Shown: positions 1 through 64,000 of the stretch, piece by piece | How positions within the stretch are numbered: position 1 is the stretch's first letter | How the letters are laid out: every line of letters starts with the position of its first letter | Source of the DNA: Laetmonice hystrix | Taxonomy: Eukaryota | NCBI GenBank assembly: GCA_965235115.1 | Contig: OZ249451.1 | Coordinates: 12,214,001 to 12,278,000 of the forward strand | Reading direction: 5' to 3' | Length of the DNA stretch: 64,000 nucleotides | Notes under the pieces: generated by a model | Databases searched by the model: none | What the model saw: the letters and a program-made list of their open reading frames with translations, nothing else | What the model was told of the DNA's origin: nothing | Program-made: the position numbers and the translations under genes

Positions 1-105
1 TTGCGCAACAATTCGGTAGATAGTAATGAAACTGTAATTTAGGCGCCGGAATTTCTAGTGGGTGAGGATATCTCCAGTGGGCAGGACCCGTTTATACCTT
101 CATTC

Positions 106-240
106 TCATAACGGATCTAAGATTTCAGGAAAGGGGGTCCACCTTTTGGTGGATAATCAGTGGCCCATTTTCGGGGCCACATAGAACATAGGCAGGAGTT
201 TGGAAAATAAGGGGGCGGGTGTCCCCTGCATCCGCCACTG
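106..240. mobile_element. Degenerate MITE-like element related to the GGATCC-terminal type
   Basis: Right end GCATCCGCCACTG and a degenerate left end ACGGATCTAAGATTTCAGGAAAGGGGG resemble the termini of the 4823-5162 element. Confidence 0.35.
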
Positions 241-988
241 ATGTCAATCCTGCTAGGTGTGGCCATACCTTGGCATGTTGGCTCTACATGTAGAGAATAG
301 TTCTTGGAACTAAACCATCCTACTATTAGGTCTACATGGATGTTTGTTACGGTGTTTGACCATCACACCTGTACGAGAGGCCTACATTCAACTTCCTCCA
401 TTTCAGCAATATGCACTGGCTGATTCAGATTCACGAGAGGGGTATCAACACGATATACCTTTTAATCGTAGTCCCCTTGTGTAAAAACCTTCTGGTATGT
501 AGGCCTCTGCTCTGTCTTCCTGACAGCCGACTATTGTAGGAAGTATACGAATCACGAATTCGGAATTGGAACAGCACACGGTCTATAGAGCTCGCACCGG
601 TTTATTCATTTATCTGGACCAGTGTAACTAAATATCGGAATCCCCTCGTATTTATCTCTTTATTAGATTGTGGAGCAAAAAACAACAGGCGTCAGTTTAC
701 GGACTGCACAGCCACAGGTGTCCTTCAGGATTAAAAAAAACCCAAAGTAGTGACCAAGTGTGACTGGGTAGTGATACCTTAAATATGTCTGGCACAATTA
801 GAAACTTGAATGCATCAAGTTTGAAGTAGATGACGAATGCAATGTTTATCTAAAGGGAAACAAACTATTTGAAGCCAAGTTGGATTGAACAATTAACTAT
901 AGTATGGATTTCAATGTGATTTCTTTGTATTGCTTCCAGTAGGTTATCACCGACGCTTTGACCTTGACGTGTGCTTGACGACCTTGCC

Positions 989-3676
989 ATGGCGTCCAGT
1001 ATTTCGACGAATGCTCTAACCGACAAGACTGTCCTCTACAAGTACCTGTCTCTGGACCAGCCCGAGGACAAGGTCCAAGTCATGTATGTCTGGATCGACG
1101 GTTCCGGGGAACAGCTCCGGTCGAAGACAAGGACGCTGGACGCGGAGCCTCTCTGCCCGCAGGGTGAGCGTGGGCCACAATAGAAAGCTGGAACTTACAA
1201 TTTAACCTTTAGAGCCACCCACACTGTCTAGTTCGTTACAAAGTATTTCATAAAAACGCATTTCAGCCTTAAACATTTTATGACCTTAGACATAAACTTG
1301 AGGAATGAAGACATGCAAACTTTAGGCTTCAAAATTTAAGGCATTTCACCTTCCAAACTTTAGGACTTTAGCTGTACAAACTTTGGAACTCTAGACGGCC
1401 AAACATTGGAACTTTAGGCTTCCAAAATTAAGGTGTTTCGCCTTCCAACTTCAGGACTTTAGCCTTCAACCCCTTAGAACGTTAGAGTGACTTTTGCTAT
1501 CCTAATTTTACGACGTTAATTAGCCTTGCAAACATTAGGAGATCAGAAGTCCGAACTTTAGAACAGACGCTTTCCAAACTTTAGGGTTCCATGCAGCCTT
1601 CAAACCGGGATCATATTTAGCAGTCTCTGTCCACCTCAGATTGTCCCATCTGGAACTTTGATGGATCAAGTACGGGTCAGGCCGACGGTAAGAACTCGGA
1701 CGTTTACCTGAAACCGGTGGCCATCTTCAAGGACCCCTTCCGATTGGGCAAAAACAAACTCGTCCTTTGTGAATGTCTCGATCATGAGAGGAAGCCTGTT
1801 GGTAAGATATTCCCGGAATTGTGTAGTGTTGGCGGATACTGTATCCTTGTACTATAATAAAATCAAGCAACGAAAACAAGGTATTCGACACTGGTGGGAG
1901 ACATTGTCGAAGATTGGGCTCTAAAATGGAAACATGCCCGTGCATTTAAAAAGAAAAATCGCTCACTCACTCTCAGTCATGGCGCCAGGAAAACGCCGAA
2001 CACTAGGACAACTTCCGTTCCAGATTCCAATTTCCGGTACAAGTGCATGGTTGCTATGAATGAAGCTGCGCATGCGCACCCGTGGTTCGGTATCGAGCAG
2101 GAGTACACGTTACTGGACCAGGACAACCGGCCGTTTGGATGGCCCAAAAATGGTTTCCCAGGACCTCAGGGTACGTTAGCCGGGAGACCGGATGTTACCC
2201 CCTCCCCTCCACAAATGGCATCCTTGTCAAGAAATGTATTACTGATTTAGGGCGCGTGTGATTACATTAACTGTTGCGAGGTAGTATACAGTCAGATCTC
2301 GGTAATTCGCTGACTTATTTTAATCTGATCTTAAAGCGACTCCAGAATGACCCTTGTTTTTGAACCCTAGAAATCTATAACAACCTTTGCTGTCTGACCC
2401 GGGATCATGCTGTTGGACCCCATCATATTAATTTATCCCCAGGTCGGTACCACTCTGCGGTAGGCGCCAACAAGGTGTACGGTCGGGCCATCGCCGAGGG
2501 TCACTATCGGACGTGTATGTATGCCGGGATAACCATCGGTGGCACCAACGCCGAGACCATGCCAGCTCAGGTACGGGTCAAGGTCAAGGGCACAGCACAA
2601 GGTCACGTGAAGGGCAATCTTAGGTTCTGGCTACAATCAGTAGTGGGAGTTTCACTATTTCTAACGACCTATCCGTTCTGTTTCAGTGGGAGTTTCACTA
2701 TTTCTAACGACCCCTCAGTTCCGTTTCAGTGGGAGTTTCACTATTCCTAACTAGTCCTCCGTTCCGTTTCAGTGGGAGTTCCAAGTTGGGCCATGTGAGG
2801 GGATAGAGATGGGAGACCAACTCTGGATGGCCCGGTACCTACTCCATCGAGTGGCCGAGGATTTCGGCGTGATCGTTTCCTTCGATCCCAAACCCATGCC
2901 TGGAGACTGGAACGGTGCGGGAGCTCACACCAACTACTCAACCAAGGAGATGAGAGAGGAGGGCGGCATAAAGTGAGTCGAAACATCACCTGGTGGCTTT
3001 GTGGTGTACTAGGGAGTTGAAACAGTTCACGGGATCAACAACAGGGTCTCCTTTAAGGTACAATGTGGGCGACAAAAGTGTCGACCAGTCGGGAGAATTT
3101 GTCGCCCATGTAGGGAAAGATTGAATGACGAGACAAGACGTGTCAATATGTATCTATTAACAAATTAACATTGACTACATTCTGCCTTCACCGGTAACGG
3201 TAGGACAGGATGTACGGAAGTCGGTCAGTTTGTATTGTATATTCTCGGGGACACCAAACTGGGTATCTATTGGTCAGTTTTAATCTCCGTTTATTGACTT
3301 CCGGTTCAGACACATTGAGGAAGCCATTGAGAAGCTCCGCAAACGTCACACCCTCCACCTCTACTACTACGATCCAAAAGGAGGCAAAGACAACGAGCGC
3401 CGTCTGACGGGACTTCACGAAACTAGCAGTATGACGGACTTCTCGGCAGGGGTCGCTAACCGCGGGGCAAGCATCCGTATCCCACGGCCGGTCGGGGAGG
3501 AGGGCAAGGGGTACCTGGAGGACCGGAGACCGGCTTCTAACTGTGATCCCTACCGGGTGACAGAGATCATCGTCCGGTCGACCGTCCTTGGCGAGACCTC
3601 ACTCTTCCCAGAAACAGGCGAGCTAGGCCTAAAAGAGAACATCCCCGTTTCAAAAGTCTGTATCAACGAGGAATAA
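989..3676 (+). CDS. GLUL: Glutamine synthetase II, copy 1 (392 aa, 6 coding exons; variant active-site loop)
   Basis: Exons 989-1163, 1640-1801, 2024-2170, 2443-2570, 2773-2972, 3310-3676. All are GT-AG and phase-compatible, total 1179 nt. GSII motifs: [88 protein letters not shown]. Confidence 0.96.
1310..1600. repeat. Degenerate AACTTTAGG/CTTCCAAA minisatellite in GS intron 1 (paralogous tract about 6390-6700)
   Basis: Recurrent CCTTCCAAACTTTAGG-like units in both GS copies. Confidence 0.6.
2641..2780 (+). repeat. 43-bp tandem repeat containing the GS exon 5 acceptor
   Basis: AG|TGGGAGTT recurs with AG ending at 2643, 2686, 2729 and 2772. CTAAC and a pyrimidine tract precede the last three AGs. 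The paralogous array is at 7991-8089. Confidence 0.9.
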
Positions 3677-4333
3677 TGTTTCTAGATTCATCAATTCAAC
3701 ACAAAAGTGGTCGGATACGCCGCCTTTAGGCCACACGCTCCACTGCTACACAACCTAGATCTATCAGCCTATGTCGCGGTTATACGTGGCTATCATCTGC
3801 CACTGATTTAATCAAACACAAAATTATGATTCGAAGTGCATATTTTCAAAGCATTTGAAACCGTAGGCTTTAGGCTATTTCTTGACCTGAACCAATATGT
3901 TAGATGATAGGGCTATAATAGTAGGCAGTAGTTTATAACAGAAGGTAATTGGGGGCATCTTAATTAATTGCCTCTTATATAACGAGACTAAGCCGTTGCT
4001 TGTTCATTCCCTGTGTATAACGGTATTTTAACAACACCATAGGCCTAGATCCCTATGCTTAATGTGGGAAACGGGAGGCGGCTGAGCCTATAATATATAG
4101 GCTTTTGCTTTTGCTGATCATTTACTTTCCTGTCTAAAATTAATCAGGGATAATATGGGTAGGCCTTATCATATACCTACTACATTAGCAATGTCACCAA
4201 TGTTAGTAGACAATGAAGGTTCTGAGCCTGTTACAACTAATATACAAGTGCAAGTAGCTTTTAAAAAATAGTATATGCCGAGAAATCTAGATCTGTTATG
4301 TAGGTAGATAATATGCCTGTAAAAATCAGTTTT

Positions 4334-4784
4334 GCCGGTCGGGGAGGAGGGCAAGGGGTAGGCCTAGCTGGAGGACTGGAGGCCGGCTTATAACTGTGAT
4401 CCCTCCCGGGTGACGGAGACCGGTGTCCGCCGTAAGTCCGAGCCGCATGACCACTGGTGGCGACACATTGCGGGCAGCATCCGAACTATAGGTACTCCAG
4501 TTGTGAGCCGGACTGAGGATTGACATGTAATCTAGTGGGCCTATACAAGTCTCTATCAATAGGGCCTACGTCTGGTTTATTACATGGACGGACATTAATG
4601 TTTCTATATAATGCATGATTTAGTGAGTGAGAAGGAATCCCCTCGGTGGCTTCTTCTAGAAATGACACTGCATAGAATGTAAGACAATATTACCCTCTCT
4701 CTCTTCATCGAAGAGGCCAACAATAAATACACGTACAACCAGTACACATACAGTCCTAATAGGCTTACATTCATACACATACCG
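4334..4784 (+). pseudogene. Decayed duplicate of the GS terminal exon 3' end plus 3' UTR
   Basis: Aligns by eye to 8829-9310 (and to 3487-3598). It has a 6-nt net insertion creating GGG TAG, a 30-nt deletion of the [10 protein letters not shown] codons, and further UTR homology. Confidence 0.85.
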
Positions 4785-4822
4785 ACGCTTGTTGAAATTT
4801 GGCTCACCATTGACTCCTTGCT

Positions 4823-5162
4823 CACTGGGGGATCCAGGGGGGCCAAGGGGCCCGCCCCCCCTTAAATTTTCCTTTTCCCCGCTTTTTTTTAAAGAAGATG
4901 CATTATTCGGACCCTGAAACCAGTATTCCAACAAAATTCTTTTATAAAAGCCTCCTATATTATACGTGATAGTAACATCGGGCCAAAAGGGGCCTCCTCG
5001 GTTATCCAGGAGCAACATAACTCTGGGCTGTTGCGCATTGAAATAGATCAAAAGGGGCCCAAAATGGCTATAAGCGCAATAAAATCATGCCGAGCGTAGC
5101 GAGGCTAAAAATTTTTCAGGTGCCCCCCCCCCCCCCTTATCAAAATCCTGGATCCCCCACTG
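4823..5162. mobile_element. MITE-like non-autonomous DNA transposon
   Basis: 16-bp TIRs CACTGGGGGATCCAGG / CCTGGATCCCCCACTG (1 mismatch). 6-bp direct repeat CTTGCT at 4817-4822 and 5163-5168. The paralogous site near 9428 has a single CTTGCT (empty site). Confidence 0.85.
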
Positions 5163-5420
5163 CTTGCTCATTGGGATCTTGTGGGGTCATATTATTCTAC
5201 AGTGATTTATTCAGTCCCACTGAAGATATCGGGGCTATTTTCCTTTCTTCAAGGTCATAGGTCAACATTGGCGATGATGAACATCCGGTTCCTGTAGAAC
5301 TGGTCAACTGACACGTGTTCTATCACGGACAAAATATTATTGGCCTAAACCGTCAGATATACTGGTAGCCTTTAATCTTTAATGTCCATTTACAATCACT
5401 CAATCTGGGCCAAATATTTA

Positions 5421-5566
5421 CCCAGAGCCTCAGCCCAAAGCCTCAACCCAAAGCCTCAACCCAAAGCCTCAACCCAGAGCCTCAACCTAAAGCCTCAACC
5501 CAGAGCTTCAACCCAAAGCCTCAACCCAGAGCCTCAGCCCAAAGCCTCAACCCAGAGCCTCAACCC
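5421..5566. repeat. 13-bp minisatellite (CCCA[A/G]AGCCTCAA) x11
   Basis: Directly counted units from 5421. Confidence 0.95.
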
Positions 5567-6062
5567 GGTGCCGCCGGCCAGTCGCACGCGCCAGGCGACC
5601 TACGTTTCGATATTTATTTAAGATTTATTTCTAACTTTCCAAAAGTCGCACTACTATACTACTACTATAACTTATGAACGGCCTGTGAATTCAAGGTGAC
5701 CTTAATATTATCTGCTACTTCTTACAACGAAGTGGTCATTTCGAACATTTTCGAACGCTACCATAGGCGACCACGGTTTGACGAAGACGTTTGGCTGAGT
5801 TTGTGACCGACTTTCACACTTCGATGATCACGGTACTATCTGGGCCAAATATAGGACTACATGTACTTCATTGCTGAAGTCTCGACCGAGCGGATTGGGA
5901 GTTGGAATCCCGGTACAGTCGGCCTCTTTGAGGTGAGTGATACAACTCTGTTGAATATTTCCTCCACAGTAATCTAAATGATCAGAAGTCATCAGTTTTC
6001 ACTTTGATTCCAGTAGGTTCTCACCGACGCTTTGACCTTGACGTGTGCCTAACGACCTTGCC

Positions 6063-8998
6063 ATGACGTCCAGTATTTCGACGAATGCTTTAACCGACAA
6101 GACTGTTCTCTACAAGTACCTGTCTCTGGACCAGCCCGAGGACAAGGTCCAAGTCATGTATGTCTGGATCGACGGTTCCGGGGAACAGCTCCGGTCGAAG
6201 ACAAGGACGCTGGACGCGGAGCCTCTCTGCCCGCAGGGTGAGCATGGGGTCACAATAGAAAGCTGGGACTTACAATTTAACCTTTAGAGCCACCCCCAAT
6301 TTCTAGTTCGTTACAAGGTATTTCATAAAAACGCATTTCAGCCTTAAACATTTTATGACCTTAGACATAAACTTGAGGAATGAAGACATGCCAAACTTTA
6401 GGCTTCGAAACTTAAGGTATTTTACCTTTCAAACTTTAGCCGTACAAACTTTCGAAGTCTAGACATTGGAACTTTGGGCTTCCAAAATTAAGGTGTTTCG
6501 CCTTCTAACTTCAGGACATTAGACTTCCAAACTTTAATATTTTAGTCTTCATCCCCTTAGAACTTTAGAATGACTTTTGCCATCCTAATTTTACGACTTT
6601 AAACTACAAAACCTCAGGATATTAGCCTTGCAAACATTAGGAGATCAGAAGTCCAAACTTTAGGACAGAAGCTTTCCAAACTTTAGGGTTTCATGCAGCC
6701 TTCAAACCGGGATCATATTTAGCAGTCTCTGTCCACCCCAGATTGTCCCATCTGGAACTTTGACGGATCAAGTACGGGTCAGGCCGACGGTAAGAACTCG
6801 GACGTTTACCTGAAACCGGTGGCCATCTTCAGGGACCCCTTCCGATTGGGCAAAAACAAACTCGTCCTTTGTGAATGTCTCGATCATGAGAAGAAGCCTG
6901 TTGGTAAGTTACTCCCAGGAGTGTGTGGTGTTTGGTAAGTTACTCCTAGGAGTGTGTGGTGTTTGGTAAGCTACTCCCAGAAGTGTGTGGTGTTTGGTAA
7001 GTTACTCCTAGGAGGGTGTAGTGTTGGCGGATACTGTATCCTTGTACTATAAGAAAATCAAGGAACGAAGAAAGGTATTCGAAATTGGTGGGAGACATTG
7101 TCGAAGATTGGGCTCTAAAATGACAACAGCTCAAAGTTACTCTGTAAATTTCTCTGTTTGTCAAAATACATACCCCTCCTAAGTCAGACGGTATATCAGT
7201 GAAAAGGAATTCCTGAAACCGACGTCCTAAGACACCAAAGCCTACCTGGATTGTCCTGTGAAGCCAACCACTTATTCCCTCCCTCACTCACCCGCTCAAT
7301 CACTCCCCCACTCACTTACTACTCAATGTCAGTCATGGCGTATGACAACTTCCGTTCCAGATTCCAATTTCCGGTACAAGTGCAAAGATGCTATGAATGA
7401 AGCTGCGCATGCGCACCCGTGGTTCGGTATCGAGCAGGAGTACACGTTACTGGACCAGGACAACCGGCCGTTTGGATGGCCCAAAAACGGTTTCCCAGGA
7501 CCTCAGGGTACGTTAGCCGGGAGACCGGATGTTACCCCCTCCCCTCCACAAATGTGATTACATTAACTGTTGTGAGGTTGTATACAGTCAGATCTCGGTG
7601 CTGACTAATTTTTATATAATGACCCTTGCTGTTGCACCCTAAATCTAATGACCTTTGTTGTGTGAGCTCATTCTGTTTGACCTCATCGTATTAATGTGTT
7701 TCCAGGTCCGTACTACTGTGGGGTAGGCGCCAACAAGGTGTACGGTCGGGCCATCGCCGAGGGTCACTATCGGACGTGTATGTATGCCGGGATAACCATC
7801 AGTGGCACCAACGCTGAGACCATGCCAGCTCAGGTACGGGTCAAGGTCAAGGGCACAGCACAAGGTCACGTGAAGGGCAATCTTAAGTTCTGCCTACAAT
7901 ACTTTAATAACATCCATGCATGTATAAACTGTACCCGATTACTTGTCAAATAAATTCAGTATACTCAGCCCACCCCGCGGTCCGTTTCAGTAGTGGGAGT
8001 TTCACTATTTCTAACGACCCCTCCGTTCCGTTTCAGTAGGAGTTTCACTATTTCTATCACCTGTCGGTTCCTATATTTCAGTGGGAGTTCCAAGTTGGGC
8101 CATGTGAGGGGATAGAGATGGGAGACCAACTGTGGATGGCCCGGTACCTTCTCCATCGAGTGGCCGAGGATTTCGGCGTGATCGTTTCCTTTGATCCCAA
8201 ACCTATGCCTGGAGACTGGAACGGTGCGGGAGCTCACACCAACTACTCAACCAAGGAGATGAGAGAGGAGGGCGGCATAAAGTGAGTCAGGCGACACCTG
8301 GTGGCCTTCTGGTGGGCTCATGTCAGGGAATGGCCGTGACGTCATAGAAATGAGCGATAAGATGCTAAACCTAACCTTTCCCGTTACCTAACACTTATTA
8401 TCGCTCATTTAGTGACGTCACCATTCCCCGACTTGTGCCGACAAAAGTGTCGACCAGTCGGGAAAATCTGTCGCTCAGGCAGAGAAAGATTTAATGAGGA
8501 GATGACAAGGAACAAATTAACATTGACTACATATCCTGTGTAACGGTTACGGTAGGACAGGATGTACGGAAGTCGGTCAGTTTGTATTGTATATTCTCGG
8601 ATACACCAAACTGGGTATCTATTGGTCAGTTTTAATCTCCGTTTATTGACTTCCGGTTCAGACACATTGAGGAAGCCATTGAGAAGCTCCGCAAACGTCA
8701 CACCCTCCACCTCTACTACTACGATCCAAAAGGAGGCAAAGACAATGAGCGCCGCCTGACGGGACTTCACGAAACTAGCAGTATGGCAAACTTCTCGGTA
8801 GGGGTCGCTAATCGCGGGGCAAGCATCCGTATCCCACGGCCGGTCGGGGAGGAGGGCAAGGGGTACCTGGAGGACCGGAGACCGGCTTCTAACTGTGATC
8901 CCTACCGGGTGACAGAGATCATCGTCCGGTCGACCGTCCTTGGCGAGACCGGTCTCCGCCGTAGGTCCGAGTTGCACGATCACTGCATCCCCGAGTAG
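6063..8998 (+). CDS. GLUL: Glutamine synthetase II, copy 2 (382 aa, 6 coding exons; canonical GPYYCG)
   Basis: Exons 6063-6237, 6742-6903, 7361-7507, 7706-7833, 8082-8281, 8662-8998. The first five coding exons match copy 1 in length; total 1149 nt. All GSII motifs are intact. Confidence 0.97.
6901..7024 (+). repeat. 31-bp tandem repeat x4 containing the GS copy 2 exon 2 donor
   Basis: TTG|GTAAG at 6901, 6932, 6963 and 6994; a single unit in copy 1 near 1799. Confidence 0.9.
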
Positions 8999-10456
8999 GT
9001 GGCGACACGTTGCGGGCAGCATCCGAACTATAGGTACTCCAGTTGTGAGCCGGTCTCGGGATTGACATGTAATCTAGTGGGCCTATACAAGTGTCTATCA
9101 ATACGTCTGGTTTATTACATGAACGGACATTAATGTTTCTATATCATGCCTGATTTAGTGAGTGAGAAGGAATCCCCTCGTTGTCTTCTTCTAGAAAGGA
9201 CACTGCATAGAATGATTATTACCCTCTCTCTTCATGGAAGAGGCCAACAATAAATACACGTACAACAAGTACACATACAGTCCTAATAGGCTTACATTCA
9301 TACACATACCGCTGCATACAGTATTGCATACAGATATCGTTAAAGGAAGTAATTGATTTTTTTTTTTGCTTCCCGAGGACAAACATGAGACAGTAAAACT
9401 TGTTGAAATCTCGGTCATCGTTGACACCTTGCTCATGTATCTCGTGGGGTGATTTTATTCAACAGTGATTTATTCAGTCCCACTAAAAATATCTGGGTTA
9501 CTTCCCTTCCTTCAGGGCCATAGGTCAACATTGGCGATTGGTAGTCTGACAAAACATTATAAACCATCATATATAATATTAGCCTTCAATAATGTCCATT
9601 TACAATCACTCACCTGGCCAACTGTTTATAGTTCTAACAGTCATGGCCTTATTTAATATTTTGATACAGTGCGGGGTAGTTCGCTTGTCACGTGACGACG
9701 AGAAATGCGGCTTGGGGGGCCCAAACTGGCGACAGCCAAATTCCGGTTCCGGTTTTTTTAGCCTTGGTACCCATTGAAGAACTTTCCCTCAACTTCAATC
9801 CGTGATAACTCCACATTTATTGTTCTCTTATTAATCAAACTTGCTATAATGAAAGACTCGATAATCGAGTCTGGAAACGTTATATTAACGTCATCCAGTC
9901 TTTCACTGGTTATTCTCGTACTCTGACATTGCTGTGAGATTTGTTGCATGGGCTCAGTCGGTCTACCGCTCGCCCATTATGAGATACACCATGTGTACTC
10001 ATGGGCCATCGTACATAGTGTCACTGAGTGAACGACCAGAGACTGGGCAGGGATCGGTTTGAAGATTGCTTTAATTTTCGTCACGTCGTAAAACTATAAT
10101 CACTCAATCTCATACTCTGTCGGAGCTAGGAGTGAAGCTGGCAAGTCACTGGCCCGAGTAAATCCAGCTACATCTCTACATGGTAAGTTTAAAACTGTTA
10201 TAAGTTATGCCCCTTTCTCCATTAACTCTTTTTTTCGCTCTGTGTAGAGAGGTAACAATAACTAGCGAATCGTTAAAGATTAGTGCGAAGAGGAAACGAT
10301 TGGACATTTAAACACATTCGTATTCCGTAATTCATTTAAATTACATTTGTACACGGAATAACACAATTCACAATTGCATTAAATCCTAAAGGACATTGTT
10401 GATTCGATGATTCAGTTGAGAAGAATCTTGACAGGTATGTACAGTTTTTAAAGATG

Positions 10457-10585
10457 CGGATCCAGTTCGTAAAAAAATAAGATCTTGCTTAAGCTCAACT
10501 CCTTCTGATTGGCTGGTCTGCTTAGACCAGCCAATCAGAAGCGTTATAATCTTAAGCTTAAGCAAGATCTGTTACAAACTGGGGC
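10457..10585. mobile_element. Palindromic (fold-back) MITE-like element
   Basis: Nested inverted repeats: 17 bp perfect (10503-10519/10524-10540), 16 bp perfect (10480-10495/10555-10570) and 11 bp with 1 mismatch (10462-10472/10572-10582). A related half copy is at 38763-38822. Confidence 0.75.
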
Positions 10586-11747
10586 GTAGTGGTCATATTA
10601 CTACAGATCTAACTGTTACATGGAAGTTTAGATATTGTTGTCTCAGCAGAATGATTATTAACGAATACACCCGGCGGGTTTCTTTGGCTCCCTGACTATC
10701 GATTATTCCTGAATAACTTAATAATATTTATGGCGGCTAAGAGGTCATACATGTCATTTAAATTGGGTCATAAATGTGACCATCTTGCGCTGTCAATAGA
10801 CATGGCGCATCCTGCATTCGACACCTTGAGCTTAGCCCAGGCTAAACTGCCGGAAGTTGACCTCAAGGACAACCTTATGAATATTAATTGGGCTCGTTTC
10901 ATTAAGACTGTACGAGCTCGTATATGGCCTTATAGCTCGTAAAGAAGCAAAAACTCGTACATTTTGCTATCATGATCTATGGAAAATAGCCTACTCACCA
11001 CCAACACTAAACGGTAGACCTATTCCCCGTAGGCGTACTAGTTGGGACATGTGTAGCAACTGCGTGATCATGGAGAGCGAAGCTTAGTTTCTCAGTTGAT
11101 TTGTCTTCTATGAAGGTTAAATGAAAAAGAATTGGCCCCCATGCTCCTGCCAAATGCGGGCTAACTCCTTGAGGACCCTAAATCCAAAATGGCCGCCGTC
11201 AGCCATCTTGGATATTATCTTTTCAATGGTTTGGCCTACTGTATGCCTACGAGTAAGACCATTTGCTTGAACGTTATGTTGTCATGTGGGACCTCCTACA
11301 TCCAGGTTTTATAACCGGGACTGAGCTACGTTAGTCTCTATAAAGTCCCCTCGGCGTAATCATGTCAATATGCAGGTCATTATGATACTTTGCCGAATCT
11401 CCGCCGGGCAGACTCAGAATCCACAGACGCTGACGTCGCCAACTCAAATGTCTAAATTCGCCGTCGAGCAACATGTATAAGAAGTTATCGTACGAGTACG
11501 AGGACTACAACGTTCTATAGAATTTCTCTATTTAATAGCAACAGAGAATCAATTACATTTGTAGATGCAAAGGTGCTACATGAGCTTCAAACAAGCATTG
11601 TGGTCCTAATATCTACTTCCGTTTGGTATATGGAATTTTTATTTATGTTGTGCTGCCTTGAAGCGTTAAAAACAGTTCTAATTTTGATTAATTTCTTTTC
11701 AGGTTTGAGTAAGAAATTTCGCCTCACGAGGTGACACACCCGAGAGG

Positions 11748-12890
11748 ATGGTTTCCTATCAAATAATCGCGCTGTGCGTTCTCACTGTTCCGTGCGTGCT
11801 CATCTATCTCTACATCGATCAAGTTCGCCATGTTTTCCCGATCTATCGTCATGCGAAGAAGAACACCACGAAAGGAGCATCACCGCGCACCATTCTGATG
11901 TGGTCCTCTCTGTGGGGTCAGTCCCAGAACATGGCGCCGGGCGACTTCCGCCGGCTGAATTGTCGCGTCTCTGATTGTTACGTCACATACGACCGGCGTC
12001 GGTTTAACGTCAGTGACGCAGTGGTGTTTCTATTTGAGTCTGCAAGTGACGTACCACCAACGTGGAGACGACCTCCAGGCCAACGCTGGGTGTTCTTCAC
12101 GATGGAGGTGCCCTCGATATCAGTCGAAGCGAAGCTAAGGCACTGGAAGAACGTCTTTAACTGGACGATGACGTATAAAAAGGATTCCGACATTGTGGTT
12201 CCGTATGGATACAAAAAACTCAAATCCCATGTTCAAATGAAAAACAGAAATTATGCTGCAATCATGAAGGCTAAGCCAAAGATGGCTGCGTGGATGGTTA
12301 GTCACTGCTCCGCTCCTAGTAAACGTGACCTTTACGTCAGGGAACTAATAAAGGCAGGTCTTCATGTGGATATCTACGGGGAGTGTGGTCCCCTTCGATG
12401 TCCACGATCTAAGGAGAAACACTGCATGAAGCTACTCAATCAGACCTACAAGTTTTACTTGTCTTTTGAGAACAATTTATGCGTTGATTACGTTACTGAG
12501 AAACTGTTTAAGGTACTTAATCTGGATATCATCCCCATATACCGAGGAGGCGCACACTACACTCGGATCAACATCCCACCATCTCGGTTTATTAATACCG
12601 CTGACTTCCCCTCGGCCGCTAAACTTGTCAACTACTTGAAATATCTCGATGACAATCCCGAAGAATACACCAAATACTTTTTACATCAGAATAATTATAA
12701 ATACGAGTGGCTGGGTGAGGTTAAATATCATACACCACTTTGGTGTTCCCTATGTGAGCGGCTTCACAACCCCAGCGAACCCGTTAAGTTTTATGGTAAC
12801 CTTGGTTACTGGTGGAATCATAGGAAAGATTGTCACGAGGCTAATGACCTTCACACGTCATTGTCTCCGCCCTTCGGGGCACGTGGATAA
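11748..12890 (+). CDS. Alpha-1,3-fucosyltransferase (GT10 family), type II membrane protein, 380 aa, intronless CDS
   Basis: N-terminal hydrophobic anchor; motifs QRWVFFTMEVP, FNWTMTYKKDSD, WMVSHC, VDIYGECG, YKFYLSFENNLCVDYVTEK, YLKYLDDNPEEYTKYF. Upstream acceptor TTTTCAG at 11702 implies a 5' UTR intron. Confidence 0.95.
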   Translation: MVSYQIIALCVLTVPCVLIYLYIDQVRHVFPIYRHAKKNTTKGASPRTILMWSSLWGQSQNMAPGDFRRLNCRVSDCYVTYDRRRFNVSDAVVFLFESASDVPPTWRRPPGQRWVFFTMEVPSISVEAKLRHWKNVFNWTMTYKKDSDIVVPYGYKKLKSHVQMKNRNYAAIMKAKPKMAAWMVSHCSAPSKRDLYVRELIKAGLHVDIYGECGPLRCPRSKEKHCMKLLNQTYKFYLSFENNLCVDYVTEKLFKVLNLDIIPIYRGGAHYTRINIPPSRFINTADFPSAAKLVNYLKYLDDNPEEYTKYFLHQNNYKYEWLGEVKYHTPLWCSLCERLHNPSEPVKFYGNLGYWWNHRKDCHEANDLHTSLSPPFGARG

Positions 12891-13150
12891 GGTTTCTCCA
12901 CTCTATCAACTTGAGGAGAACAACATGGAGATCTCATGTAGATCTAGTAGTCAGTTGTTGCCATGGCTGCACGCGGCATGCCTAGTGTTTCAGTTTGTAC
13001 ACTGGTTATACAAACATTTGTCCATACATTCTCAGACCTGTGTATTAAAAAAAAACATCCGTGAGGTCAACATTATAGCCTACTGGTTGACGGTCAAACC
13101 TATAGGCCTACAAGTGTATTTTTTATCAAGGTTTTAAATACTGTACTTAA

Positions 13151-14774
13151 AGGGGCATGCTATAAAACACGTTTTTGAGGATTTCCGGCAATTCTCCAAC
13201 ATGACCGTGTACTGGGGATCCAAGTAAATAATCCTACCACAGCATTTTGTCCTCCGACGTGTTTTCGCTGTGTATGCAGCACAAGTAGGTTCTATACGAC
13301 CAAACCTATAGATTGCTCCCGATAGCACATCTCCCGCCATAATTTGGCGGACAACCTCCCATCAACCCGTGTAATTGCATACTGTGTCACATCCTGTGTG
13401 TGCACTCTCTGTATGTGCTTAGTCACGTGCTTTGCTTAGTTGTAAACAATTCAGCAGTTGCACTCGATCGTCCGGCATCAGAATGCCACCCAAAAAATAT
13501 TTTACGAAATCGGCAGAGAAGCGGGCAAGGGAGCTTAATAAACTTCGATTTCTCACGTAAAATGAAACTGATAAGTCTGTCTTTGTTTACCAAGCAATTT
13601 TAATGAAGGATCTCTTGATGAAAACAGCAAAAGTTACAACAACTTACAAAATGACATACTAGCTATTAATGAATGGTGCCGAGTAAACCAATTAACCTTG
13701 AATAAAAAGAAAACTGAATATATTGAATTCTCCTTTAAGCAATGCCCACAAGATACCGAAGCCAGCATTCTGAAACTAGATGACCATATCCTACAAAAGG
13801 TTACTGAGTATAAATATTTAGGTACGATACTTGATCAACGCCTCACTGGAGTACCGCAATATAACAAAATAATGAAATCAATTAACAGCAAAATTGCTAC
13901 CTTAGCTAAAATTAGGTATCTAATTAACACTGATACTGCATTAGCTATATACAAAACTACTATACTCCCACTACTTGACTACAATGACTTTATATATTAT
14001 TTACTCCCTGAGAGTAAGTTGAAGAAGATTGAAACCCTTCAAAACAGAGCACTTAGATGTGTTTATAACTACCATCCTCTTCACACCCAAGAAATGCGCG
14101 AAATGTCGGGCCTTCCTCACATGAAGGATCGAAGAAAATTACACATGTTGGGTTTAATGTTTAAGCGTAGTAATCTCGAGGAATATATTGATAACAGGCA
14201 GCTAACCACAAGACAATTTTCCGAGAATATTGTACTGAAAGTCCCAAGCTTTCGACTTACTAAAACAAGTAAATGTCCACAGATCCTAGGTAGTAGACTA
14301 TGGAACGAATCCCCTCAAACAATACGCAAAGCCAAAACGTACCCTCAGTTTAAAACCATGGTTAAAAACTTCTACAACATGGTATAAAAGACAATTCAGC
14401 GACCTATCCCCTATCCCCCCTCACAACTAGTATAATTACTACCTTATATTATCTCACCCTGACCCCCTGGGTAAAACTAGAACTGTCTTTGTATATATAA
14501 TTTTTTTTTTCAATATGTTCACTGTATATATATGTTTGTACCACCACTATATTTGTATATAGCCATTCTCATTCTCGCTACACCTTCGCCAAGCTATACC
14601 ATAAAACGACATGTAAGGAACTCAATAGAGTCCAGATCAGAAGGGACGGAAGACCGGACTGTATATCTCCGAGTCCCTTCATACTGGTACAAAGTTATGT
14701 TAATAAAAAAAAAAAAAAAAAAAAAAAAGTTCTATGAAATACCTATTTTTAACGTTTCCTCATAATATGCCCCT
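13151..14774. mobile_element. Kolobok-like DNA transposon derivative (TTAA-flanked, AGG termini)
   Basis: TTAA at 13147-13150 and 14775-14778, with inverted termini AGGGGCAT / ATGCCCCT immediately inside them. Confidence 0.65.
13620..14728 (+). mobile_element. 5'-truncated non-LTR retrotransposon (LINE; C-terminal RT/thumb region, 3' UTR, poly-A)
   Basis: Frame reads LQNDILAINEWCRVNQLTLNKKKTE...VTEYKYLGTILDQRL...IYKTTILPLLDY...LQNRALR, stop at 14387. AATAAA at 14702 runs into a 24-nt A tract ending at 14728. Confidence 0.88.
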
Positions 14775-15578
14775 TTAACCCCCTCACCCGCCCCCACCCC
14801 CATCCCCACCCAACCCTTCACCGACCCCGACCCGCACCCACCACCACCCCCACCCAAATTTGAAATGACAGTTAGACCTACAGTTACGGAAAGTTTTGTC
14901 AAAAACCTGAGTTATGATTTATATTTCCGTTAGATGGCGCCAATGTATATCCCGATTGATCATTGTCGCCGATAGATGGCGTCTCAGAAACCACGTTTGT
15001 CAGTCGGTCAGTCTATCTATCCACGGGTATACGAGTACATGTACATGTATTATTACCCCTTGCTTTGATACCGGCACGCACACCATTAAAGTCTAGGTCC
15101 AGATCAGTCACAATATCTTGTAACCTTCTGACCGAACATGGGGGAGGACTTTGTCTTTAGCTTACTGAAAATTAAATTGGATGTTATCTTTGAGTATGCA
15201 GAGATAGAGACAGATCGAGAACAGTATAGTGACAGCTAGTCTGACTCCAAAGTATGGAATGTCAGGTCGATTTGTGAGCGGAGCTGGTCCCGTTTAATTT
15301 TAGGGACTTGGGTGTGGGTATACGTGTAGGTTGGGGGGGGGGGGGGGGGTGAGGTGTGGGGATGGGAGGGAGGTTGTGCCCCCCCCCCCCCCATACCTGG
15401 GTGCTGTAACAGAGCGCCATTGTTGCCCCAGCTCGGATGATAAGACTAGGCCTACATGTCGGAATGTGACGTGGTGTCATGCCAGGGAGGTCTGTCCCTC
15501 TCTCGGTCAGGGTTATGTATACCGTGGGGTCGGCAGGCGACAGTCGAGTGTCAACGTACCTACTTGTAGGCGGCGGAA

Positions 15579-16288
15579 TTATCTGTTCCGCTGATTCATG
15601 TTATAACCAGTGACAATATATTATCTGTTCCACTGATTCTTGTTATAACCAGTGACAATATATTATCTGTTCCACTGATTCTTGTTATAACAAGTGACAA
15701 TATATATATCTGTTCCGCTGCTTCATGTTCTAACAAGTGGCAATATATGATCTGTTCCACTGATTCATGTTATAACCAGTGGCAATATATTATCTGTTCT
15801 GCTGATTCTTGTTATAACCAGTGGCAATATATTATCTGTTCCACTGATTCATGTTATAACCAGTGGCAATATATTATCTGTTCCACTGATTCTTGTTATA
15901 ACCAGTGGCAATATAATGATCTGTTCCACTGATTCATGTTATAACCAGTGGCAATATATTATCTGTTCCGCTGATTCATGTTATAACAAGTGGCAATATA
16001 TTATCTGTTCCACTGATTCATGTTATAACCAGTGGCAATATATTATCTGTTCCACTGATTCTTGTTATAACCAGTGGCAATATAATGATCTGTTCCACTG
16101 ATTCATGTTATAACCAGTGGCAATATATTATCTGTTCCACTGATTCTAGTTATAACAAGTGGCAATATATTATCTGTTCCACTGATTCTTGTTATAACCA
16201 TGCAGTGGCAATATATGATCTGTTCCACTGATTGTTGTACAGTGTCAATACATTATCTGTTCCGCTGATTCATGTTATAACCAGTGAC
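15579..16288. repeat. 42-bp minisatellite, about 17 copies
   Basis: Unit TTATCTGTTCCACTGATTC[A/T]TGTTATAACCAGTGGCAATATA; explains the repetitive ORFs at 15747 and 15916. Confidence 0.95.
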
Positions 16289-17676
16289 ATCAGTCCCCCT
16301 CCGCCAGTGGCAGTATACACCACCTTTCTGTAATAATCTCAGACTCTCCAGGTTTGTGCCGGAAGATATTTATCTATGATTGATGTTGGCACGGTGGGAG
16401 CAATTCTGCTGTAAGGTAACCCGCCGTGGGTTACTTCTTGAACCAGAACGTTCTCTAGGGAGGGAGGGGGGGGGGGGGGATTAGGCATAATTACATTCAT
16501 GTACATAATCTGATATTGGCCCCAAATGCGACCTTTCTTCCCATATCTAAAGCCATAACAAAGATGTATGCCCATATAAGGACTCATTAAGATCGTGGCT
16601 ACGATTTAAACATTTGTCGCATTTCTGTCTCCAATCAACTGGCTTAAAAAGAGAGTTAAACTTTTGGGTTGGTTGATGCCAATCATTGTAATTGATGTGC
16701 ATCCTTGTATTAACGGTCTTTGGTTAATTGCCCCAGGACGGCTAACCTTAACAAAACACCCCCAATACGGACTTCACTAATATTAGAAACTTCTTCCATA
16801 ATGACAATATCTCCGTTTTGCCCCTAGGGCAATGTTTTTGCAATATTGAAGTCTGTCTTTATGACTGTTGTCTGCCCTGCTCGCCAATCCTGATTACATA
16901 CTTTGTATTTTAAATCAAGATTTTCAATCAATAAATTATCTATCTATCTCCCCATCTATCTATCTATCTATCTGTCTATCTATCTTGGCGTACAGAAGAA
17001 GTGGCCAGGTGTATAGCTCAGTCACGGTGGTGGGGGATGAGGGGGGCGTCACGGATGATGACCATGGGGGTGGGGGTCAGGGGTATAACCCCCGGGCCTT
17101 CAAAAACTTTCTTTTCTTTTTTTCCCATTGAACTTTCTGAACTGATCCTTACCCCCCTCCATACCAGAATATAAATCCGCCTTTGTTTGTTTTTTAAAGG
17201 TATTCTTTGGAGGGTGTGGGGGGGGGGGGGGGGTGTCGTATGACCCTTGGCATTCATGTGGAATATTGCCCCCTCAGATGGGACCTTTAGTTCTCCTGTT
17301 CACCACCAGATGGTGGCGTCGCTCTCTACCCTTCCCGTATAGAATGTCACAAGTCACAGCGCCGTCCCTGCTCCACGATATGCCATTGATCAGGCATAAA
17401 TTATGAATTATTCGCTGCAGTCCTGTGGAATAACCGAACTGTGATGTCAGCGGAGGATGGTCATCTACAGGACGTCTACAAGATCTAGTTCTGACTGCAG
17501 CCTTAGTGAGGACGCCCGGAGCCTGCTATGATCAAACCTTCCACCAGTTAAACCTAATTGTGGCCAGGTGGCCAGCAAGTGGTTGACACCTGCTAAAGTA
17601 CCGTAACACGGCGCCGGTACAGTCCGGGACAGTGAGGCCGGTACAAGGCGAGGCTACACCCGGCTCAGTCAGACAC

Positions 17677-17700
17677 CAGCAGCAGCAGCAGCAGCAGCAG
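17677..17700. repeat. (CAG)8 microsatellite
   Basis: Direct count. Confidence 0.9.
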
Positions 17701-18612
17701 CCCAGGCTGGCCGACGCCTGTAGCAACAGGACCCCAGTAGCCGGTGACGCAGATGTGACACATGTTCTAGCAAGGACAGACACGGTGAGGGACTTGTTAA
17801 TTATCACCAGGACGACTATCTGTGGGATTTTCCCGGTTGCCATGGCAGCCAGTGAACCGTGAAGTGTGGGCAGGTGGTCGGACACAGCAGCTGTCGTTGT
17901 GACCAGGCGGACGGACGACGGCCCGTGCACGTTCTCCTGTTACGGACGGAGCCCGATAGGTGGCGCTATCTGACCAGGAGGTGGCTGGCTCCCACACAGA
18001 CAGAGATATACGCCGCGGTTAGTGGGGGGCCTGCGAGTCTGAGCCCTACATATACTGTACATCTCTCAGACCTACATCCCGGCATACCCACACCCAGGCC
18101 GAGCTCAGCGGTATTCTCAGGTCAACACTCAACAGTTTGTCAACTGATGAAACTATAACCATCACTGCCCGGCTCTGAGTGACCCAGGCTCTGTGCACTG
18201 TCACGCTGGAGTACCATAAGGTGACACAGGGTCACACGCGACATCAACTCGTACTCTGAGCCGGAGAACATCCCGTGGGTTGATAGATAGACCTGCCATC
18301 ACGATTCACCTGTGAACCATCAACCCGCCGCTTTGTTCCTTGGGAGTATATCCACATATACACGCGTGGATATATACTTGTGTCTATGCAAGGAAACACA
18401 CAGGACGCTCTGGATATCACAATACGTTTGCTCCTCAAGGAAAGGGTTTAAAATCTGATTCAACCTCAAACTCCTTTAAGAAACCGTTGGATATACCGTG
18501 CTGATACGACGGGAGAGTGTATTCAGAGGTGAGTGTGTTTAGATTCATGATTGGAGAAATAATTGGTGTTTATATAACACCTTGAGTGATAATAACAAAC
18601 CGCTCTTGTTTT

Positions 18613-18618
<6 letters not shown>

Positions 18619-18661
<43 letters not shown>
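18619..18661. repeat. (TC)n microsatellite
   Basis: Direct observation. Confidence 0.9.
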
Positions 18662-18666
<5 letters not shown>

Positions 18667-18764
18667 ACTGGGGACTGCCGGAGATACGTAAATATATGTA
18701 AACCTAACGGTGAGCTCAGGTGAGGCATGCAGACACGTGCGCAGACTAAAGCCAAGGAGCCCAG

Positions 18765-19103
18765 CTGTTCATAGTGGAGCGGCGGAGGAGGTTTATGCTG
18801 GGTGTGTGTTATATATTCTGTCTAGGGCTCCACTGTTATAGTGGAGCGGTGGAGGAGGTTTATGCTGGGTGTGTGTTATATATTCCCTCTCGGGCTCCAC
18901 TGCTCATAGTGGTGCGGTGGAGGCGGTTTATGCTGGATGTGTGTTATATATTCTGTCTCGGGCTCCACTGTTCATATAGTGGTGCGGTGGAGGCGGTTTA
19001 TGCTGGATGTGTGTTATATATTCCGTCTCGGGCTCCACTCTTCATAGTGGAACGTTGGAGGCGGTATGCTGGGCGTGAGTTATATAATTCCCTCTCGGGC
19101 TCC
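18765..19103. repeat. About 68-bp tandem repeat x5 with a hairpin at unit junctions
   Basis: TAGTGG at 18772, 18839, 18907, 18977, 19045; GCTCCACT-gttat-AGTGGAGC stem-loop. Confidence 0.9.
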
Positions 19104-19545
19104 ATCAGGATTCCAGCGTCTCCTCATGGTAGATTCCCACGATATCTGATGGTAACAACTAAAGATACCCTAACTCACCCCTATACCCCAACCCTTGTGG
19201 GAAAGTTACCCTGCGGTATCACACCTCCCTCCCAGCTGTCTGCCATGTTAGCATGACGACCCGTGCCAGCTCGACCATTATAATACAAGGCCCCCACCAG
19301 CCGACCGCCCCACAGACCTGCTATTAAGCGGGGTGATTGTCTAGATTAGCCTTTGAACCCTAATGGCAGTACATTCAAGAGTTCATCTGACATGCTGTGA
19401 CAGTACTGCAAGATGATGTAGACTAGGGCCTACATGTATATTAGGAATATATACATGTACCGGACATATGGTGTCTCCTAACAATGACATTTATAGGGAA
19501 TGTATACCTTATACATATTCATTCTCAGCAAATTACGGGTATGGA

Positions 19546-19766
19546 GTTATAGGGTCAAGGCTAGTGATAGGTATATTGTTTGATTGGGGGAGAGGTTATA
19601 GGGTCAAGGTTAGTGATAGGTATATTGTTTGAGTGGGGAGAGGTTAGGGGTAGGGTTAGGGTCAAGGTTAGTGATAGGTATATTGTTTGAGTGGGGAGAG
19701 GTTAGGGGTAGGGTTAGGGTCAAGGTTAGTGATAGGTATATTGTTTGAGTGGGGAGAGGGTAGGGG
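19546..19766. repeat. 49-58-bp G-rich tandem repeat x4
   Basis: AGGGTCAAGG at 19551, 19600, 19658, 19716; contains GGTTAGGGGTAGGGTTAGGG. Confidence 0.9.
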
Positions 19767-21033
19767 ATATATTGATAATTCTTCATTAGAAAGTTTCCCG
19801 TTTGTGTAACGATAGGGGTCTAGACCCGTATACAGACCGTACCACCTGCCTGGTCGATCACCCCAATATATCATTGTTTGTCGTTAGTGGCGTCCATTGG
19901 ATCTAACTGCAGGCTGGAGATGATAACAGTCAGAGTGAGAGGACTATAAGGACAACCAGAGCTTTATTAGAGTCATCAGAAGATCACAGAGATTGTGGTC
20001 AGAGTTTGTTTAGATTGGAGTCAGCTCACACACGGAGTCTCTAGTTGAAAGGTTTTCCTGCTGCGACCAGGCATAGCGTCTGTCTCGGGATGTAGGCCTA
20101 TACAGGAGGCATTCTTATATTCTTCATGTCCATTAAACGATATAATCCATGGACCTGTGTGGTTGGATGTTGATGTTTCCCGGGCCGACAACCCGTAAAC
20201 TTATACCGTGTGGCTACCGACCTCGGCCTCCCCTCCGCCCGCCCGCTCGCCCCGCCGCCCGGCCCTCACCCCCCCCCCCCCCCCCCCGGCCGCCTCCCCT
20301 CTCGCTCCGCCCGCCCGGCTAGCACCCACACTCCCATACCTCCGTTCTCACCTGTGTATACAGCCACACCTGACCTAGTTAATATTGCATACGGACAATG
20401 CCCCAGCATGGATGCTATTGATCACCTTGACCCATTTTTCCTGGCAGCAATTCTAGAACTTCTAGGAATTCCTGGAGGACCCCCTAGGGAGGTTGGATCA
20501 GCAGTGAATGTGTAACGGGACATGAGGGGAGTTAGGATTTTGAGTGCTCTCCCTCACATGAAGGGGGAGTTGCAGGGAGGGCAGAGTCTAGAGACTGGCA
20601 CTAATTTGTTATGGTATAGGGCTGCGGGAGTATTCTCGGCATTTTGTGTCTGGTGTTATACCCTGACTTAGGTCAAACTGAATGCTAACCTGGTGGTTTG
20701 TACTTCGGGAGGAGCAGCCCCTGGAGATTGCTGTATTGACCCTACCGCAGGGCACCCATACTTGAGTCCCGTGATAAGGGATCGCGGTGATCTTTCAAGC
20801 TTTATTATTTCTTCTTTTCTAATGGATTATCTAAACTGACCAGTAGATCCACTTCTTCCGCAGCTGCAAGCGGGCAAGAAACCCACACATCGGGACAACG
20901 CCCTCCTATTCACAATAAGTGGCAAGGGTTGTTTTAAGGGACAGCACTGCACAGACACAACAATCCATGTCCGGCCTTTGATAACCCATTCAGGACCACC
21001 GGGTTGAGTGAGCGGAGAGCATCAGCACTGACG

Positions 21034-21737
21034 TTATAATGATTTGTAATGGTGATGTTTATAAATAATTATAATGATTTGTAATGGTGATGTTTATAAA
21101 TAATTATAATGATTTGTAATGGTGATGTTTATAAATAATTATAATGATTTGTAATGGTGATGTTTATAAATAATTATAATGATTTGTAATGGTGATGTTT
21201 ATAAATAATTATAATGATTTGTAATGGTGATGTTTATAAATAATTATAATGATTTGTAATGGTGATGTTTATAAATAATTATAATGATTTGTAATGGTGA
21301 TGTTTATAAATAATTATAATGATTTGTAATGGTGATGTTTATAAATAATTATAATGATTTGTAATGGTGATGTTTATAAATAATTATAATGATTTGTAAT
21401 GGTGATGTTTATAAATAATTATAATGATTTGTAATGGTGATGTTTATAAATAATTATAATGATTTGTAATGGTGATGTTTATAAATAATTATAATGATTT
21501 GTAATGGTGATGTTTATAAATAATTATAATGATTTGTAATGGTGATGTTTATAAATAATTATAATGATTTGTAATGGTGATGTTTATAAATAATTATAAT
21601 GATTTGTAATGGTGATGTTTATAAATAATTATAATGATTTGTAATGGTGATGTTTATAAATAATTATAATGATTTGTAATGGTGATGTTTATAAATAATT
21701 ATAATGATTTGTAATGGTGATGTTTATAAATAATTAT
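21034..21737. repeat. 35-bp AT-rich tandem repeat, about 20 identical copies
   Basis: Unit TTATAATGATTTGTAATGGTGATGTTTATAAATAA; no variants seen and no spacers. Confidence 0.97.
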
Positions 21738-22519
21738 CTAAAGCTCTCACGTTGACCTTCTCTCTTATGTAAATGGTAACTCTCAGTTGAAGCGTTCAGA
21801 TCATTATCTAAAAGGCTTTTCGATAATATTGAGGAAAATAAAAGGGCTAAATAAATTATTGTATGAAGTTTCTCGAAACGAAACATTGGATAGAGCTTGT
21901 CGCTTTGGTGCCCAGATAAATGACTTTTTCAAAAACCACTAGTTTTTTCTCGCTAATCTGTGATACAGAGCGTGGACTGTTTGTGATGGAGTGTGTGTAC
22001 TGTATATGACGCTGGTAGCAGTCAGTCAGCCGTCATAGAGTACTGTATGACTCGGGTAGCAGCCAGTCAGCAGCCGCCCAGTTAACATGGAAGTATTTAC
22101 TGAGAGCTGAGTCATGGTACAGAGCCTGTAAATCACACTGGATGATGTTAACCAGTCTCTGGGTCAGACGGGCGGTGCTAGCCTGGTCTGTGTGAAATTA
22201 TTGTCCTCTGGTCGGGTCAGTGATGAGAGGCTCTGAACGGGTGGTGGGACTCATTGAAATATGGGACCATTTACGGCGGCCAGTGGTTTTACTCCACCAT
22301 CTGCTCATCACTCCACCATCTGCTCATCACTCCACCATCTGCTCAACCGTCTGTCCGTTAACAGGACTCTGAAAACGAAGATATCAGACAGACTCACTTT
22401 AGTAAAGGGGGGATGGAGAATCCAGAGTGGCAAGAAAAAAAAAAAAGAAATCAGTGTAGAGAGAAACAGGAACATTGAGTGGTAGATACACTATAGAACT
22501 GTGTGATGTAGAGCAGCAG

Positions 22520-22690
22520 GAACAGGAGCAGGAGAAAGGGGTGGAGGAGGAGGTGAGGAGAAGGAGGAGGAGAAAGAGGAGGAGGAGAAGGGGGGGAGGA
22601 GGGAGAAGAGGAGTGAGAGGAAGGGGAATGGGGAGAATGGACGTGGCACGAGGAGGAGGAGGAGGAGGAGGAAGAGGAGGAAGAGAAAAA
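22520..22690. repeat. Polypurine (GGA/GA-rich) low-complexity tract
   Basis: Near-pure purine strand; explains the low-complexity ORFs at 22451-22838. Confidence 0.85.
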
Positions 22691-25180
22691 ATACACCTGC
22701 CGCCCCGTAATCACATTTTAATTGTCCACAAATATTGGATGATCGCAGATTTCCCCACCACGGCATAGTATAAACTGACGAAGTACAAACAGACAATATC
22801 ACAGCAGCTCCGCAGTATCCAAACAAATCTATAGGCAATGTGTTTTATTCACATGCGGTATCTTATTGCAAACCTAGTGTTGGAATGGTAGTCACTGGCT
22901 GGGAATTAAGTGTTACTGAGAGTGAGGGTCGGGATAAAAAAAACCTGCTCTAGACGGTTCTATCAGATCGAGGTCTCCACGGAACACGTCATTTCTTTAC
23001 TTATCCGTGTACTTTTTTTACAATAACATTTTCACAGACGTAACCTGAAGCTACTGAAAGTTCGGGAGATCTCACGTTTCGTCTCAATACCACATGCTGG
23101 TTGGAATGTATACGTGTGTATAGCAAAGATACAGCAAGACCAAACGCCCTGCAGGTGATACTCGGGTAAAGTTGAAATGGGTGAGATACTATCTAAGGGA
23201 TAAATTCCCTCCAATGTGTGGGAGACTTTTCAAATTAAGTAAAGACGCCCTCTCGGAGACTCTTCATGTGTACCAGGATAACGTTGTCAAACCTGTAATT
23301 CTGGTGCAATTACTGCAGCGGGAATTCTCATAAGTTGTGGAGGTTTTCGTAAACTTACACCCTCCAAGTTGTGGTATACAATTTTATAGTCCTGTATATA
23401 GACTGTCAGTTTAAATACTAAGGGCCAATACTCACAGCCCATACATTAGACTACAGCTACACGCTAAGTACAGAAATCTGAAGAAAGGATCCAGGCAAGG
23501 AATGGCAGAAGAAGTTATAATAGATAACAATTTGGAAATTGCTGGGCGGGAAGACTCCAATTAAGTAGGCGGAGACAGACTTGGGTAGTCGGACCACTGA
23601 TGTGATGGGGTAGGTGATATTGTTGTGCACTGAATCTTGTCAGGAAGATAACAAAAAAATCGAACAAAATCATGTTCTGAATAATGGAAGAAGGAAGTTG
23701 TAAGTCCACTAACCACAGGTGTGTATTTGGTAATTTATTTCTGTAAGCTATTAGATGCCCCACCCCCACTCATATAGCCACCTGTTTCCACCTGTGTGAA
23801 GGTGTTATATTTTAATTATGACCTGCCAATCTTATACATATGTCACGCAACGAGATGAGTCGAACATTTAATTTTATACACAATTTTCGGACTTTCGTCA
23901 TTTAATTTAAACATTACGTCCGCATCACATGAGATTTTTATATAAATTTGCTGATGCCACAATGGGACCCACGCATGAGCTATGTTTGTGTTGACGTAAT
24001 CTGTTTACAATGAGTCTATTTATGTAAAGACATCCAGTCCTTCCTCATGGTGTCAGTTTCTTGGGTCCACTGCTGTCATGATGATGCTGATAATATGGTT
24101 TGAGTAATTAGACATCATTATATACCTGCCACAATGCTGGCAGGCCGTCTCGGGTGTAAATTAACAGATGGGGCAAATTTGGAGGCATCTGGTAGAGTCA
24201 CCCGATACATGACACAAAATATATTTATATGTGGACAGCTGTTGATAACGGAGATCGGTGAATGTTATAGGTGTGCCCCTTGAGGTGACGTTGAATGTTA
24301 TAGGTGTGTCCCCTGAGGTGACATTGATTGAGGGGGGGGGGGGGTCCGGGGGACCTGGATATGTGTTAGTGGTCCCCTATAGATAACAGATAATACTATG
24401 GATGACATTGATCTTTGAAGGTCAATGTAATTCTCACCTCCATTAATCAAATGAATCGTACACGATAATCACAGTCGAGATAGGTGTAACTCGTGGTGCA
24501 CTAAAACTGATTCGGTATAGGGTGAGTTCAGTAAAGGAAGGAGAAATTTACTGCAAGAATTAAATTGTTTTTCATCACTTTATGTGGCAAGCCAACCAGC
24601 TTGATTGTTTACTTCTGGTTAAGGCGGCCACTTTTTGCCGTGTTTCGCATGCACCGTATGTATTGTCGGTAATTGTAGCATTCAGGGCACGTTGGGAGTT
24701 CAGGTTTGAATGTGGTGCCAGCGTATTTTGACCCTGAGAAGGCATTAAGTTTAACTGAACGCTTAGTAGAAAAGAAAAAAAGAGGTTGTTTAGGCTAACA
24801 TGCAATGTGGTTTGTCTGAATCACGACAGCCGAGATTCAACAGTAAGCGCAGTAAGCGAACTTGTCGTCACGAACTTTTTTTCATTGCATTGTTTTGAGG
24901 ATAGTGGCTATGAGCAGTTCGACTCAAACACGGGAGTCCAACCTTTTACATGTCATGTTAGTTTTGATCATGTGAAAGGTCACATGATCCGTGTTAGGTC
25001 ATGTGATTTTGGAATATCTAGACACAACTGGCAGAGACCGACTGTACTTCAGGTTTACAAACAGGCCATGGTACGTTGTGTTTGATTGGTCACCTGAGAA
25101 ATTGGCCTTGACTGACTGCCAGCTGCCAAGTGGTTGTTTGTGTATGTTAACAGATTGGTGGGTGATCACCCAGCCATAAC

Positions 25181-25344
25181 NNNNNNNNNNNNNNNNNNNN
25201 NNNNNNNNNNNNNNNNNNNNNNNNNNNNNNNNNNNNNNNNNNNNNNNNNNNNNNNNNNNNNNNNNNNNNNNNNNNNNNNNNNNNNNNNNNNNNNNNNNNN
25301 NNNNNNNNNNNNNNNNNNNNNNNNNNNNNNNNNNNNNNNNNNNN
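25181..25344. other. Assembly gap (N run)
   Basis: Run of N. Confidence 1.
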
Positions 25345-28300
25345 TCTGACCGTTTCTCTCATTCTCTCTCACACACACGAAACGATTGGTCTTTGGTTGA
25401 TCAGACAACAGTTTCTTACTGTAACAAGTCATAGAGTCTTCAAGGTTTCTCTAAAATACAGTGAAGATCCGGAAATAACAGTAACGTTAAAAACACTTTA
25501 AAGCAATTGTTTCATTATCGGGTCCGATGAGTGGTGTCAGCCATTGTGACTGCGTTTACTTCTGAAATCGTCATCTACTACAGCCATACACAGACACCAG
25601 ACGGTCTACCATTACATTACCAACTGATGCCCACCAGAACCATGATAAATCACCTGAGGAAACAAGTCATGAATACCAATTTTACCTCCATTACCTTATT
25701 TCCCCTGACGGTAGCCTGGCAACAAAAACACTAAAAACACAAATTAAGCAGTTTTCCCGAACATGCACAGCCCATTGCTTTATTGGCTTCTCCCGGGGGG
25801 CCAGTGTGTCTGACTAGGGGATGGCTTGCCTTGGGAGCTGTTAATTGATTTCCACAAAGCTTTCGAGGGGTTGAATATGGACGGGGTGCAGTGAATATAT
25901 TGTCTTTACACATGCCTACAGCATTGATCCTTCCAGACTAGAAGGGTGGGGCTGGTATGTAGGAGATTTAGGAGGAGACTGGGCTTTTGGTGATTGTCTG
26001 TTATTGACTTTCTAATATTGACTGTCTGGAATCGCGGAAAAGGCTATAATACGCTTTAGGAGTAGTTCGCTGAACTCATATGTCTATAGACATAGTTTCG
26101 TAATTCACCAAGGACTTGTGTAGTTTCGTAATTCACTAGGTCTCATTAATCGCTATCAATGACCAAAAAAACAAAGCTGAGAGGCGCATTGCGGTTCGAC
26201 TATAGGAATCAGATTTTTATTTGCCCTTTTGTTTTTGCGGTCAAGATATTAAATACAAATGTTGTTTTTTGAACGTCATCTGTTTTGTAGATATACAAAC
26301 CAGAGATATTCTGGGAATCTTCTGGACTGAAAGTGATGGATTCTGACTCATCGAGGATCTCTTTCACTATTCAAGAAAAGAGGTATACATGAATATGTAT
26401 ATGATATAGATTGTTTTATTATACAAATATATTTCAGTACATGTCTTTCTTTGCCTTATAAATAGCAAGCGTATATTATTTAATAGGCTGCTACTGCTAT
26501 GATCGTCTCATCTCAATATTAAGATGTTGCAGACGATCATGATTAAAGGCAGACAGAACCTTCAGGACTTACTTAAGGCCGTCGGCGCTCTGACGCAGCC
26601 TTTCGTTCACACAACCGTCCCCTGTCTAATATATCAATGGCTTGGAGCTATCCCATTGAGAGCTCAGGATAGAACTTCAATCGTTTCACCTCCAAGCACA
26701 GCTCTGAATTTTTAAATACCGTCTGCTACTCCAACCAACGGTTGTAACTATTTGTTCAGTACGACTCATGGCTCCGGCTGAGACCGCTTACTTCAGAGGT
26801 AGAGGGTTATAATTTTATATACCATCGGAAAAGGCATTAGTACTGCTAGTATATAAGATTAGGGACAATTTTTGTATTATTGAATCTAGATTTATTGTTT
26901 TAATATAATAACTTCTTCTATCTACATCAAGGTAATCGTTGAGTTTATGAAGGATTTATAGTTTTAGTAATTGAATATTCATATTTATGGGTTATCTTGA
27001 CCTCAAACGGAATTCATAGCCGGCTGAAGAGGGTCAAATTCCTGAGGCCGAAGATAAGTGTGACATAAGGTCAGAGTATTAACATCCTCAACTGTCTGCG
27101 GTTCACGACCAGTAGCAGCGCCACCTAGGGGCAGGTATTGTTTTAACAAATACAGCACATAGCACATACCGGATGCACTTACCGCCACCTTGAAAATTTG
27201 ATACCGTTTAAAATTTGTAGGATTGAAGGAACAGTTATAGAAGGGACAGGACGATGTCCAGTACTGACATGGAAATATGAATGGTTATAATAATGTATAT
27301 TGTAATATATGAAGGCTTATTTTTATTGGTAATTCGAGACTGGCAGAACAATCATACATTTTTAGAAACTTGAATATAAGGAGCTGGAACAATTTACCTC
27401 ATGACCAAGTAGCACACCTATGTTGGCACGCCTGGGGGTTCCCATGGAGACGACTACAAAGTGAAGATGGCGTTCAGGACGAGGGACTCTAGGTGCTCAG
27501 TGTGACCCTGGACATTATTCAAAAATACATGAGACAGGCCATGTTTACCTTTATTATATATACCCACACAGGGGAGACACCATTTCAAGTTTCCCCTTAT
27601 TATAAATGATCCATAACCAGTCAGACATTTTTACACGCATCCTAAAACATCAGACGGACCGATGATTGATAGTGTACGAGCACGTGTCAGGGCGGGTCAT
27701 TGTGATTTTAAACTGATCTAAGACCTGGGTGAAGAAATATAATGGACGCTATCACCATGACGTCCCTTCTAATCGTGCTCTGTATGGAGAGCCAACAATG
27801 TACAAGCAGAGCAGAGATCGGCCGGAACTGTCTTACCCCCCCCCCCCCCAAGTTCATCCGCCTGATTCTAGCAGTGTCAAACTTAAAATTCTGAATATAG
27901 CACAAGTGGAAGCTAAAACAGATGTGACCTCGTAGTTTTTGTTTTTGGCATTTGTCTGAGTAGGTCAGGATCCAGGCGTGTAACCCGCCGTACGAGTGTC
28001 TATACCCGAGGAATGTGGAGGACGCCACGTTCTCCTTGTAGACGCATTCTTCCTAACTGAACATCATTTTTCAATGATAACTTGAGGCGTACGAGACCAT
28101 GTTCTCCCGACTACAGATATTCATGAACAGATTGTGCCTACATTTATTACATGGCCAGTGATGTAGATAACATCATTTAATGTTAGACCTCAACACGGCG
28201 ACCACAAGTATGTGGACAGGATCATTGGAGATACTGCAGATTTCTCGATACCTTCCTGTCTCGGCGTACTTCTTATCAACAGAGATTACTTTAGTCGCCT

Positions 28301-31300
28301 GGTGAATCTGTTTGATGCTGAAGTTCATGTTCCAACTGTGTGAAATGTGGATTTACTCTCACCCTTTTCAGAATGGGAGTTGAAGTTACAAAGTACGCAC
28401 AGAAAGGGTAACCAAAAGTCGTGTAACTGGTCTCAGAGGCCCGTTCTATAGGTACAGAAGTTAAAGTTCTTAAAAACTGTCGCGCATTCTTTACTTGTTT
28501 GAGAACTCTTTCTGGATAAAAAAAAACCAGTCCCAACGCAAATAGCAGTAGTCCATAAAAGTCAGGTGGTTTGCTTTTACAGTTACACATGGGGAAAAAT
28601 GTGAAAGATAAGTGTTGCTAAGTGGTCAGTCAGTGAATGACCTGACCTGTCTCGATGTGCTAACGAGTAACTGCCTGATGGATGGCTACAGAATCCTCAC
28701 GACTCTCCAATCGTGAGCAATCATCCCGATACTCGTTGACATTCCCCTCAGGCTCCACGTGTGTGCTTTGATGTCATGGGGACCACTGTTTACGTTTCTG
28801 ATCAGGCTTAGGTTCTGTTTCCACCGAATCATAGGTAGAACATGACCTCTTGCTGGGGGTGCTATTTATCAAAGTGACGTTTTATTGTGTGAGCTACAGA
28901 TATACACCCAACCCTATCCTGGTCAAGTTTGTCTATGTCAGAACGTTAAACAGATGATGTAGGTTTGGGAAACACCCACTGCTCAGATCACATTCATTAT
29001 AGCTTAGACCGGAAAGAGAAAGTAAGTCACCCACGAACTTTTAATGAGGGTTTTATTGAATGTTGCGAACACACTAAAATCTGATTTCAATGACCCTACT
29101 GGAGCACAATGTCACAGAGGTTATATTTACATAGGACGATTCTTTAAAAAACGTCTGCGAATCAAGGCTTATGAATCAAAACTACATTAAAAGATATTCA
29201 TTGAATATACAGAAGTTTATAACCAGTTTGATGATGGTTGTAGAGAGTTAAATGAGGTGTCAGAGTGGGCGATTTACTGCCAAATCCTTTCATACCTGAC
29301 GCCATGTCTGTTGGGCACAATTGACGGCTGACAATTGTTTTAATAAATGTTGGGGTCAAAGTGCACAGGGGTCAATGTCAAAGGTCACCGTGAAGTGTAA
29401 CATTTGAGTCCATTGACTTGATTTTATGGCAGAAGGCCAGCAATGGTTTGAATCGACCCTTTCGTCAGTTACTTTCGAAATAAGACCTTATAGTCATCAT
29501 ATTTAGCTGTTTCATTAAATACTTAATGATAATCACAGTAATAGACCTCATGTAAACAGTAAAACAACTTACAGTAGACCGTGACAAGTGTGCATACCAG
29601 TATCCTTCACAAAGATAACTTTGCCAACATTGCCGATCCTAAAACAATACCTAAACTACAGAACATCGACACTGTATACGTCTACATATTGAATGTTGAC
29701 ACCATTACACCCAGTGAGAACGGGGAGCAGATGCCTACACAGGATAGACTGGAAAGGGTATAACTCAATCAATAAATCAATCATAATCTGTGGGGGTGCT
29801 GTTATCGCAGCCCCTGCTGTACCAATTATTTAAGGCTAGGTAGGTGGAGGTGCGCCGAGTAAAGCGGTGTCTCCCCTTGCCCCCCCCCCCCGGGGGTAGG
29901 GGTGACCGAACCCGTATCAAGGGTCGGGAGGGGGTGGGGTGAGGCCAGGTGAGAGAGAACACCTGGCCTGGAGCCAGAGACAGGTCCCGTGAATGAATGG
30001 TGGGTCACAGACAAACCTAAACCACCACTACTCACTCACTCACTCCCCCACAACTGCCACATGAGGTGACATGACCTGGGCACCAGATTCACTGGGTCTG
30101 GGACTCCGACAATGTGATCGTAGAGCTGGCACGGACAGTAGTCTGCAGATAATTTAGTCTCCAGAGCATGAGGTTGTCCTGTGTTATACAAGCTCATTGA
30201 GGTTTGGCGACGATTTTGTCAGAATTTACAGATGGAGCAGCTGCGCTCAAGATTAAATACTGATGTGTACGTCATGTAGTATGTCTAATACCCGCTGTTT
30301 ACTTCATATTATACAATAAGAAGATCAAGTTCGAGTGAAGGGCAAAGGTCCCAGGAGTCTTTGCTGGTAATCTTGAACTCAGTGTCAATATTCTAGATTT
30401 ACAATCTTACTGGATTTCGAAAGTTTCATCTCCGTGGAGTTGTGTCAGGGCGTCTGCAGTCACCGTCAAAAGGAATACATGACATGACTTCCGGAACTAT
30501 AGAACGGGTGACGTATAAAAGTGTAGGTCAAAGGTCATGAGATCATAACGCGAAGGATTGTGGATATATAATACAGGCCCCTAGGTTTTGTTATCATGGG
30601 AGAGTGCCTCAACAAGTCTCCTGTGACGTGGGCGCCTGTTGGCATGGTAGCGGGCCAGATATATAGGTCAAGAAGACAGATTGACTCCTGTCCTATTTGT
30701 CATAAAGACTCAGGCTTCATCAGCCCTGTTGAGCACTGAAAACGTAGAACTTACTTAATTAAAAGTTTTCTAATGAGTTACATAGTTTTAGGTAAGAGCA
30801 GGATTAATTGCCAAAAGAGGCGAAAGCTCTCGAGATATTTCAGACGCCACTGCAATTCATTGCCTTTGCCAATCGGTTCCTTAGACCGTGTTGTTTGGTT
30901 GCCCAATAGTCTTGCATTGAAAGCATCGCAAACATGACAGGTAAGAACTACCACTTGCAGGTAAAGGAAAACTGGGTTAATTGTGATGACCTTGACAAAG
31001 TGAAGCATCCAGGTAACCAGACATCTAGGTCATGGTCAGTATTTCACATCCATTTATTCACATGTCTTTTGTAACAGTAAACAGGAAGAATCTATCTAAT
31101 TTTAGACCATTTGTAGATTCCACGTCTGAGTTATATTGTCCTCACGGCCCGGAACCAACCGCCATCTGCAGTAACTCTGTTTGAAGACCATGTACATGAG
31201 AAGATCTGATCACACATATCTTCTGTATAATGTAATACGTATTGATGGGACGATATTGAGTAAAGTCTGCAGCTCTCCCTCTCCTTCCGTGACCCTGAGA

Positions 31301-34257
31301 TACTAAGCCAGGTCAGGTCTGAGGTCATGTTGAAGGCGGGCATGACCCAAGGAGGATATTTTGGTGGGGTCAGTCAGCAGGGGAGGCGTACCGATGGCAT
31401 CTTACTTGACTCTAAAATTTATCATGTAGACTAACAGATGCCTGCTACTGTTAAAACTGCGGAGCTCATCTTGTGTAGTCAGCACATTTCTCCCTGAAAT
31501 GCCTCGAATATCCCTTAGTCTGAGACACTATCATATATCTAGCCTAACGGTAAGGTACTGTAGATGCTGAATACTATAGAATGATGGAGTAAACTGCGTC
31601 GACTCCAATATTTCAAGACTCAGTGCTATTCTAGAAGGTTAGACTAGACCAAGTAGACGAGAGTGGGTGTCAATGTTTATGGTGGAAGTAAGAGGATATA
31701 TGTCCTCCCAAAGGATCATGGGGGACACATGGTGTGAGTTCGCACTGCACGCTGGGTAGTCTTGACCTAGTGACCTATTAACCAGCCTGATGTACATGAT
31801 GGAAAGTGATACCTCAGTATCTGCTCATGTCATGGTGAATATCTCACTAAAATAATTACCATTACATATTAAAAGAAAATATTTTTTTTTAAACAAAAAA
31901 AGTAATTAAAAAAGAAGTAATAGTTACGATGAAAACAACTATTTTTTGTTGATCTCTTAGTGTTATTTCCCCCACGGTAGACCCTAATATTCTTACTAAC
32001 ATTTTGAGTAGCCTACTACTACCGTTTATTATTATGGGGTAGGATTAGGTTATAGGGTTAGGATTATTGATAGACTTTTAGTTTTTACCCCAGGATGTCT
32101 TGGAGTTGTTTCCATGGAGGATCGATATATCTCACAAACAAGACGGGAGTGAGCACAGCACCAGACAACCTGTTGGCTTGTATACAACGCACAGCAGTGG
32201 TTGTAAACAATATTGAGTTTGTGTTGACGCGACGTGAAGGTCCCTGCGTAACGTGGCGTGGGCACCAACCACAAACCCGAGGCTATGTCTGTCCTGTAGA
32301 TCTGGGTCAGAAAAAATAAACTTCACTGAGAGTCAGTGTGCTTGGACAATAACTGAGTGGGTGTAGGTCGTTTTACTCCGCGTCAGAAACTAAGGCCATC
32401 TTCAGGTCGAAATCTTTAGAATCATGTGCTTGCAATCAGCGAGTATCTCTCAGTTCAATGACTCCAAAATGCAGACATGGGCTGTAATAGGTTAGATAAG
32501 GCCGTGGACTATATAAATCAGTAAATGTTTACCCACAGAAATGTGGAAATGTGATGCAATTTAACATTCCAGTTGCCTGTTGTTGCCATGAAGCGAACGT
32601 CTCATGGCTGGATGTTGACCTGACCATTGACTTGAACTCGGTGATTGCTTTAAACTCGGGAACTACGTTGTCTCCCGGGAACTGTGGTAAAAGTGTGGTT
32701 AAGCCAATGGGGTTGTAGGTGCCTGGATAGTCATTAACTACGCCTACGGTAATATGATGGCAACAGTTCTCTATTATAACAATAACCAACTGGAGTAGCT
32801 GTCGGAGAACTGAGAGAGGTTGGATTGATAGATGAACGTTAGTCATTGTCTGTCCTACGATACCATCCTAGGAATACCATTCATCACAGGGGATTTTCTG
32901 TGTCACGATCAATGTTAAGAATCTCTCACCATCAGGCCGAGCGACAACTTTCTTAAAGGGACTCACACGACATGCCCAAAAGGCGTCAACTTTAGGCTTT
33001 CCTAACTCTTCGAGTTGACACATTTCTTGAGGCACACATTCCAGTCTGTGTGGGAGCTACTTACATGTTCCTCCCCCTCACAGTGTTGTCACAGTGTATT
33101 GTACACATGGTGTGGTCACAATAAGGCGTGACTCGTCACAATGTGACGAGGTGACACAGACACGGACAGAGTTGATTCAAGGGTTGAATGAAGTGACAGG
33201 GACGACGGTGGTAACAGGAGGTCTAAGATGACAAACATTACGGAGCTGGAGTAGCCGTTCTTTATGTACATGCCATGTGTATAAATCATGATGTTTGGAT
33301 CTTACAAGTCTAATTGGACGATTGCTCGTGTCTGGCTTTTCTTGTTGACTTTCCTCGTGTCTAGAGGGCCAATTCTTCATGTTAGGTATGGCCGTTCTTT
33401 GACTTTTACGGGTGAATATGATTCTCTTAATACGACTCTTTTTGTAATGATCAACGTTTTGTGATATATACTCTTCATGCATCAGTGTTTTCTTCTTCGT
33501 CTGAAAGAAAATAAACAAACGAAGGAGCCAGAAATTAAGTGCGTTCATGATTGCGCGATGTTTACTGTGGACGAGTTCAGTTTGTCTGTGTGGGCTTGTG
33601 GTCTCCCGCAGCGCCCCCGTGTGGTCAGATTGAGAACGAGGTCAATATGACGGACCGTCTGACGCCGAGAGTGATACGTTTTGTGCCCTGACTCGGGCAC
33701 GTCTGCTTCCGTTAGCGGTCGGAAGTCATGCCCCGCACAGAAGCATGGGCCCTACTGGGGGATGGAAACATGGGGCTTTGATTCTCGCGGCCTTTAGGTT
33801 GCCAAATCATAGACGCTATGTCGTTCTCACCGCGGTATTCGCATCGGCCGAAATGTTCTCCAGCTCCACCAGGTTTGCTCCAGACTATTTCCCACCCCCT
33901 ATTATATTGCCAACCCAAAGACGGGGAGGGGGCATCATGGGCCAACCAGAAACCACACAATTTAAACCGCAACACTATAGCCCTATAGCTGTGACAGTAG
34001 GCCGACGGCTATAGGCCGAGGCCAGGAATGATATATCTGATAGGTCTGGTAGTCCTAAGATGACTAAGTTAATTACAATCGTCCTACCTTCATTGTTTTT
34101 TTACAGGTCGACACTGACCACCAGTAACCAAGGAGACAACCCGTGACGTCACACGACGTGCCGTCGCTCGGGTGGAGCGAGCAGAGCTAGCTGTCATCCC
34201 TACATACGTAGACGTCAGAACGCGCCCTCCCACGGTCCTCCGACTCTCCCAGCGTTC

Positions 34258-34303
34258 ATGGCGAGGCGTCTGCCGGACGGAGTCAACGGACTCACCCTCC
34301 AGG
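34258..34303 (+). CDS. Candidate first coding exon of the tau/MAP2-like gene (MARRLPDGVNGLTLQ-G)
   Basis: Strong acceptor TTTTTTTACAG at 34106, ATG at 34258, donor G|GTATGT at 34304. Phase 1 matches the next large exon. Confidence 0.5.
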
Positions 34304-36993
34304 GTATGTAAGGAGGGTAGAACTCTCACCCAAATCTCCGAATCATCTGCGATTTAAAAATCTAGGCATTTGTCCGTTTGTGTTAATTCTCAAAGGTTTT
34401 TATAACAAGCATATTGCTTTCGCAACTTACAAGTTTCTGGCAGGTGCTTGCTCTAGGTAACTGATTATAAATGTGATAATTTGTCTGTTTAACATTAATC
34501 AGTGCGTTGGTATTTGTCTTATAAAAGTTATTAACATATGGAAACATGTTTAACTTCGTTGTCTTGTCAAATAATATGTGTACATATATGTATATTAATA
34601 TTGTGCACTGGAAGATGGTTATTAATCTCACCATTATTGATTTGGGGAGAAATCGGTTCCAACATCAAGGGTAGGGGATTGGGAGTTGTATCCTCCCTAT
34701 ATTGCCTTTGTTTTTTCTCCCAGGCCAGCAGGCTGTAGGACCGGGGGGGGGGGGGTTCCTGAAAACAGGACTGCTATCACCTTGTGGTCACAGAACAGTG
34801 CCTGGTCACATGACTCATTATGGATAAGGTCGGGTTCAACCCACCTCGTACAAAATGAAAAATGAGACGCATATATTCATGAGCACGTGATACGGCCAAC
34901 CGATACGTCTGCTAGCGTCACGCTACCATGTTGGCTGCTCATGATCAGAGAATTTGCAATTCACATCCCTGTGGGAATATCGTGGGGAGGGAAGTCTGAG
35001 GCTATCCACGTCCTTGGTGTAAAGTGGAGTGTGTTCTGATTGCTTTGATTCTGTTGTCCCGGATGTGAAGAACAGGTTCCTGTGCTGCCATTAGTTCAGT
35101 GATATCACTCAGTATATGCAGGGTGTCATAATGTCGTTACGCCTGCTCATAATAAAAAGGAAGCTGGGTGATGCGTGCAGGCTCGGCTCTGCAAATGTAG
35201 GCCTATATTCAGAGTGAGAGGTCAGAGAGCCGCTGCCCCCTGACTCCCTGATCTCCAGCTTGGGTCAGGGCAGGCGGGTGACCTGTTGGATGATCCAGGC
35301 TGGTCAGTAACTAACTACCTGTGGATTAAACATTGAACCTCAGCCCAGCTGTGAATTCAGTCATGAACCTCGTTTTATTACATATATATATTATCGCCCA
35401 CAGTAGGATCACGATTCACTGATTGTTTCTTTTGCAATATGTGTTTCACAATTATGCGGAACTGATGTGCAAGCTTATCTTACCACAAAGATAATAGGCC
35501 TATGGGTTAGGTGTACTGTGATCTCACCAAAAATATGTCTTTGAAATTTACGGAGGTCTATTTAGAGAAGATAATTTGGGAGTCCAAGGCACCGCTGAGA
35601 TGAAAGCCAGCGTGGGGCACTGACCATCCACAGACCACCGACTGACCACCCGATAATATCCCTCGGTCCACAGATAGCGAAGCTGGCTTCTGTCAGGATG
35701 ACGGTACAGTGGTTGCCATGGTTTAGTTGTTGCCATGGAATCAGTAGGAGGAGATATTGATTCTCTTACTGTGGTACCAATGACGACCTGCTACAGCTAG
35801 ACATCTGGTTTACTGTGGGATGGGTGTGTGGGGCGATGGGGGTGGGGCTCGCTGGCTGTTAGCTTAGCTGGGTGGGGAGGGGCAGTTGGTTGGATCTGGC
35901 TGTAGCTGGCTGGGAGTGAACTGAGGGGACTACACCAGAGAATTCCTCTGATATATATATTATGATTTGATGATGAAGTTGACCTCAGCAGTTTATGGTG
36001 AATCATCATTCGGTTATGTGGATCGTGTTCCCCTTTCGTACATTGGGAGAACGTGAACATAATATTGATAATATTCAGCAGAGTAACTTAGTTTTTAATG
36101 TGGCATTCGTGTGCAACAGATAAGATCTAATTCCATGCAGTAAATGTGATATTTGGAATGAAGTCCAGGCGAGAAGGTAATGATGACTAAACGTGACATT
36201 TATGACAATTTGACGTGGATTGGGTCTGGCCCTGAGCTGTGGCGGTGGAGCCGGCGGCCGAGGTTTGGAACGGGAAGTGGAAATAAAGTGTTCCAAGATT
36301 GCCTTTGTGTTCCCGCCGTACTTTATCAGTTTATAGCGGTAATATTGGCATCCGGGCAACTGGGCAAGGAGAGAGCTGAGTGTGTGGTCGCCTGTTGTGC
36401 GGCAGAATACACCTGGCAGCAAAGAGGATGGTGGGGTAGAATGAGGATTCTCAATCGTCCTTCAAGGATTTCTCTTCAAATACCACCCGACATCCAGGTG
36501 TTACTGCAGAACACTTGTAATGAGATTAATTCTAAAGATATTGGAGGTATGGCTATGCCATGTACAAATCAGAACTCATTGGTGGTAGCAGTGACAATCC
36601 ATGGCGGACAACTTTAGAGTATGCATGGCGGGGGAAGAAGCCTCTTGTTTGGTAGTTACTGCCACCTTGTGGACGATGCCTTCATATTTTGGTTAGGCGG
36701 ACCCGGTTAGCCTACGGCCCTTGGAAGCTGTCCTGTCCGTTTCGGTGCCTGATTTCAGTTTTTCTGGTGACTACCTCAATGAGATTGGTAGGTGTCAGCC
36801 TCCACTTCAAAATCTTCGGATACAAAGAAAATATATACAGTGTATAAATCAAACACATCAGAAATGCTATGTTTTTATTATCTATTTTGTTGGCAGGGTG
36901 TGTCGGGAGTCGTTCATTTTTCAGGTGTTAAGGTCACTGCAGAAGGTCATGAGAACAGAAGTGAACGTTTTGGATACGGTTGTCTTGTTTCAG

Positions 36994-38184
36994 GAGGTAA
37001 AACGGTGGAGAACGGAGCGGCGCATGGAGAAATGAATTGTTCAGGAAGTGACGGTGTAATTACTCAGAATGAAGGTGTGTGTGTCCAACCTTCTCCAAAA
37101 CTCAACGGAAAACACGACGATACAAATGGTGTAACAGATAAGTCCCTAAACAGTGACCTTGTGAACTTTGACCTGGGGTTAGGTCAAGGTGAGTCCCAGA
37201 CTAAGACAGAGGTGACAGACTCAAAACATGACTTTGACCCTTTGAGTCCTGAGCTTTTCTCTGCGTCAGGTACTCAGTCTCAAGGAGGTAAACTTATTGA
37301 TCTCGAACAAATGGCGGATACTGATGACATTCACGACGCCTCCACGGCCTCTGTGACCCCGTCTTCACCACCCCATGGAGCCACGCTGGAGTTTGATCCT
37401 CTCCAGCAAGAAGGTGTGCAGGTCATGTCAGCGTTTGGGAAAACAGGCGACACGCTGGAGGAACTGGGAGTGTTTGAAGCGCCACCTCCCTCTGCTGACG
37501 CTCCAGGAGATGACCTTGTGACCTTCAGTGACGGGCCCGTGAAGCAGAATGGTGTGCCAGCTTCAACCAACCCGTTCGCAGCCGATATGGCGTCGCTGAG
37601 CAGGACGTCATTCGCTGGTCCTCCTGAAGACAAAGTTGAACCGGTAGATGTCGCTCTAGTCACGTCAGCTGTACCAGCGCCGTCTGGTGACAAACAATAT
37701 GATGTAACGTCACCACCTAAGACGCCTAAGGAAGCGTTTGTCTCTCCGCCACCCACAGATAAACCAAATGATAGATCAGAAAGTAAAATAACTCCCCCGG
37801 AGTCGCCATCAAGGAAGGTTCGGAGTGAGTCGAAGCTTCCAAAGAAAGCTACACCTCCGGAATCACCAAAAAAGAAGGTCCACGAACCAGCGCCACCTCT
37901 CGGGGAAACAGAACAGGCAAATGCCACGAAATTGTTTGAGAAGGTTGCCCCACCAACCTCTCCAGACAAGAAGGTCCAGGAACCTGCCGCTGAAGCAAAG
38001 GCTGCCCAACCCAAACAGGGTCAATCTCCAACCAAAGCATCTCCTCGTGACAAAAAACAGGTCAAGGCCAAGGATCTTCCACAGAAACAAGCCGAGGAGG
38101 CTCGACCTGATACAGCTCCCAGTAAAATCCCGTCTCCGAAGAAAGAACGAACCACACCGGCCGCTTCAGCTCCCAAAAAACAAG
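36994..38184 (+). CDS. Tau/MAP2-like gene: large projection-domain exon (acidic then Pro/Lys-rich)
   Basis: 1191 nt (397 codons, phase 1-1) within the 512-aa ORF. Acceptor TGTCTTGTTTCAG (alternatives at 36896 and 36924), donor G|GTGAGA at 38185. Many [S/T]P-x-K sites (TPPESPSRK, TPPESPKKK, SPPKTPK). Linkage to the repeat exons is inferred from architecture and phase. Confidence 0.75.
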
Positions 38185-38762
38185 GTGAGAGGTGGCGCCA
38201 CCTAGACGTGACCTTTGCTGTGGCCTCTGGCCTTCACCTTGGCACATCTTCTGTAATATTTAAGTGTGCACCTGTCATGTGCTGTACAGTTTTGCATGTT
38301 ATATGTCAGGTCGTGGTGCACGATATTTAGCCTTAGTTTTTGCAGCGCTTTAGAAGTTTGTGTTGCTTGGTTCCGTTGCCTTCTGTTTGTCCCTGTGTTC
38401 GTAGGACTGTTTGTTTCGTTGATTGAAGAGTCCATGAATGATAATTGCTAGCCTTCTCTGATCCTTGTTTTTTACATTAATTATTCGTGTATTGTTTGAC
38501 ACATGAGATTACTTTACGGATGACGTAATTCACCAATCTTGATTGCATAACGAATCAATGTTTTTCTTCGTTTTCATTATTTTATGTAGATCTACATTTT
38601 GTATGTTCTTTTAGTTCCTTATACATAAGCATGAGGGTCTATGGGACGCTTGAACGGCCTAGTTAATGTTACATTATTTGAAGACCCTTCGTTGTTGTGC
38701 TTTTGACACGAAGCATGAAGCCTGTTTAGATGTAAGAGTGAATATGTTTAAGCAGATCAGCC

Positions 38763-38822
38763 GCCAATCAGAAGCGTTAAGCTTATGCTTAAGCAATATC
38801 TTACGTTTTTTCAAATTGGACC
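38763..38822. mobile_element. Partial copy of the fold-back MITE seen at 10457-10585
   Basis: GCCAATCAGAAGCGTT...GCTTAAGCAATATCTT...AAATTGG matches the right arm. Confidence 0.6.
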
Positions 38823-39691
38823 TTGAATATCGCAGTTCCTAACTCGGAACCTAGCCCGATCCCATGACCTCGGTCGCCAGACCCCCCATCGTTATTAATA
38901 GGTTTGTTTCTCCAATATTGTATTGATGAACTTGTGATACTTACTTGTTTATATATAAGGATCAGTTATCAACTTTTTTCTCCTTACATGCTCAATCAAG
39001 TGTCAGATTAAGCCTTTATCTTTTCTCCATTTCTTTTATTGATTGATCTTTTATCGGACAATTTTAAATTTTGATGCGGTAATAAGAATGCAATCCACAG
39101 GTCAGTTTATGCCCTGACATCGACTTTACCAATTTCCTGACGCCTATAGAGCCCCGTATCTCGAGTGATTACTGGTGTCATTAGATCAGTGAGATATGTC
39201 TGGTAGACTAGGGACCCAGCTGTGGTGGGCCTGGTATGTCAGGAATGATCACACAGTTTCCTGACTCTATATCGTGAATTAAACAGTTGTCATGGGGCCA
39301 GAAGGTGGCTACGTTGTACTAACTCACTTAACCTCAGCACAGACATAATTAATGTAATTACCGTAATATAGTTAGCAAGCGCTGGCCTAATTATTCATCT
39401 GTCGTCGTTCTGTAGAGCGGGTAGGAATCATTGTTCTTGATTAGAATTACAATTGATGGATTATCTGTTGGCCCCTGGTCTGACAGATCATCCATGTGGG
39501 AATTTGTTCCCATGGCGCAGATTATGTGTGATCAGAATTGACTCAGAGTTTAAAAAAATGTCATTTTCCAAACTATGGAGAAATTATAGTTCATAGACGT
39601 AACTTATAAGTACAAGATCTTATATAAAACATTTATATAAAAGGTTGTTTCATCTGGTTTAACTTTCCTCAACTTGTTGATAAATGTAAGG

Positions 39692-39693
<2 letters not shown>

Positions 39694-39738
<45 letters not shown>
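39694..39738. repeat. (CAG)15 microsatellite, intronic
   Basis: Direct count. Confidence 0.92.
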
Positions 39739-39739
<1 letters not shown>

Positions 39740-40104
39740 CGTGGGAGGGGGCACGGCAGGGTGCAGGGGTGGCTGAAGGACGTGGGAGGGGGCACGGCAG
39801 GGTGTAGTTTGATAAATTGGTTTCTGATCAGAGATGACAGGGTTATAAACGATGGTAAATCAACGCCTTCCAGCTACTTCAGTTCAAGTCTGTGTTTTCA
39901 ACTGATAGATTATTTACCTTAGATCTGATGAGATTTGTGAAGAATTTTTTTTATTCACTGAGGCCTCTCAAGTTATCAGACAGTGACGAGATTATGACAT
40001 GAAAGTTCTCGATGTCATGTTGTCCACTTAATTTGAAAAAGAAATGTCCAGTTACCGCCGGATTGCACACATTAGAGTAATTAAATTTGTTTGATTCCCA
40101 GATT

Positions 40105-40480
40105 ACATATGTTTTTTTTTATTACCAGTTGCTGGGTGTTATGGGGACAGTTTGTGTGGAGCTTTCCTGGGTGGAGTCAGTTTTTTTATTTTTTTAATGT
40201 GTGTTTTGTTTGTCATGTATTTTTTTTATTACCAGTTACTCTGTGTTATGGGGACAGTTTGTGTGGAGATTTCCTGGGCCGAGTCCGTGTTTCGGTATTT
40301 TCTAAATGTGTTTTTGTTTGTCATGTATTTTTTTTTATTACCAGTTGCTCTATGTTAGGGGAAAGTTTGTCTGGAGATTTCCTGGGTCGAGTCTGTGTTT
40401 TTGTATTTTTTAATGTGTTTTTTTTTGTTTGTCATGTGTTTTTTATTACCAGTTGCTGTGTGTTGCTGGGTCGAGTCTGT
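40105..40480. repeat. About 108-bp T-rich tandem repeat, about 3.5 copies
   Basis: ATTACCAG at 40121, 40228, 40337, 40445. Confidence 0.85.
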
Positions 40481-42239
40481 ATTATAAAAACATCAGCAAT
40501 GTTACAGCTCCAGCAGGTCCTCTACCACCTCCCCAAGATCTCTCTCTCTCTCCATCACTGTCAACTCCTTACTACCATCTCCTTCATCTTCCCTTACCCC
40601 TCCCCCACGGGTGTTGGGGGGGGGGGGACCAAATCGCCACCACTGTGAACACGATCAATCTTCCGTTTTTTTCTGTTGGCCAAACCGTATTAAGGACTTC
40701 CTATCTTAAAGGCCAAATTCAGACTTTTATCTCGATGATTGGCGTACGTTAAGCAGTATATATAGTAGGCCTACCTTAAGACGATCGATATGTCCGTTTT
40801 CACTTAGGTATTTCAGTTTTTCAGGTTAACCCTGATATAGATATGGAGAGTTTTACCCCACCTCGAACCCACCTATATACCGTCTCTTACCACCAAACCC
40901 GTCTATCTTCTAACCTTTGATACTTTTCTTGAAATTTAGGTTCCAGAGTAAAACAAAAACGTAAGTAGGTTGGGGGGGGGGGGTAAGGGGGTCTCCCCTC
41001 CCCCTTCGAACACTTGCTGTCTCCTGTGTAAACATGTGTGACCACACCATGCATCGTGACAACAGAACGCACCCCCGGCCCACCCGCACCTTTCCAAATA
41101 CTGTTCTCTAGATAAGGGACAACTGAATATTTACATATCCTTTGGTTGTTTACATATTCTTTGGTTATTTACATATTCTTTGGTTATTTACATATCCTTT
41201 GGTAATATGAGCTTTTGAATAATGAACATTATTAATCTTGTTGCATTTTACGGATGGATTCCTGGCTTGATAGGTTGAGAATTCATACTGAACCCCACGG
41301 GAAACAAATGTGCGCTGTGGGCGCTGTTCGGTTCAAACCTGCACCAACTTCTGATGATTCTATTACAATATACTGATGTTAAATGTCATATACAGTGTTG
41401 GAAGTGTTTTGTAAACTAAAGTGGAGGAGCATGCAATAATTTAACAGTGATTCATCCTCCTGGTTTACATTGCGTCCTATAAACATTTCACTCCTGTTAT
41501 GTTGAGTGATATATTAGCAGTTTAATAATATATGTATTGTTGTAGATAACAGTGTTTCTGTGGACCGTATTATTATTAACTTACGAGTTTACGAGTGATT
41601 GATGTGCTATCCTTTGACCACCATATTGACCATTATTTCGGGACGTTCTTCCCCCCAAGAATCGCCCCCCTCGCACTACTCCCCTATCATGTCATTTAAT
41701 TTTATGACCCGATGAAATAGGTTTTTTAAATTTTTATGCATGATTACACGTCTTGCTTGATTTTCTTACTTTGGGTTCTGCATGCTCCAGTAATATCGCA
41801 AGAAAAACCTCACAGATATAAATTTATATATACAAATATATATATAAAATCGAGCAGCACTCCCAGACTGTATTCTTCGCTTAAATTCTACTTTCAATAT
41901 TTTCCTACTCAACATTGTAATGCTTCCTGTTTGAAAATTCTTGAGTTAAAATTATCGTAATTTCCAATTTGTATAAGTTGAATAATAAAATATTTTGGTT
42001 AGTCACCTTTCAGTGATCAAATAACGGTATCATCTATTGACTTGTTTCTCAACACGATCAGACCAATCAAGAGACTATCTTACACGTCCCATAAATCAAC
42101 TTTCTGTAGAATATTTTCCTTCCAGTACAAGTGCAGTGCAGGGAGCTATGGGCAGTACGATAACTCTCCGCTCTCCGTGCCCTGAGTCTGCGTGAGGAAG
42201 ATCGGATTTAAAATGAGTTGTTCTGCTTGTCTTCACCAG

Positions 42240-42289
42240 ATGGCGCTTCAGATAGCGGTATCGAAGATGAGAAGGGAACACCGCGGCGG
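42240..42289 (+). CDS. Tau/MAP2-like gene: small exon DGASDSGIEDEKGTPRR
   Basis: Acceptor CTTGTCTTCACCAG, donor GTGAGT; phase 1 to 0 links 38184 to the downstream phase-0 exons. Confidence 0.65.
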
Positions 42290-45068
42290 GTGAGTGACTA
42301 TTCTATTGTATAGCCGACCTGCCGACCAGAAACACAGCAGAGGTCTCTTGGTATCTAGAAATGAGATACCAAGGCCACCAATCGCAATCTGAAGACGAAG
42401 GGAAAAGGTTTTAGTTTTAAGATTGTATAGACGGAAATACGGGTGTATTTTATAAACTTATATTTAAACACTACTTGGAGAAGTAGGCTACATTAACACA
42501 CAGACCTGTAGATATCTATCCGTCTTGAATCCGAATCCGAATCGATATATTTTATATAGATATATCTATCTGATTCAGATATACTTTAGCGGCTCACGTT
42601 ACCTCACTCATGCAGTGAAGTGGGTTGATATATTTTTTTTGCTAGTTATTTTTTCAAAGGAAAGTGTTTTCATGTAAGTACTTGCTTAAAACATACGACC
42701 TGTCTGATCTGGAGATGTGATTGATAGACAACTTTATCTGACAGAAAGAACATGTCATGTCCGAGTTGATTGATGACAAAGTTATGCCGACAAAAAGAAC
42801 ATGGGTGTCATCAGTGAAGGACATGAGTAAATACGTTGTAATTGTTTGATCTTGTCGGCATACGTCTTGTCACATAGTGTCGGAAGGACTTATCGATAGG
42901 TAGGAGCTTAAAGAAAACAGGCAGGTTTTAACACGATAGATTTAAGAAAAAAAGGTTCTGGTTGAAGTTAAATCTACAAATAGTGACAGAAGCAGTTTTC
43001 TAGCAGGGGTTCGGGTTGAAGGCGGAGGTGTTGGCGGACATATGGTACCTGAAGATGTCACTAGAAGGTCACATTTTAACCAGAAGAAAAGGCATTTGTA
43101 ACCATTTGATTTTTCTCTGCCTGTTCCCCTCCGGTAAATATTTCAAATCGTTGCTCCCTTTCTGTCCATGTTGGCAGAGAGTCCATTTGATCATTGGCTC
43201 CACCGGCTCAGGAGTAGGTCTTTATTGAATAATCTACAAGTCAAGTCCCAGCCCACTCTATGCCAGCCCGACCCGCGGATCTAATGCTATAACATCATCG
43301 CTATTATCGGTTCTACCCCCTCACCCCTCCGCGGGGTGTGTAATGGACCACGCCCATTGATTCGATCCACCTACCTGACACCCCCTCAGCATCCCTCACA
43401 ATGAGCACGCCCCGTTTTGATGCATTCTCGCATCCCCCCTGCCCAAACATCTCCAGCTGGTTGCTGGATCCAGCAGCACAACACGCCAAACAACCCCGCT
43501 TAATTTTCACCCCAGCGTTCGGGTAATCACCCCAGTACTTCACCCCTGATAGGGGTACCACCCCGGATCATATAACACAACACTGTATCGTGATATAAGG
43601 ACAGCACTGGGTTATTCACATCACACATCTCTCGGATTAACGCCTGATTGATGCTTGGATTTCACTGCCTCTGCCATCGAGGACAAAGCTTTGGTCACTG
43701 TGTCACTCTGTGGCACTGATTGCCAATAATACCAGAAGCGTCGGAAGAAAAACGCCATCCAGGAATCTAGTAACTCCGATGTTTCTCTCGCGAGGAATCG
43801 AGGGACGTGAGCAGGTTGGATGCTGGGGAAATTGAAGCGTGTGTAGGTGGGTGTAAGTTAGAGAGACGCTGGGTTGAGGAGGAACTGCCAGCAGCGACTC
43901 TTCTTCCTCATCCCACATCCCTTACACCTTCATCTGGTGGCTTGTCTGTACGTGAATTCGGATTCGTATCATGCCTTCACTGACCAGGACAGGTGACCCC
44001 AGCCTGGACACTGACTGAACCCCAGGGAGCTAGGATCTAACCCGTACCTGCGGACACCTGACCGTGTGTACCGAGTCACTGGAGGCGTCAGGAAGCGCCA
44101 GGAGGCGTCAGTGCGCGGTAGCTATAGGAGTTCAAACACAGCAACGGATGTGTGCTTCATTCTGGGCCTGATGTTAGAACGACCTGAGATTCACAGAACA
44201 GATATACAAATACAGAATCAACTGGGTTAAACGAAAGGGAGTCGATAATCGTGGTGGTAAAAAAAATACAGATAAGGACGCTACTGCTGAGGTCAGCGTT
44301 TCCATGACCTGAGCAGGAGGAGTTGGCAGGAGCGAGGTATCGACGGCCGTAATGGGTTTATAGTGTGACCTACTTGAATGTCTACAAAGTAGGAACCCAT
44401 GCTGTATATGTGAATGAACATTGGTGGATTCAGGGCCGTGGATCAGAACGGATCAGCACGGATCAAAGATTTGTTACCTGAGTGATCATTGGATTCACTC
44501 ATTCACCCCTGTCAGAATCCAGGTGTTTACCTCTCTGTGAAATGTTAGATGGGTTCAAATGTTGTACCTGGTGAATGAAGTCCACGTGAAGCACTCTCTG
44601 TACCTCCGAACCCGGCCAGAACCCACCTGGAGATCCGGGCAGGTGAACCATTGACACCCACACTGAGGTATAGGTGTGCCCTTCCCACAGCGACCAGAGG
44701 ATCTGCATGGTGCCAGACGTCCTCAGCTCTCATGTTTCTGGTGAATTCCATCAACTCCATTCTAAAGTTTTCACTCAGCGGTGGTATAGAGGAATCTGAC
44801 ACGTGAACGTAGGCGCCTATAGAGGCGTCACTGGAAGCGTCCCTGAGGACTGCTCAGCCGCAGGTAATACCTAATTACAGGTAGCTAATTGTGGACGTGA
44901 GGGATGTCATTAACGATTACAATACTCACACCCGGTCAGTCATTGATTCCCGGTTGATGTGATTGACATATCGCTCGGTTCACACCATTGAGAGATCTGG
45001 GGCTGTGTGGATTATTTATTGAGGGATAATCTGTACAAGCTGCTGGACTCCATCCATTCATCCTGTAG

Positions 45069-45124
45069 GATTAAGTTGTGTCAAAATGTCGCTTCCCACC
45101 GCTGCAAGTCCTGAAGGTTCCTCG
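45069..45124 (+). CDS. Candidate alternative exon or short-isoform start (MSLPTAASPEGSS)
   Basis: Acceptor TCCTGTAG at 45068, ATG at 45086, donor GTAAGT at 45125 in phase 0. Confidence 0.4.
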
Positions 45125-45240
45125 GTAAGTGACTATACGGAATTTGTGGCTCTGTATATTGGAAATGTTCACAAGTTTAGATGCGATGAATTTACAAACT
45201 AAGACCGATGAGGGAGATGGAAGCTGGAGTAGCTGATTGA

Positions 45241-45352
45241 CAAAACCAGTCCCCAGACACAGCTACCATTTCAACAAAAATTCACTTCCCAGACACAGCT
45301 ACCATTTCAACAAAACATCAGTCCTCAGACACAGCTACCATTTCAACAAAAA
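45241..45352. repeat. 36-bp tandem repeat x3
   Basis: CAGACACAGCTACCATTTCAACAAAA recurs at 36-bp spacing. Confidence 0.85.
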
Positions 45353-45498
45353 AAATATTGTAATGATCGCGTTTTCCAACCGATTCAGTCCCCGAATACA
45401 ACTATACCGATCGTAATTGAAACATTTAAAATATCTGATTGGATGGATGTTATATTTGCTGGTATATTTGCTATTTTATACTTCCTTTAAAACGACAG

Positions 45499-45525
45499 AA
45501 CGACCTCAGTGATGTCACCAAGGAG
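45499..45525 (+). CDS. Candidate 27-nt microexon NDLSDVTKE
   Basis: ACAG| acceptor after a T-rich tract, donor GTAAGA, phase 0-0. Confidence 0.4.
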
Positions 45526-45855
45526 GTAAGACTGAAGAGTTCCAAAAAATGATATCTTTAGATGGATAATAATCTTGTCTGAGTGTTTGTAAGAGGAAAT
45601 ATTCGGAAATTTTCAATGAACCCACTGTGACGGAATAATTGCCCCATGGTCGGAAGTTTCACATTAAGTTTTCCTTAATTTTAGTTGACAATATAATATT
45701 TTGGTTACACTGAGTAAGAATGACTGGTGACTTTCAGATGATTGCATGAACTCCTAGATGTGATTTCAACCAGCCTGTGATATACGTACACAAAGCATCC
45801 GAAACGTTCACACAAAATCTATCAGTAGTTATCGCGACTCCAAGACTGACTCGCG

Positions 45856-46341
45856 ATGACTGATGTCAGTTCTGAAACTCTCCAAAAGGAGGCCTCGAGA
45901 AGTAAATCAGAAATGAGTAACCAATCCAAATTAAAGACATCGGCTGGCCTACAAAGAGCTGGCCAATCAGAACTCGAAAAGGAGTTATCTGAGATTATAC
46001 CTGGCCAATCAGAACTCGCAAATGGCAGTGACCAATCAAAAACAAAGAAGCCTGAATCTGATCCCGAAGAAAGTTTTCCCGTTGAGGAAGCAGCTTCAGA
46101 GAGAAAATTAAGTAGTGAGGATACCAAGACGCCGGGAAGTCACACCTCCCTAGACTCGGCCAATGGCAGCCTGGATGGAGAGACAGTTACCATGGACAAG
46201 GACGGAAGTCGACCGTCAACCCAGGTCAGCAGGGAACGAACCTTCACCATGGAGGAATACAAAAAAGCGCCCTCTATTATTCTGAGTGAGAAACGTCAAC
46301 TGACGAAAGCTCAGTTGTCCGGGTCAGACTTATACCCGTCG
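45856..46341 (+). CDS. Ser/Glu/Lys-rich coding segment, probably an alternative exon of the MAP gene
   Basis: 162 open codons with disordered-protein composition, ending at donor TCG|GTAAGG in phase 0. The 5' boundary is unresolved (in-frame TGA at 45847). Confidence 0.55.
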
Positions 46342-47196
46342 GTAAGGAGTGGTTCCTTTCCACACACACTATAATAGTATGCTTGACGATATACGACTCT
46401 TGCCTTGGACACGTTTTCTTTAGAACGGCTAGCAATGAACATATCGCATGTAGCACGAGTTCTACAACTCTCAGCACCAGCACAATTTCTTCTCAAATAA
46501 TCTATTGACCACATAGAAACATTGCTCCAAATGAAATCCCTGGTCAGGAATAAAAACACTATAATTCATAACTGGCTGTGGTACAAGGGCTTCGCCTTGA
46601 TCACCAGAATTATGAATTATAATATAATACGTTCATAGTTTTAGAGAGATCTTTAACGGTGTAGAGTTGAAACACTTTATTTTCTCCTCACTGAATATCC
46701 CGACCGTGCCATGATAGAGTAGGAAGCTTTGACTTTGTGTAGGCGTAGTTGTATCACTGATAGGCGTATTAAAAACGAGTTGTAACGTCGCCACTTTGAC
46801 ACCCATACATAGATCTACATAGATGTGTTTTATATATTTTTATCTATCTGGCGAAGGAGATAATCAATCATTATCTCCTAAAGTCTGAGGTCGTATACAT
46901 AATTAATACTATATGAGTGTATAGGAGTGACATTTAGTCCCAGTCAGTCGTCTTCTGGAAAGTTCTGTGTAGTTGTAGCCAAACTCCATATTTCCATATT
47001 GAGGGGGACACAATTAGAGTTTTATTTATACGTCATCTAATGCCAAGATGTCACAGGATGGGTCGCTTCGCTGACCAAGAGGGCAACCAAAGTGAGCTAC
47101 ATGTAGACTGAGGGCCTACAGGAAGCAGGAGAAGGACGGGGTCATCCAGACGCTGACTTCCTCCTGACTGATGTCACCTGGCGGGGGTTGATATAC

Positions 47197-47450
47197 CTCG
47201 TGCTCTGACAGTTCACGTGAACTTACCGTGAGACTCGTGCCATATAAGGCCAGGTCACGTGAGCTTACCGTGAGACTCGTGCCATATAAGGCCAGGTCAC
47301 GTGAGCTTACCGTGAGACTCGTGCCATATAAGGCCAGGTCACGTGAACTTACCGTGAGACTCGTGCTCTGACAGTTCACGTGAACTTACCGTGAGACTCG
47401 TGCTCTGACAGTTCACGTGAGCTTATCGTGAGACTCGTGCCAAAAGGCCA
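47197..47450. repeat. 37/42-bp minisatellite carrying six TCACGTGA E-boxes
   Basis: CACGTG at 47214, 47256, 47298, 47340, 47377, 47414. Confidence 0.9.
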
Positions 47451-48648
47451 GTTCGCGGGAGGAGCCTAATAAAACTTCCCAGACCTGGCTGAGGGCCATG
47501 GTGCCCGTGTAAGGTTCACGCAATCCTCCTTAGTGCTAGCTCTACTGTTGACAGAGGTTTGTCTAGGTGTGAATAATTTACCTCCATCACAGGTGGATGT
47601 TTTTACCTGTAAACGTTTGTCAGCTCACCAACCCCACTACACGTACACCCCTGTACATCTCTTATTCACGCCCCCTCCCCGGCGTCTTGGCAAACCCATG
47701 CATGCACAAGTAGATGTCCCCTGGAGACCTTGAAAGAGTACTGCAGGCCAGGAGTGGACGGGAAGGGGTAGTCGGGTCGGGGTGGGGGGCGGGGGCGGTG
47801 ATTGGGGGGGGGGGGGGTGCAAAAAATTGTTATAGGTAAACACTCTTAGGGGGAATACCAGTCTTTGGTTGGTGTAATTTTGTGTTCTTGAGAGCCTAAG
47901 GTCAAGTGTTACCTTGTTTCTACAGGAGGCACATAGGATTGTGTGATATTATGTACTCCAAAACTCGAGTTAGACGCCCTCACGCGAGAGGCGTATTGTC
48001 GATAGGTGGCGCTGTTCTGACACAAGCTGGGTTCCATAGAAGGATGGAATTCCTGACATATTAAACTCAAGGACTTTGTTTCGGAGATACCGCATAGTAA
48101 AAATATATTATTTAACCTTGCGTAGGTCAGTCGCAGGTGTCGGCAGTACATGGTTCACTAATATGAGGAGGACTTTATGACTCATGGAGACGAGACGTTG
48201 ATCCCCAGACCGAGGGGACAGCCGTGTGCTGCTAGGCAACACAATGTGGGACTGTAATATGGTGGCTGCTAGATTGAGTAAACGACAAACAAAGAGTGAC
48301 AGCTGGGGTAATGACCGGACGGTTTTCACCCATAGTGTACATAGTGTACATGTCACGGCAGGCGTGTATGAAGGTCATCAAAAGTGGAGGGGTGGGGGCA
48401 GAAATGTTTTTATTTCAGTGAAAGTAAATGGCAAGAAAGATGGCCAAACTGAAATTAAAGAATTACTGTTACTTAGTAATTTTTTCATTATTGAGTAATT
48501 TTCACTTTATTCAGTAATTCTGACATTATTCAGATCTTGTTCAGTCATTTTTACCTTAATCACTATGAAGTAAGTTTAAGCCATTCATTGTATGACCTTC
48601 AGTCTCCTCCATCAAGGTCAATCATGATCTCCACTGTATCTCTTACAG

Positions 48649-48820
48649 ACAGCGAGCGCGGGAGACAAGAAGAAATATGGAATCGACGCCAAGAATACTA
48701 CCTACAAACCTGGCGGGGGCAATGTGAAGATTTTTGAACAGAAAATGGAAGTGAAAAAAGTAGGATCGCGAATTGATGCCAAACATTCGCCTCGAAAGTC
48801 GGGAGAGTCGCCGAGAGTGC
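48649..48820 (+). CDS. Tau/MAP2-like gene: exon with atypical repeat (GIDAKNTTYKPGGGNVKIFEQKMEVKKVGSRID)
   Basis: Acceptor TCTCTTACAG, donor GTAAGT at 48821, phase 0 to 1; PGGG and KVGS motifs. Confidence 0.85.
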
Positions 48821-48960
48821 GTAAGTATTTACAAAAAATGAGGGTTGTTTCATACTGGTACTTGTAACTAAAACAACAGAATATATGAGTCGGACATCCT
48901 GCATGGTTGTTAAGTCCTCAGAATGAGTATTCCGAAATTTCACTTTCTCCCATGAGTCTA

Positions 48961-49174
48961 AAGGCTGGATTCCACTTAGCCGATTTACATCCGATCGGCC
49001 ATCCGATTTTCTTAACTTCTAAAATTATTGGTAATTTGTGTCATCAAATCATTAAAGTACATTTAATTTGTTAAAATCAGATATATATTTTTCGTCGGAC
49101 GCAAATATCTGATACATTTTATCATCAATCGGATGGCCGATCGGATGTAAATCGGCTTAGTGGAATCCAGCCTT
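48961..49174. mobile_element. MITE with about 48-bp TIRs, TA-flanked
   Basis: AAGGCTGGATTCCACTTAGCCGATTTACATCCGATCGGCCATCCGATT and its reverse complement (1 mismatch); TA at 48959-48960 and 49175-49176. Confidence 0.88.
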
Positions 49175-49349
49175 TAGGGGGTGAAACCACAAAGAAGGAG
49201 CAGTTCTTTTGGCACTACAAGTTCCACAAGACTCACATGCCGATTTGGGCTACGTTATTCTGAACTCATTTTGTGTTAATTTGGTGAGAAATATAGTTTG
49301 ATGTTATTGCGAGCTTTGAACTTTGTCAGCTGTTTTTCTATGGCCGGAA

Positions 49350-49630
49350 AATCCACTATACTTACCTGTATTGTCAGTAATTTGCTGGAATTGCCAGTAA
49401 CCCCACTTTATTTACTGGTATTGCCAGTAAGCTCACTATATTTACCTGCCTTGCCAGTAAACTCACTATATTTACATGTAATGCCAGTAATTTAATGGTA
49501 TTGCAGTAAATCCACTTTATTTAATGGTATTGCCAATAAACCCACTATATGTACCTGTATTGCCAATAAACCCACTATATCTACCTTTATGAAGTAATGA
49601 GATCTATTACCTGTATTTGCCAGTGAAGTC
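49350..49630. repeat. Degenerate 30-bp minisatellite
   Basis: TTGCCAGTAA at 49391, 49421, 49451 and related units. Confidence 0.8.
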
Positions 49631-50232
49631 ACACTTGATTTGCATGTGTTAATTCCAGCGGGATATCGTCGTACACCAGAAACACGTTGGTTTTAAGTTT
49701 ATCATTCCTTCCTGAGAAACACTAACGACATAATCATGTCTTAAGTTGACAATAACACCCTCATCACAATTAATAGTAGCATTCTCACCTTTTCTGTTCG
49801 ATTTTAGGTTATTTAAGTTTTGTGTGCTTAACCAGGACACCATCGTTGCTCTCAGTGTCAGTGTTAAGCATGGCAGTGTGACCCTCAACTGGGTTCCTGG
49901 CTTACTGTGTTTGATACTGCCCTACTGAATGTCATCATTCTATCCCTACCTATGTTATTATGTCATGTTGTTTAGTAAGTCAGTCTAGGCCTAGTGCTAG
50001 ATGTAGGGTGGAGTATTACCTTTACTGCACCCAAGAGAATTATAATTCAGAATGGCTTAACCAAGTGGGATATAACTAAAAGTGGGTATATAATACATGT
50101 ATAAAGCCTTCCCAACCTCAAATTAAAACTGGGAAAATTTGTTTTATAACTTTCCCGATAAGTAGAAGACAGATGGTGAAAGCACGTTCCAACTTAGGCC
50201 AGTGTAGGAGTAACAAATCACTACCCCGTATA

Positions 50233-50474
50233 AAATCACTCTAGAGTGTTCTGAACCTAGGACAATATCACACTAGAGTGTTCTGAACCTAGGATGAAAT
50301 CACTCTAGAGTGTTCTGAACCTAGAACAATATCACACTAGAGTGTTCTGAACCTAGGATGACATCACTCTAGAGTGTTCTGAACCTAGGATGAAATCACT
50401 CTATAGAGTGTTCTGAACCTAGAGCAATATCACTCTAGAGTGTTCTGAACCTAGGGACATATCACTCTAGAGTG
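50233..50474. repeat. 32-bp minisatellite, about 8 copies, most with palindrome CACTCTAGAGTG
   Basis: ATCAC[T/A]CTAGAGTGTTCTGAACCTAG units. Confidence 0.9.
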
Positions 50475-51543
50475 AAAAGTTAGGGTAGTGATTCGATCCT
50501 GCTACACATTCTTTGCCGAACCAAGCCAAAATGAAGTGGTCATTTTGAAGTAGTATATGAATCGGTGATTTAAAGGCGGCCAATTTTAACTTGAATCTTG
50601 GTGACATGTTGGACTAAAAGCTGCCATACTACGGGCAGAGGGATTCCTGCAGTGAACCCCCCTTGTATTGAGATCGTTTGCTCTTCCTCGGCATCATGGC
50701 CTGATGTGATTTAAACAAGGACATTGTATTTTTGGACTTTGAATGGGTAAAGGTGCCTGAACTGGTCAGTATTATATGCCGAATGTACATGATGTTACGG
50801 TATTCTGTACATGTGCGTTTTTCGTTGTCTGTTTCATTATCTGTCTGTCTGTCTGTCGGTCGGTCGGTATAATGTCTGTGTAATCCCTGTGGTATAGAAA
50901 CACCTGTAAGGGAGAAGTACAGGCTGATAATCCCTTTATCGGGGTCAGAGGTCATACTTTGAGTTGGCCTAATTGCCATGCTGTGTCTGAAGTTCTCCTG
51001 TATCATAATACCTTAATTTCGTTAGATCTATTTGCTACTTAGGGCTCGACACAAAAATCTCATGCAGATCTCTTGCTTGAGCCTTACACAAAATGTCATC
51101 GTGTACCCATGGCCTCATTAGAGTAAAATGTTTATATTATTTGTACATATACACGGAGACTTGGGCCCTGTTTATAAGATTGTTCAAACTAGAGTAAGAC
51201 AAAATTGGTAGTAAATGCGTTTACGTCATTTCCTTGTAATTGGACTTGATTGTAAACAGGGTCCACCTCTCAGCACAGAATCTGTAACTTGTACATACAG
51301 AACATATTGTTACAGCAGAGGTCACAGATAAAATATTGGGGGGGGGGGGGATTTTAATCAATGTCAACACTTCGAAAATACTGACTCTCTCAAAAAAATA
51401 CAAGATTGCCTTTTTGCGCAGGCCCTGTGCCTCTTATTATTTTTTCCTCTTACATTTAGTTATTGAGAATAATGATGGCATTATATCAGGTGTAGGTGAT
51501 TGAATATTTGTTTCATTTACCAGGGATGATATTTATGTTACAG

Positions 51544-51662
51544 CGGCAAGTAAAAAGATCACGGAGACGATTAAAACTATGACACCGTCTCCGAACACCA
51601 AGAACGTTACGTCAAAAGTCGGATCACTGTCCAACGCCAAACACAACCCTGGCGGCGGAAAC
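51544..51662 (+). CDS. Tubulin-binding repeat exon 1 (PNTKNVTSKVGSLSNAKHNPGGGN)
   Basis: Classic tau/MAP2 R1-like sequence; phase 1 to 0; AG/GT boundaries. Confidence 0.93.
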
Positions 51663-51777
51663 GTGAGTTCAACATGACTTTGAACTGAATCATTATGTAA
51701 TCATAGCTAGTACTCAATAAATAAAAATAAATTAAATTGATAAAAGATAAGGAATAATAGTTGTAGCTAAACAAGCT

Positions 51778-51907
51778 ATAAGCGATTTTAGCATTGCAAC
51801 CGCACGGTGCATTGTGGGATGGGTGGTGTGTTTTGGCTATCCAACGAACCATGACTCGCACGGCTTCCAAAGAAACCATGCGCACTCGCAATGCTAAAAT
51901 CGCTTAT
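51778..51907. mobile_element. Small inverted-repeat (MITE-like) element
   Basis: Perfect 20-bp inverted repeat ATAAGCGATTTTAGCATTGC (51778-51797) / GCAATGCTAAAATCGCTTAT (51888-51907). Confidence 0.6.
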
Positions 51908-52990
51908 TCGTGATGTGCAGCAGAGTTCATTCTGTACGAGTATCTGAGCTGTATAGATATAGTGTATGACTATTTTAGTAGCCGTTCGCGTGTTTTGTTT
52001 GTAGCAGTATTCATGCACCGGGACTGGCCAGTGTGGCGTTGACGTGGCCGCGACAAGGGCCTGGTCGCCATTATAGCATGGTGTCACTCGGGGCCCCCAA
52101 GCGGCAATCAAAATGAGTCATTTTGTGCGGCGACGAAAAAACTCGAACATTGCCGAAACAAGACTGCCAAAGGTTGCCAGAATGGATAACTCGGTTAGGG
52201 GAGCATTAAAACATCTTAGGGAATATTAATGTAGCACCATGGCCAGGTCCTAATCATAGTGATGTGCTGACATCCAGTCCTCATCTGTACCGTCATGAGG
52301 AGTTGACCTGCCGTCCCAGACAGGCCAGACATTCCCCGTCAATTTATATTCCGCCCCCTCCCCGGCCCAACACTAAGCCTAATCCCACTCTCTGGGCAGT
52401 AAGAGCATGGCGGTATTAAAGATAATGGAATCTAGGTCAGGGTCACGAGTATTCGGGGTCAAGGCCGATGGAGTGATGAATGACCTTAATATCTGTGTTT
52501 GAACAGACCGCTCGTGACCACGCCCCACCGCACACGTGTGTGAGCACACACGTGGGCGATCGTTAATTACGAGTATAAGGAGGTGATCAATATTGAACAA
52601 CCGCTGTGTCATACTAGAGTCCAATGAGCAGATTCCAACTTTCTAACTGATGGATATTGAACGTTCACAAAAAAGGAACATGCCCATTTGGCATCGCACT
52701 TCATTGATCAAACCTTACAGGAATATTATTCCTGGAACAGCAAACAGGCAAGGCACGGACTGTCATACCACAGCGACCTCTGGCGGTAGTGCCGAGATGG
52801 TCTGGAGGCGCTGTCCATATAGACAGTGATATCTCAGAACTGTATCGACGAACTCGTTTGAAATTTTACACATCAATCAGGGACGATCAGAGGATGATAC
52901 ACGCCAAACAAATATGTTATCCAATTTAAAATATCTTCATTATTATAATTATTATTCTGTGTTTATTCATGATCTTAATTTTTCTTCAAG

Positions 52991-53089
52991 GTGAGGATAG
53001 TTCACAAAAGCCAGGATTTGACGGGAGTCGCCGCCAAATGTGGGTCAACCGCTAACATCAAACACCAACCAGGTGGTGGAGTCAAAAAG
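52991..53089 (+). CDS. Tubulin-binding repeat exon 2 (VRIVHKSQDLTGVAAKCGSTANIKHQPGGGVKK)
   Basis: 99 nt, phase 0-0; resembles tau R2/R3 (KCGS). Confidence 0.93.
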
Positions 53090-53445
53090 GTCAGAGGTCA
53101 TACCTATCCTAGTGCTCATCTAAAAATAGATATAAGCAGCTACTTATTTTAGAAACATAACTGTAAAACAACATTAGTGTTTTTATACGTTTAATCAAGT
53201 ACTAGACAAGTTTGGGTCACCTGGTTTTAAGTAATATTTACCGGTATAATTAATATCTACATGGTAAAATTAGAAATTAAGAAAATGAAGGTATTAGGTG
53301 AGTGGCATCCTAACCTGCTTGCTTGTGTAACCCTCTGGAATAGAACTTTCCATTTGTAGAGAAACAGATGAAGTGGCTGCAATGAGGGCAGGTATTTTGA
53401 GCTGAAGAGGGTTAATACTCAGGTTAGGGGTCAATTTGTTTTCAG

Positions 53446-53535
53446 ATTGAAAGTCGGAAGTTAGACTGGAAGGTGGAGTCCCGCGTTGGGTCGATGAATA
53501 ATGCCACTCACAAACCTGGAGGTGGAGAGAAGAAG
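53446..53535 (+). CDS. Tubulin-binding repeat exon 3 (IESRKLDWKVESRVGSMNNATHKPGGGEKK)
   Basis: 90 nt, phase 0-0, AG/GT. Confidence 0.93.
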
Positions 53536-54340
53536 GTAACAGTTGAGACACTGGGTTCCTGACCCACCTTTAGTCTCACACACCTGTAGAATCGTACACA
53601 CCTGTACGTTCCTAGACTCTACATATCAGAGTTTGACAAACTCTCCATGAGGAGGATTTTAGTAATAGGGGAAACATTGATGATATTATGAAGTAGGTCT
53701 AACCAGTGACGGGTGCCTCCAGTGGAAATTAAGTGATTCCAAATTTCCCAGTGCTGAGATGCCTCGGTATATGACGTCATGGTAACTGATGTGTATTGTA
53801 AATGCTCCCCATGCTCCCGGACGATTAACACGCATGCCCAAGAAAATCCCCGTGTTGCAGTAGTTGGTAGAGACTGCCATCTGGTGTTGGCACTCGGAAC
53901 TACCTATTTTCCACCAACCCAAATCTGGCGACCAGGTGTTGTATATAGTGAGGGAAATTATGCTAATGTGGCTACATAAATGTGTCGCAAACATTTTCGT
54001 TATTTCCAGATTTATCTGCTATCCGACGATCGGAAATTAACGAAAAACTACTTAGCGAAATCCAAACAGAGAATTAGTGAGAGTTTAAACCCACCAATTA
54101 AGCCACACCCCTGACAATAACAAACGGCCCCACACTTATTTTTCGCAGTAACCACGCACTGTTTCCCCAAGTCCACATGGTCACAGAGCTACAATAATTT
54201 CCATAGATTTCACCTCAGTAATATTCCACTCTCCTGTTCTCCGACTTCTCTCTCTGGATTTGTCTCGTTGTGCCACCAGACGGCGCTGATGGTACTAATT
54301 CCTGTTTGTTCTCTGTGTTTACATTCTACCCAATGTACAG

Positions 54341-54430
54341 ATTGAGTCGCAGAAATTGGACTGGAAGGCCGAGTCCCGTATTGGTTCACTAAACAATGCC
54401 CAGTATAAACCTGGAGGCGGGGCGAAAAAG
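54341..54430 (+). CDS. Tubulin-binding repeat exon 4 (IESQKLDWKAESRIGSLNNAQYKPGGGAKK)
   Basis: 90 nt, phase 0-0, AG/GT. Confidence 0.93.
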
Positions 54431-54910
54431 GTGAGGCAAGAATCGAAACACGGGATCCCATTGGTCAGCTGGTGGAAAGTAGGTCAGCCTTGGTGGCGGC
54501 TAACATCAAAGGAAAATTGTCTCGGTCGGTTTATAATGGTATTGAGGGCAATACAATTATTTCAGGTTAGAAGGGCTCCTTTCTTTAAGAGAATAATTTC
54601 TATCAGTTCAAAAGGGCACCTGCTTGTCAAAAATACACTTTTTGCTGAATTACTGGAGGTTTTTTTTAAAAAGATTCTACAACTTCAGACTTGGTTGTTT
54701 TGAGGTTTTAAAAACAGCATCAAGATTGTGTTTAGAATGACATGGTAGGCCTACAATGTGTATTGTGAGGAATGTTAAATGAAAGAGAGTGAACTGTCAG
54801 CGCTTGTTAGAGGAGAAGGTAGTGTATCAACTGTAACAATCTTGACGCGGTATCATGCCATGACAATGAGACGTAACAACGTGACGTGACAGTTTTCCCA
54901 GACATTAATG

Positions 54911-55030
54911 TCTAAAACAAAATTTATTTTGTCTGAGACAAAATTTATTTTGTCCGAGACAAAAATTATTTTGTCTGAGACAAAAATTATTTTTGCCTCG
55001 GACAAAATAAATTTTGTCTCAGACAAAATT
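54911..55030. repeat. 20-bp repeat array that inverts (fold-back)
   Basis: AAATTTATTTTGTC[T/C]GAGAC units followed by their reverse complement TCGGACAAAATAAATTTTGTCTCAGACAAAATT. Confidence 0.8.
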
Positions 55031-55322
55031 ACTTCAATTTTCGCTTCCTTAACACTCGTCTAAACAACAGGTGTCGCCAGTAAGTGTTCATTTATCTCGC
55101 TCCAACCGTGACGTGGGGATAAATCCACGAGATCCAGGTGACCACGTGACCGGCCAACTTCTGTACCTTACTCTCCTCTCTCTCCTTTTACAGGGGATAT
55201 CGTAGGAGCCGCTTCTTGAACACATATCACCTTTTGTATCAAACTTGGCTCTGCATCTATTCAATTTAACCTGGATATCAAGATCAGTGAATTAATATTT
55301 TGCATGTCTGTTTTGATGACAG

Positions 55323-55412
55323 ATCGAGAGCCGTAAACTAGAGTGGAATGTAGAGTCAAAAGTTGGGTCTCTAGAAAAAGCGGATTATAAACCCGGAGGT
55401 GGCGATAAAAAG
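55323..55412 (+). CDS. Tubulin-binding repeat exon 5 (IESRKLEWNVESKVGSLEKADYKPGGGDKK)
   Basis: 90 nt, phase 0-0, AG/GT. Confidence 0.93.
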
Positions 55413-57098
55413 GTATCAGTCCTCATGCAGAATGCCTTGTCGTAGTTTCCATTACTCTGCCCCAACTGTTTCTCACCTTTTTCTGCGTCATGAACTAGTT
55501 TGATTGTTTTATATTCTACTCAGTAAATAATTGTAATGATTTTCTATCTGAATAAACATTTACCCATGATTAGGAATGATACAATATCACATGCCTGATT
55601 CTGCATGACGCACATTTAAAGTATTTCTTCGATCTAAAAAATAATAAAAAGGATAAATATGGTGCATAATAAATCTCTGTAGGCCGCTGCTAATGTAATA
55701 TTGTACTGTGAGTGGAAGTACAATTTACATTTATCAGCTTTACAGAAGATAACATCTGCATTAGTGGTATAGAAACGCTTATAGTATTTCTATAAATGCT
55801 AATAGTGGTATCTCAGAACCTTTCTATCCCTTAGTGGTAATTATGTATCCCTCTAGCTGTTGTTGGTAACCGGCCGGTCAATCTATACGTTATTAGTTGC
55901 GTCATTCAGTAGTGAAAAAGTGCCCCCTCTCCCATCTCTCTCTTTGAGATTACCAGTTACTTGTACAGATCTTGCATTTGGGTAGTTAGTATATTTTCAT
56001 ACGTTCCTGTCGTCTTTGATGTCGATGTAGATTTTGCAGTATTTATCGAGTGTACCTCGTTGTCCTGATTTCCATTTAAATAGTATATATTGTTAAGTAT
56101 AAAATTTGTAGGGGTCTTATTTCTTAAGTCGTTATTACTTGACCATAGCTGTGTTAGTCAATTATTATCATAATTACGTCATTCTATCATGATGAATTGA
56201 GAGCGTGATGCATTTACCTGCTAAGGCCAGGGATTCGCTGTTGTCCACATTTAACATCTGCCAAGTAAGGTTGGCCTAGTAGACATGTTGCTGTTACTAT
56301 AATATTTGATGTAATTGGTAATGCCACAATTTAATACAAGTGCATGGCTGCATCGGAAAGACTTAGATTCGAAGAGCCGTGTACATGTAATAGTAGATGA
56401 GCTTGTGAATATCAGGGTCATCATGACACCACGTGAGATGACGTCACATTACAGTAACCTCACATTGCGTCACATTAGGATGACGTCACATTTCGTCACA
56501 TTACGGAAGCCTATAGTGTACCACAATGGTGAAGCTCTCACACACTGAATGAAATCGCCCAGACGAGGTCACCCTATATAGCCAACATACTTTGGCTACA
56601 TGAGGTGACCTCGGCAAGGCTTGCCTGGCTGCAGTTAGACTGATATTCATTGCCTTTACGGCGGAATATCTGTAGAGTAGGTGAATGACACCACACCTCT
56701 GAATTTTTTATAGACCTACTGATACATAACCTAATAGGGCCAGCCAAAAAAAACGCTCCCATAAGTTTGATGATGGAATGATAATGTGGCTACTTCTAGT
56801 GATATTCAAGGTTAATGTGCAAATATGCCTCACTTCAGATTCTTAGGATATAATAGAGATTTGTTAATTTTCTTTCATTGCCATGTAATACATTTCAGTG
56901 CAATGAATTTACTGTAACCAGATAGAATGAAGGTTGCCACTTAGAATTCAACCATTGCAAATTTAATAATGCTGACAATTGTATTTTTACAGATTATTTT
57001 GATGATAATACATGTCGTGGATGGCAATAATAAATTGAGGGTTAATGATTTTCTCTAATGGGTGGCATTCTCTGTGTGTTTTCTGTGTTTGATGGCAG

Positions 57099-57188
57099 AT
57101 TGAGAGCCATAGGCTCGACTGGAATGTAGAATCCAAGGTCGGGTCACTAGAAAAAGCGGATCATAAACCTGGAGGTGGCGAAAAAAAG
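57099..57188 (+). CDS. Tubulin-binding repeat exon 6 (IESHRLDWNVESKVGSLEKADHKPGGGEKK)
   Basis: 90 nt, phase 0-0, AG/GT. Confidence 0.93.
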
Positions 57189-58227
57189 GTACCCGAGGTT
57201 GAGCATCTTATTCTCAACTTCCGCTCTTTCGTCTCCTTTCTGAGCATTATGTGAACCCTCGTGTTGTGAAAGTGATAGTCGAGCGCTGAGCGGGAGGACG
57301 GAGATGAAGTAAGGCACGAGCATGTAAGATAGAGTAGGCCTATTCCAGTTATCTTTGGGCCTTTTAACGCTGCAGCCTATGTTGTATACTGGTTTAGTGG
57401 TGTATTCTGAATTTATTTGTTTTACGAAGTCGGTAATCCGTTCAGAAACACAAACATGATCCGACTACCTGTGACAGGCTGTTATCGCAGCGGTAAACTT
57501 GCAAGAAAGGAATATCTCGGGAACTGAGCTTCAACTTAATCAGGAGGTTAATGAAACAGTTATTGTGGTCAAAGACACACACTAAGGCACAACCTCCAAC
57601 GATTCGATTTTTATTCCTCATTATAAGGTTCTGAATAACGAATGAAACTTTCTGCTTGCTATATTCTCAGATCGCAGTTGTTTCAATGATTTTGCCTTGG
57701 AGTTATTAAATTTCACACCAATTGTTGCGGAATGCTCTCTTTACGATGTCTTTAATTGTTTCACGTAAATCACAAAGTGTTCTTTTCGACGAATGTTGAA
57801 TTTTGATCACTCAGCCGCATAAATCTTGACCTAGAAGTGACCTCTAATTCCGCTTTGAATCTCACAGCAAATGATCTCAAACTTGAGACACAGTCCCATT
57901 CTTTTTGGACATGTGTGCAGTCAGTCCCAGTTTGCCGCCTTTAATATGAATGGCGGACAACAAAGCAAAATAGAAAAGGTAAAATAGATGTGGAGATGGA
58001 TACGCATGTAGTATGTGTCCCAGAATTAGTAGATGGTATTCTATTCTTCCAGGTTATTTCATCAAGTTGACAGAACTCGGTATTTGAGCTCCAAACATGA
58101 AGTTTTCCTTTCTTCACAGATCCTAGCTGTTACTCCTTCGTGCGGTTGTCTCTCTGTGCCCCTTTCGCAATTATTGCTCTATAATTCGGAATGAAAGTAC
58201 AACGTCATTTGTTTTGAATTGTAATAG

Positions 58228-58317
58228 ATCGAGAGTCACAAAGTTGGCTGGAACGCAACGTCTAGAGTCGGGTCTCTAGAAAAAGCGGATCACAAACCAG
58301 GTGGTGGTACAAAAAAG
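58228..58317 (+). CDS. Tubulin-binding repeat exon 7 (IESHKVGWNATSRVGSLEKADHKPGGGTKK)
   Basis: 90 nt, phase 0-0, AG/GT. Confidence 0.93.
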
Positions 58318-59524
58318 GTAGAGAACAACCTCTCTGTCCTTTCCTGATCCGGATTATGTAGTTCCTTGTTCTGTGTTACGATAGAACCCTGTTTGTTACT
58401 TCCTAAAACGTCGTTGAGTTGTGATGTCATGTTTTTGGTGTGTTTTTTTAACGAAAAATAAACGAAGACGTCTTAAATCATGGAAAATATACGAAACAAA
58501 CGAAAGGGTCTTAAAGACCAGGCTTTGGCCAGCTCTTAGAAACGAGTTGGGGAAAAAATCGGAAAGACAAATTTAACAAATTGTGCTTCCCAAGAAAAAA
58601 AAAGGTCGCTGACACTTCGGTATTGCGACGTCAAAAGTTCAGCTTCGAAAATCCCACGAAGGTTTCTCTTGCTCTATGTCTTGAACGACTCGTGGCTACA
58701 GTCCCATTGTCAGGGTAGATAGTTTACAACATCGACCATCACTGACTAGTATTCCTGGAACAACTGACGTACAGTACGCACTTCATTCATGGAATTCCAA
58801 TTGTGCGACTCTCCTGTCCCGTTTGAACCTTGCGGAGGCTGCCCTCCCTGGACAGTAGTGACAAGCTGTCAAACAGTCACTGCCTACTCGTTATCCACTA
58901 AATGTTTATGACCCAAGTAAGATGTTTCGTTCTCTGAGCCTCACTAGTTTCACATACGGTGTCATGGGTCATTTGCATGGGCGTCTCGATGATGTCATGG
59001 TTGTGTCTCGTTATAAACTAAGTCATGTTCTCTCGTTTTATCTCTTACAATATCACTGCACACCCTTGCATGTGGCACATTTTCAACATCATTGTTCCCT
59101 CCACCGACACCACTGGAAATGTTTACGTTTCCACATTGACATATTTGTATTTCAGGTACTGCACGAACAAAATAATGTTGTTTCCATGGTCTTGATTGCC
59201 TCGGTTGGTGTTGAGGACCTGTATTTTGAAGTAGTACACTAGTCTCTCACTTTGGTACCACGGTAAACGTTTCAAGTGAACCAAGAATGTAACTTATTAT
59301 TTATTCAAAAAGAGTACCTTTTCCAAAGAAAAAAACGGAAATACAAAGGAAAGTGTTGTCTTTGACCATAACCAGAGTGAGATTTAGTAGTGGCATTTCT
59401 AAGACTTCAAACTTCACGTTTTACCCCTGTTTTTAATCGCCATCTATAGACAAGTCGGAACTGCTCACTTCACTGTTACATCTTGGACGTAACCGTTGAC
59501 ATATTGTGTGTTTTGTTTGTTTAG

Positions 59525-59620
59525 ATCGAGAGCCACAAAGTTGCTTTCCGGGAAAAGGCGACCTCCAAGGTGGGATCAACCAAGAACCTCAAACACCAGG
59601 CTGGAGGAGGCACGAAGAAG
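59525..59620 (+). CDS. Tubulin-binding repeat exon 8 (IESHKVAFREKATSKVGSTKNLKHQAGGGTKK)
   Basis: 96 nt, phase 0-0, AG/GT. Confidence 0.93.
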
Positions 59621-59817
59621 GTAACGGCAAATGTTCCCCTTGGATCCTGACAGATCCGACCTGAAGCCGTGTATACAGGCCAAGAATCTGTCCATACGTA
59701 TACTTTGGAGTAAAGGATTAGATTCCGTGGGTCAGTGTGAGATTGTCTTAGGTTGTATGTATCAACAGTATCATTCATGGGATCAATCCCTGTGATGAAT
59801 TCATGAATCAATTCCAG

Positions 59818-59913
59818 ATTGAGACGCACAAGATCGAGTTCCGCGAGAAGGCCGCTCCCAAAGTTGGCTCCACGAAAAACCTTGACCACCAACCTGGAGG
59901 AGGAGATAAACAG
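59818..59913 (+). CDS. Tubulin-binding repeat exon 9 (IETHKIEFREKAAPKVGSTKNLDHQPGGGDKQ)
   Basis: 96 nt, phase 0-0, AG/GT. Confidence 0.93.
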
Positions 59914-60187
59914 GTAGGAGCCACTACTACTGCTCTCAGACACCAGGTGGCGCCACTGAGGGGGACCCTTGATGGCCCAAGTCGAGGTCTGGCCGTGACG
60001 TCACCAAAGGAGCGATAATAAAGGTTTATTCCGTCCAGAAACAATAGAATTATAAACAGCGTTTCTCGCCTAGTTGATGACGTGACGGCCCTGCTCTTAA
60101 CCCTCTCATGTGAGTGTCAGTTCAGCCATGTTTGATGTAGCCATTTAATGTGCATGACCCTAATGCCCTGTTTTGTTTGGCCCTTAG

Positions 60188-60283
60188 ATTGAGACTCACA
60201 AAGTGGACTTCCGTGACAAGGCCGAGCCTAAAGTTGGTTCGACCGCCAACTTGGAACACCAGGCCACTGGTGGCGACATCAAA
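60188..60283 (+). CDS. Tubulin-binding repeat exon 10 (IETHKVDFRDKAEPKVGSTANLEHQATGGDIK)
   Basis: 96 nt, phase 0-0, AG/GT. Confidence 0.92.
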
Positions 60284-60885
60284 GTAGGTCGTCAACCCGT
60301 TACAACACAAGATTGCCGCTTTTGAACGATTACATTCTGTTATTGCGGGAAAAGGGAATTAACCATGTTTTGGGTCACGTGTTTGTTTCAATGTCATACA
60401 CTGGCCCAAGTACATACGTTTTATTTGCACACTATTCGTATATCGGAGGTAAACGAATGACTGGCATTGTATGGTATAATGCAATCTAGCAATCACATAA
60501 ATTTAATGATACATGTATATATTACTTAATTATTCTTTTATTTTTTATTTCGTTTTATTTGTTGTTGTGTAGCATGTTGTAGGCCTATTAGATAGAAATC
60601 TACAGCGAGTAACCCGGTGAGGCGTCTATTATTACTGAGCACCTTTCCTATGAGAGGCCTCCTTCCTTTTCAAGGTCTCTGTATAAAATCCGATTACAGT
60701 AATGATTGCCGTATACGTGTTCAAAGTTAGGCCTAATATTACGTCATAGGCCTATATCTATATCTCTACACTGGTGAGTGCAGTTTGCCGTGCAGTAGAG
60801 CTTATAGTTACCAATAATAGGGACTTCTTACACACTTAAGGTACTTAGACAAACGCGAATACAATAGGGATATTGTGTTGAAGTT

Positions 60886-60996
60886 CTCTCTCTCTCTTCT
60901 CTTCTCTCTCTCTCTCTCTCTCTGTCTCTCTGTCTCTCTCTGTCTCTCTCTCTCTCCCTCACTCACCCACCCTCTCTCTCCCCCTCTCTTTCTCTC
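60886..60996. repeat. CT-rich compound microsatellite
   Basis: Direct observation. Confidence 0.9.
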
Positions 60997-62690
60997 TAAA
61001 TACAGTTACGCACATTCTATGCCTTAGATGTCATCTGAAGTATTTATATAAAGTATTTGGTGTCAACCACACATAGATCTAACTGAGAGTCATAGGCCTA
61101 CGTCGGAGTTTGGATACATGCATTATGGGTGGAGTGGAAGGGCGATAGGATTATAACATAGAGAGCTGCAGCACACTGAGCTTACCTTAGTTCAAGTCAC
61201 GGAGGTCATAGGCTTGACACCGCTTGAGGATTAGAATACAACTTACAACTAATCAATCCATGTGGGATCCGTTTTTTGACGTAGGGATCTACTACTATAC
61301 TTACAAACTACCCTATATATACGCCGGTATATCTTGTATACCGGTACACACAGCTGGCAGAGACCGACGGTCCGGTCCGGATATCTTAACGTTCCATCGC
61401 AAAACTCACCCCTGGAAACCACGGCTGACACCAACACCACCTTATGGCTTGAAGCCATACCTGAGGGTGACCAGAAACCCGGAGAATCTTTGACCAGTCC
61501 AGCTCCAGGTTCATCTGCAACCACAGACTCGGCCGAGTTTTATGTCACCAGCAGTTCAACGTACAATAACGTACAAAACTCTGTAGCCATGAGAAATCTC
61601 TGCTGCTGCATGGACTTGCTGCTGAACGTTCGTCAACAAGCAGGATTCTGATTAGGCCGAGATATCCTCTAATCGCGGTTCGAGGTTTTCCCAGTCACCA
61701 GAAGAAAAATCAAGTTTCAATCATTTCAAAAAGAGCGCAGACTGAAAAGAAAGACGCAGGCCTACCTGTTTTGCGAGTTGTGTCTAGCCAGCGTTACCAT
61801 GGAGAGGAGGTCACTGGCGTTCCCCGTTACGTTACCTCGCGAGGGCAGACCGCTGAGTCTGCAGGCGAGAGTCTACCGCCTAAATCAGCTCCAGCTGAGA
61901 GGAGACGCTCACAACAAGAAATATACCATCATCACAGGTCAGCTAGACGCTGACCCTGATCAGATGGTTCAGGCACTGACGCCGGAGTCGCGTAATCCAC
62001 CTTGTCGGCCATTAGCAGTAAGGGACGCCAACACTGAGGTGTAGTTTCAGAATTTTGTTTCCACTTTTTTTTATTTATTCTATACTCGATGTTTTCATAG
62101 ACAAGCCGTGCGTCCCATAGAGACATATCTACGGTGAGATAAGCAGCCTGAAACCATAACAAAAGATAACCTAGTTAAATTCCAGTTGGACTTTTACTTC
62201 CCATAAATCCTTCACTCCAGCAATAGTGCGTTTATTCGACAGAAGATCTCGGCTTGCAGCAAGCACGCCAATATTTACCTGCAGGCCTACATTATGATGT
62301 AAAAGATTACATGTGATATTAATGGCTCAAACTGAGTGGCATTTACCCTTATTAGGTGAACTGTTGAAGGAAAATTAAACACTGAATGGTTGTCACTGTC
62401 GGTGTTGGTCATTGTGATTTAAACTGCAGCACGTCAGTGTGTTGGCCGTTGTTACATGTCCAAGTTTACAGTATTGATTCACCACCGCGGGGACAAGTGT
62501 TGGAATGCAGAATTCACTCGTGCCACGGGTTGACTGTTTACCACCACGGTGGAGACCATGTCGAAGTGGCCAGAGGTTGACGTGATTTACGAGGGAACAG
62601 ACAGAGACTGAAGTGCTCGTCAGCTCTGTCATGCGTCGCTAACTTACTGTCAGTCTCAGGGTTGTTACGTTGCGAAAGTTGAGGCACTGG

Positions 62691-62885
62691 CGTTAGAGCA
62701 CCAAGTCCAGCGTTGGAACACCAAGTCTAACGTTGTAGAACCAATTCTGACGTTGGAGCACCAAGTCTAACGTTGGAGAACCAATTGTGACGTTGGAGCA
62801 CCAAGTCTAACGTTGGAGAACCAATTGTGACGTTGGAACACAAAGTCCAGCGTTGGAGTACTAAGGCTAACGTTGGAGCACCAAT
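62691..62885. repeat. 20-bp minisatellite x10 with partial 40-bp alternation
   Basis: CGTTGGAGCACCAAGTCTAA alternates with CGTTGGAGAACCAATTGTGA. Confidence 0.9.
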
Positions 62886-63031
62886 GCCTGAATGTACGAG
62901 TGTAAACGCGGTTTGGGCCCATTAGTTCTCTTACAGGACGTCATCAGCCGTGAACTCATGCAGTTATCAAAAATATCGTCACTTGTCAACCTACAGAGGG
63001 CGTGATGATCATCTGTGCCGTGTAAAACTAG

Positions 63032-64000
63032 AATCGAACTGGAAGCGAAATGCTGAAGTGGAAGGCTGAGGCCCGGGTGAACACTTCCAACCAGCCGTAC
63101 CAGCCAGGTGGGGGGAAAGTCAGAATTACTGACGAGAAACTGAACTGGCAGGTGGAGGCACGTATAAATGCGAACAATCCTGGGTACAAACCTTCAGGGG
63201 GAAACGTTCGCATTACAAATGAAACACTAACATGGAAGAGATTGCCTAAGATCGACGCCCAGAATGAAGGTTACGTACCTCAGGGTGGGAACATCACCAT
63301 TACGGATGACAAGGTAAAATGGAGGTCAGAGTCTAAGGTTAAATCAATGGAAAATCGATATTACCAACCGAAAGGTGGACAGGTTAAGATTCTAAGTAAT
63401 CTCGTGAAGTGGAACGCAGACCCCAGAGTTGGGTCGCTCCAAAATGTCACCTGGAAATCTGAAGGGGGTCGAAAAAAAATCCCAGCGGAAAAACTAAGCT
63501 GGAAGGCTGAGTCGAAAATAGGATCAAGGGACAACATTGGCCATGTGGCTAAAGGTGGAGCAGTGAAAATACGTGACGAAAAACTGATGTGGAATCAGGC
63601 GTCTAAAGTTGGATCCCTAGAAAATGTTTCTTGGGTTCCACCAGGTGGCGCCAAAACAATAGAAACGCGGAAGATAGACTGGAAAAGCGTCTCAAAGGTC
63701 GGATCAAAGGACAATATTGGTCATGTCCCGAGAGGAGGTGAAATAAAAATCAAAAGTGAAACGTTATCATGGAGGAAAAGCGCGAGGATTGGGTCACTTG
63801 AAAATGTGACTTGGAAATCTCCAGGTGGTCATAAAAGGATTGAAACTCGGAAACTTCTTTGGAATGTTGAGGCAAAAGTCAGATCAAGAGACAATATTAG
63901 GCACAGACCTCAAGGGGGCGATGTCAAGATAGAAAGTCAGAGACAGAGATGGCAGAGGAAGTCAAAAGTTGGATCTCTGGAAAATGTAGGGTGGAACCCT
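63032..64000 (+). CDS. Uninterrupted frame encoding at least 10 complete tau-like repeats plus a partial one (runs off window)
   Basis: 323 stop-free codons after TAG at 63029-63031, first ATG at 63050. Example repeats: VKIRDEKLMWNQASKVGSLENVSWVPPGGA and KTIETRKIDWKSVSKVGSKDNIGHVPRGGE. Absent from the ORF track because there is no stop in the window. Confidence 0.92.

What the first reader, a model, noticed from the sequence alone, without database searches (positions are those of the whole stretch)
2443..2459. GS copy 1 rewrites the conserved GPYYCG active-site loop to GRYHSA while keeping all other catalytic residues
Seen: CCG TAC TAC TGT GGG (copy 2, 7708-7722) versus CGG TAC CAC TCT GCG (copy 1): four single-base changes in five codons, all non-synonymous. 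By manual comparison the copies differ at about 27 of 1101 shared coding nt and 13 residues, so 4 of 13 fall in this pentapeptide. Established: GPYYCG is near-invariant in GSII. The second Tyr (residue 165 here, human Y162 by my alignment) is, from my recollection of mammalian GS structures, part of the ammonium pocket. Metal, ATP and glutamate ligands (EQE, E..E, NGAGxH, RRLTG.HET, NR...R, EDRR) are intact in both copies. Inference: copy 1 may be neofunctionalised to accept a different amine nucleophile, i.e. a gamma-glutamyl-amine ligase of the sort reported biochemically in molluscan ganglia, or to have altered ammonium affinity.
Basis: partly seen in the sequence, partly recalled or inferred. 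Interest (0 to 1): 0.78.

Follow-up and report, generated by a model that had tools for sequence, protein, structure and literature searches.

The report
Expressed glutamine synthetase paralog, rewritten ammonium loop
One of two tandem glutamine synthetase genes is real, transcribed and correctly spliced. It has replaced three almost never-changing residues of the strand that holds the ammonium ion, so it is a good but unproven candidate for an enzyme with changed substrate handling.

Summary
Copy 1 (989-3676, +) reads G-R-Y-H-S-A where copy 2 (6063-8998, +) reads G-P-Y-Y-C-G. The copies differ at 27 of 1101 shared coding bases and 13 residues, four of them in this pentapeptide (chance about 0.001).

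It is not an assembly error. Contigs of three DNA runs cover the loop without a difference.

Copy 1 is not silent. A spliced contig in a fourth run joins exons 3 to 6 at GT..AG and carries copy 1's letters through the loop. No copy-2-specific RNA contig was laid.

All seven other type II paralogs in this genome keep GPYYCG. Of 189 full-length homologs, 188 have Pro, 188 Tyr and 189 Cys at these positions.

The His replaces mammalian Y162, an ammonia ligand whose Ala mutant keeps under 5% activity. The loop also lies on the subunit interface. All other metal, ATP, glutamate and ammonium residues are intact.

Copy 1's exons have no indels, against about 25 expected from the flanking non-coding rate. 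However, its branch carries most of the amino-acid changes, so neutrality is not excluded.

Best reading: a young, expressed paralog with an altered nucleophile pocket. Recent inactivation remains a serious rival. The specific gamma-glutamyl-amine ligase idea is untested. An earlier unchecked note calls the genome an annelid, not a mollusc.

The parts
989..3676 (+). GS copy 1, a type II glutamine synthetase gene of 392 aa. Exons: 989-1163, 1640-1801, 2024-2170, 2443-2570, 2773-2972 and 3310-3676 (stop at 3674-3676).
   Evidence: The gene model has GT-AG at every intron and an intact ORF. PF03951 matches exon 2 and PF00120 matches exon 5. A spliced RNA-type contig joins exons 3 to 6.
2443..2459 (+). 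Rewritten loop G162-R163-Y164-H165-S166-A167. The G162 codon is split, with its first base at 2170. Changed bases are 2446, 2451, 2455 and 2458. In mammalian numbering the changes are P160R, Y162H, C163S and G164A.
   Evidence: DNA contigs cover 2188-2488 and an RNA contig covers 2442-2566, all without other letters.
6063..8998 (+). GS copy 2 of 382 aa. Exons: 6063-6237, 6742-6903, 7361-7507, 7706-7833, 8082-8281 and 8662-8998. It has the canonical GPYYCG at 7706-7722.
   Evidence: DNA contig 7525-7751 shows no other letters, and no copy-2-specific contig was laid from run X4.
3599..4333 (+). End of the copy 1 coding sequence (tail [25 protein letters not shown], to 3676) plus 3' UTR. This is the ancestral 3' segment shared with two paralogs and is missing from copy 2.
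   Evidence: It is 75-81% identical to the 3' ends of the paralogs at C21:10.40 Mb and C3:11.02 Mb. The paralog tail reads [22 protein letters not shown]. It is transcribed: X4 contigs cover 3569-3942 and 3914-4633.
4334..4455 (+). Decayed second copy of the 3' part of exon 6, with stop codons and indels, lying in copy 1's 3' UTR.
   Evidence: It is 84% identical to copy 2 8831-8997 with three indel blocks. The coding twin 3487-3598 is 100% identical to copy 2 8839-8950.
2640..2772 (+). Tandem copies of the intron-4 acceptor plus the first bases of exon 5. Only the last acceptor is used.
   Evidence: Sequence, self-matches and the RNA joint 2570>2773.

Best explanation
Copy 1 is a genuine, transcribed, correctly spliced, young tandem paralog of a lineage-specific type II glutamine synthetase subfamily. 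dS to copy 2 is about 0.057.

Its reading frame has been kept by selection. Four non-synonymous substitutions have rewritten the strand G-P-Y-Y-C-G. This strand carries the ammonium-ligand Tyr (mammalian Y162) and contacts the neighbouring subunit.

The ATP, metal and glutamate sites are untouched, so the first half-reaction (forming gamma-glutamyl phosphate) should still work. This is inference. The second half-reaction, binding and attack of the nitrogen nucleophile, is what the changes bear on. The most likely result is a ligase with weakened or altered ammonium handling and possibly a different preferred nucleophile.

Shown here: the bases, the expression, the splicing, the conservation statistics and the indel-free exons. 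Inferred: that the protein is active, and what it accepts.
For: The bases are real and show no alternative letter in three DNA runs. A spliced contig in run X4 (2085-2169 | 2442-2566 | 2769-2972 | 3310-3432, GT..AG joints) carries copy 1's letters, and contigs run on through 3569-4633. No copy-2-specific RNA contig was laid.

The ORF is intact and every intron has a canonical splice site.

The exons have 0 indels in 1101 nt and 2.5% mismatch. The aligned non-coding DNA between the copies has 36 indel events and 8.6% mismatch in 1566 nt. About 25 exon indels would be expected, and the probability of none in one lineage is about 3e-6. The decayed twin of the exon-6 end shows what neutral decay looks like at this locus.

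The loop changes hit columns that read P in 188, Y in 188 and C in 189 of 189 homologs. All other differences between the copies lie in variable columns. The clustering has p of about 0.001.

All seven other paralogs keep GPYYCG. D63, S66 and E305 and all metal, ATP and glutamate residues are intact.

Y162 binds ammonia (PMC7764910). Bacterial gamma-glutamylpolyamine synthetases replace the equivalent Tyr179 (PMC8998196).

One other complete GSII, from a metatranscriptome, has His at this position and is otherwise canonical.
Against: Y162A leaves under 5% activity in mammalian GS (PMC6601560).

P160 and C163 are practically invariant and lie on ring interfaces (PMC6274088). The changes may therefore simply damage folding or assembly.

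The copy-1 branch has 9 non-synonymous against 2 polarised synonymous changes. Copy 2 has 3 against 7 (Fisher p = 0.03). Copy 1's omega is about 0.4 under a clock and up to about 1.3 with polarised counts, so neutrality is only marginally rejected (binomial p about 0.05).

Eight GSII paralogs give redundancy, which makes loss tolerable.

No ortholog with this loop was found (a blank that says little). Expression evidence comes from one run of one individual, kept as contigs, and that run is not on record as RNA.
Confidence: 0.4

Rival explanations
1. Copy 1 has recently been inactivated. In a genome with eight GSII genes, copy 1 took a disabling hit in the ammonium loop, either a single multi-nucleotide mutation or a few quick substitutions after the first one. 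The hit was fixed by drift. Copy 1 is still transcribed only because too little time has passed for further decay.
For: The copy-1 branch carries most of the amino-acid changes (9 N to 2 S, against 3 N to 7 S for copy 2), with omega up to about 1. Y162A nearly abolishes activity. There are seven other paralogs with a canonical loop. The duplicate is young, with dS of 0.057. No relative with the same loop was found.
Against: Four independent neutral hits within 13 bases, all non-synonymous and all on the nucleophile strand, are improbable (p about 0.001). No donor or template for a one-step event exists in the genome or nearby. The exons are indel-free against about 25 expected. Copy 1 is the copy seen in RNA, and copy 2 is not. 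Outside the loop, all copy-1 changes lie in variable columns.
Confidence: 0.33
2. Copy 1 is a catalytically weak or dead subunit kept for another role. Active sites of GSII form between neighbouring subunits and the loop lies on the intra-ring interface. Copy 1 may therefore co-assemble with other GSII paralogs and tune their activity, or bind glutamate and ATP without finishing the reaction.
For: The loop residues Y162 and C163 are computed interface hot and warm spots that contact R41' and C42' of the neighbouring subunit. The 139-160 loop makes the inter-ring contact (PMC6274088). The ATP, metal and glutamate sites are kept. The gene is expressed and its frame preserved.
Against: There is no evidence of hetero-oligomers. 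The partner residues (R44, S45) are the same in both copies. The hot-spot values come from computation on the human enzyme.
Confidence: 0.17
3. The loop is an artefact: an assembly or consensus error, or a collapsed or chimeric copy.
For: The three DNA runs come from one sample, probably the one used for the assembly. They are therefore not independent individuals.
Against: Contigs built from the raw reads of three DNA runs and one RNA-type run all carry the same letters, with no alternative at 2443-2459. The RNA contig matches copy 1 at the discriminating positions of four exons.
Confidence: 0.02

Closest known systems
Canonical animal type II glutamine synthetase (e.g. human GLUL, Drosophila GS2; PDB 2QC8, 7CPR, 8DNU)
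   Same: The two-domain architecture is the same (PF03951 + PF00120). The protein is 73-78% identical to invertebrate GSII. All metal, ATP and glutamate residues and three of the four ammonia ligands are identical. The exon-4 peptide aligns end to end with solved GSII chains.
   Different: The fourth ammonia ligand, Y162, is His. Its neighbours P160, C163 and G164 are Arg, Ser and Ala. Pro, Tyr and Cys are replaced in at most 1 of 189 homologs surveyed.
Bacterial GS-like gamma-glutamyl-amine ligases (Streptomyces GlnA2/GlnA3 gamma-glutamylpolyamine synthetases; GmaS, PuuA)
   Same: They keep the ATP, metal and glutamate sites while the ammonium pocket is substituted. Tyr179, the equivalent of Y162, is Asp150 in GlnA2 and Ala169 in GlnA3 (PMC8998196).
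   Different: Those are old, diverged GSI- or GSIII-type families with several pocket substitutions and proven amine substrates. Copy 1 is a GSII only 3.5% different from a canonical sister. It keeps D63, S66 and E305 and has no tested substrate.
Copy 2 and the six other GSII paralogs of the same genome
   Same: Copy 1 has the same six-exon structure as copy 2 and is its sister in the tree (support 98/92). It belongs to a lineage-specific clade with C21:10.40 Mb, two C3 genes and C7.
   Different: Copy 1 is the only one of the eight without GPYYCG. In the 113-271 region all change lies on the copy-1 branch (length 0.07 against 0). The 5' flank differs from about 60 nt upstream of the ATG. The C-terminal tail also differs.
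Metatranscriptome GSII P0250 (JGI 3300018994) with GPYHCG
   Same: It has the same Tyr-to-His change at the ammonia-ligand position in an otherwise canonical, complete GSII.
   Different: It has only that one change. It is a single contig of unknown organism and could be an error or a rare allele.

Membership tests
Type II glutamine synthetase (GSII) | N-terminal beta-grasp domain (Pfam PF03951) | tested here: met
   The exon 2 peptide scores 42.6 bits against a cut-off of 33.4.
Type II glutamine synthetase (GSII) | Catalytic domain (Pfam PF00120) | tested here: met
   The exon 5 peptide scores 33.2 bits against a cut-off of 24. The genome scan also hits both window copies.
Type II glutamine synthetase (GSII) | Full-length colinear similarity to known GSII proteins | tested here: met
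   The sister copy 2 (96.5% identical to copy 1 over the shared 367 residues) is 77.6% identical over 375 residues to P0175 and 73% identical to named gastropod and annelid GS. Copy 1 aligns colinearly with the same 189 homologs.
Type II glutamine synthetase (GSII) | Metal ligands E134, E136, E196, E203, H253 and E338 (mammalian numbering) | tested here: met
   All are identical in copy 1 and copy 2.
Type II glutamine synthetase (GSII) | Glutamate- and ATP-binding residues (N248, G249, R299, R319, R340, W130, G192, P208, S257, R262, R324, Y336, R341) | tested here: met
   All are identical in both copies.
Type II glutamine synthetase (GSII) | Complete ammonia-binding set D63, S66, Y162 and E305 | tested here: not met
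   D, S and E are present, but Y162 is His in copy 1. The residue roles come from PMC7764910.
Type II glutamine synthetase (GSII) | Glutamine synthetase activity and decameric assembly | not testable with these tools
   This needs recombinant protein. A spliced protein could not be passed to the structure tools by reference.
Gamma-glutamyl-amine ligase (GS-like, amine nucleophile) | Ammonium-pocket Tyr replaced while ATP, metal and glutamate sites are kept | tested here: met
   Copy 1 has Y to H with the other sites intact. The precedent is Tyr179 to Asp or Ala in GlnA2 and GlnA3.
Gamma-glutamyl-amine ligase (GS-like, amine nucleophile) | Demonstrated ligation of glutamate to an amine other than ammonia | not testable with these tools
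   This needs an enzyme assay.
Gamma-glutamyl-amine ligase (GS-like, amine nucleophile) | Descent from the GSI/GSIII-type GS-like families (GlnA2-4, PuuA, GmaS) | tested here: not met
   Copy 1 is sister to a canonical GSII gene.
Pseudogene | Frameshift, premature stop or broken splice site | tested here: not met
   The ORF is intact at 392 aa with GT-AG at all five introns.
Pseudogene | No transcription | tested here: not met
   There is a spliced contig and there are 3' UTR contigs in run X4.
Pseudogene | Neutral pattern of change | tested here: inconclusive
   There are no exon indels against about 25 expected, which argues against neutrality. The copy-1 branch has 9 N to 2 S changes and omega of 0.4 to 1.3, which does not exclude recent relaxation.

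The most novel reading that the evidence does not exclude
Copy 1 is the first animal type II glutamine synthetase caught in the act of changing its nitrogen nucleophile. It would be an active gamma-glutamyl ligase whose Arg/His/Ser/Ala strand makes it prefer something other than ammonium, such as a biogenic amine or an amino-acid-type amine. This would give a molecular entry to the gamma-glutamyl conjugation of serotonin, histamine and dopamine described biochemically in earthworm and Aplysia nervous tissue (references cited in PMC7954447, PMC4472778 and PMC6454038). To my knowledge, not checked here, the enzyme for that conjugation has not been identified.
Probability: 0.1. Interest if true: 0.8.

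Novelty: new variant of a known kind. Interest (0 to 1): 0.47.

Why it matters
The GPYYCG strand is among the most constant parts of eukaryotic glutamine synthetase and carries an ammonia ligand. An expressed paralog with a preserved frame, three of these residues replaced and the rest of the catalytic machinery untouched is a natural experiment on how the nucleophile pocket of GSII can change.

If copy 1 is active with a different amine, it would show that GSII can evolve new gamma-glutamyl ligase specificities, as bacterial GS-like enzymes have. It would also offer a lead to the unidentified gamma-glutamyl-amine synthetases of annelids and molluscs.

If copy 1 is inactive, it is a dated snapshot of the first step of gene death in an expanded family: transcription and frame intact, active site gone.

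Only four residues separate the two loops, so swapping them between copy 1 and copy 2 is a clean and cheap test.

Tried and rejected
Donor for the loop. A 23-mer of the copy-1 loop, allowing up to 3 mismatches, occurs only at its own place in the 627-Mb genome. No k-mer spanning two or more changed bases lies nearby on either strand. Gene conversion and template switching are therefore unsupported.

Relatives with the same loop.
- A representative search with the copy-1 exon gave mostly exon-sized fragments. The closest variants were GSYHCG and GPYNCG, in what look like broken fragments.
- A search with the open frame around exon 4 found no candidate. That is a blank and says nothing.
- The window's own full-length proteins were not among the hits.

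Scaffold alignments A1 and A3 placed short exons wrongly and were discarded. A2 was used instead.

Corrected reading of the tail. I first took copy 1's C-terminal tail for a new insertion and copy 2's tail for the ancestral form. Searches reversed this. Segment 3599-4333 is the ancestral 3' end shared with two paralogs. Copy 1 lacks five codons (GLRRR), and copy 2 lost the whole segment.

Taxon. The protein-atlas look-up of the neighbouring fucosyltransferase gave no useful taxon.

Structure. The spliced protein has no reference, and long sequences may not be typed, so no model of copy 1 was made. Whether R163 points into the pocket is unknown.

Lengsin-like ORFs. Fourteen ORFs matching PF00120, each about 400 aa in a single large exon, were considered as possible relatives. 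Twelve were fetched and read. They are GSI/lengsin-like, not GSII, and are irrelevant to the loop.
Full report
WHAT IS THERE

The first 10 kb of the window hold two head-to-tail copies of an intron-containing type II glutamine synthetase (GSII) gene on the + strand. The duplicated unit runs about 930-5420 and 6004-9630. I built both gene models from the sequence.
- Copy 1: exons 989-1163, 1640-1801, 2024-2170, 2443-2570, 2773-2972 and 3310-3676, giving 392 aa.
- Copy 2: exons 6063-6237, 6742-6903, 7361-7507, 7706-7833, 8082-8281 and 8662-8998, giving 382 aa.

Every intron is GT-AG and both frames are open. Exon 2 matches Pfam Gln-synt_N and exon 5 matches Gln-synt_C above the curated cut-offs.

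THE OBSERVATION

Copy 1 reads GT CGG TAC CAC TCT GCG at 2443-2459. Copy 2 reads GT CCG TAC TAC TGT GGG at 7706-7722. The peptides are G-R-Y-H-S-A and G-P-Y-Y-C-G.

Four of the 13 lie in the pentapeptide. With 13 changes placed at random in 367 residues, the chance of such a cluster is about 0.0013.

The peptide aligns end to end with solved GSII chains. In the 373-residue mammalian chains its first residue (Pro) is residue 160, so the second Tyr is Y162. I used a 373-residue vertebrate GS as a ruler. By that ruler all six metal ligands, the glutamate and ATP residues, and the ammonia ligands D63, S66 and E305 are identical in both copies. Only Y162 and its neighbours differ.

IS IT REAL AND IS IT EXPRESSED?

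Four public runs from one sample hold the stretch. I laid them on 1900-7899 at 99% likeness.

Three runs behave as DNA: they cover introns and intergenic sequence. Each has a contig spanning 2188-2488 with no other letter, and no alternative letter is listed at 2443-2459. Copy 2's loop is likewise covered by a contig at 7525-7751.

The fourth run (X4) is not on record as RNA but behaves as RNA. One 537-nt contig lies on 2085-2169, 2442-2566, 2769-2972 and 3310-3432. Its three GT..AG joints fall exactly at my exon borders and are absent from the DNA runs. Across the four pieces it has no other letter in exon 4 and one other letter in all. It therefore carries copy 1's states at nearly all positions that tell the copies apart. 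Further X4 contigs run colinearly through 3569-3942 and 3914-4633, covering the end of the coding sequence and a long 3' UTR.

On copy 2, X4 has depth only over a stretch of exon 3 that is identical in both copies. It has none on exons 1, 2 and 4 (all).

In summary, the bases are not an assembly error, and copy 1 is transcribed and correctly spliced. In this one library copy 1 is the copy seen.

Three caveats apply. All runs come from one individual, probably the one assembled. Contigs show presence, not absence or level. Exons 1 and 2 of copy 1 lay outside the 6-kb stretch I could lay.

HOW UNUSUAL IS THE LOOP?

The genome holds eight genes with this exon. The seven others all read GPYYCG.

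Among 189 full-length GSII proteins collected with two database searches, the six-residue motif is distributed as follows:
- GPYYCG in 176
- GPYYCA in 8
- GPYYCS in 2
- GPFYCG in 2
- YEFYCG in 1
- GPYHCG in 1

By column, Pro is present in 188, the second Tyr in 188 and Cys in 189. Gly is present in 179, with Ala in 8 and Ser in 2.

So G167A is an ordinary variant. R163, H165 and S166 replace residues that practically never change. The single other His (P0250) is a complete and otherwise canonical GSII from one marine metatranscriptome contig.

Of the 13 differences between the copies, only the three loop changes fall in the 103 near-invariant columns.

WHAT THE LOOP DOES

- PMC7764910 states that D63, S66, Y162 and E305 bind ammonia in human and dog GS.
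- PMC6601560 reports that Y162A leaves under 5% of activity.
- PMC6274088 places Y162 and C163 on the intra-ring subunit interface, contacting R41' and C42' of the neighbour. They are computed hot and warm spots. It also makes P160 the end of the loop that forms the inter-ring contact.
- In both window copies the partner residues are R44 and S45.

The strand thus belongs both to the nucleophile pocket and to the assembly interface.

As a precedent for change of function, the Streptomyces gamma-glutamylpolyamine synthetases GlnA2 and GlnA3 keep the ATP, metal and glutamate sites but replace the equivalent Tyr179 by Asp or Ala (PMC8998196).

HISTORY

In a tree of residues 113-271 the two copies are sisters (support 98/92). 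They sit inside a lineage-specific clade with paralogs on C21 (10.40 Mb), C3 (two genes) and C7, and with two unnamed transcript-derived proteins from other data sets. This clade lies apart from the canonical GS on C8 and from mollusc GS. In this region all change is on the copy-1 branch (length 0.07 against 0).

Nei-Gojobori values between the copies are dS 0.057 and dN 0.016, a ratio of 0.28.

I polarised the differences with the nearest paralogs.
- Copy-1-derived: K89, R109, M121 (ancestral state ambiguous), V122, R163, H165, S166, A167 and G194, plus two synonymous changes.
- Copy-2-derived: A313, N314 and V317, plus six or seven synonymous changes.
- Four synonymous sites and residue 2 are ambiguous.

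The split of 9:2 against 3:7 is uneven (Fisher p = 0.03). Copy 1's omega is about 0.4 if synonymous change is shared equally between the branches. It is up to about 1.3 with the polarised counts. Neutrality on that branch is rejected only marginally (binomial p about 0.05).

There is a further oddity. The copy-1 changes all lie in exons 2-4 and nearly all copy-2 changes lie in exons 5-6. I cannot explain this.

EVIDENCE FOR CONSTRAINT

The aligned non-coding DNA between the copies has 8.6% mismatches and 36 indel events in 1566 nt. The 1101 exon bases have 2.5% mismatches and no indel. About 25 indels would be expected for both lineages, and the probability of none in one lineage is about 3e-6.

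A decayed second copy of the exon-6 end sits in copy 1's 3' UTR (4334-4455). It is 84% identical to copy 2, with stop codons and three indel blocks. Its coding twin (3487-3598) is 100% identical to copy 2.

Copy 1's frame has therefore been protected for most of the time since duplication. This does not date the loop changes, which could be very recent.

ORIGIN OF THE CLUSTER

The 23-mer of the new loop, allowing up to three mismatches, has no other place in the genome. No nearby sequence on either strand could have served as a template.

Three of the four changes are C/G transversions, and three are at second codon positions. The remaining routes are an untemplated multi-base mutation or successive substitutions under selection. 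Independent neutral hits are unlikely.

THE C-TERMINAL TAILS

I first read copy 1's tail as an insertion. That was wrong. Segment 3599-4333 is 75-81% identical to the 3' ends of the C21:10.40 Mb and C3 paralogs. The C21 paralog's tail reads [22 protein letters not shown].

Copy 1 ([16 protein letters not shown]...) has lost five codons. Copy 2 ([18 protein letters not shown]) has lost the whole segment and runs into the second repeat. Both tails are derived, and neither touches catalytic residues.

INTERPRETATION

My estimates for the four readings:
- Functional with an altered nucleophile pocket: about 0.40. In its favour are the real and apparently homozygous bases, expression and correct splicing in a library where the canonical sister is not seen, the intact catalytic set, the indel-free exons, and substitutions focused on the one strand that holds the nucleophile.
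- Recent inactivation, still transcribed: about 0.33. In its favour are the near-loss of activity in Y162A, the structural role of the invariant Pro and Cys, the excess of amino-acid change on the copy-1 branch, the redundancy of eight paralogs, and the absence of any relative with this loop.
- A non-catalytic or modulating subunit: about 0.17.
- Artefact: about 0.02.

Gamma-glutamyl conjugation of amines is described in earthworm as well as in Aplysia (references cited in PMC7954447, PMC4472778 and PMC6454038). A change this young cannot, however, be the conserved enzyme behind that chemistry. The added Arg and His would, if they face the pocket, disfavour cationic nucleophiles. That last point is inference, since no model could be made.

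An earlier unchecked note of this scan calls the genome an annelid and describes a GmaS-type gene 4.9 Mb downstream. My PF00120 scan shows hits at that place. I did not verify the taxon.

VERDICT

This is a new variant of a known kind, of moderate interest, and it can be tested cleanly by swapping the loop between the two copies.

Noticed in passing
G000: C10 (20.6-30.3 Mb, several), C7:36.90 Mb, C5:4.42 Mb, C29:11.41-11.44 Mb, C19:2.66 Mb (L001-L012): At least 14 lengsin-like (GSI-type) ORFs of about 400 aa, each in a single large exon, match nearly the whole of PF00120. Together with 8 GSII genes and GmaS-type hits on C21, this is a large expansion of GS-fold ligases in one animal genome.
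   Followed up: partly
window 8662-8998 (copy 2 exon 6; codons 313, 314, 317): Copy 2 has its own cluster of derived changes (T313A, D314N, A317V) five residues before the glutamate-binding Arg. The A317 column reads Ala in 157 and Ser in 24 of 189 homologs, and never Val. No copy-2-specific RNA contig was seen in run X4.
   Followed up: partly
window 2640-2772 and about 7990-8081: Intron 4 of both copies ends in two or three tandem copies of the acceptor plus the first bases of exon 5 (ttcagTGGGAGTTTCAC...). These are decoy acceptors. The RNA contig uses only the last, genuine one.
   Followed up: partly
window 3599-4455 and 8950-8998: The 3' ends have been rearranged. Copy 1 keeps the ancestral 3' segment minus 5 codons, plus a decayed duplicate of the exon-6 end. 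Copy 2 has deleted the segment, apparently between the two repeats, which gives a different C-terminal tail.
   Followed up: yes
window codons 66-198 versus 155-321 of the two GS genes: The polarised changes are spatially segregated. All copy-1-derived changes lie in exons 2-4 and nearly all copy-2-derived changes lie in exons 5-6. This may be mosaic conversion with paralogs or different constraint on the two halves, and is unexplained.
   Followed up: partly
window 4700-5299 (ORF on the - strand 4656-5051): A very high-copy repeat lies between the two GS genes, with DNA word depth of 10,000 to 76,000 against about 60-100 in the flanks. It is also present in the RNA-type run.
   Followed up: no
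window 5420-5566: A tandem repeat with a 13-nt register shift lies just upstream of copy 2. Homology between the 5' flanks of the two copies ends about 60 nt before the ATG, so the copies have different upstream regions.
   Followed up: no
window 11748-12890 (+): An intact single-exon ORF of 380 aa is a GT10 alpha-1,3-fucosyltransferase by protein-atlas features (score 0.97, PF00852/PF17039).
   Followed up: partly

Follow-up and report, generated by a model that had tools for sequence, protein, structure and literature searches.

Does a long series of tubulin-binding repeats, read along a single strand, belong to one giant microtubule-associated protein, or is it divided among products of different design? 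The original prediction for the window (the whole 64,000-nucleotide stretch of genomic DNA analysed here) recognised a tau/MAP2-family locus with at least 21 repeats, all of them assigned to one gene and one protein. The family and the count are borne out, with 27 repeats above the Pfam threshold and about 32-34 when degenerate units are included. As to the architecture, we consider it probable that the locus consists of a canonical mollusc-type tau-family gene with nested intronless paralogues in its last intron.

A whole-genome scan with the Pfam Tubulin-binding profile (PF00418; gathering cut-off 27 bits) returned 28 matches, all on the + strand and all at the tau locus; outside it there were only four, all weak (E>0.7). 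The genome's sole tau/MAP2/MAP4-family locus lies here. Its tandem repeats of about 30-32 residues, above the PF00418 threshold, carry the KxGS and PGGG motifs of the family, and microtubule binding or stabilisation by its products is a putative, family-based function. The features, with their supporting evidence, are as follows.

36925 to 38184 (approximate), + strand: large putative exon for the canonical gene's projection domain (open frame, composition, splice-site motifs)
45856 to 46374, + strand: Ser/Glu/Lys-rich open frame, candidate further projection-region exon (ORF list)
48649 to 48820, + strand: exon A, atypical pre-repeat exon, KKYGIDAKN...YKPGGGNVKI...KKVGSRIDAK (splice sites, homology)
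51544 to 51662, + strand: exon B, first true repeat, R1-like, ending ...HNPGGGN (PF00418, 40.1 bits)
52991 to 53089, + strand: exon C, Cys-containing repeat (AAKCGSTANIKHQPGGG), like tau R2/R3 (PF00418, 46.3 bits)
53446 to 53535, + strand: exon D, 90-base phase-0 repeat exon, in the RNA contig (PF00418, 53.3 bits)
54341 to 54430, + strand: exon E, 90-base phase-0 repeat exon, in the RNA contig (PF00418, splice joints)
55323 to 55412, + strand: exon F, 90-base cassette repeat exon, absent from the spliced RNA contig (PF00418)
57099 to 57188, + strand: exon G, 90-base cassette repeat exon, absent from the spliced RNA contig (PF00418)
58228 to 58317, + strand: exon H, 90-base cassette repeat exon, absent from the spliced RNA contig (PF00418)
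59525 to 59620, + strand: exon I, 96-base repeat exon (IESHKVAFREKA...), in the RNA contig (PF00418, splice joints)
59818 to 59913, + strand: exon J, 96-base repeat exon, in the RNA contig (PF00418, splice joints)
60188 to 60283, + strand: exon K, final repeat exon, in the RNA contig (PF00418, splice joints)
60284 to 64000, + strand: last intron of the canonical gene, portion inside the window (full intron to G000:C21:12285261)
63050 to 64000 in the window and on to the TAG at G000:C21:12278622-12278624, + strand: nested 17-repeat open frame (ORF, PF00418)
G000:C21:12285262-12285363, 7.3 kb past the window end, + strand: tail exon of the canonical gene (homology, RNA)

The ten one-repeat exons (B-K) score 38.8-53.3 bits each against PF00418 and stand where such exons had been predicted (51544-60283), with the predicted starts 0-6 bases off; the atypical exon noted at 48649 was likewise recovered, at 48649-48820. 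AG/GT sites flank all twelve modelled exons (A, B-K and the tail), which when joined read in frame to the tail-exon stop over 1230 bases (410 codons), including the junction of exon A with the exon at 51544 (phase 1 to phase 1). Both the identity of the repeats and the boundaries of the exons are hereby demonstrated. The canonical exons contain 8 KxGS, 11 [KR]xGS and 9 PGG-type motifs, and the gene shows one repeat per exon, phase-0 introns just after PGGG and alternative inclusion; since the repeat exons are symmetric and in phase 0, they are usable as cassettes. Exons F and G are 84% identical. Exon A matches the KKYGID exon of tau-family proteins from scallops at 62-72% identity, its motif being confined to mollusc proteins among those fetched, and it is the mollusc-type exon ahead of the first true repeat.

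The acidic and Pro-rich region that had been proposed upstream has a candidate counterpart in the frame at 36925-38184, the first half of which is acidic (D+E 16%, K+R 4%) and the second Pro/Lys-rich (P 18%, K+R 19%). This composition is tau-like and membership in the gene is putative, with boundaries inferred from a tttttcag acceptor and a CAAG/GTGAGA donor; the frame had no Pfam match and no similarity to the N-termini of homologues. The frame at 45856-46374, which matched Pfam only below threshold, may be an additional projection-region exon. At the other end, the tail exon was located through its resemblance to protein tails from Haliotis, Pecten, Mizuhopecten and Lingula; it encodes a conserved R'-like tail (IESHKLDFREK...) behind an acceptor with a strong pyrimidine tract. 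It lies downstream of two large open frames, of 17 repeats and of 919 residues, and because this true last exon is beyond both, both fall within the canonical gene's last intron.

Transcript evidence comes from one RNA run (X4; tissue unspecified) in the form of contigs, which lose rare isoforms. A 928-base spliced contig, with GT..AG joints identical to the exon model, runs through the exons at 53446, 54341, 59525, 59818 and 60188 and directly into the tail exon, bypassing the cassette exons at 55323, 57099 and 58228 as well as both large frames. Its joints are 54428>59523 (cut +2, GT..AG), 59618>59816 and 59911>60186, its loose end before 54339 is the end of exon D, and the 3' loose end behind 60283 is the start of the tail exon. 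The canonical mRNA is thus spliced around both frames, and the assignment of all repeats to one gene and one protein finds no support in this transcript evidence: 60188-60283 is joined to the tail exon past the 17-repeat frame, and three repeat exons are skipped. Exon F was covered only by an unspliced low-depth contig, and 63032-64000 was nearly absent from X4 (<5% of sampled words). The mRNA in this run uses D, E, I, J and K, which would make seven repeats together with B and C, both assumed and unseen.

The frame that had been predicted to open at 63032 with at least ten repeats, still open at the window end, was found on extension past 64000 to hold 17 repeats and to end at a TAG (64622-64624 in window-style numbering), 624 bases further on. 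From its first ATG at 63050, 6 codons past the upstream in-frame stop, it encodes 524 residues with a pI of 10.3 and no non-repeat domain, without acidic projection or Pro-rich region and in one uninterrupted frame, as opposed to one repeat per exon; the in-window part alone scores 213.6 bits against PF00418. Repeats 1-3 are atypical and degenerate, with a 29-residue period, and the remaining fourteen, all above the Pfam threshold, have a 30-residue period and alternate in a two-repeat pattern, followed by a truncated 18th repeat. Its motifs comprise 11 KxGS, 14 [KR]xGS and 15 PxGG/PGG, PGGG being often relaxed to PxGG. Although its units are only 45-64% identical in DNA, the frame stays open for 530 codons, and the K-x-G-S, N, P-x-G-G, K-I and W positions are retained in at least 10 of 14 units. 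Judged by these features, it is neither a product of chance nor an assembly artefact, and as a single frame of repeats it has a longer array than any annotated tau-family protein found. In the one RNA run and its contigs we found no transcript, start site or poly(A) site for it; ATTAAA variants, but no canonical AATAAA, lie within 3 kb of its stop.

Further along the same intron lies the second intronless, tau-like frame of 919 residues, which scores 103.8 bits against PF00418 in three stretches. Besides 3-5 repeats it contains an acidic stretch and a 27-base in-frame tandem repeat; its C-terminus (REGTYDV) is conserved, and its first ATG is 22 codons past the upstream stop. No named orthologue of it was found. 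Ahead of it, within a two-copy 106-base duplication, lies a phase-0 site that is rich in pyrimidines and resembles an acceptor.

The nested layout is kept in three other genomes. In Haliotis asinina, a 389-residue single-exon gene, annotated by NCBI as separate, is placed inside a 1642-residue gene, downstream of its last repeat exon and upstream of its tail exon. In the ENA contig L036, from a relative, a repeat frame of 1504 residues and at least 32 repeats is followed by an orthologue of the 919-residue frame and then by the tail exon, and in L039 a repeat frame lies 745 bases upstream of the tail exon. An inner frame in the last intron, on the same strand and before the tail exon, was therefore present in all four genomes (this one, Haliotis asinina, L036 and L039). 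In 7/7 inner-type frames, of which the Haliotis one alone is annotated as a gene, the others being mechanical ORF calls, the first ATG comes 3-22 codons after an upstream in-frame stop (3-11 in the five besides the two here). By profile scores the repeats of the 17-repeat frame are nearer to inner-type frames than to canonical repeats: its units average +8.7 bits on an inner-type profile from other species, 12/15 units being positive, whereas canonical exons score 8.2 bits better on the canonical profile (a difference of -8.2), with the caveat that nesting has been demonstrated for just one of the four proteins used in training. The best unit-to-unit identity is 0.55 inside the array and 0.56 against the array of L036; by this comparison the array is older than the split from that relative. 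The conserved N-terminal domain that the Haliotis protein has in common with P0012 (VPYVSVKRRxDGKY...EVKFRSIxPEWKYS) had no convincing match in the 92 kb examined.

According to the reading we favour, the locus would hold three + strand transcription units. The first would consist of the large acidic/Pro-rich exon, the KKYGID exon and ten one-repeat exons with phase-0 introns after PGGGxKK, ending 7.3 kb past the window in the short tail exon (IESHKLDFREKAAARTQHG...stop); the second would be the intronless 524-residue frame in the last intron, made solely of 17 tau repeats, and the third the intronless 919-residue frame further along. We infer that each of the two inner frames is a gene in its own right, with a promoter and start codon of its own. 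Weighing against this are the missing transcript, start site and poly(A) site of the 17-repeat frame in the single, contig-only RNA run, the want of a canonical AATAAA near its stop, the absence here of the N-terminal domain of the Haliotis-type inner gene, and the annotation of the Haliotis frame alone as a gene. Of the original prediction's overall reading, the family and the repeats stand as real; the single giant gene gives way, on the position of the tail exon and the X4 contig, to what is probably an ordinary 10-repeat gene plus separate intronless frames in its last intron.

The main competitor holds that each of the two inner frames, separately, serves the canonical gene as an alternative last exon in unsampled tissues or stages. 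For the 17-repeat frame, exon K or an earlier repeat exon would then be spliced to the AG at 63031, giving up to 27-28 repeats and ending at the frame's own stop, so that the predicted giant tau would exist as an isoform. Two observations tell against a nested gene and in favour of this view: the AG directly ahead of the frame's opening at 63032 is in phase 0, compatible with the phase-0 donors of exons C to K, and the same-strand position in the same intron, found in all four genomes examined, is equally expected of alternative last exons. The acceptor-like, pyrimidine-rich phase-0 site ahead of the 919-residue frame points the same way, and the family offers precedents for large tissue-specific alternative exons in big tau exon 4a and the exons of high-molecular-weight MAP2. 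However, the X4 contig bypasses both frames and X4 nearly lacks the 17-repeat frame; the pyrimidine tract before 63032 is weak, and the acceptor-like site of the 919-residue frame falls inside the two-copy duplication. An ATG a few codons from the opening in 7/7 frames would moreover be needless for an internal exon, and NCBI has the Haliotis counterpart as a separate single-exon gene despite listing many isoforms of its host. We regard alternative last exons as rather unlikely, while giving them far more weight than the explanations that follow.

It is quite improbable that the 17-repeat frame is a decaying copy that makes no protein, such as an old retrocopy or a segmental copy in the intron. 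Its lack of expression in the one RNA run, its intronless structure next to a parent with one repeat per exon, its three degenerate first repeats and its ending in mid-repeat would suit such a copy, but not 530 open codons among units of 45-64% DNA identity, nor the selective retention of motif positions. Counterparts in relatives, moreover, are open for 1504, 445 and 389 residues, one of them annotated, and the array predates the split from the relative (L036). An assembly artefact, in the form of a mis-expanded or collapsed tandem repeat, has next to no probability. The array was found only in runs of the assembly's own sample, which leaves it without independent DNA confirmation, but three DNA runs contain 100% of the frame's sampled words, Tandem Repeats Finder reports no such repeat, units less than 65% identical in DNA cannot be mis-stacked, and the relative (L036) has a similar and longer array.

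If the nested paralogues are genes, the 17-repeat product would be a very basic binder of the microtubule lattice, its repeats lying head to tail along a protofilament as in tau. Each tau repeat spans about 8 nm on the microtubule, so the product would cover ~130 nm, with no projection arm. More tentatively, we raise the possibility of an undescribed mollusc class of tau-family proteins that are little beyond very long repeat arrays (17 repeats here, at least 32 in L036), intronless and nested in the last intron of canonical tau, with a 60-residue two-repeat super-period that would correspond to ~16 nm of microtubule lattice if, as in tau, each repeat spans one 8-nm tubulin dimer. If true, such proteins could serve stable microtubule arrays (axonemes, sperm, sensory cilia) as long staples or rulers of protofilaments, and would not be neuronal spacers.

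Among known systems, vertebrate MAPT, MAP2 and MAP4 resemble the locus in their PF00418 repeats with KxGS and PGGG. In these vertebrate genes, as in the canonical gene, each repeat has its own exon, which may be alternatively included (exon 10 of tau), and an R'-like tail (IETHKLTF) follows; their N-terminal half is acidic and then Pro-rich, as in the putative projection exon here. We know of no nested paralogue in MAPT, MAP2 or MAP4. Intron 9 of human MAPT hosts an unrelated intronless gene, saitohin, a parallel in layout only. The canonical gene is closest to the mollusc genes Haliotis rufescens LOC124115086, Mizuhopecten yessoensis LOC110460313 and the 10-repeat MAP of Crassostrea gigas (PMC8985376), with which it shares the order of parts: KKYGID exon, R1-like, R2-like, several KLxW, several KLxF and an IExHKLxFKE tail. 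The mollusc proteins have 8-10 repeats, and the 30-residue differences among their isoforms agree with single-repeat exons being used as cassettes; nothing essential sets the canonical gene apart, with its ten repeat exons, at least three of them left out of the X4 mRNA. Best identity to any annotated protein is only 42-50%, indicating a lineage thinly represented in databases.

The 17-repeat frame is most like the Haliotis 'microtubule-associated protein tau-like' XP_067685815.1 (389 residues; orthologues in H. rubra and H. cracherodii), which is likewise intronless, in the last intron and on the same strand, and has the same repeat profile. The Haliotis protein differs in its repeat number (about 5-6) and in a conserved N-terminal domain of 120 residues that the 17-repeat frame lacks, and the second inner frame (919 residues) further distinguishes the present locus from the Haliotis type. 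With regard to length, vertebrate family members carry 3-5 repeats, with 7 in Notothenia (PMC4815063). The 3-5 repeats taken as a baseline by the original prediction are outdated for invertebrates, with 7-10 in molluscs according to a 2022 paper (PMC8985376) and 12-13 elsewhere: the longest annotated array found has 13 (Lytechinus pictus MAP2-like XP_063952560.1), and Strongylocentrotus MAP4 X13, Lingula tau X2 and Clavelina LOC143466172 have 12 each. These four arrays run head to tail nearly to the C-terminus, as in the 17-repeat frame, but stand behind long N-terminal regions in multi-exon genes, whereas that frame is single exon-like and holds nothing else. As for equally long arrays being already known, none was found among annotated proteins, while the L036 frame is one; the predicted arrays of 17 repeats here and at least 32 in L036 are unusual in exceeding every annotated array found.

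All recognisable tau-family coding sequence of this genome sits in one place. In the 627-Mb eukaryotic assembly (35 contigs; window G000:C21:12214001-12278000), a six-frame whole-genome search with PF00418, the tau/MAP tubulin-binding repeat, returned 28 matches, all on the plus strand between window 51600 and approximately 69530, and only four weak matches (E>0.7) elsewhere, which makes this the sole tau/MAP2/MAP4-family locus of the genome. The ten one-repeat exons of the original prediction were all recovered, scoring 38.8-53.3 bits (cut-off 27), and follow an atypical exon in what we refer to as the canonical gene.

Exons A-K of the canonical gene (window numbering)
Exon A, 48649-48820, plus strand, atypical exon
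Exon B, 51544-51662, plus strand, R1-like
Exon C, 52991-53089, plus strand, R2/R3-like, Cys-containing
Exon D, 53446-53535, plus strand, 90 bases
Exon E, 54341-54430, plus strand, 90 bases
Exon F, 55323-55412, plus strand, 90 bases
Exon G, 57099-57188, plus strand, 90 bases
Exon H, 58228-58317, plus strand, 90 bases
Exon I, 59525-59620, plus strand, 96 bases
Exon J, 59818-59913, plus strand, 96 bases
Exon K, 60188-60283, plus strand, 96 bases

Boundaries were set from the sequence, with an AG acceptor and a GT donor at each exon; the A/B junction is in phase 1 and the junctions after B are in phase 0. Homologues in Haliotis, Mizuhopecten, and Pecten present their parts in the same order, followed by a tail of the form IExHKLTFKE[ST]AK... 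A search with this mollusc motif located the tail exon at 71262-71363 in window numbering continued past 64000 (G000:C21:12285262-12285363), with an extended pyrimidine tract and then a CAG acceptor in front of it and a stop codon at its end. Concatenated, exons A-K and the tail exon form an unbroken frame of 410 codons. Upstream of the tail exon are two further repeat-bearing open frames, of 17 repeats and 919 residues, which places both within the canonical gene's last intron. Among the proteins fetched, the KKYGID exon occurred in mollusc proteins only, and the nearest Atlas cluster consists mostly of molluscan taxa. Taken with the nested layout also found in Haliotis, the Elysia match of a nearby fucosyltransferase, and a mitochondrial code in which TGA is sense, all described below, this makes the source probably a mollusc; no annotated relative exceeds about 50% identity. 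With ten repeat exons, about seven of them used, the canonical gene is ordinary in comparison with reported mollusc tau-family genes carrying around ten cassette exons.

Four public runs contain this DNA, all from the assembled sample; three of them are DNA, since introns and exons are covered alike, leaving X4 as the only RNA run (one sample, source tissue not given, available as contigs, which lose rare isoforms). Over 54301-60300, the interval aligned, X4 provides one 928-base spliced contig at depth 24. Upstream of 54339 it carries the end of exon D, it then passes from exon E to exon I across a GT..AG intron, skipping 5094 bases including exons F, G, and H, continues through J and K, and beyond 60283 reproduces the opening letters of the tail exon; all joints coincide exactly with the boundaries set from sequence. 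The observed mRNA is therefore D, E, I, J, K, and tail, giving seven repeats if the unseen exons B and C are assumed. Low-depth unspliced intronic contigs are also found in X4 in this region. Exons F, G, and H (LEKAD type, 55323-58317), exactly the three left out of the RNA contig, share 74-84% mutual DNA identity, and the introns around them are not alignable. X4 was not among the runs containing 63032-64000, with fewer than 5% of the sampled words found there.

The frame starting at 63032 is still open at the window end, as originally predicted, and reaches a TAG 624 bases further on. Its 530 open codons encode 17 repeats, of which the initial three, spaced at 29 residues, are similar to the atypical repeat in exon A; the fourteen after them keep an exact 30-residue period and all pass the Pfam threshold, and an 18th is truncated by the stop. 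The 90-base units share only 45-64% mutual identity, and similarity is higher between alternate units than between adjacent ones, which defines a 60-residue super-repeat. Tandem Repeats Finder, run on the DNA, did not detect the array. Ten or more of the 14 typical units nevertheless conserve the K-x-G-S, N, P-x-G-G, K-I, and W positions, and the frame is unbroken despite the divergence of its units; the array is old and no artefact. From the ATG at 63050, the predicted product has 524 residues, a pI of 10.3, 14 [KR]xGS motifs, and 15 PxGG/PGG motifs. Towards its end the frame offers only two candidate splice donors, AAA|GTCGGC and GAA|GTTTCT, both weak, and none is proposed. A provisional name for the inner repeats, "W-type", was dropped because the canonical middle repeats carry Trp too. 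Just upstream of the frame lies a 20/40-base tandem repeat (L031:691-884, in the numbering of the flanking DNA).

The second inner frame and the other features of the neighbourhood are as follows.

G000:C21:12281793-12284552 (L031:5793-8552, beyond the window), plus strand, 919-residue frame, 941 open codons, 919 residues from the ATG
G000:C21:12279453-12280275 (L031:3453-4275), 47-base satellite between both inner frames, about 17 copies, 90% matching
Window 11748-12890, plus strand, intronless alpha-1,3-fucosyltransferase (GT10) of 380 residues, Pfam PF00852 and PF17039
Window 1894-2250, plus strand, open frame with a glutamine-synthetase-like motif
Window 13698-14387, plus strand, 229-residue frame resembling the terminal part of a retroelement's reverse-transcriptase ORF (putative)
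Window 25181-25344, 164 consecutive N, either an assembly gap or masked sequence

The 919-residue frame combines an acidic stretch, three Pfam-scoring repeats accompanied by one or two weak repeats, and an extended C-terminal portion; 12 in-frame tandem units of 27 bases encode GVREHRSPP. Its C-terminus, REGTYDV followed by the stop, is common to the ENA ORF calls P0009 and P0016. A search for a named orthologue found none and returned only P0009. As for the other features, the best named relative of the fucosyltransferase is from Elysia chlorotica (41% identity), and the open frame at 1894-2250, with no Pfam match at the threshold used, probably represents a single glutamine synthetase exon. 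In the mitochondrial genome TGA is a sense codon, occurring 12 times in COX1.

Comparable nested layouts are present in relatives. In Haliotis asinina, XP_067685815.1 ("microtubule-associated protein tau-like", 389 residues, single exon) is annotated inside a 1642-residue canonical gene, on the strand of that gene and between its last repeat exon and tail exon. In L036, a relative's locus (ENA ERZ25767047, ctg39007), the order is a 1504-residue frame, then, 6.7 kb further on, P0016, an orthologue of the 919-residue frame with the REGTYDV motif and stop position in common, and finally a tail exon approximately 75% identical to the one described above. This long frame (L036:1-3342) holds about ten atypical 29-residue and 22 typical 30-residue repeats in the 1114 residues examined, hence a count of at least 32 from 1114 of 1504 residues. 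Some adjacent units are 73-83% identical, which suggests a more recent amplification in that lineage. A second relative's locus, L039 (ENA ERZ25071447), has a Haliotis-like repeat frame 745 bases before the tail exon. About 8 kb past that tail exon, the opposite strand carries one-repeat exons of canonical type (L039:19682-20884, minus strand), suggesting a second, inverted tau-family gene. Stand-alone proteins of the atypical 29-residue class (IDxxNxxYxPxGGNVxIFxEKxxW; P0018, P0137, P0081, P0107) are also present in other assemblies, in the rotifer genus Brachionus, and in the chytrid fungus Irineochytrium, so this class may represent an old subclass of the tau repeat.

We lean towards regarding the 17-repeat and 919-residue frames as independent genes nested within the canonical one. 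The first ATG stands 3-22 codons past an upstream in-frame stop in all seven inner-type frames checked, and no more than 11 codons past it in six; such an ATG counts for independent genes because an internal exon needs none. NCBI gives the Haliotis frame a gene model of its own, with more than ten isoforms listed for the host gene. Scored against a profile derived from other species' inner-type frames, the units of the 17-repeat array average 8.7 bits more than against the canonical profile (12 of 15 units), whereas canonical exons show the reverse preference (-8.2 bits). For the original prediction of a single tau gene with at least 21 repeats, the tau-family locus and the repeats observed in it are confirmed, and the proposed interpretation holds in part; the mRNA seen bypasses both large frames.

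Omission from that mRNA is one more point in favour of nested genes over the distinctly less probable reading that the frames are alternative last exons of the canonical gene. The latter would fit the shared strand of inner frames and host in every genome examined, the phase-0 AG right where the 17-repeat frame begins, and a phase-0 acceptor-like site before the 919-residue frame, within a two-copy 106-base duplication; in addition, AATAAA is absent after both inner-frame stops, where only ATTAAA variants are found. That the frames are a relic is very improbable, as they are long and open in four genomes and the best identity of a unit is 0.56 against a relative's array and 0.55 within its own; units equally similar between species as within them imply an array that predates the species split and has been kept since.

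Judging by family membership, all three predicted products are likely to bind the microtubule lattice. The symmetric phase-0 cassette exons of the canonical gene would let splicing tune repeat number, as with tau exon 10. The repeats themselves are intrinsically disordered, and established cryo-EM work shows that each tau repeat spans approximately 8 nm. The 17-repeat product, predicted to be strongly basic and without a projection arm, should on that basis lie along a protofilament over some 17 tubulin dimers, or about 130 nm (17 repeats of about 8 nm), and would staple or stabilise microtubules, not space them; more speculatively, its two-repeat alternation would give a 16-nm period.

Study of the tau family has dealt almost only with the 3-5 repeat vertebrate form, and debate over how repeat number affects lattice affinity, spacing, and dynamics still draws on 3- versus 4-repeat constructs. 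A natural protein of 17 or at least 32 repeats without a projection domain would be a ready extreme case, in which additive binding along a protofilament, single-molecule span, and a 16-nm readout by alternating repeats could be tested. The nested layout also matters for annotation: gene finders will fuse the inner frames into an implausible giant tau or omit them, and comparative repeat counts (e.g. PMC8985376) depend on which of the two is done.

The 3-5 repeat baseline of the original prediction is out of date for invertebrates. Taxon averages are 3-5, but some molluscs have 7-10 repeats, with 10 in Crassostrea gigas (PMC8985376), and Notothenia has 7 (PMC4815063). Our own counts, drawn from 400-odd fetched proteins, reach 13 in a Lytechinus pictus MAP2-like protein (Pfam-confirmed), 12 in Lingula, Clavelina, and Strongylocentrotus proteins, 11 in one further intronless frame, 10 in a Nucella lapillus protein, and 9 in Haliotis proteins; no single frame among them nears 17. 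In a full HMMER search covering 1.84 billion representatives, relatives of the 17-repeat frame were no closer than 45-50% identity, and, because hits are ranked there by summed score, a longer annotated array should have appeared. A word-based search with the L036 array, which missed the 1504-residue protein itself, gave no annotated protein covering more than approximately 35% of the array, and a literature search did not find a nested position combined with a very long array without other domains described. The new element in comparison with these known systems is the nested, unannotated giant-repeat frame, a putative gene.

What the first reader, a model, noticed from the sequence alone, without database searches (positions are those of the whole stretch)
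63032..64000. Intronless multi-repeat block with a 60-aa higher-order alternation (W-type/H-type repeats)
Seen: from the fifth repeat on, units strictly alternate between GSL[Q/E]NVxW (VTWKSEGG, VSWVPPGG, VTWKSPGG, VGWNP) and [G/R]S[R/K]DNIxH (IGHVAKGG, IGHVPRGG, IRHRPQGG). Every unit has a Trp in the KLxW position. The first three units lack KxGS (RVNTSN, RINANN, KIDAQN; the two complete ones are 29 aa) and resemble the first spliced repeat (GIDAKN at 48649), so the block repeats the order of the spliced array without introns. Inference: it arose either by intragenic dimer amplification or by retroposition of a repeat-domain mRNA. A two-repeat period could reflect alternate alpha/beta-tubulin contacts.
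Basis: partly seen in the sequence, partly recalled or inferred. Interest (0 to 1): 0.75.

Follow-up and report, generated by a model that had tools for sequence, protein, structure and literature searches.

The report
Seventeen-repeat tau-like block inside tau gene
Inside the last intron of this invertebrate's tau-like gene lies a real, long-conserved uninterrupted coding block of 17 microtubule-binding repeats in which tryptophan-type and histidine-type repeats alternate; a distant relative keeps a similar block at the same place, but no RNA data could show how it is expressed.

Summary
An open frame runs from 63032 to 64621 (window numbering continued), 530 codons, TAG at 64622. It encodes 17 tau-type repeats (Pfam PF00418, E 1.6e-113). 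Units 5-14 are five strict W-type/H-type pairs.

The alternation is also visible in the DNA: 58-61% identity at even lags, 48-50% at odd lags, and odd/even is the best of 126 partitions. A repeat tree separates the two classes. Synonymous sites are saturated and no shuffle stays open, so this is old, selected coding sequence.

New here:
- The gene's canonical last exon lies downstream at 71262, so the block sits in the last intron, next to a second intronless tau-repeat ORF (67793-70549).
- A distant species (locus L021) has the same order: giant repeat ORF, ORF-B orthologue, terminal exon. It also has W-type and H-type units.

Dimer amplification is supported. Retroposition has no hallmark. 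The alpha/beta-contact idea conflicts with published tau-microtubule structure.

The only sequencing runs found were DNA, so use as an alternative last exon (my choice) or as a nested gene is unresolved. Two of three runs carry a stop allele at codon 397.

The parts
60188..60283 (+). Last one-repeat cassette exon of the tau-like gene before the block. It is phase 0-0 and ends ...GGDIK|gt.
   Evidence: Acceptor, donor and frame were read. The joined cassette exons give a canonical repeat domain.
63030..63031 (+). Candidate AG splice acceptor. It is the AG of the TAG that closes the frame upstream, and it would join in phase 0, the phase of all upstream cassette donors.
   Evidence: Pyrimidines number 11 of 20 upstream, within the 10-15 range of the cassette exons. 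The canonical terminal exon has 20 of 20. Use of this site is inferred, not shown.
63032..64000 (+). In-window part of the 530-codon open frame. It continues past the window end to 64621 in continued window numbering (G000:C21:12277032-12278621), with TAG at 64622-64624.

Beyond the window lie:
- the rest of the W/H pairs, to 64324;
- units 15-17 (64325-64594);
- a frameshifted 18th unit (64595-64672);
- a G>A stop variant at 64222;
- ATTAAA at 64915;
- ORF-B (67793-70549);
- the canonical terminal exon (71262-71360).
   Evidence: The block is a single copy in the genome.
63050..63052 (+). First ATG of the frame, six codons in. This would be the start codon if the block is a gene of its own.
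   Evidence: Inferred only.
63068..63424 (+). Units 1-4. Three are 'IDA-type' units without KxGS, carrying Tyr where tau has His, with 29-aa spacing. Unit 4 (KVKS, Tyr) is transitional.
   Evidence: In the tree, units 1-3 form a clade with the first spliced unit (48685) and with nine units of the other species, support 99/94.
63425..64000 (+). In-window part of units 5-14, the five W-type/H-type pairs of 180 nt each. The array of pairs runs on to 64324 beyond the window.
48649..48759 (+). Exon of the spliced gene carrying the single non-KxGS 'IDA-type' unit (GIDAKN...Y.PGGG), which units 1-3 of the block resemble.
   Evidence: It groups with block units 1-3 in the tree.
53446..59913 (+). Span holding seven further phase 0-0 one-repeat cassette exons: 53446-53535, 54341-54430, 55323-55412, 57099-57188, 58228-58317, 59525-59620 and 59818-59913.
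   Evidence: Splice sites and frames were read.

Best explanation
The block is genuine, long-maintained protein-coding sequence for an array of 17 tau/MAP2/MAP4-type microtubule-binding repeats.

Origin. The array grew by tandem duplication. Its core of ten units is five copies of an ancient two-unit module:
- a W-type unit, in which Trp replaces the conserved His before the GG turn;
- an H-type unit, which keeps that His and resembles the GSKDNIxH type of tau repeat 2.

Both unit classes and a short H-W-H-W run occur in a distant species, so the module predates their split. Array size has since changed independently in each lineage.

Location. The block lies in the last intron of the tau-like gene, between the last cassette exon (60188-60283) and the canonical terminal exon (71262, continued numbering). 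It has its own stop codon and no good internal donor.

Expression (inferred, about even odds). I take it to be an alternative 3'-terminal coding exon. It would be entered at the phase-0 AG at 63030-63031, and would replace the short canonical tail by 17 extra repeats.

Function (inferred from the family). The array would lie along a protofilament with one repeat per tubulin dimer, covering roughly 17 dimers. On this reading the residue that enters the beta-tubulin Phe395/Phe399 cleft alternates. One is a pH-titratable His. The other is a non-titratable aromatic Trp.
For: Coding and selected:
- A 530-codon open frame. 0 of 20,000 shuffles stay open, and the other frames carry 18-41 stops.
- Between units dN is 0.3-0.5 while dS is above 1.2 or undefined. 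dN is below dS in 51 of the 52 measurable pairs.
- Tandem Repeats Finder sees no DNA repeat, so the copies are old.
- PF00418 scores E 1.6e-113 with 13 matched stretches.

Dimer module:
- The lag pattern of identity.
- Odd/even is the best of 126 partitions, also outside the defining codons.
- In the tree, the five W units group with X03 and X21 of the other species (93/92). H units B06, B08, B12 and B14 group with X02 and X04, in a 19-row cluster (95/69, drawn unresolved) that also holds the IDA-type clade; B10 falls just outside it.

Conservation:
- L021 (ENA ERZ25767047) has a 1504-aa intronless repeat ORF, then the ORF-B orthologue P0128, then a terminal exon that also ends in NST.
- DNA similarity between the two species survives in the terminal exon and one 31-nt stretch inside the repeat ORFs.

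Position in the intron.

Exon-like 5' edge:
- The frame opens exactly at an AG in phase 0.
- It opens within two codons of the register at which every cassette exon starts.
- Its pyrimidine tract resembles those of the cassette exons.

Terminal character: its own stop codon, a decayed and frameshifted 18th unit just after it, no phase-0 donor scoring at least 8 of 9, and ATTAAA 293 nt downstream.

Role of the His position: 10.1101/486688. Repeat geometry: 10.1101/647016 and PMC6279373.
Against: - No RNA evidence of any kind. The three runs that hold the block are DNA, cover the introns evenly and show no joints.
- No protein in the two large libraries is more than 50% identical, so there is no transcript-derived model.
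- The acceptor is a TAG with a modest pyrimidine tract. An ATG six codons in would serve a separate gene equally well.
- Two of the three runs' contigs (one sample at most) carry a nonsense allele at codon 397. This shows that the last four units can be lost on some chromosomes, or that constraint is now relaxed.
- The 5' edge of the orthologous ORF could not be reached.
- Microtubule binding, its geometry and any pH effect are inferred from vertebrate tau, not tested.
Confidence: 0.5

Rival explanations
1. The block is a separate, intronless gene nested in the last intron of the tau-like gene. It would be transcribed from its own promoter and translated from the ATG at 63050. The product would be a 524-aa protein made only of repeats.
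For: - It has an ATG six codons into the frame with a purine at -3, its own stop, and a candidate poly(A) signal.
- Its neighbour ORF-B looks like a self-contained intronless MAP with its own acidic N-terminal region.
- Other organisms have contiguous all-repeat ORFs of 357-495 aa, namely P0001, P0003, P0037 and P0005. In genomic contigs these have no tau-like exons around them.
Against: - The Met starts of those ORFs come from ORF-style gene calling and prove nothing about start sites.
- The frame opens at an in-phase AG, in nearly the same register as the cassette exons.
- The same strand and the same order are kept across a deep divergence.
- No promoter evidence was sought or found.
Confidence: 0.33
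2. The block arose as a retrocopy of the repeat-domain mRNA of the tau-like gene. It was later exonised or became a gene.
For: - There are no introns.
- The coarse order, IDA-type units and then KxGS units, copies the order in the spliced gene.
- ORF-B beside it is also intronless and has a projection-domain-plus-repeats layout.
Against: - There is no poly(A) tract after the block, and the flanks, which were only read and not searched for direct repeats, showed no target-site duplication.
- Of the block's KxGS units, the W, H and B15/B17 units group apart from the spliced units; only B16 sits in an unresolved cluster with spliced S02 and S05-S07 and ORF-B unit O1.
- Two same-strand insertions of copies of the parent gene into that gene's own last intron would be needed.
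- The 5' edge coincides with an exon register, which fits local duplication with intron loss better.
- The age of the event (dS saturated) makes the hallmark tests weak either way.
Confidence: 0.12
3. The block is a decaying relic: a former exon or gene that is no longer used.
For: - Two of the three runs carry a nonsense allele at codon 397.
- The 18th unit is frameshifted.
- Units 15-17 have lost the pattern, and unit 17 has lost the linker Trp.
- There is no RNA support.
Against: - The reference haplotype keeps 530 codons open although its units have diverged to about 50-60% DNA identity.
- dN is well below dS.
- A counterpart is kept open for 1504 codons in a distant species, on both of its haplotype contigs.
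- Decay begins exactly after the stop codon, which is what a used reading frame predicts.
Confidence: 0.07
4. The two-repeat period exists because odd and even repeats contact alpha- and beta-tubulin alternately.
For: Older stoichiometry arguments assumed one repeat per tubulin monomer (cited in PMC6279373). The alternation itself is real.
Against: - The near-atomic tau model has each repeat extended across the intradimer and interdimer interfaces, with its anchor at the interdimer interface (summarised in 10.1101/647016 and PMC6279373).
- The conserved His of every repeat points into the same beta-tubulin cleft (10.1101/486688).
- The other species has different higher-order periods in the same array, with two-unit and four-unit patterns. 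This suggests the duplication unit rather than lattice geometry.
Confidence: 0.05

Closest known systems
Vertebrate tau / MAP2 / MAP4 microtubule-binding region
   Same: - The same Pfam repeat, PF00418.
- KxGS, the GG turn, and a hydrophobic pair in the linker (KLxW here, KLDL or KLDF in tau).
- The surrounding gene has one repeat per phase-0 exon, split after PGGGxK as in MAPT, and a terminal exon of the IETHKLTF type.
   Different: - 17 repeats in one uninterrupted frame, against 3-5 in separate exons.
- PGGG is reduced to GG in most units.
- The conserved His is replaced by Trp in five units and by Tyr in four.
- There is a strict two-unit period.
- The block has its own stop codon and lies inside the last intron.
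Multi-repeat MAP2/tau-like proteins of molluscs, brachiopods and echinoderms. Examples: Lytechinus pictus XP_063952560.1 with 13 repeats, Lingula anatina XP_013402001.1 with 11, Nucella lapillus KAL8559909.1 with 10, and the 10-repeat Crassostrea gigas protein in PMC8985376.
   Same: - They are the best sequence matches, at 42-50% identity.
- They have long arrays of 30-32-aa repeats, some with a linker Trp.
- Their isoforms differ by multiples of 30 aa.
   Different: - All their units keep His at the conserved position.
- Their repeats are mostly in single-repeat exons. The largest fused exon I found in Lytechinus holds three repeats.
- None shows a W/H alternation.
The 1504-aa intronless repeat ORF upstream of P0128 in ENA assembly ERZ25767047 (L021:1-3342; the other haplotype is L023)
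   Same: - The same position and strand relative to the ORF-B orthologue and the canonical terminal exon.
- The same order of unit classes: 29-aa IDA-type units and then KxGS units.
- It contains W-type units and GSKDNIxH units that group with those of the block.
   Different: - At least 32 units.
- W and H alternate only locally (X02-X05 and X19-X23). Elsewhere there are two-unit and four-unit periods of other kinds.
- It has a 170-aa basic non-repeat tail, absent here.
All-repeat ORFs P0001 and P0003 (unnamed, from Logan and ENA), and the chytrid tau-like proteins Spizellomyces punctatus XP_016612831.1 and Powellomyces hirtus TPX56737.1
   Same: - P0001 and P0003 are contiguous ORFs made almost wholly of 30-aa units with a linker Trp. 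They alternate between aromatic (Tyr) and His units.
- The chytrid proteins carry GSLENITWKPPGG-type units, close to the W-type units here.
   Different: - Identity is only 31-38%.
- The residues that follow the GG turn pair with the two classes the opposite way round, so their alternation is probably independent.
- The chytrid proteins have only two W units and no alternation.

Membership tests
Pfam PF00418 (Tau and MAP protein, tubulin-binding repeat) | A match above the curated gathering score of 27 bits | tested here: met
   370.6 bits, E 1.6e-113, with 13 matched stretches on the 530-aa frame. The window part alone scores 213.6 bits.
Tau/MAP2/MAP4 repeat | A KxGS motif in each repeat | tested here: inconclusive
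   12 of 17 units have [KR][VI]GS. Unit 10 has KVRS and unit 4 has KVKS. Units 1-3 lack the motif.
Tau/MAP2/MAP4 repeat | A conserved His two to four residues before the PGGG turn (His268, 299, 330 and 362 of tau) | tested here: not met
   His is present in 6 of 17 units. It is Trp in 5, Tyr in 4 and Arg in 2. GG is invariant, but full PGGG occurs in only 3 units.
Tau/MAP2/MAP4 gene architecture | One repeat per exon, phase 0, split after PGGGxK; a projection domain upstream; a terminal exon encoding the IETHKLTF-type pseudo-repeat | tested here: not met
   The surrounding gene meets this: eight cassette exons of 90-96 nt and a terminal exon at 71262. The block itself does not, being one 1590-nt frame with its own stop.
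Tau/MAP2/MAP4 function | Binds along microtubule protofilaments and stabilises them | not testable with these tools
   Inferred from homology only.
Higher-order tandem repeat formed by amplification of a two-unit module | Units at even distance are more alike than units at odd distance, beyond the few class-defining residues, and the two classes separate in a tree | tested here: met
   Identity is 58-61% at even lags and 48-50% at odd lags. Odd/even ranks 1 of 126 partitions, also without codons 5-10 and in the linker half. It is not significant at third positions outside the core, ranking 47 of 126. Tree groups are given.
Processed retrocopy | A poly(A) tract at the 3' end, flanking target-site duplications, and collinearity with the parent mRNA | tested here: not met
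   There is no A-tract, and none was noticed when the flanks were read (no repeat search was run). Only the coarse class order is shared, and no block unit pairs with a particular spliced unit; only the IDA class and the unresolved B16 cluster mix the two. The age of the event (dS saturated) weakens this test.
Alternative last exon of the host gene | A transcript junction from an upstream donor to the block's acceptor, and a cleavage site after its stop | not testable with these tools
   No RNA run was found, and the three runs that hold the block are DNA. Only the sequence signals could be read.

The most novel reading that the evidence does not exclude
The block and its much larger counterpart in the other species may define an undescribed class of tau-repeat proteins. 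Their features would be very long arrays (17 to more than 32 repeats) encoded without introns, kept inside the last intron of the canonical tau-like gene, and built on a two-repeat Trp/His module.

Such an array would bind a protofilament with a 16-nm (two-dimer) period. It would mix constitutive aromatic anchors with pH-sensitive His anchors. This could be a ruler-like or exceptionally stable lattice binder, for example on long-lived axonal or ciliary microtubules.
Probability: 0.15. Interest if true: 0.7.

Novelty: new variant of a known kind. Interest (0 to 1): 0.5.

Why it matters
Tau-family proteins are studied almost entirely through vertebrate proteins with three to five repeats.

This is a natural array with 17 repeats, and its relative has more than 32. 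In it the His that senses pH and enters the beta-tubulin cleft is replaced, in every second repeat, by Trp.

That makes it a ready-made natural experiment on three questions:
- what the His does;
- how many repeats engage the lattice at once;
- whether long arrays bind with a super-period.

The locus also shows three tau-repeat coding units packed into one gene: cassette exons, the block and ORF-B. This is a useful case for studying how repeat arrays grow, through exon duplication versus in-exon duplication, and how alternative 3' ends or nested genes arise.

None of this bears on disease directly. Without RNA data the block's use remains open.

Tried and rejected
- RNA evidence. The look-up of sequencing runs returned three runs of one sample. 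Read laying showed them to be DNA, with even cover of introns and no joints, so transcription and the 60283-to-63032 junction could not be tested.
- Close homologues. No protein above 50% identity was found among 5.8 billion clusters or 1.84 billion representatives. No annotated or transcript-derived model of this gene could be used.
- A third homology search, using the L021 ORF as query, did not return that ORF itself or any other long block.
- The 5' end of the orthologous ORF lies outside both fetched loci. The locus of the nearer ORF-B orthologue P0007 has a 670-aa ORF upstream, but no DNA was served for it.
- Exon maps of annotated relatives. Isoforms P0008 and P0124 are not on record. 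Only Lytechinus could be mapped.
- Tandem Repeats Finder finds nothing in the block because the copies are too diverged.
- I looked for a homologue of the L021 basic tail downstream of the block's stop, to test for a recent truncation. None was found.
- An internal-exon reading was rejected: no phase-0 donor scores at least 8 of 9 matches to the consensus inside the block.
- The Kellogg 2018 tau-microtubule paper is not held. I cite papers that summarise it.
- A literature search for tau-like proteins of annelids and molluscs gave nothing relevant beyond PMC8985376.
- Structure and complex prediction were not run. The protein is expected to be disordered, and a tubulin trimer plus the array exceeds the size limit.
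Those features are now described in the text of the in-window parts.

Full report
**What is there.**

The window ends inside it. I located the window at G000:C21:12214001-12278000 and fetched the continuation. Coordinates above 64000 below are window numbering continued.

The frame runs for 530 codons to 64621, with TAG at 64622. It is a single copy in the 627-Mb genome. Pfam PF00418, the tau and MAP tubulin-binding repeat, matches at E 1.6e-113 with 13 stretches.

Anchoring on the invariant GG gives 17 units:
- Units 1-3 lack KxGS (RVNTSN, RINANN, KIDAQN), have Tyr where tau has His, and are spaced 29 aa apart.
- Unit 4 is transitional.
- Units 5-14 alternate strictly between GSL[EQD]N[VM]xW and GS[KRT]xNIxH, giving five pairs.
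- Units 15-17 do not alternate.
- A Trp in the linker (KLxW) is present in the leading partial unit and in units 1-16.

**Is it more than chance, and is it coding?**

- None of 20,000 shuffles of the block keeps the frame open, with a mean of 32 stops. The other five frames hold 18-41 stops.
- Between units, nonsynonymous distance is 0.3-0.5. Synonymous distance is above 1.2 or cannot be computed. dN is below dS in 51 of the 52 measurable pairs.
- Tandem Repeats Finder sees no repeat in the DNA.

The copies are therefore old, and the frame has been held open through long divergence. Contigs of three DNA runs from one sample cover the block continuously, so the assembly is sound.

**The alternation.**

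- DNA identity among units 5-14 is 58-61% at lags 2, 4 and 6, against 48-50% at odd lags.
- Of all 126 ways to split the ten units five and five, odd/even gives the largest same-class excess. This holds on all sites, after removing the six class-defining codons, and in the linker half alone. At third positions outside the core the signal is lost, ranking 47 of 126, as expected at saturation.
- I built a maximum-likelihood tree of 63 units: the block, the spliced gene, ORF-B and the other species. With only 30 columns it is low in resolution. It places the five W units in one group with two W units of the other species (93/92). H units B06, B08, B12 and B14 group with X02 and X04. The non-KxGS units of all three sources form a clade (99/94).

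**The surrounding gene.**

Upstream lie eight phase 0-0 cassette exons of 90-96 nt, one repeat each, between 53446 and 60283. They are split after GGxKK, as in MAPT.

A pattern search found the missing canonical terminal exon at 71262. It reads IESHKLDFREKAAARTQHG...NST and then stops. A 20-of-20 pyrimidine tract precedes it. Joined without the block, these exons give a complete conventional tau-like repeat domain.

The block therefore lies in the last intron. A second long open frame lies there too. This is ORF-B (67793-70549, 919 codons from its first ATG), which has an acidic N-terminal part and three or four tau repeats. It also has about thirteen copies of a 9-aa unit and a conserved C-terminal motif.

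**Conservation.**

ORF-B has orthologues P0007 (45% identity) and P0128. The genomic locus of P0128 (L021, ENA ERZ25767047) shows the same arrangement on one strand:
- a 1504-aa intronless repeat ORF, of which I hold the last 1113 aa, scoring PF00418 E 5.5e-175;
- 6.6 kb further on, P0128;
- 3.6 kb after that, a terminal exon reading IETHKVDFRDKAQARTKHG...NST and then stop.

The second haplotype contig has the same layout.

That ORF begins, within the part I hold, with nine 29-aa non-KxGS units, followed by 23 KxGS units. Six of those have Trp at the His position. X02-X05 read H, W, H-class, W, and X19-X23 read W, H, W, Y, W. Elsewhere it has other two-unit and four-unit periods, and it ends in a 170-aa basic tail that has no counterpart here.

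The two species share DNA similarity only in the terminal exon (71% over 105 nt) and one 31-nt stretch inside the repeat ORFs. The conserved arrangement is therefore not due to recent common ancestry.

I conclude that the block, its two unit classes and its place in the intron are ancestral to both species, and that the array has expanded and contracted separately in each.

**How it is used.**

This could not be tested. The only runs holding the block are DNA, and no library protein is close enough to be a transcript model. The sequence signals are as follows.

- The frame opens exactly at an AG (63030-63031) in phase 0, the phase of every upstream donor. It opens within two codons of the register at which the cassette exons start.
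- Its pyrimidine tract (11 of 20) is like those of the cassette exons (10-15).
- There is no good phase-0 donor inside the block. It has its own stop. An 18th unit immediately after the stop is frameshifted and decayed. ATTAAA follows 293 nt later.
- There is also an ATG six codons in.

I favour an alternative last exon at about 0.5, over a nested gene at about 0.33. A relic is unlikely, given the open frame here and in the other species.

It cannot be dismissed, however. Contigs of two of the three runs read A at 64222, which turns the linker Trp codon of unit 13 (codon 397) into TGA. The sequenced material therefore carries a truncating allele that would remove units 14-17.

**Origin.**

Tandem duplication of a two-unit module is supported, as set out above. 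Retroposition is not:
- no A-tract follows the block, and reading the flanks showed no flanking direct repeats (not formally searched);
- no KxGS unit of the block pairs with a spliced unit; most (the W, H and B15/B17 units) group apart from them, while B16 is unresolved among S02, S05-S07 and O1.

The event is too old for these tests to be decisive, and the shared coarse order (non-KxGS units first) is real. An edge that sits on an exon register fits local duplication with loss of introns, or growth within an exon, somewhat better.

Contiguous multi-repeat coding is not unique:
- a three-repeat exon in Lytechinus;
- a fully intronless 11-repeat tau-like ORF, P0006;
- all-repeat ORFs P0003 and P0005.

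**Comparison with known proteins.**

Among 287 related proteins gathered from the searches, the block has the most units in one frame. It is the only one with a W/H alternation. P0001 and P0003 alternate Tyr and His, and two chytrid proteins carry W-type units.

The published survey reports up to ten repeats in molluscs (PMC8985376). Current databases already hold 11-13-repeat proteins.

**Mechanism, inferred.**

- In tau, the His before PGGG enters a cleft formed by beta-tubulin Phe395 and Phe399 near the interdimer interface. It makes binding pH-dependent, and Lys or Ala there weaken binding (10.1101/486688).
- Each repeat is extended along the protofilament and anchored at the interdimer interface (10.1101/647016, PMC6279373).
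- Hydrophobic linker residues such as Leu282 and Leu284 face tubulin (10.1101/647016). The linker Leu and Trp of KLxW align with them.

On that model a two-repeat period equals two tubulin dimers, not alternating alpha and beta contacts. An array in which Trp and His alternate would combine fixed aromatic anchors with titratable ones. This is an inference from vertebrate tau and needs the experiments listed under next steps.

**Organism.**

The best matches to the block are spiralian (gastropods, brachiopod, nemertean, scallop) and echinoderm proteins. Earlier notes of this scan call the genome annelid-like. I did not test that.

**Verdict.**

This is a real and old coding feature, and a new variant of a known family. 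Its higher-order repeat structure is well supported, and its nested, conserved position had not been noticed before. Its mode of expression and its function remain open.

Noticed in passing
67793-70549 (+), window numbering continued (L002:4793-7549): ORF-B is a 919-codon intronless frame in the same intron. It has an acidic N-terminal region and three or four tau repeats, one with the motif LPKWKKE. It also has about thirteen tandem copies of a 9-aa unit (PPGVREHRS) and a conserved C-terminal motif (GPRxIRExTYDV). Its orthologues P0007 and P0128 are unnamed, and P0005 looks related. It appears to be an undescribed tau-repeat protein family.
   Followed up: partly
71262-71360 (+), continued numbering (L002:8262-8360): The canonical terminal exon of the tau-like gene lies 11 kb after the last cassette exon. 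The gene's last intron therefore holds two large tau-repeat ORFs on the same strand.
   Followed up: yes
64222, continued numbering (L003:4722): A G>A variant makes codon 397 of the block a stop (TGG to TGA). It is present in the contigs of two of the three DNA runs of the one sample.
   Followed up: partly
64595-64672 (+), continued numbering (L002:1595-1672): A decayed 18th repeat. It starts in frame (KVGSLE), loses a codon and shifts frame just before the TAG. It then reads VPVDGAVKIKEVK in another frame, resembling unit 17.
   Followed up: partly
62700-62880 and about 65440-66000 (continued numbering): Two different minisatellites flank the block, with periods of about 40 nt and about 48 nt. 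The second is over-represented in the runs' contigs at its edge, where depth rises in the last bin.
   Followed up: no
63391 (L003:3891): In run X1 only, a short contig leaves the block in unit 4 and continues with 30 letters matching a cassette-exon sequence (ESKVGSLEKA type). It is probably a graph or read chimera between repeat copies. The other two runs do not show it.
   Followed up: no
L021:1-3342 and L023:1-1912 (ENA ERZ25767047): The orthologous repeat ORF of another species has 1504-1505 codons and at least 32 repeats. Its higher-order periods include KLGS...GGGNVxIEN alternating with [KR]IGS...GGGSKQIED, and a Y-Y-H-H pattern.
   Followed up: partly
59993-60022 (L003:493-525): A roughly 30-nt stretch in the intron after exon 59818-59913 has contig depth of 2,000-3,000 against about 35-60 around it. 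It is joined to many other contigs, so it is a short, highly repeated element.
   Followed up: no
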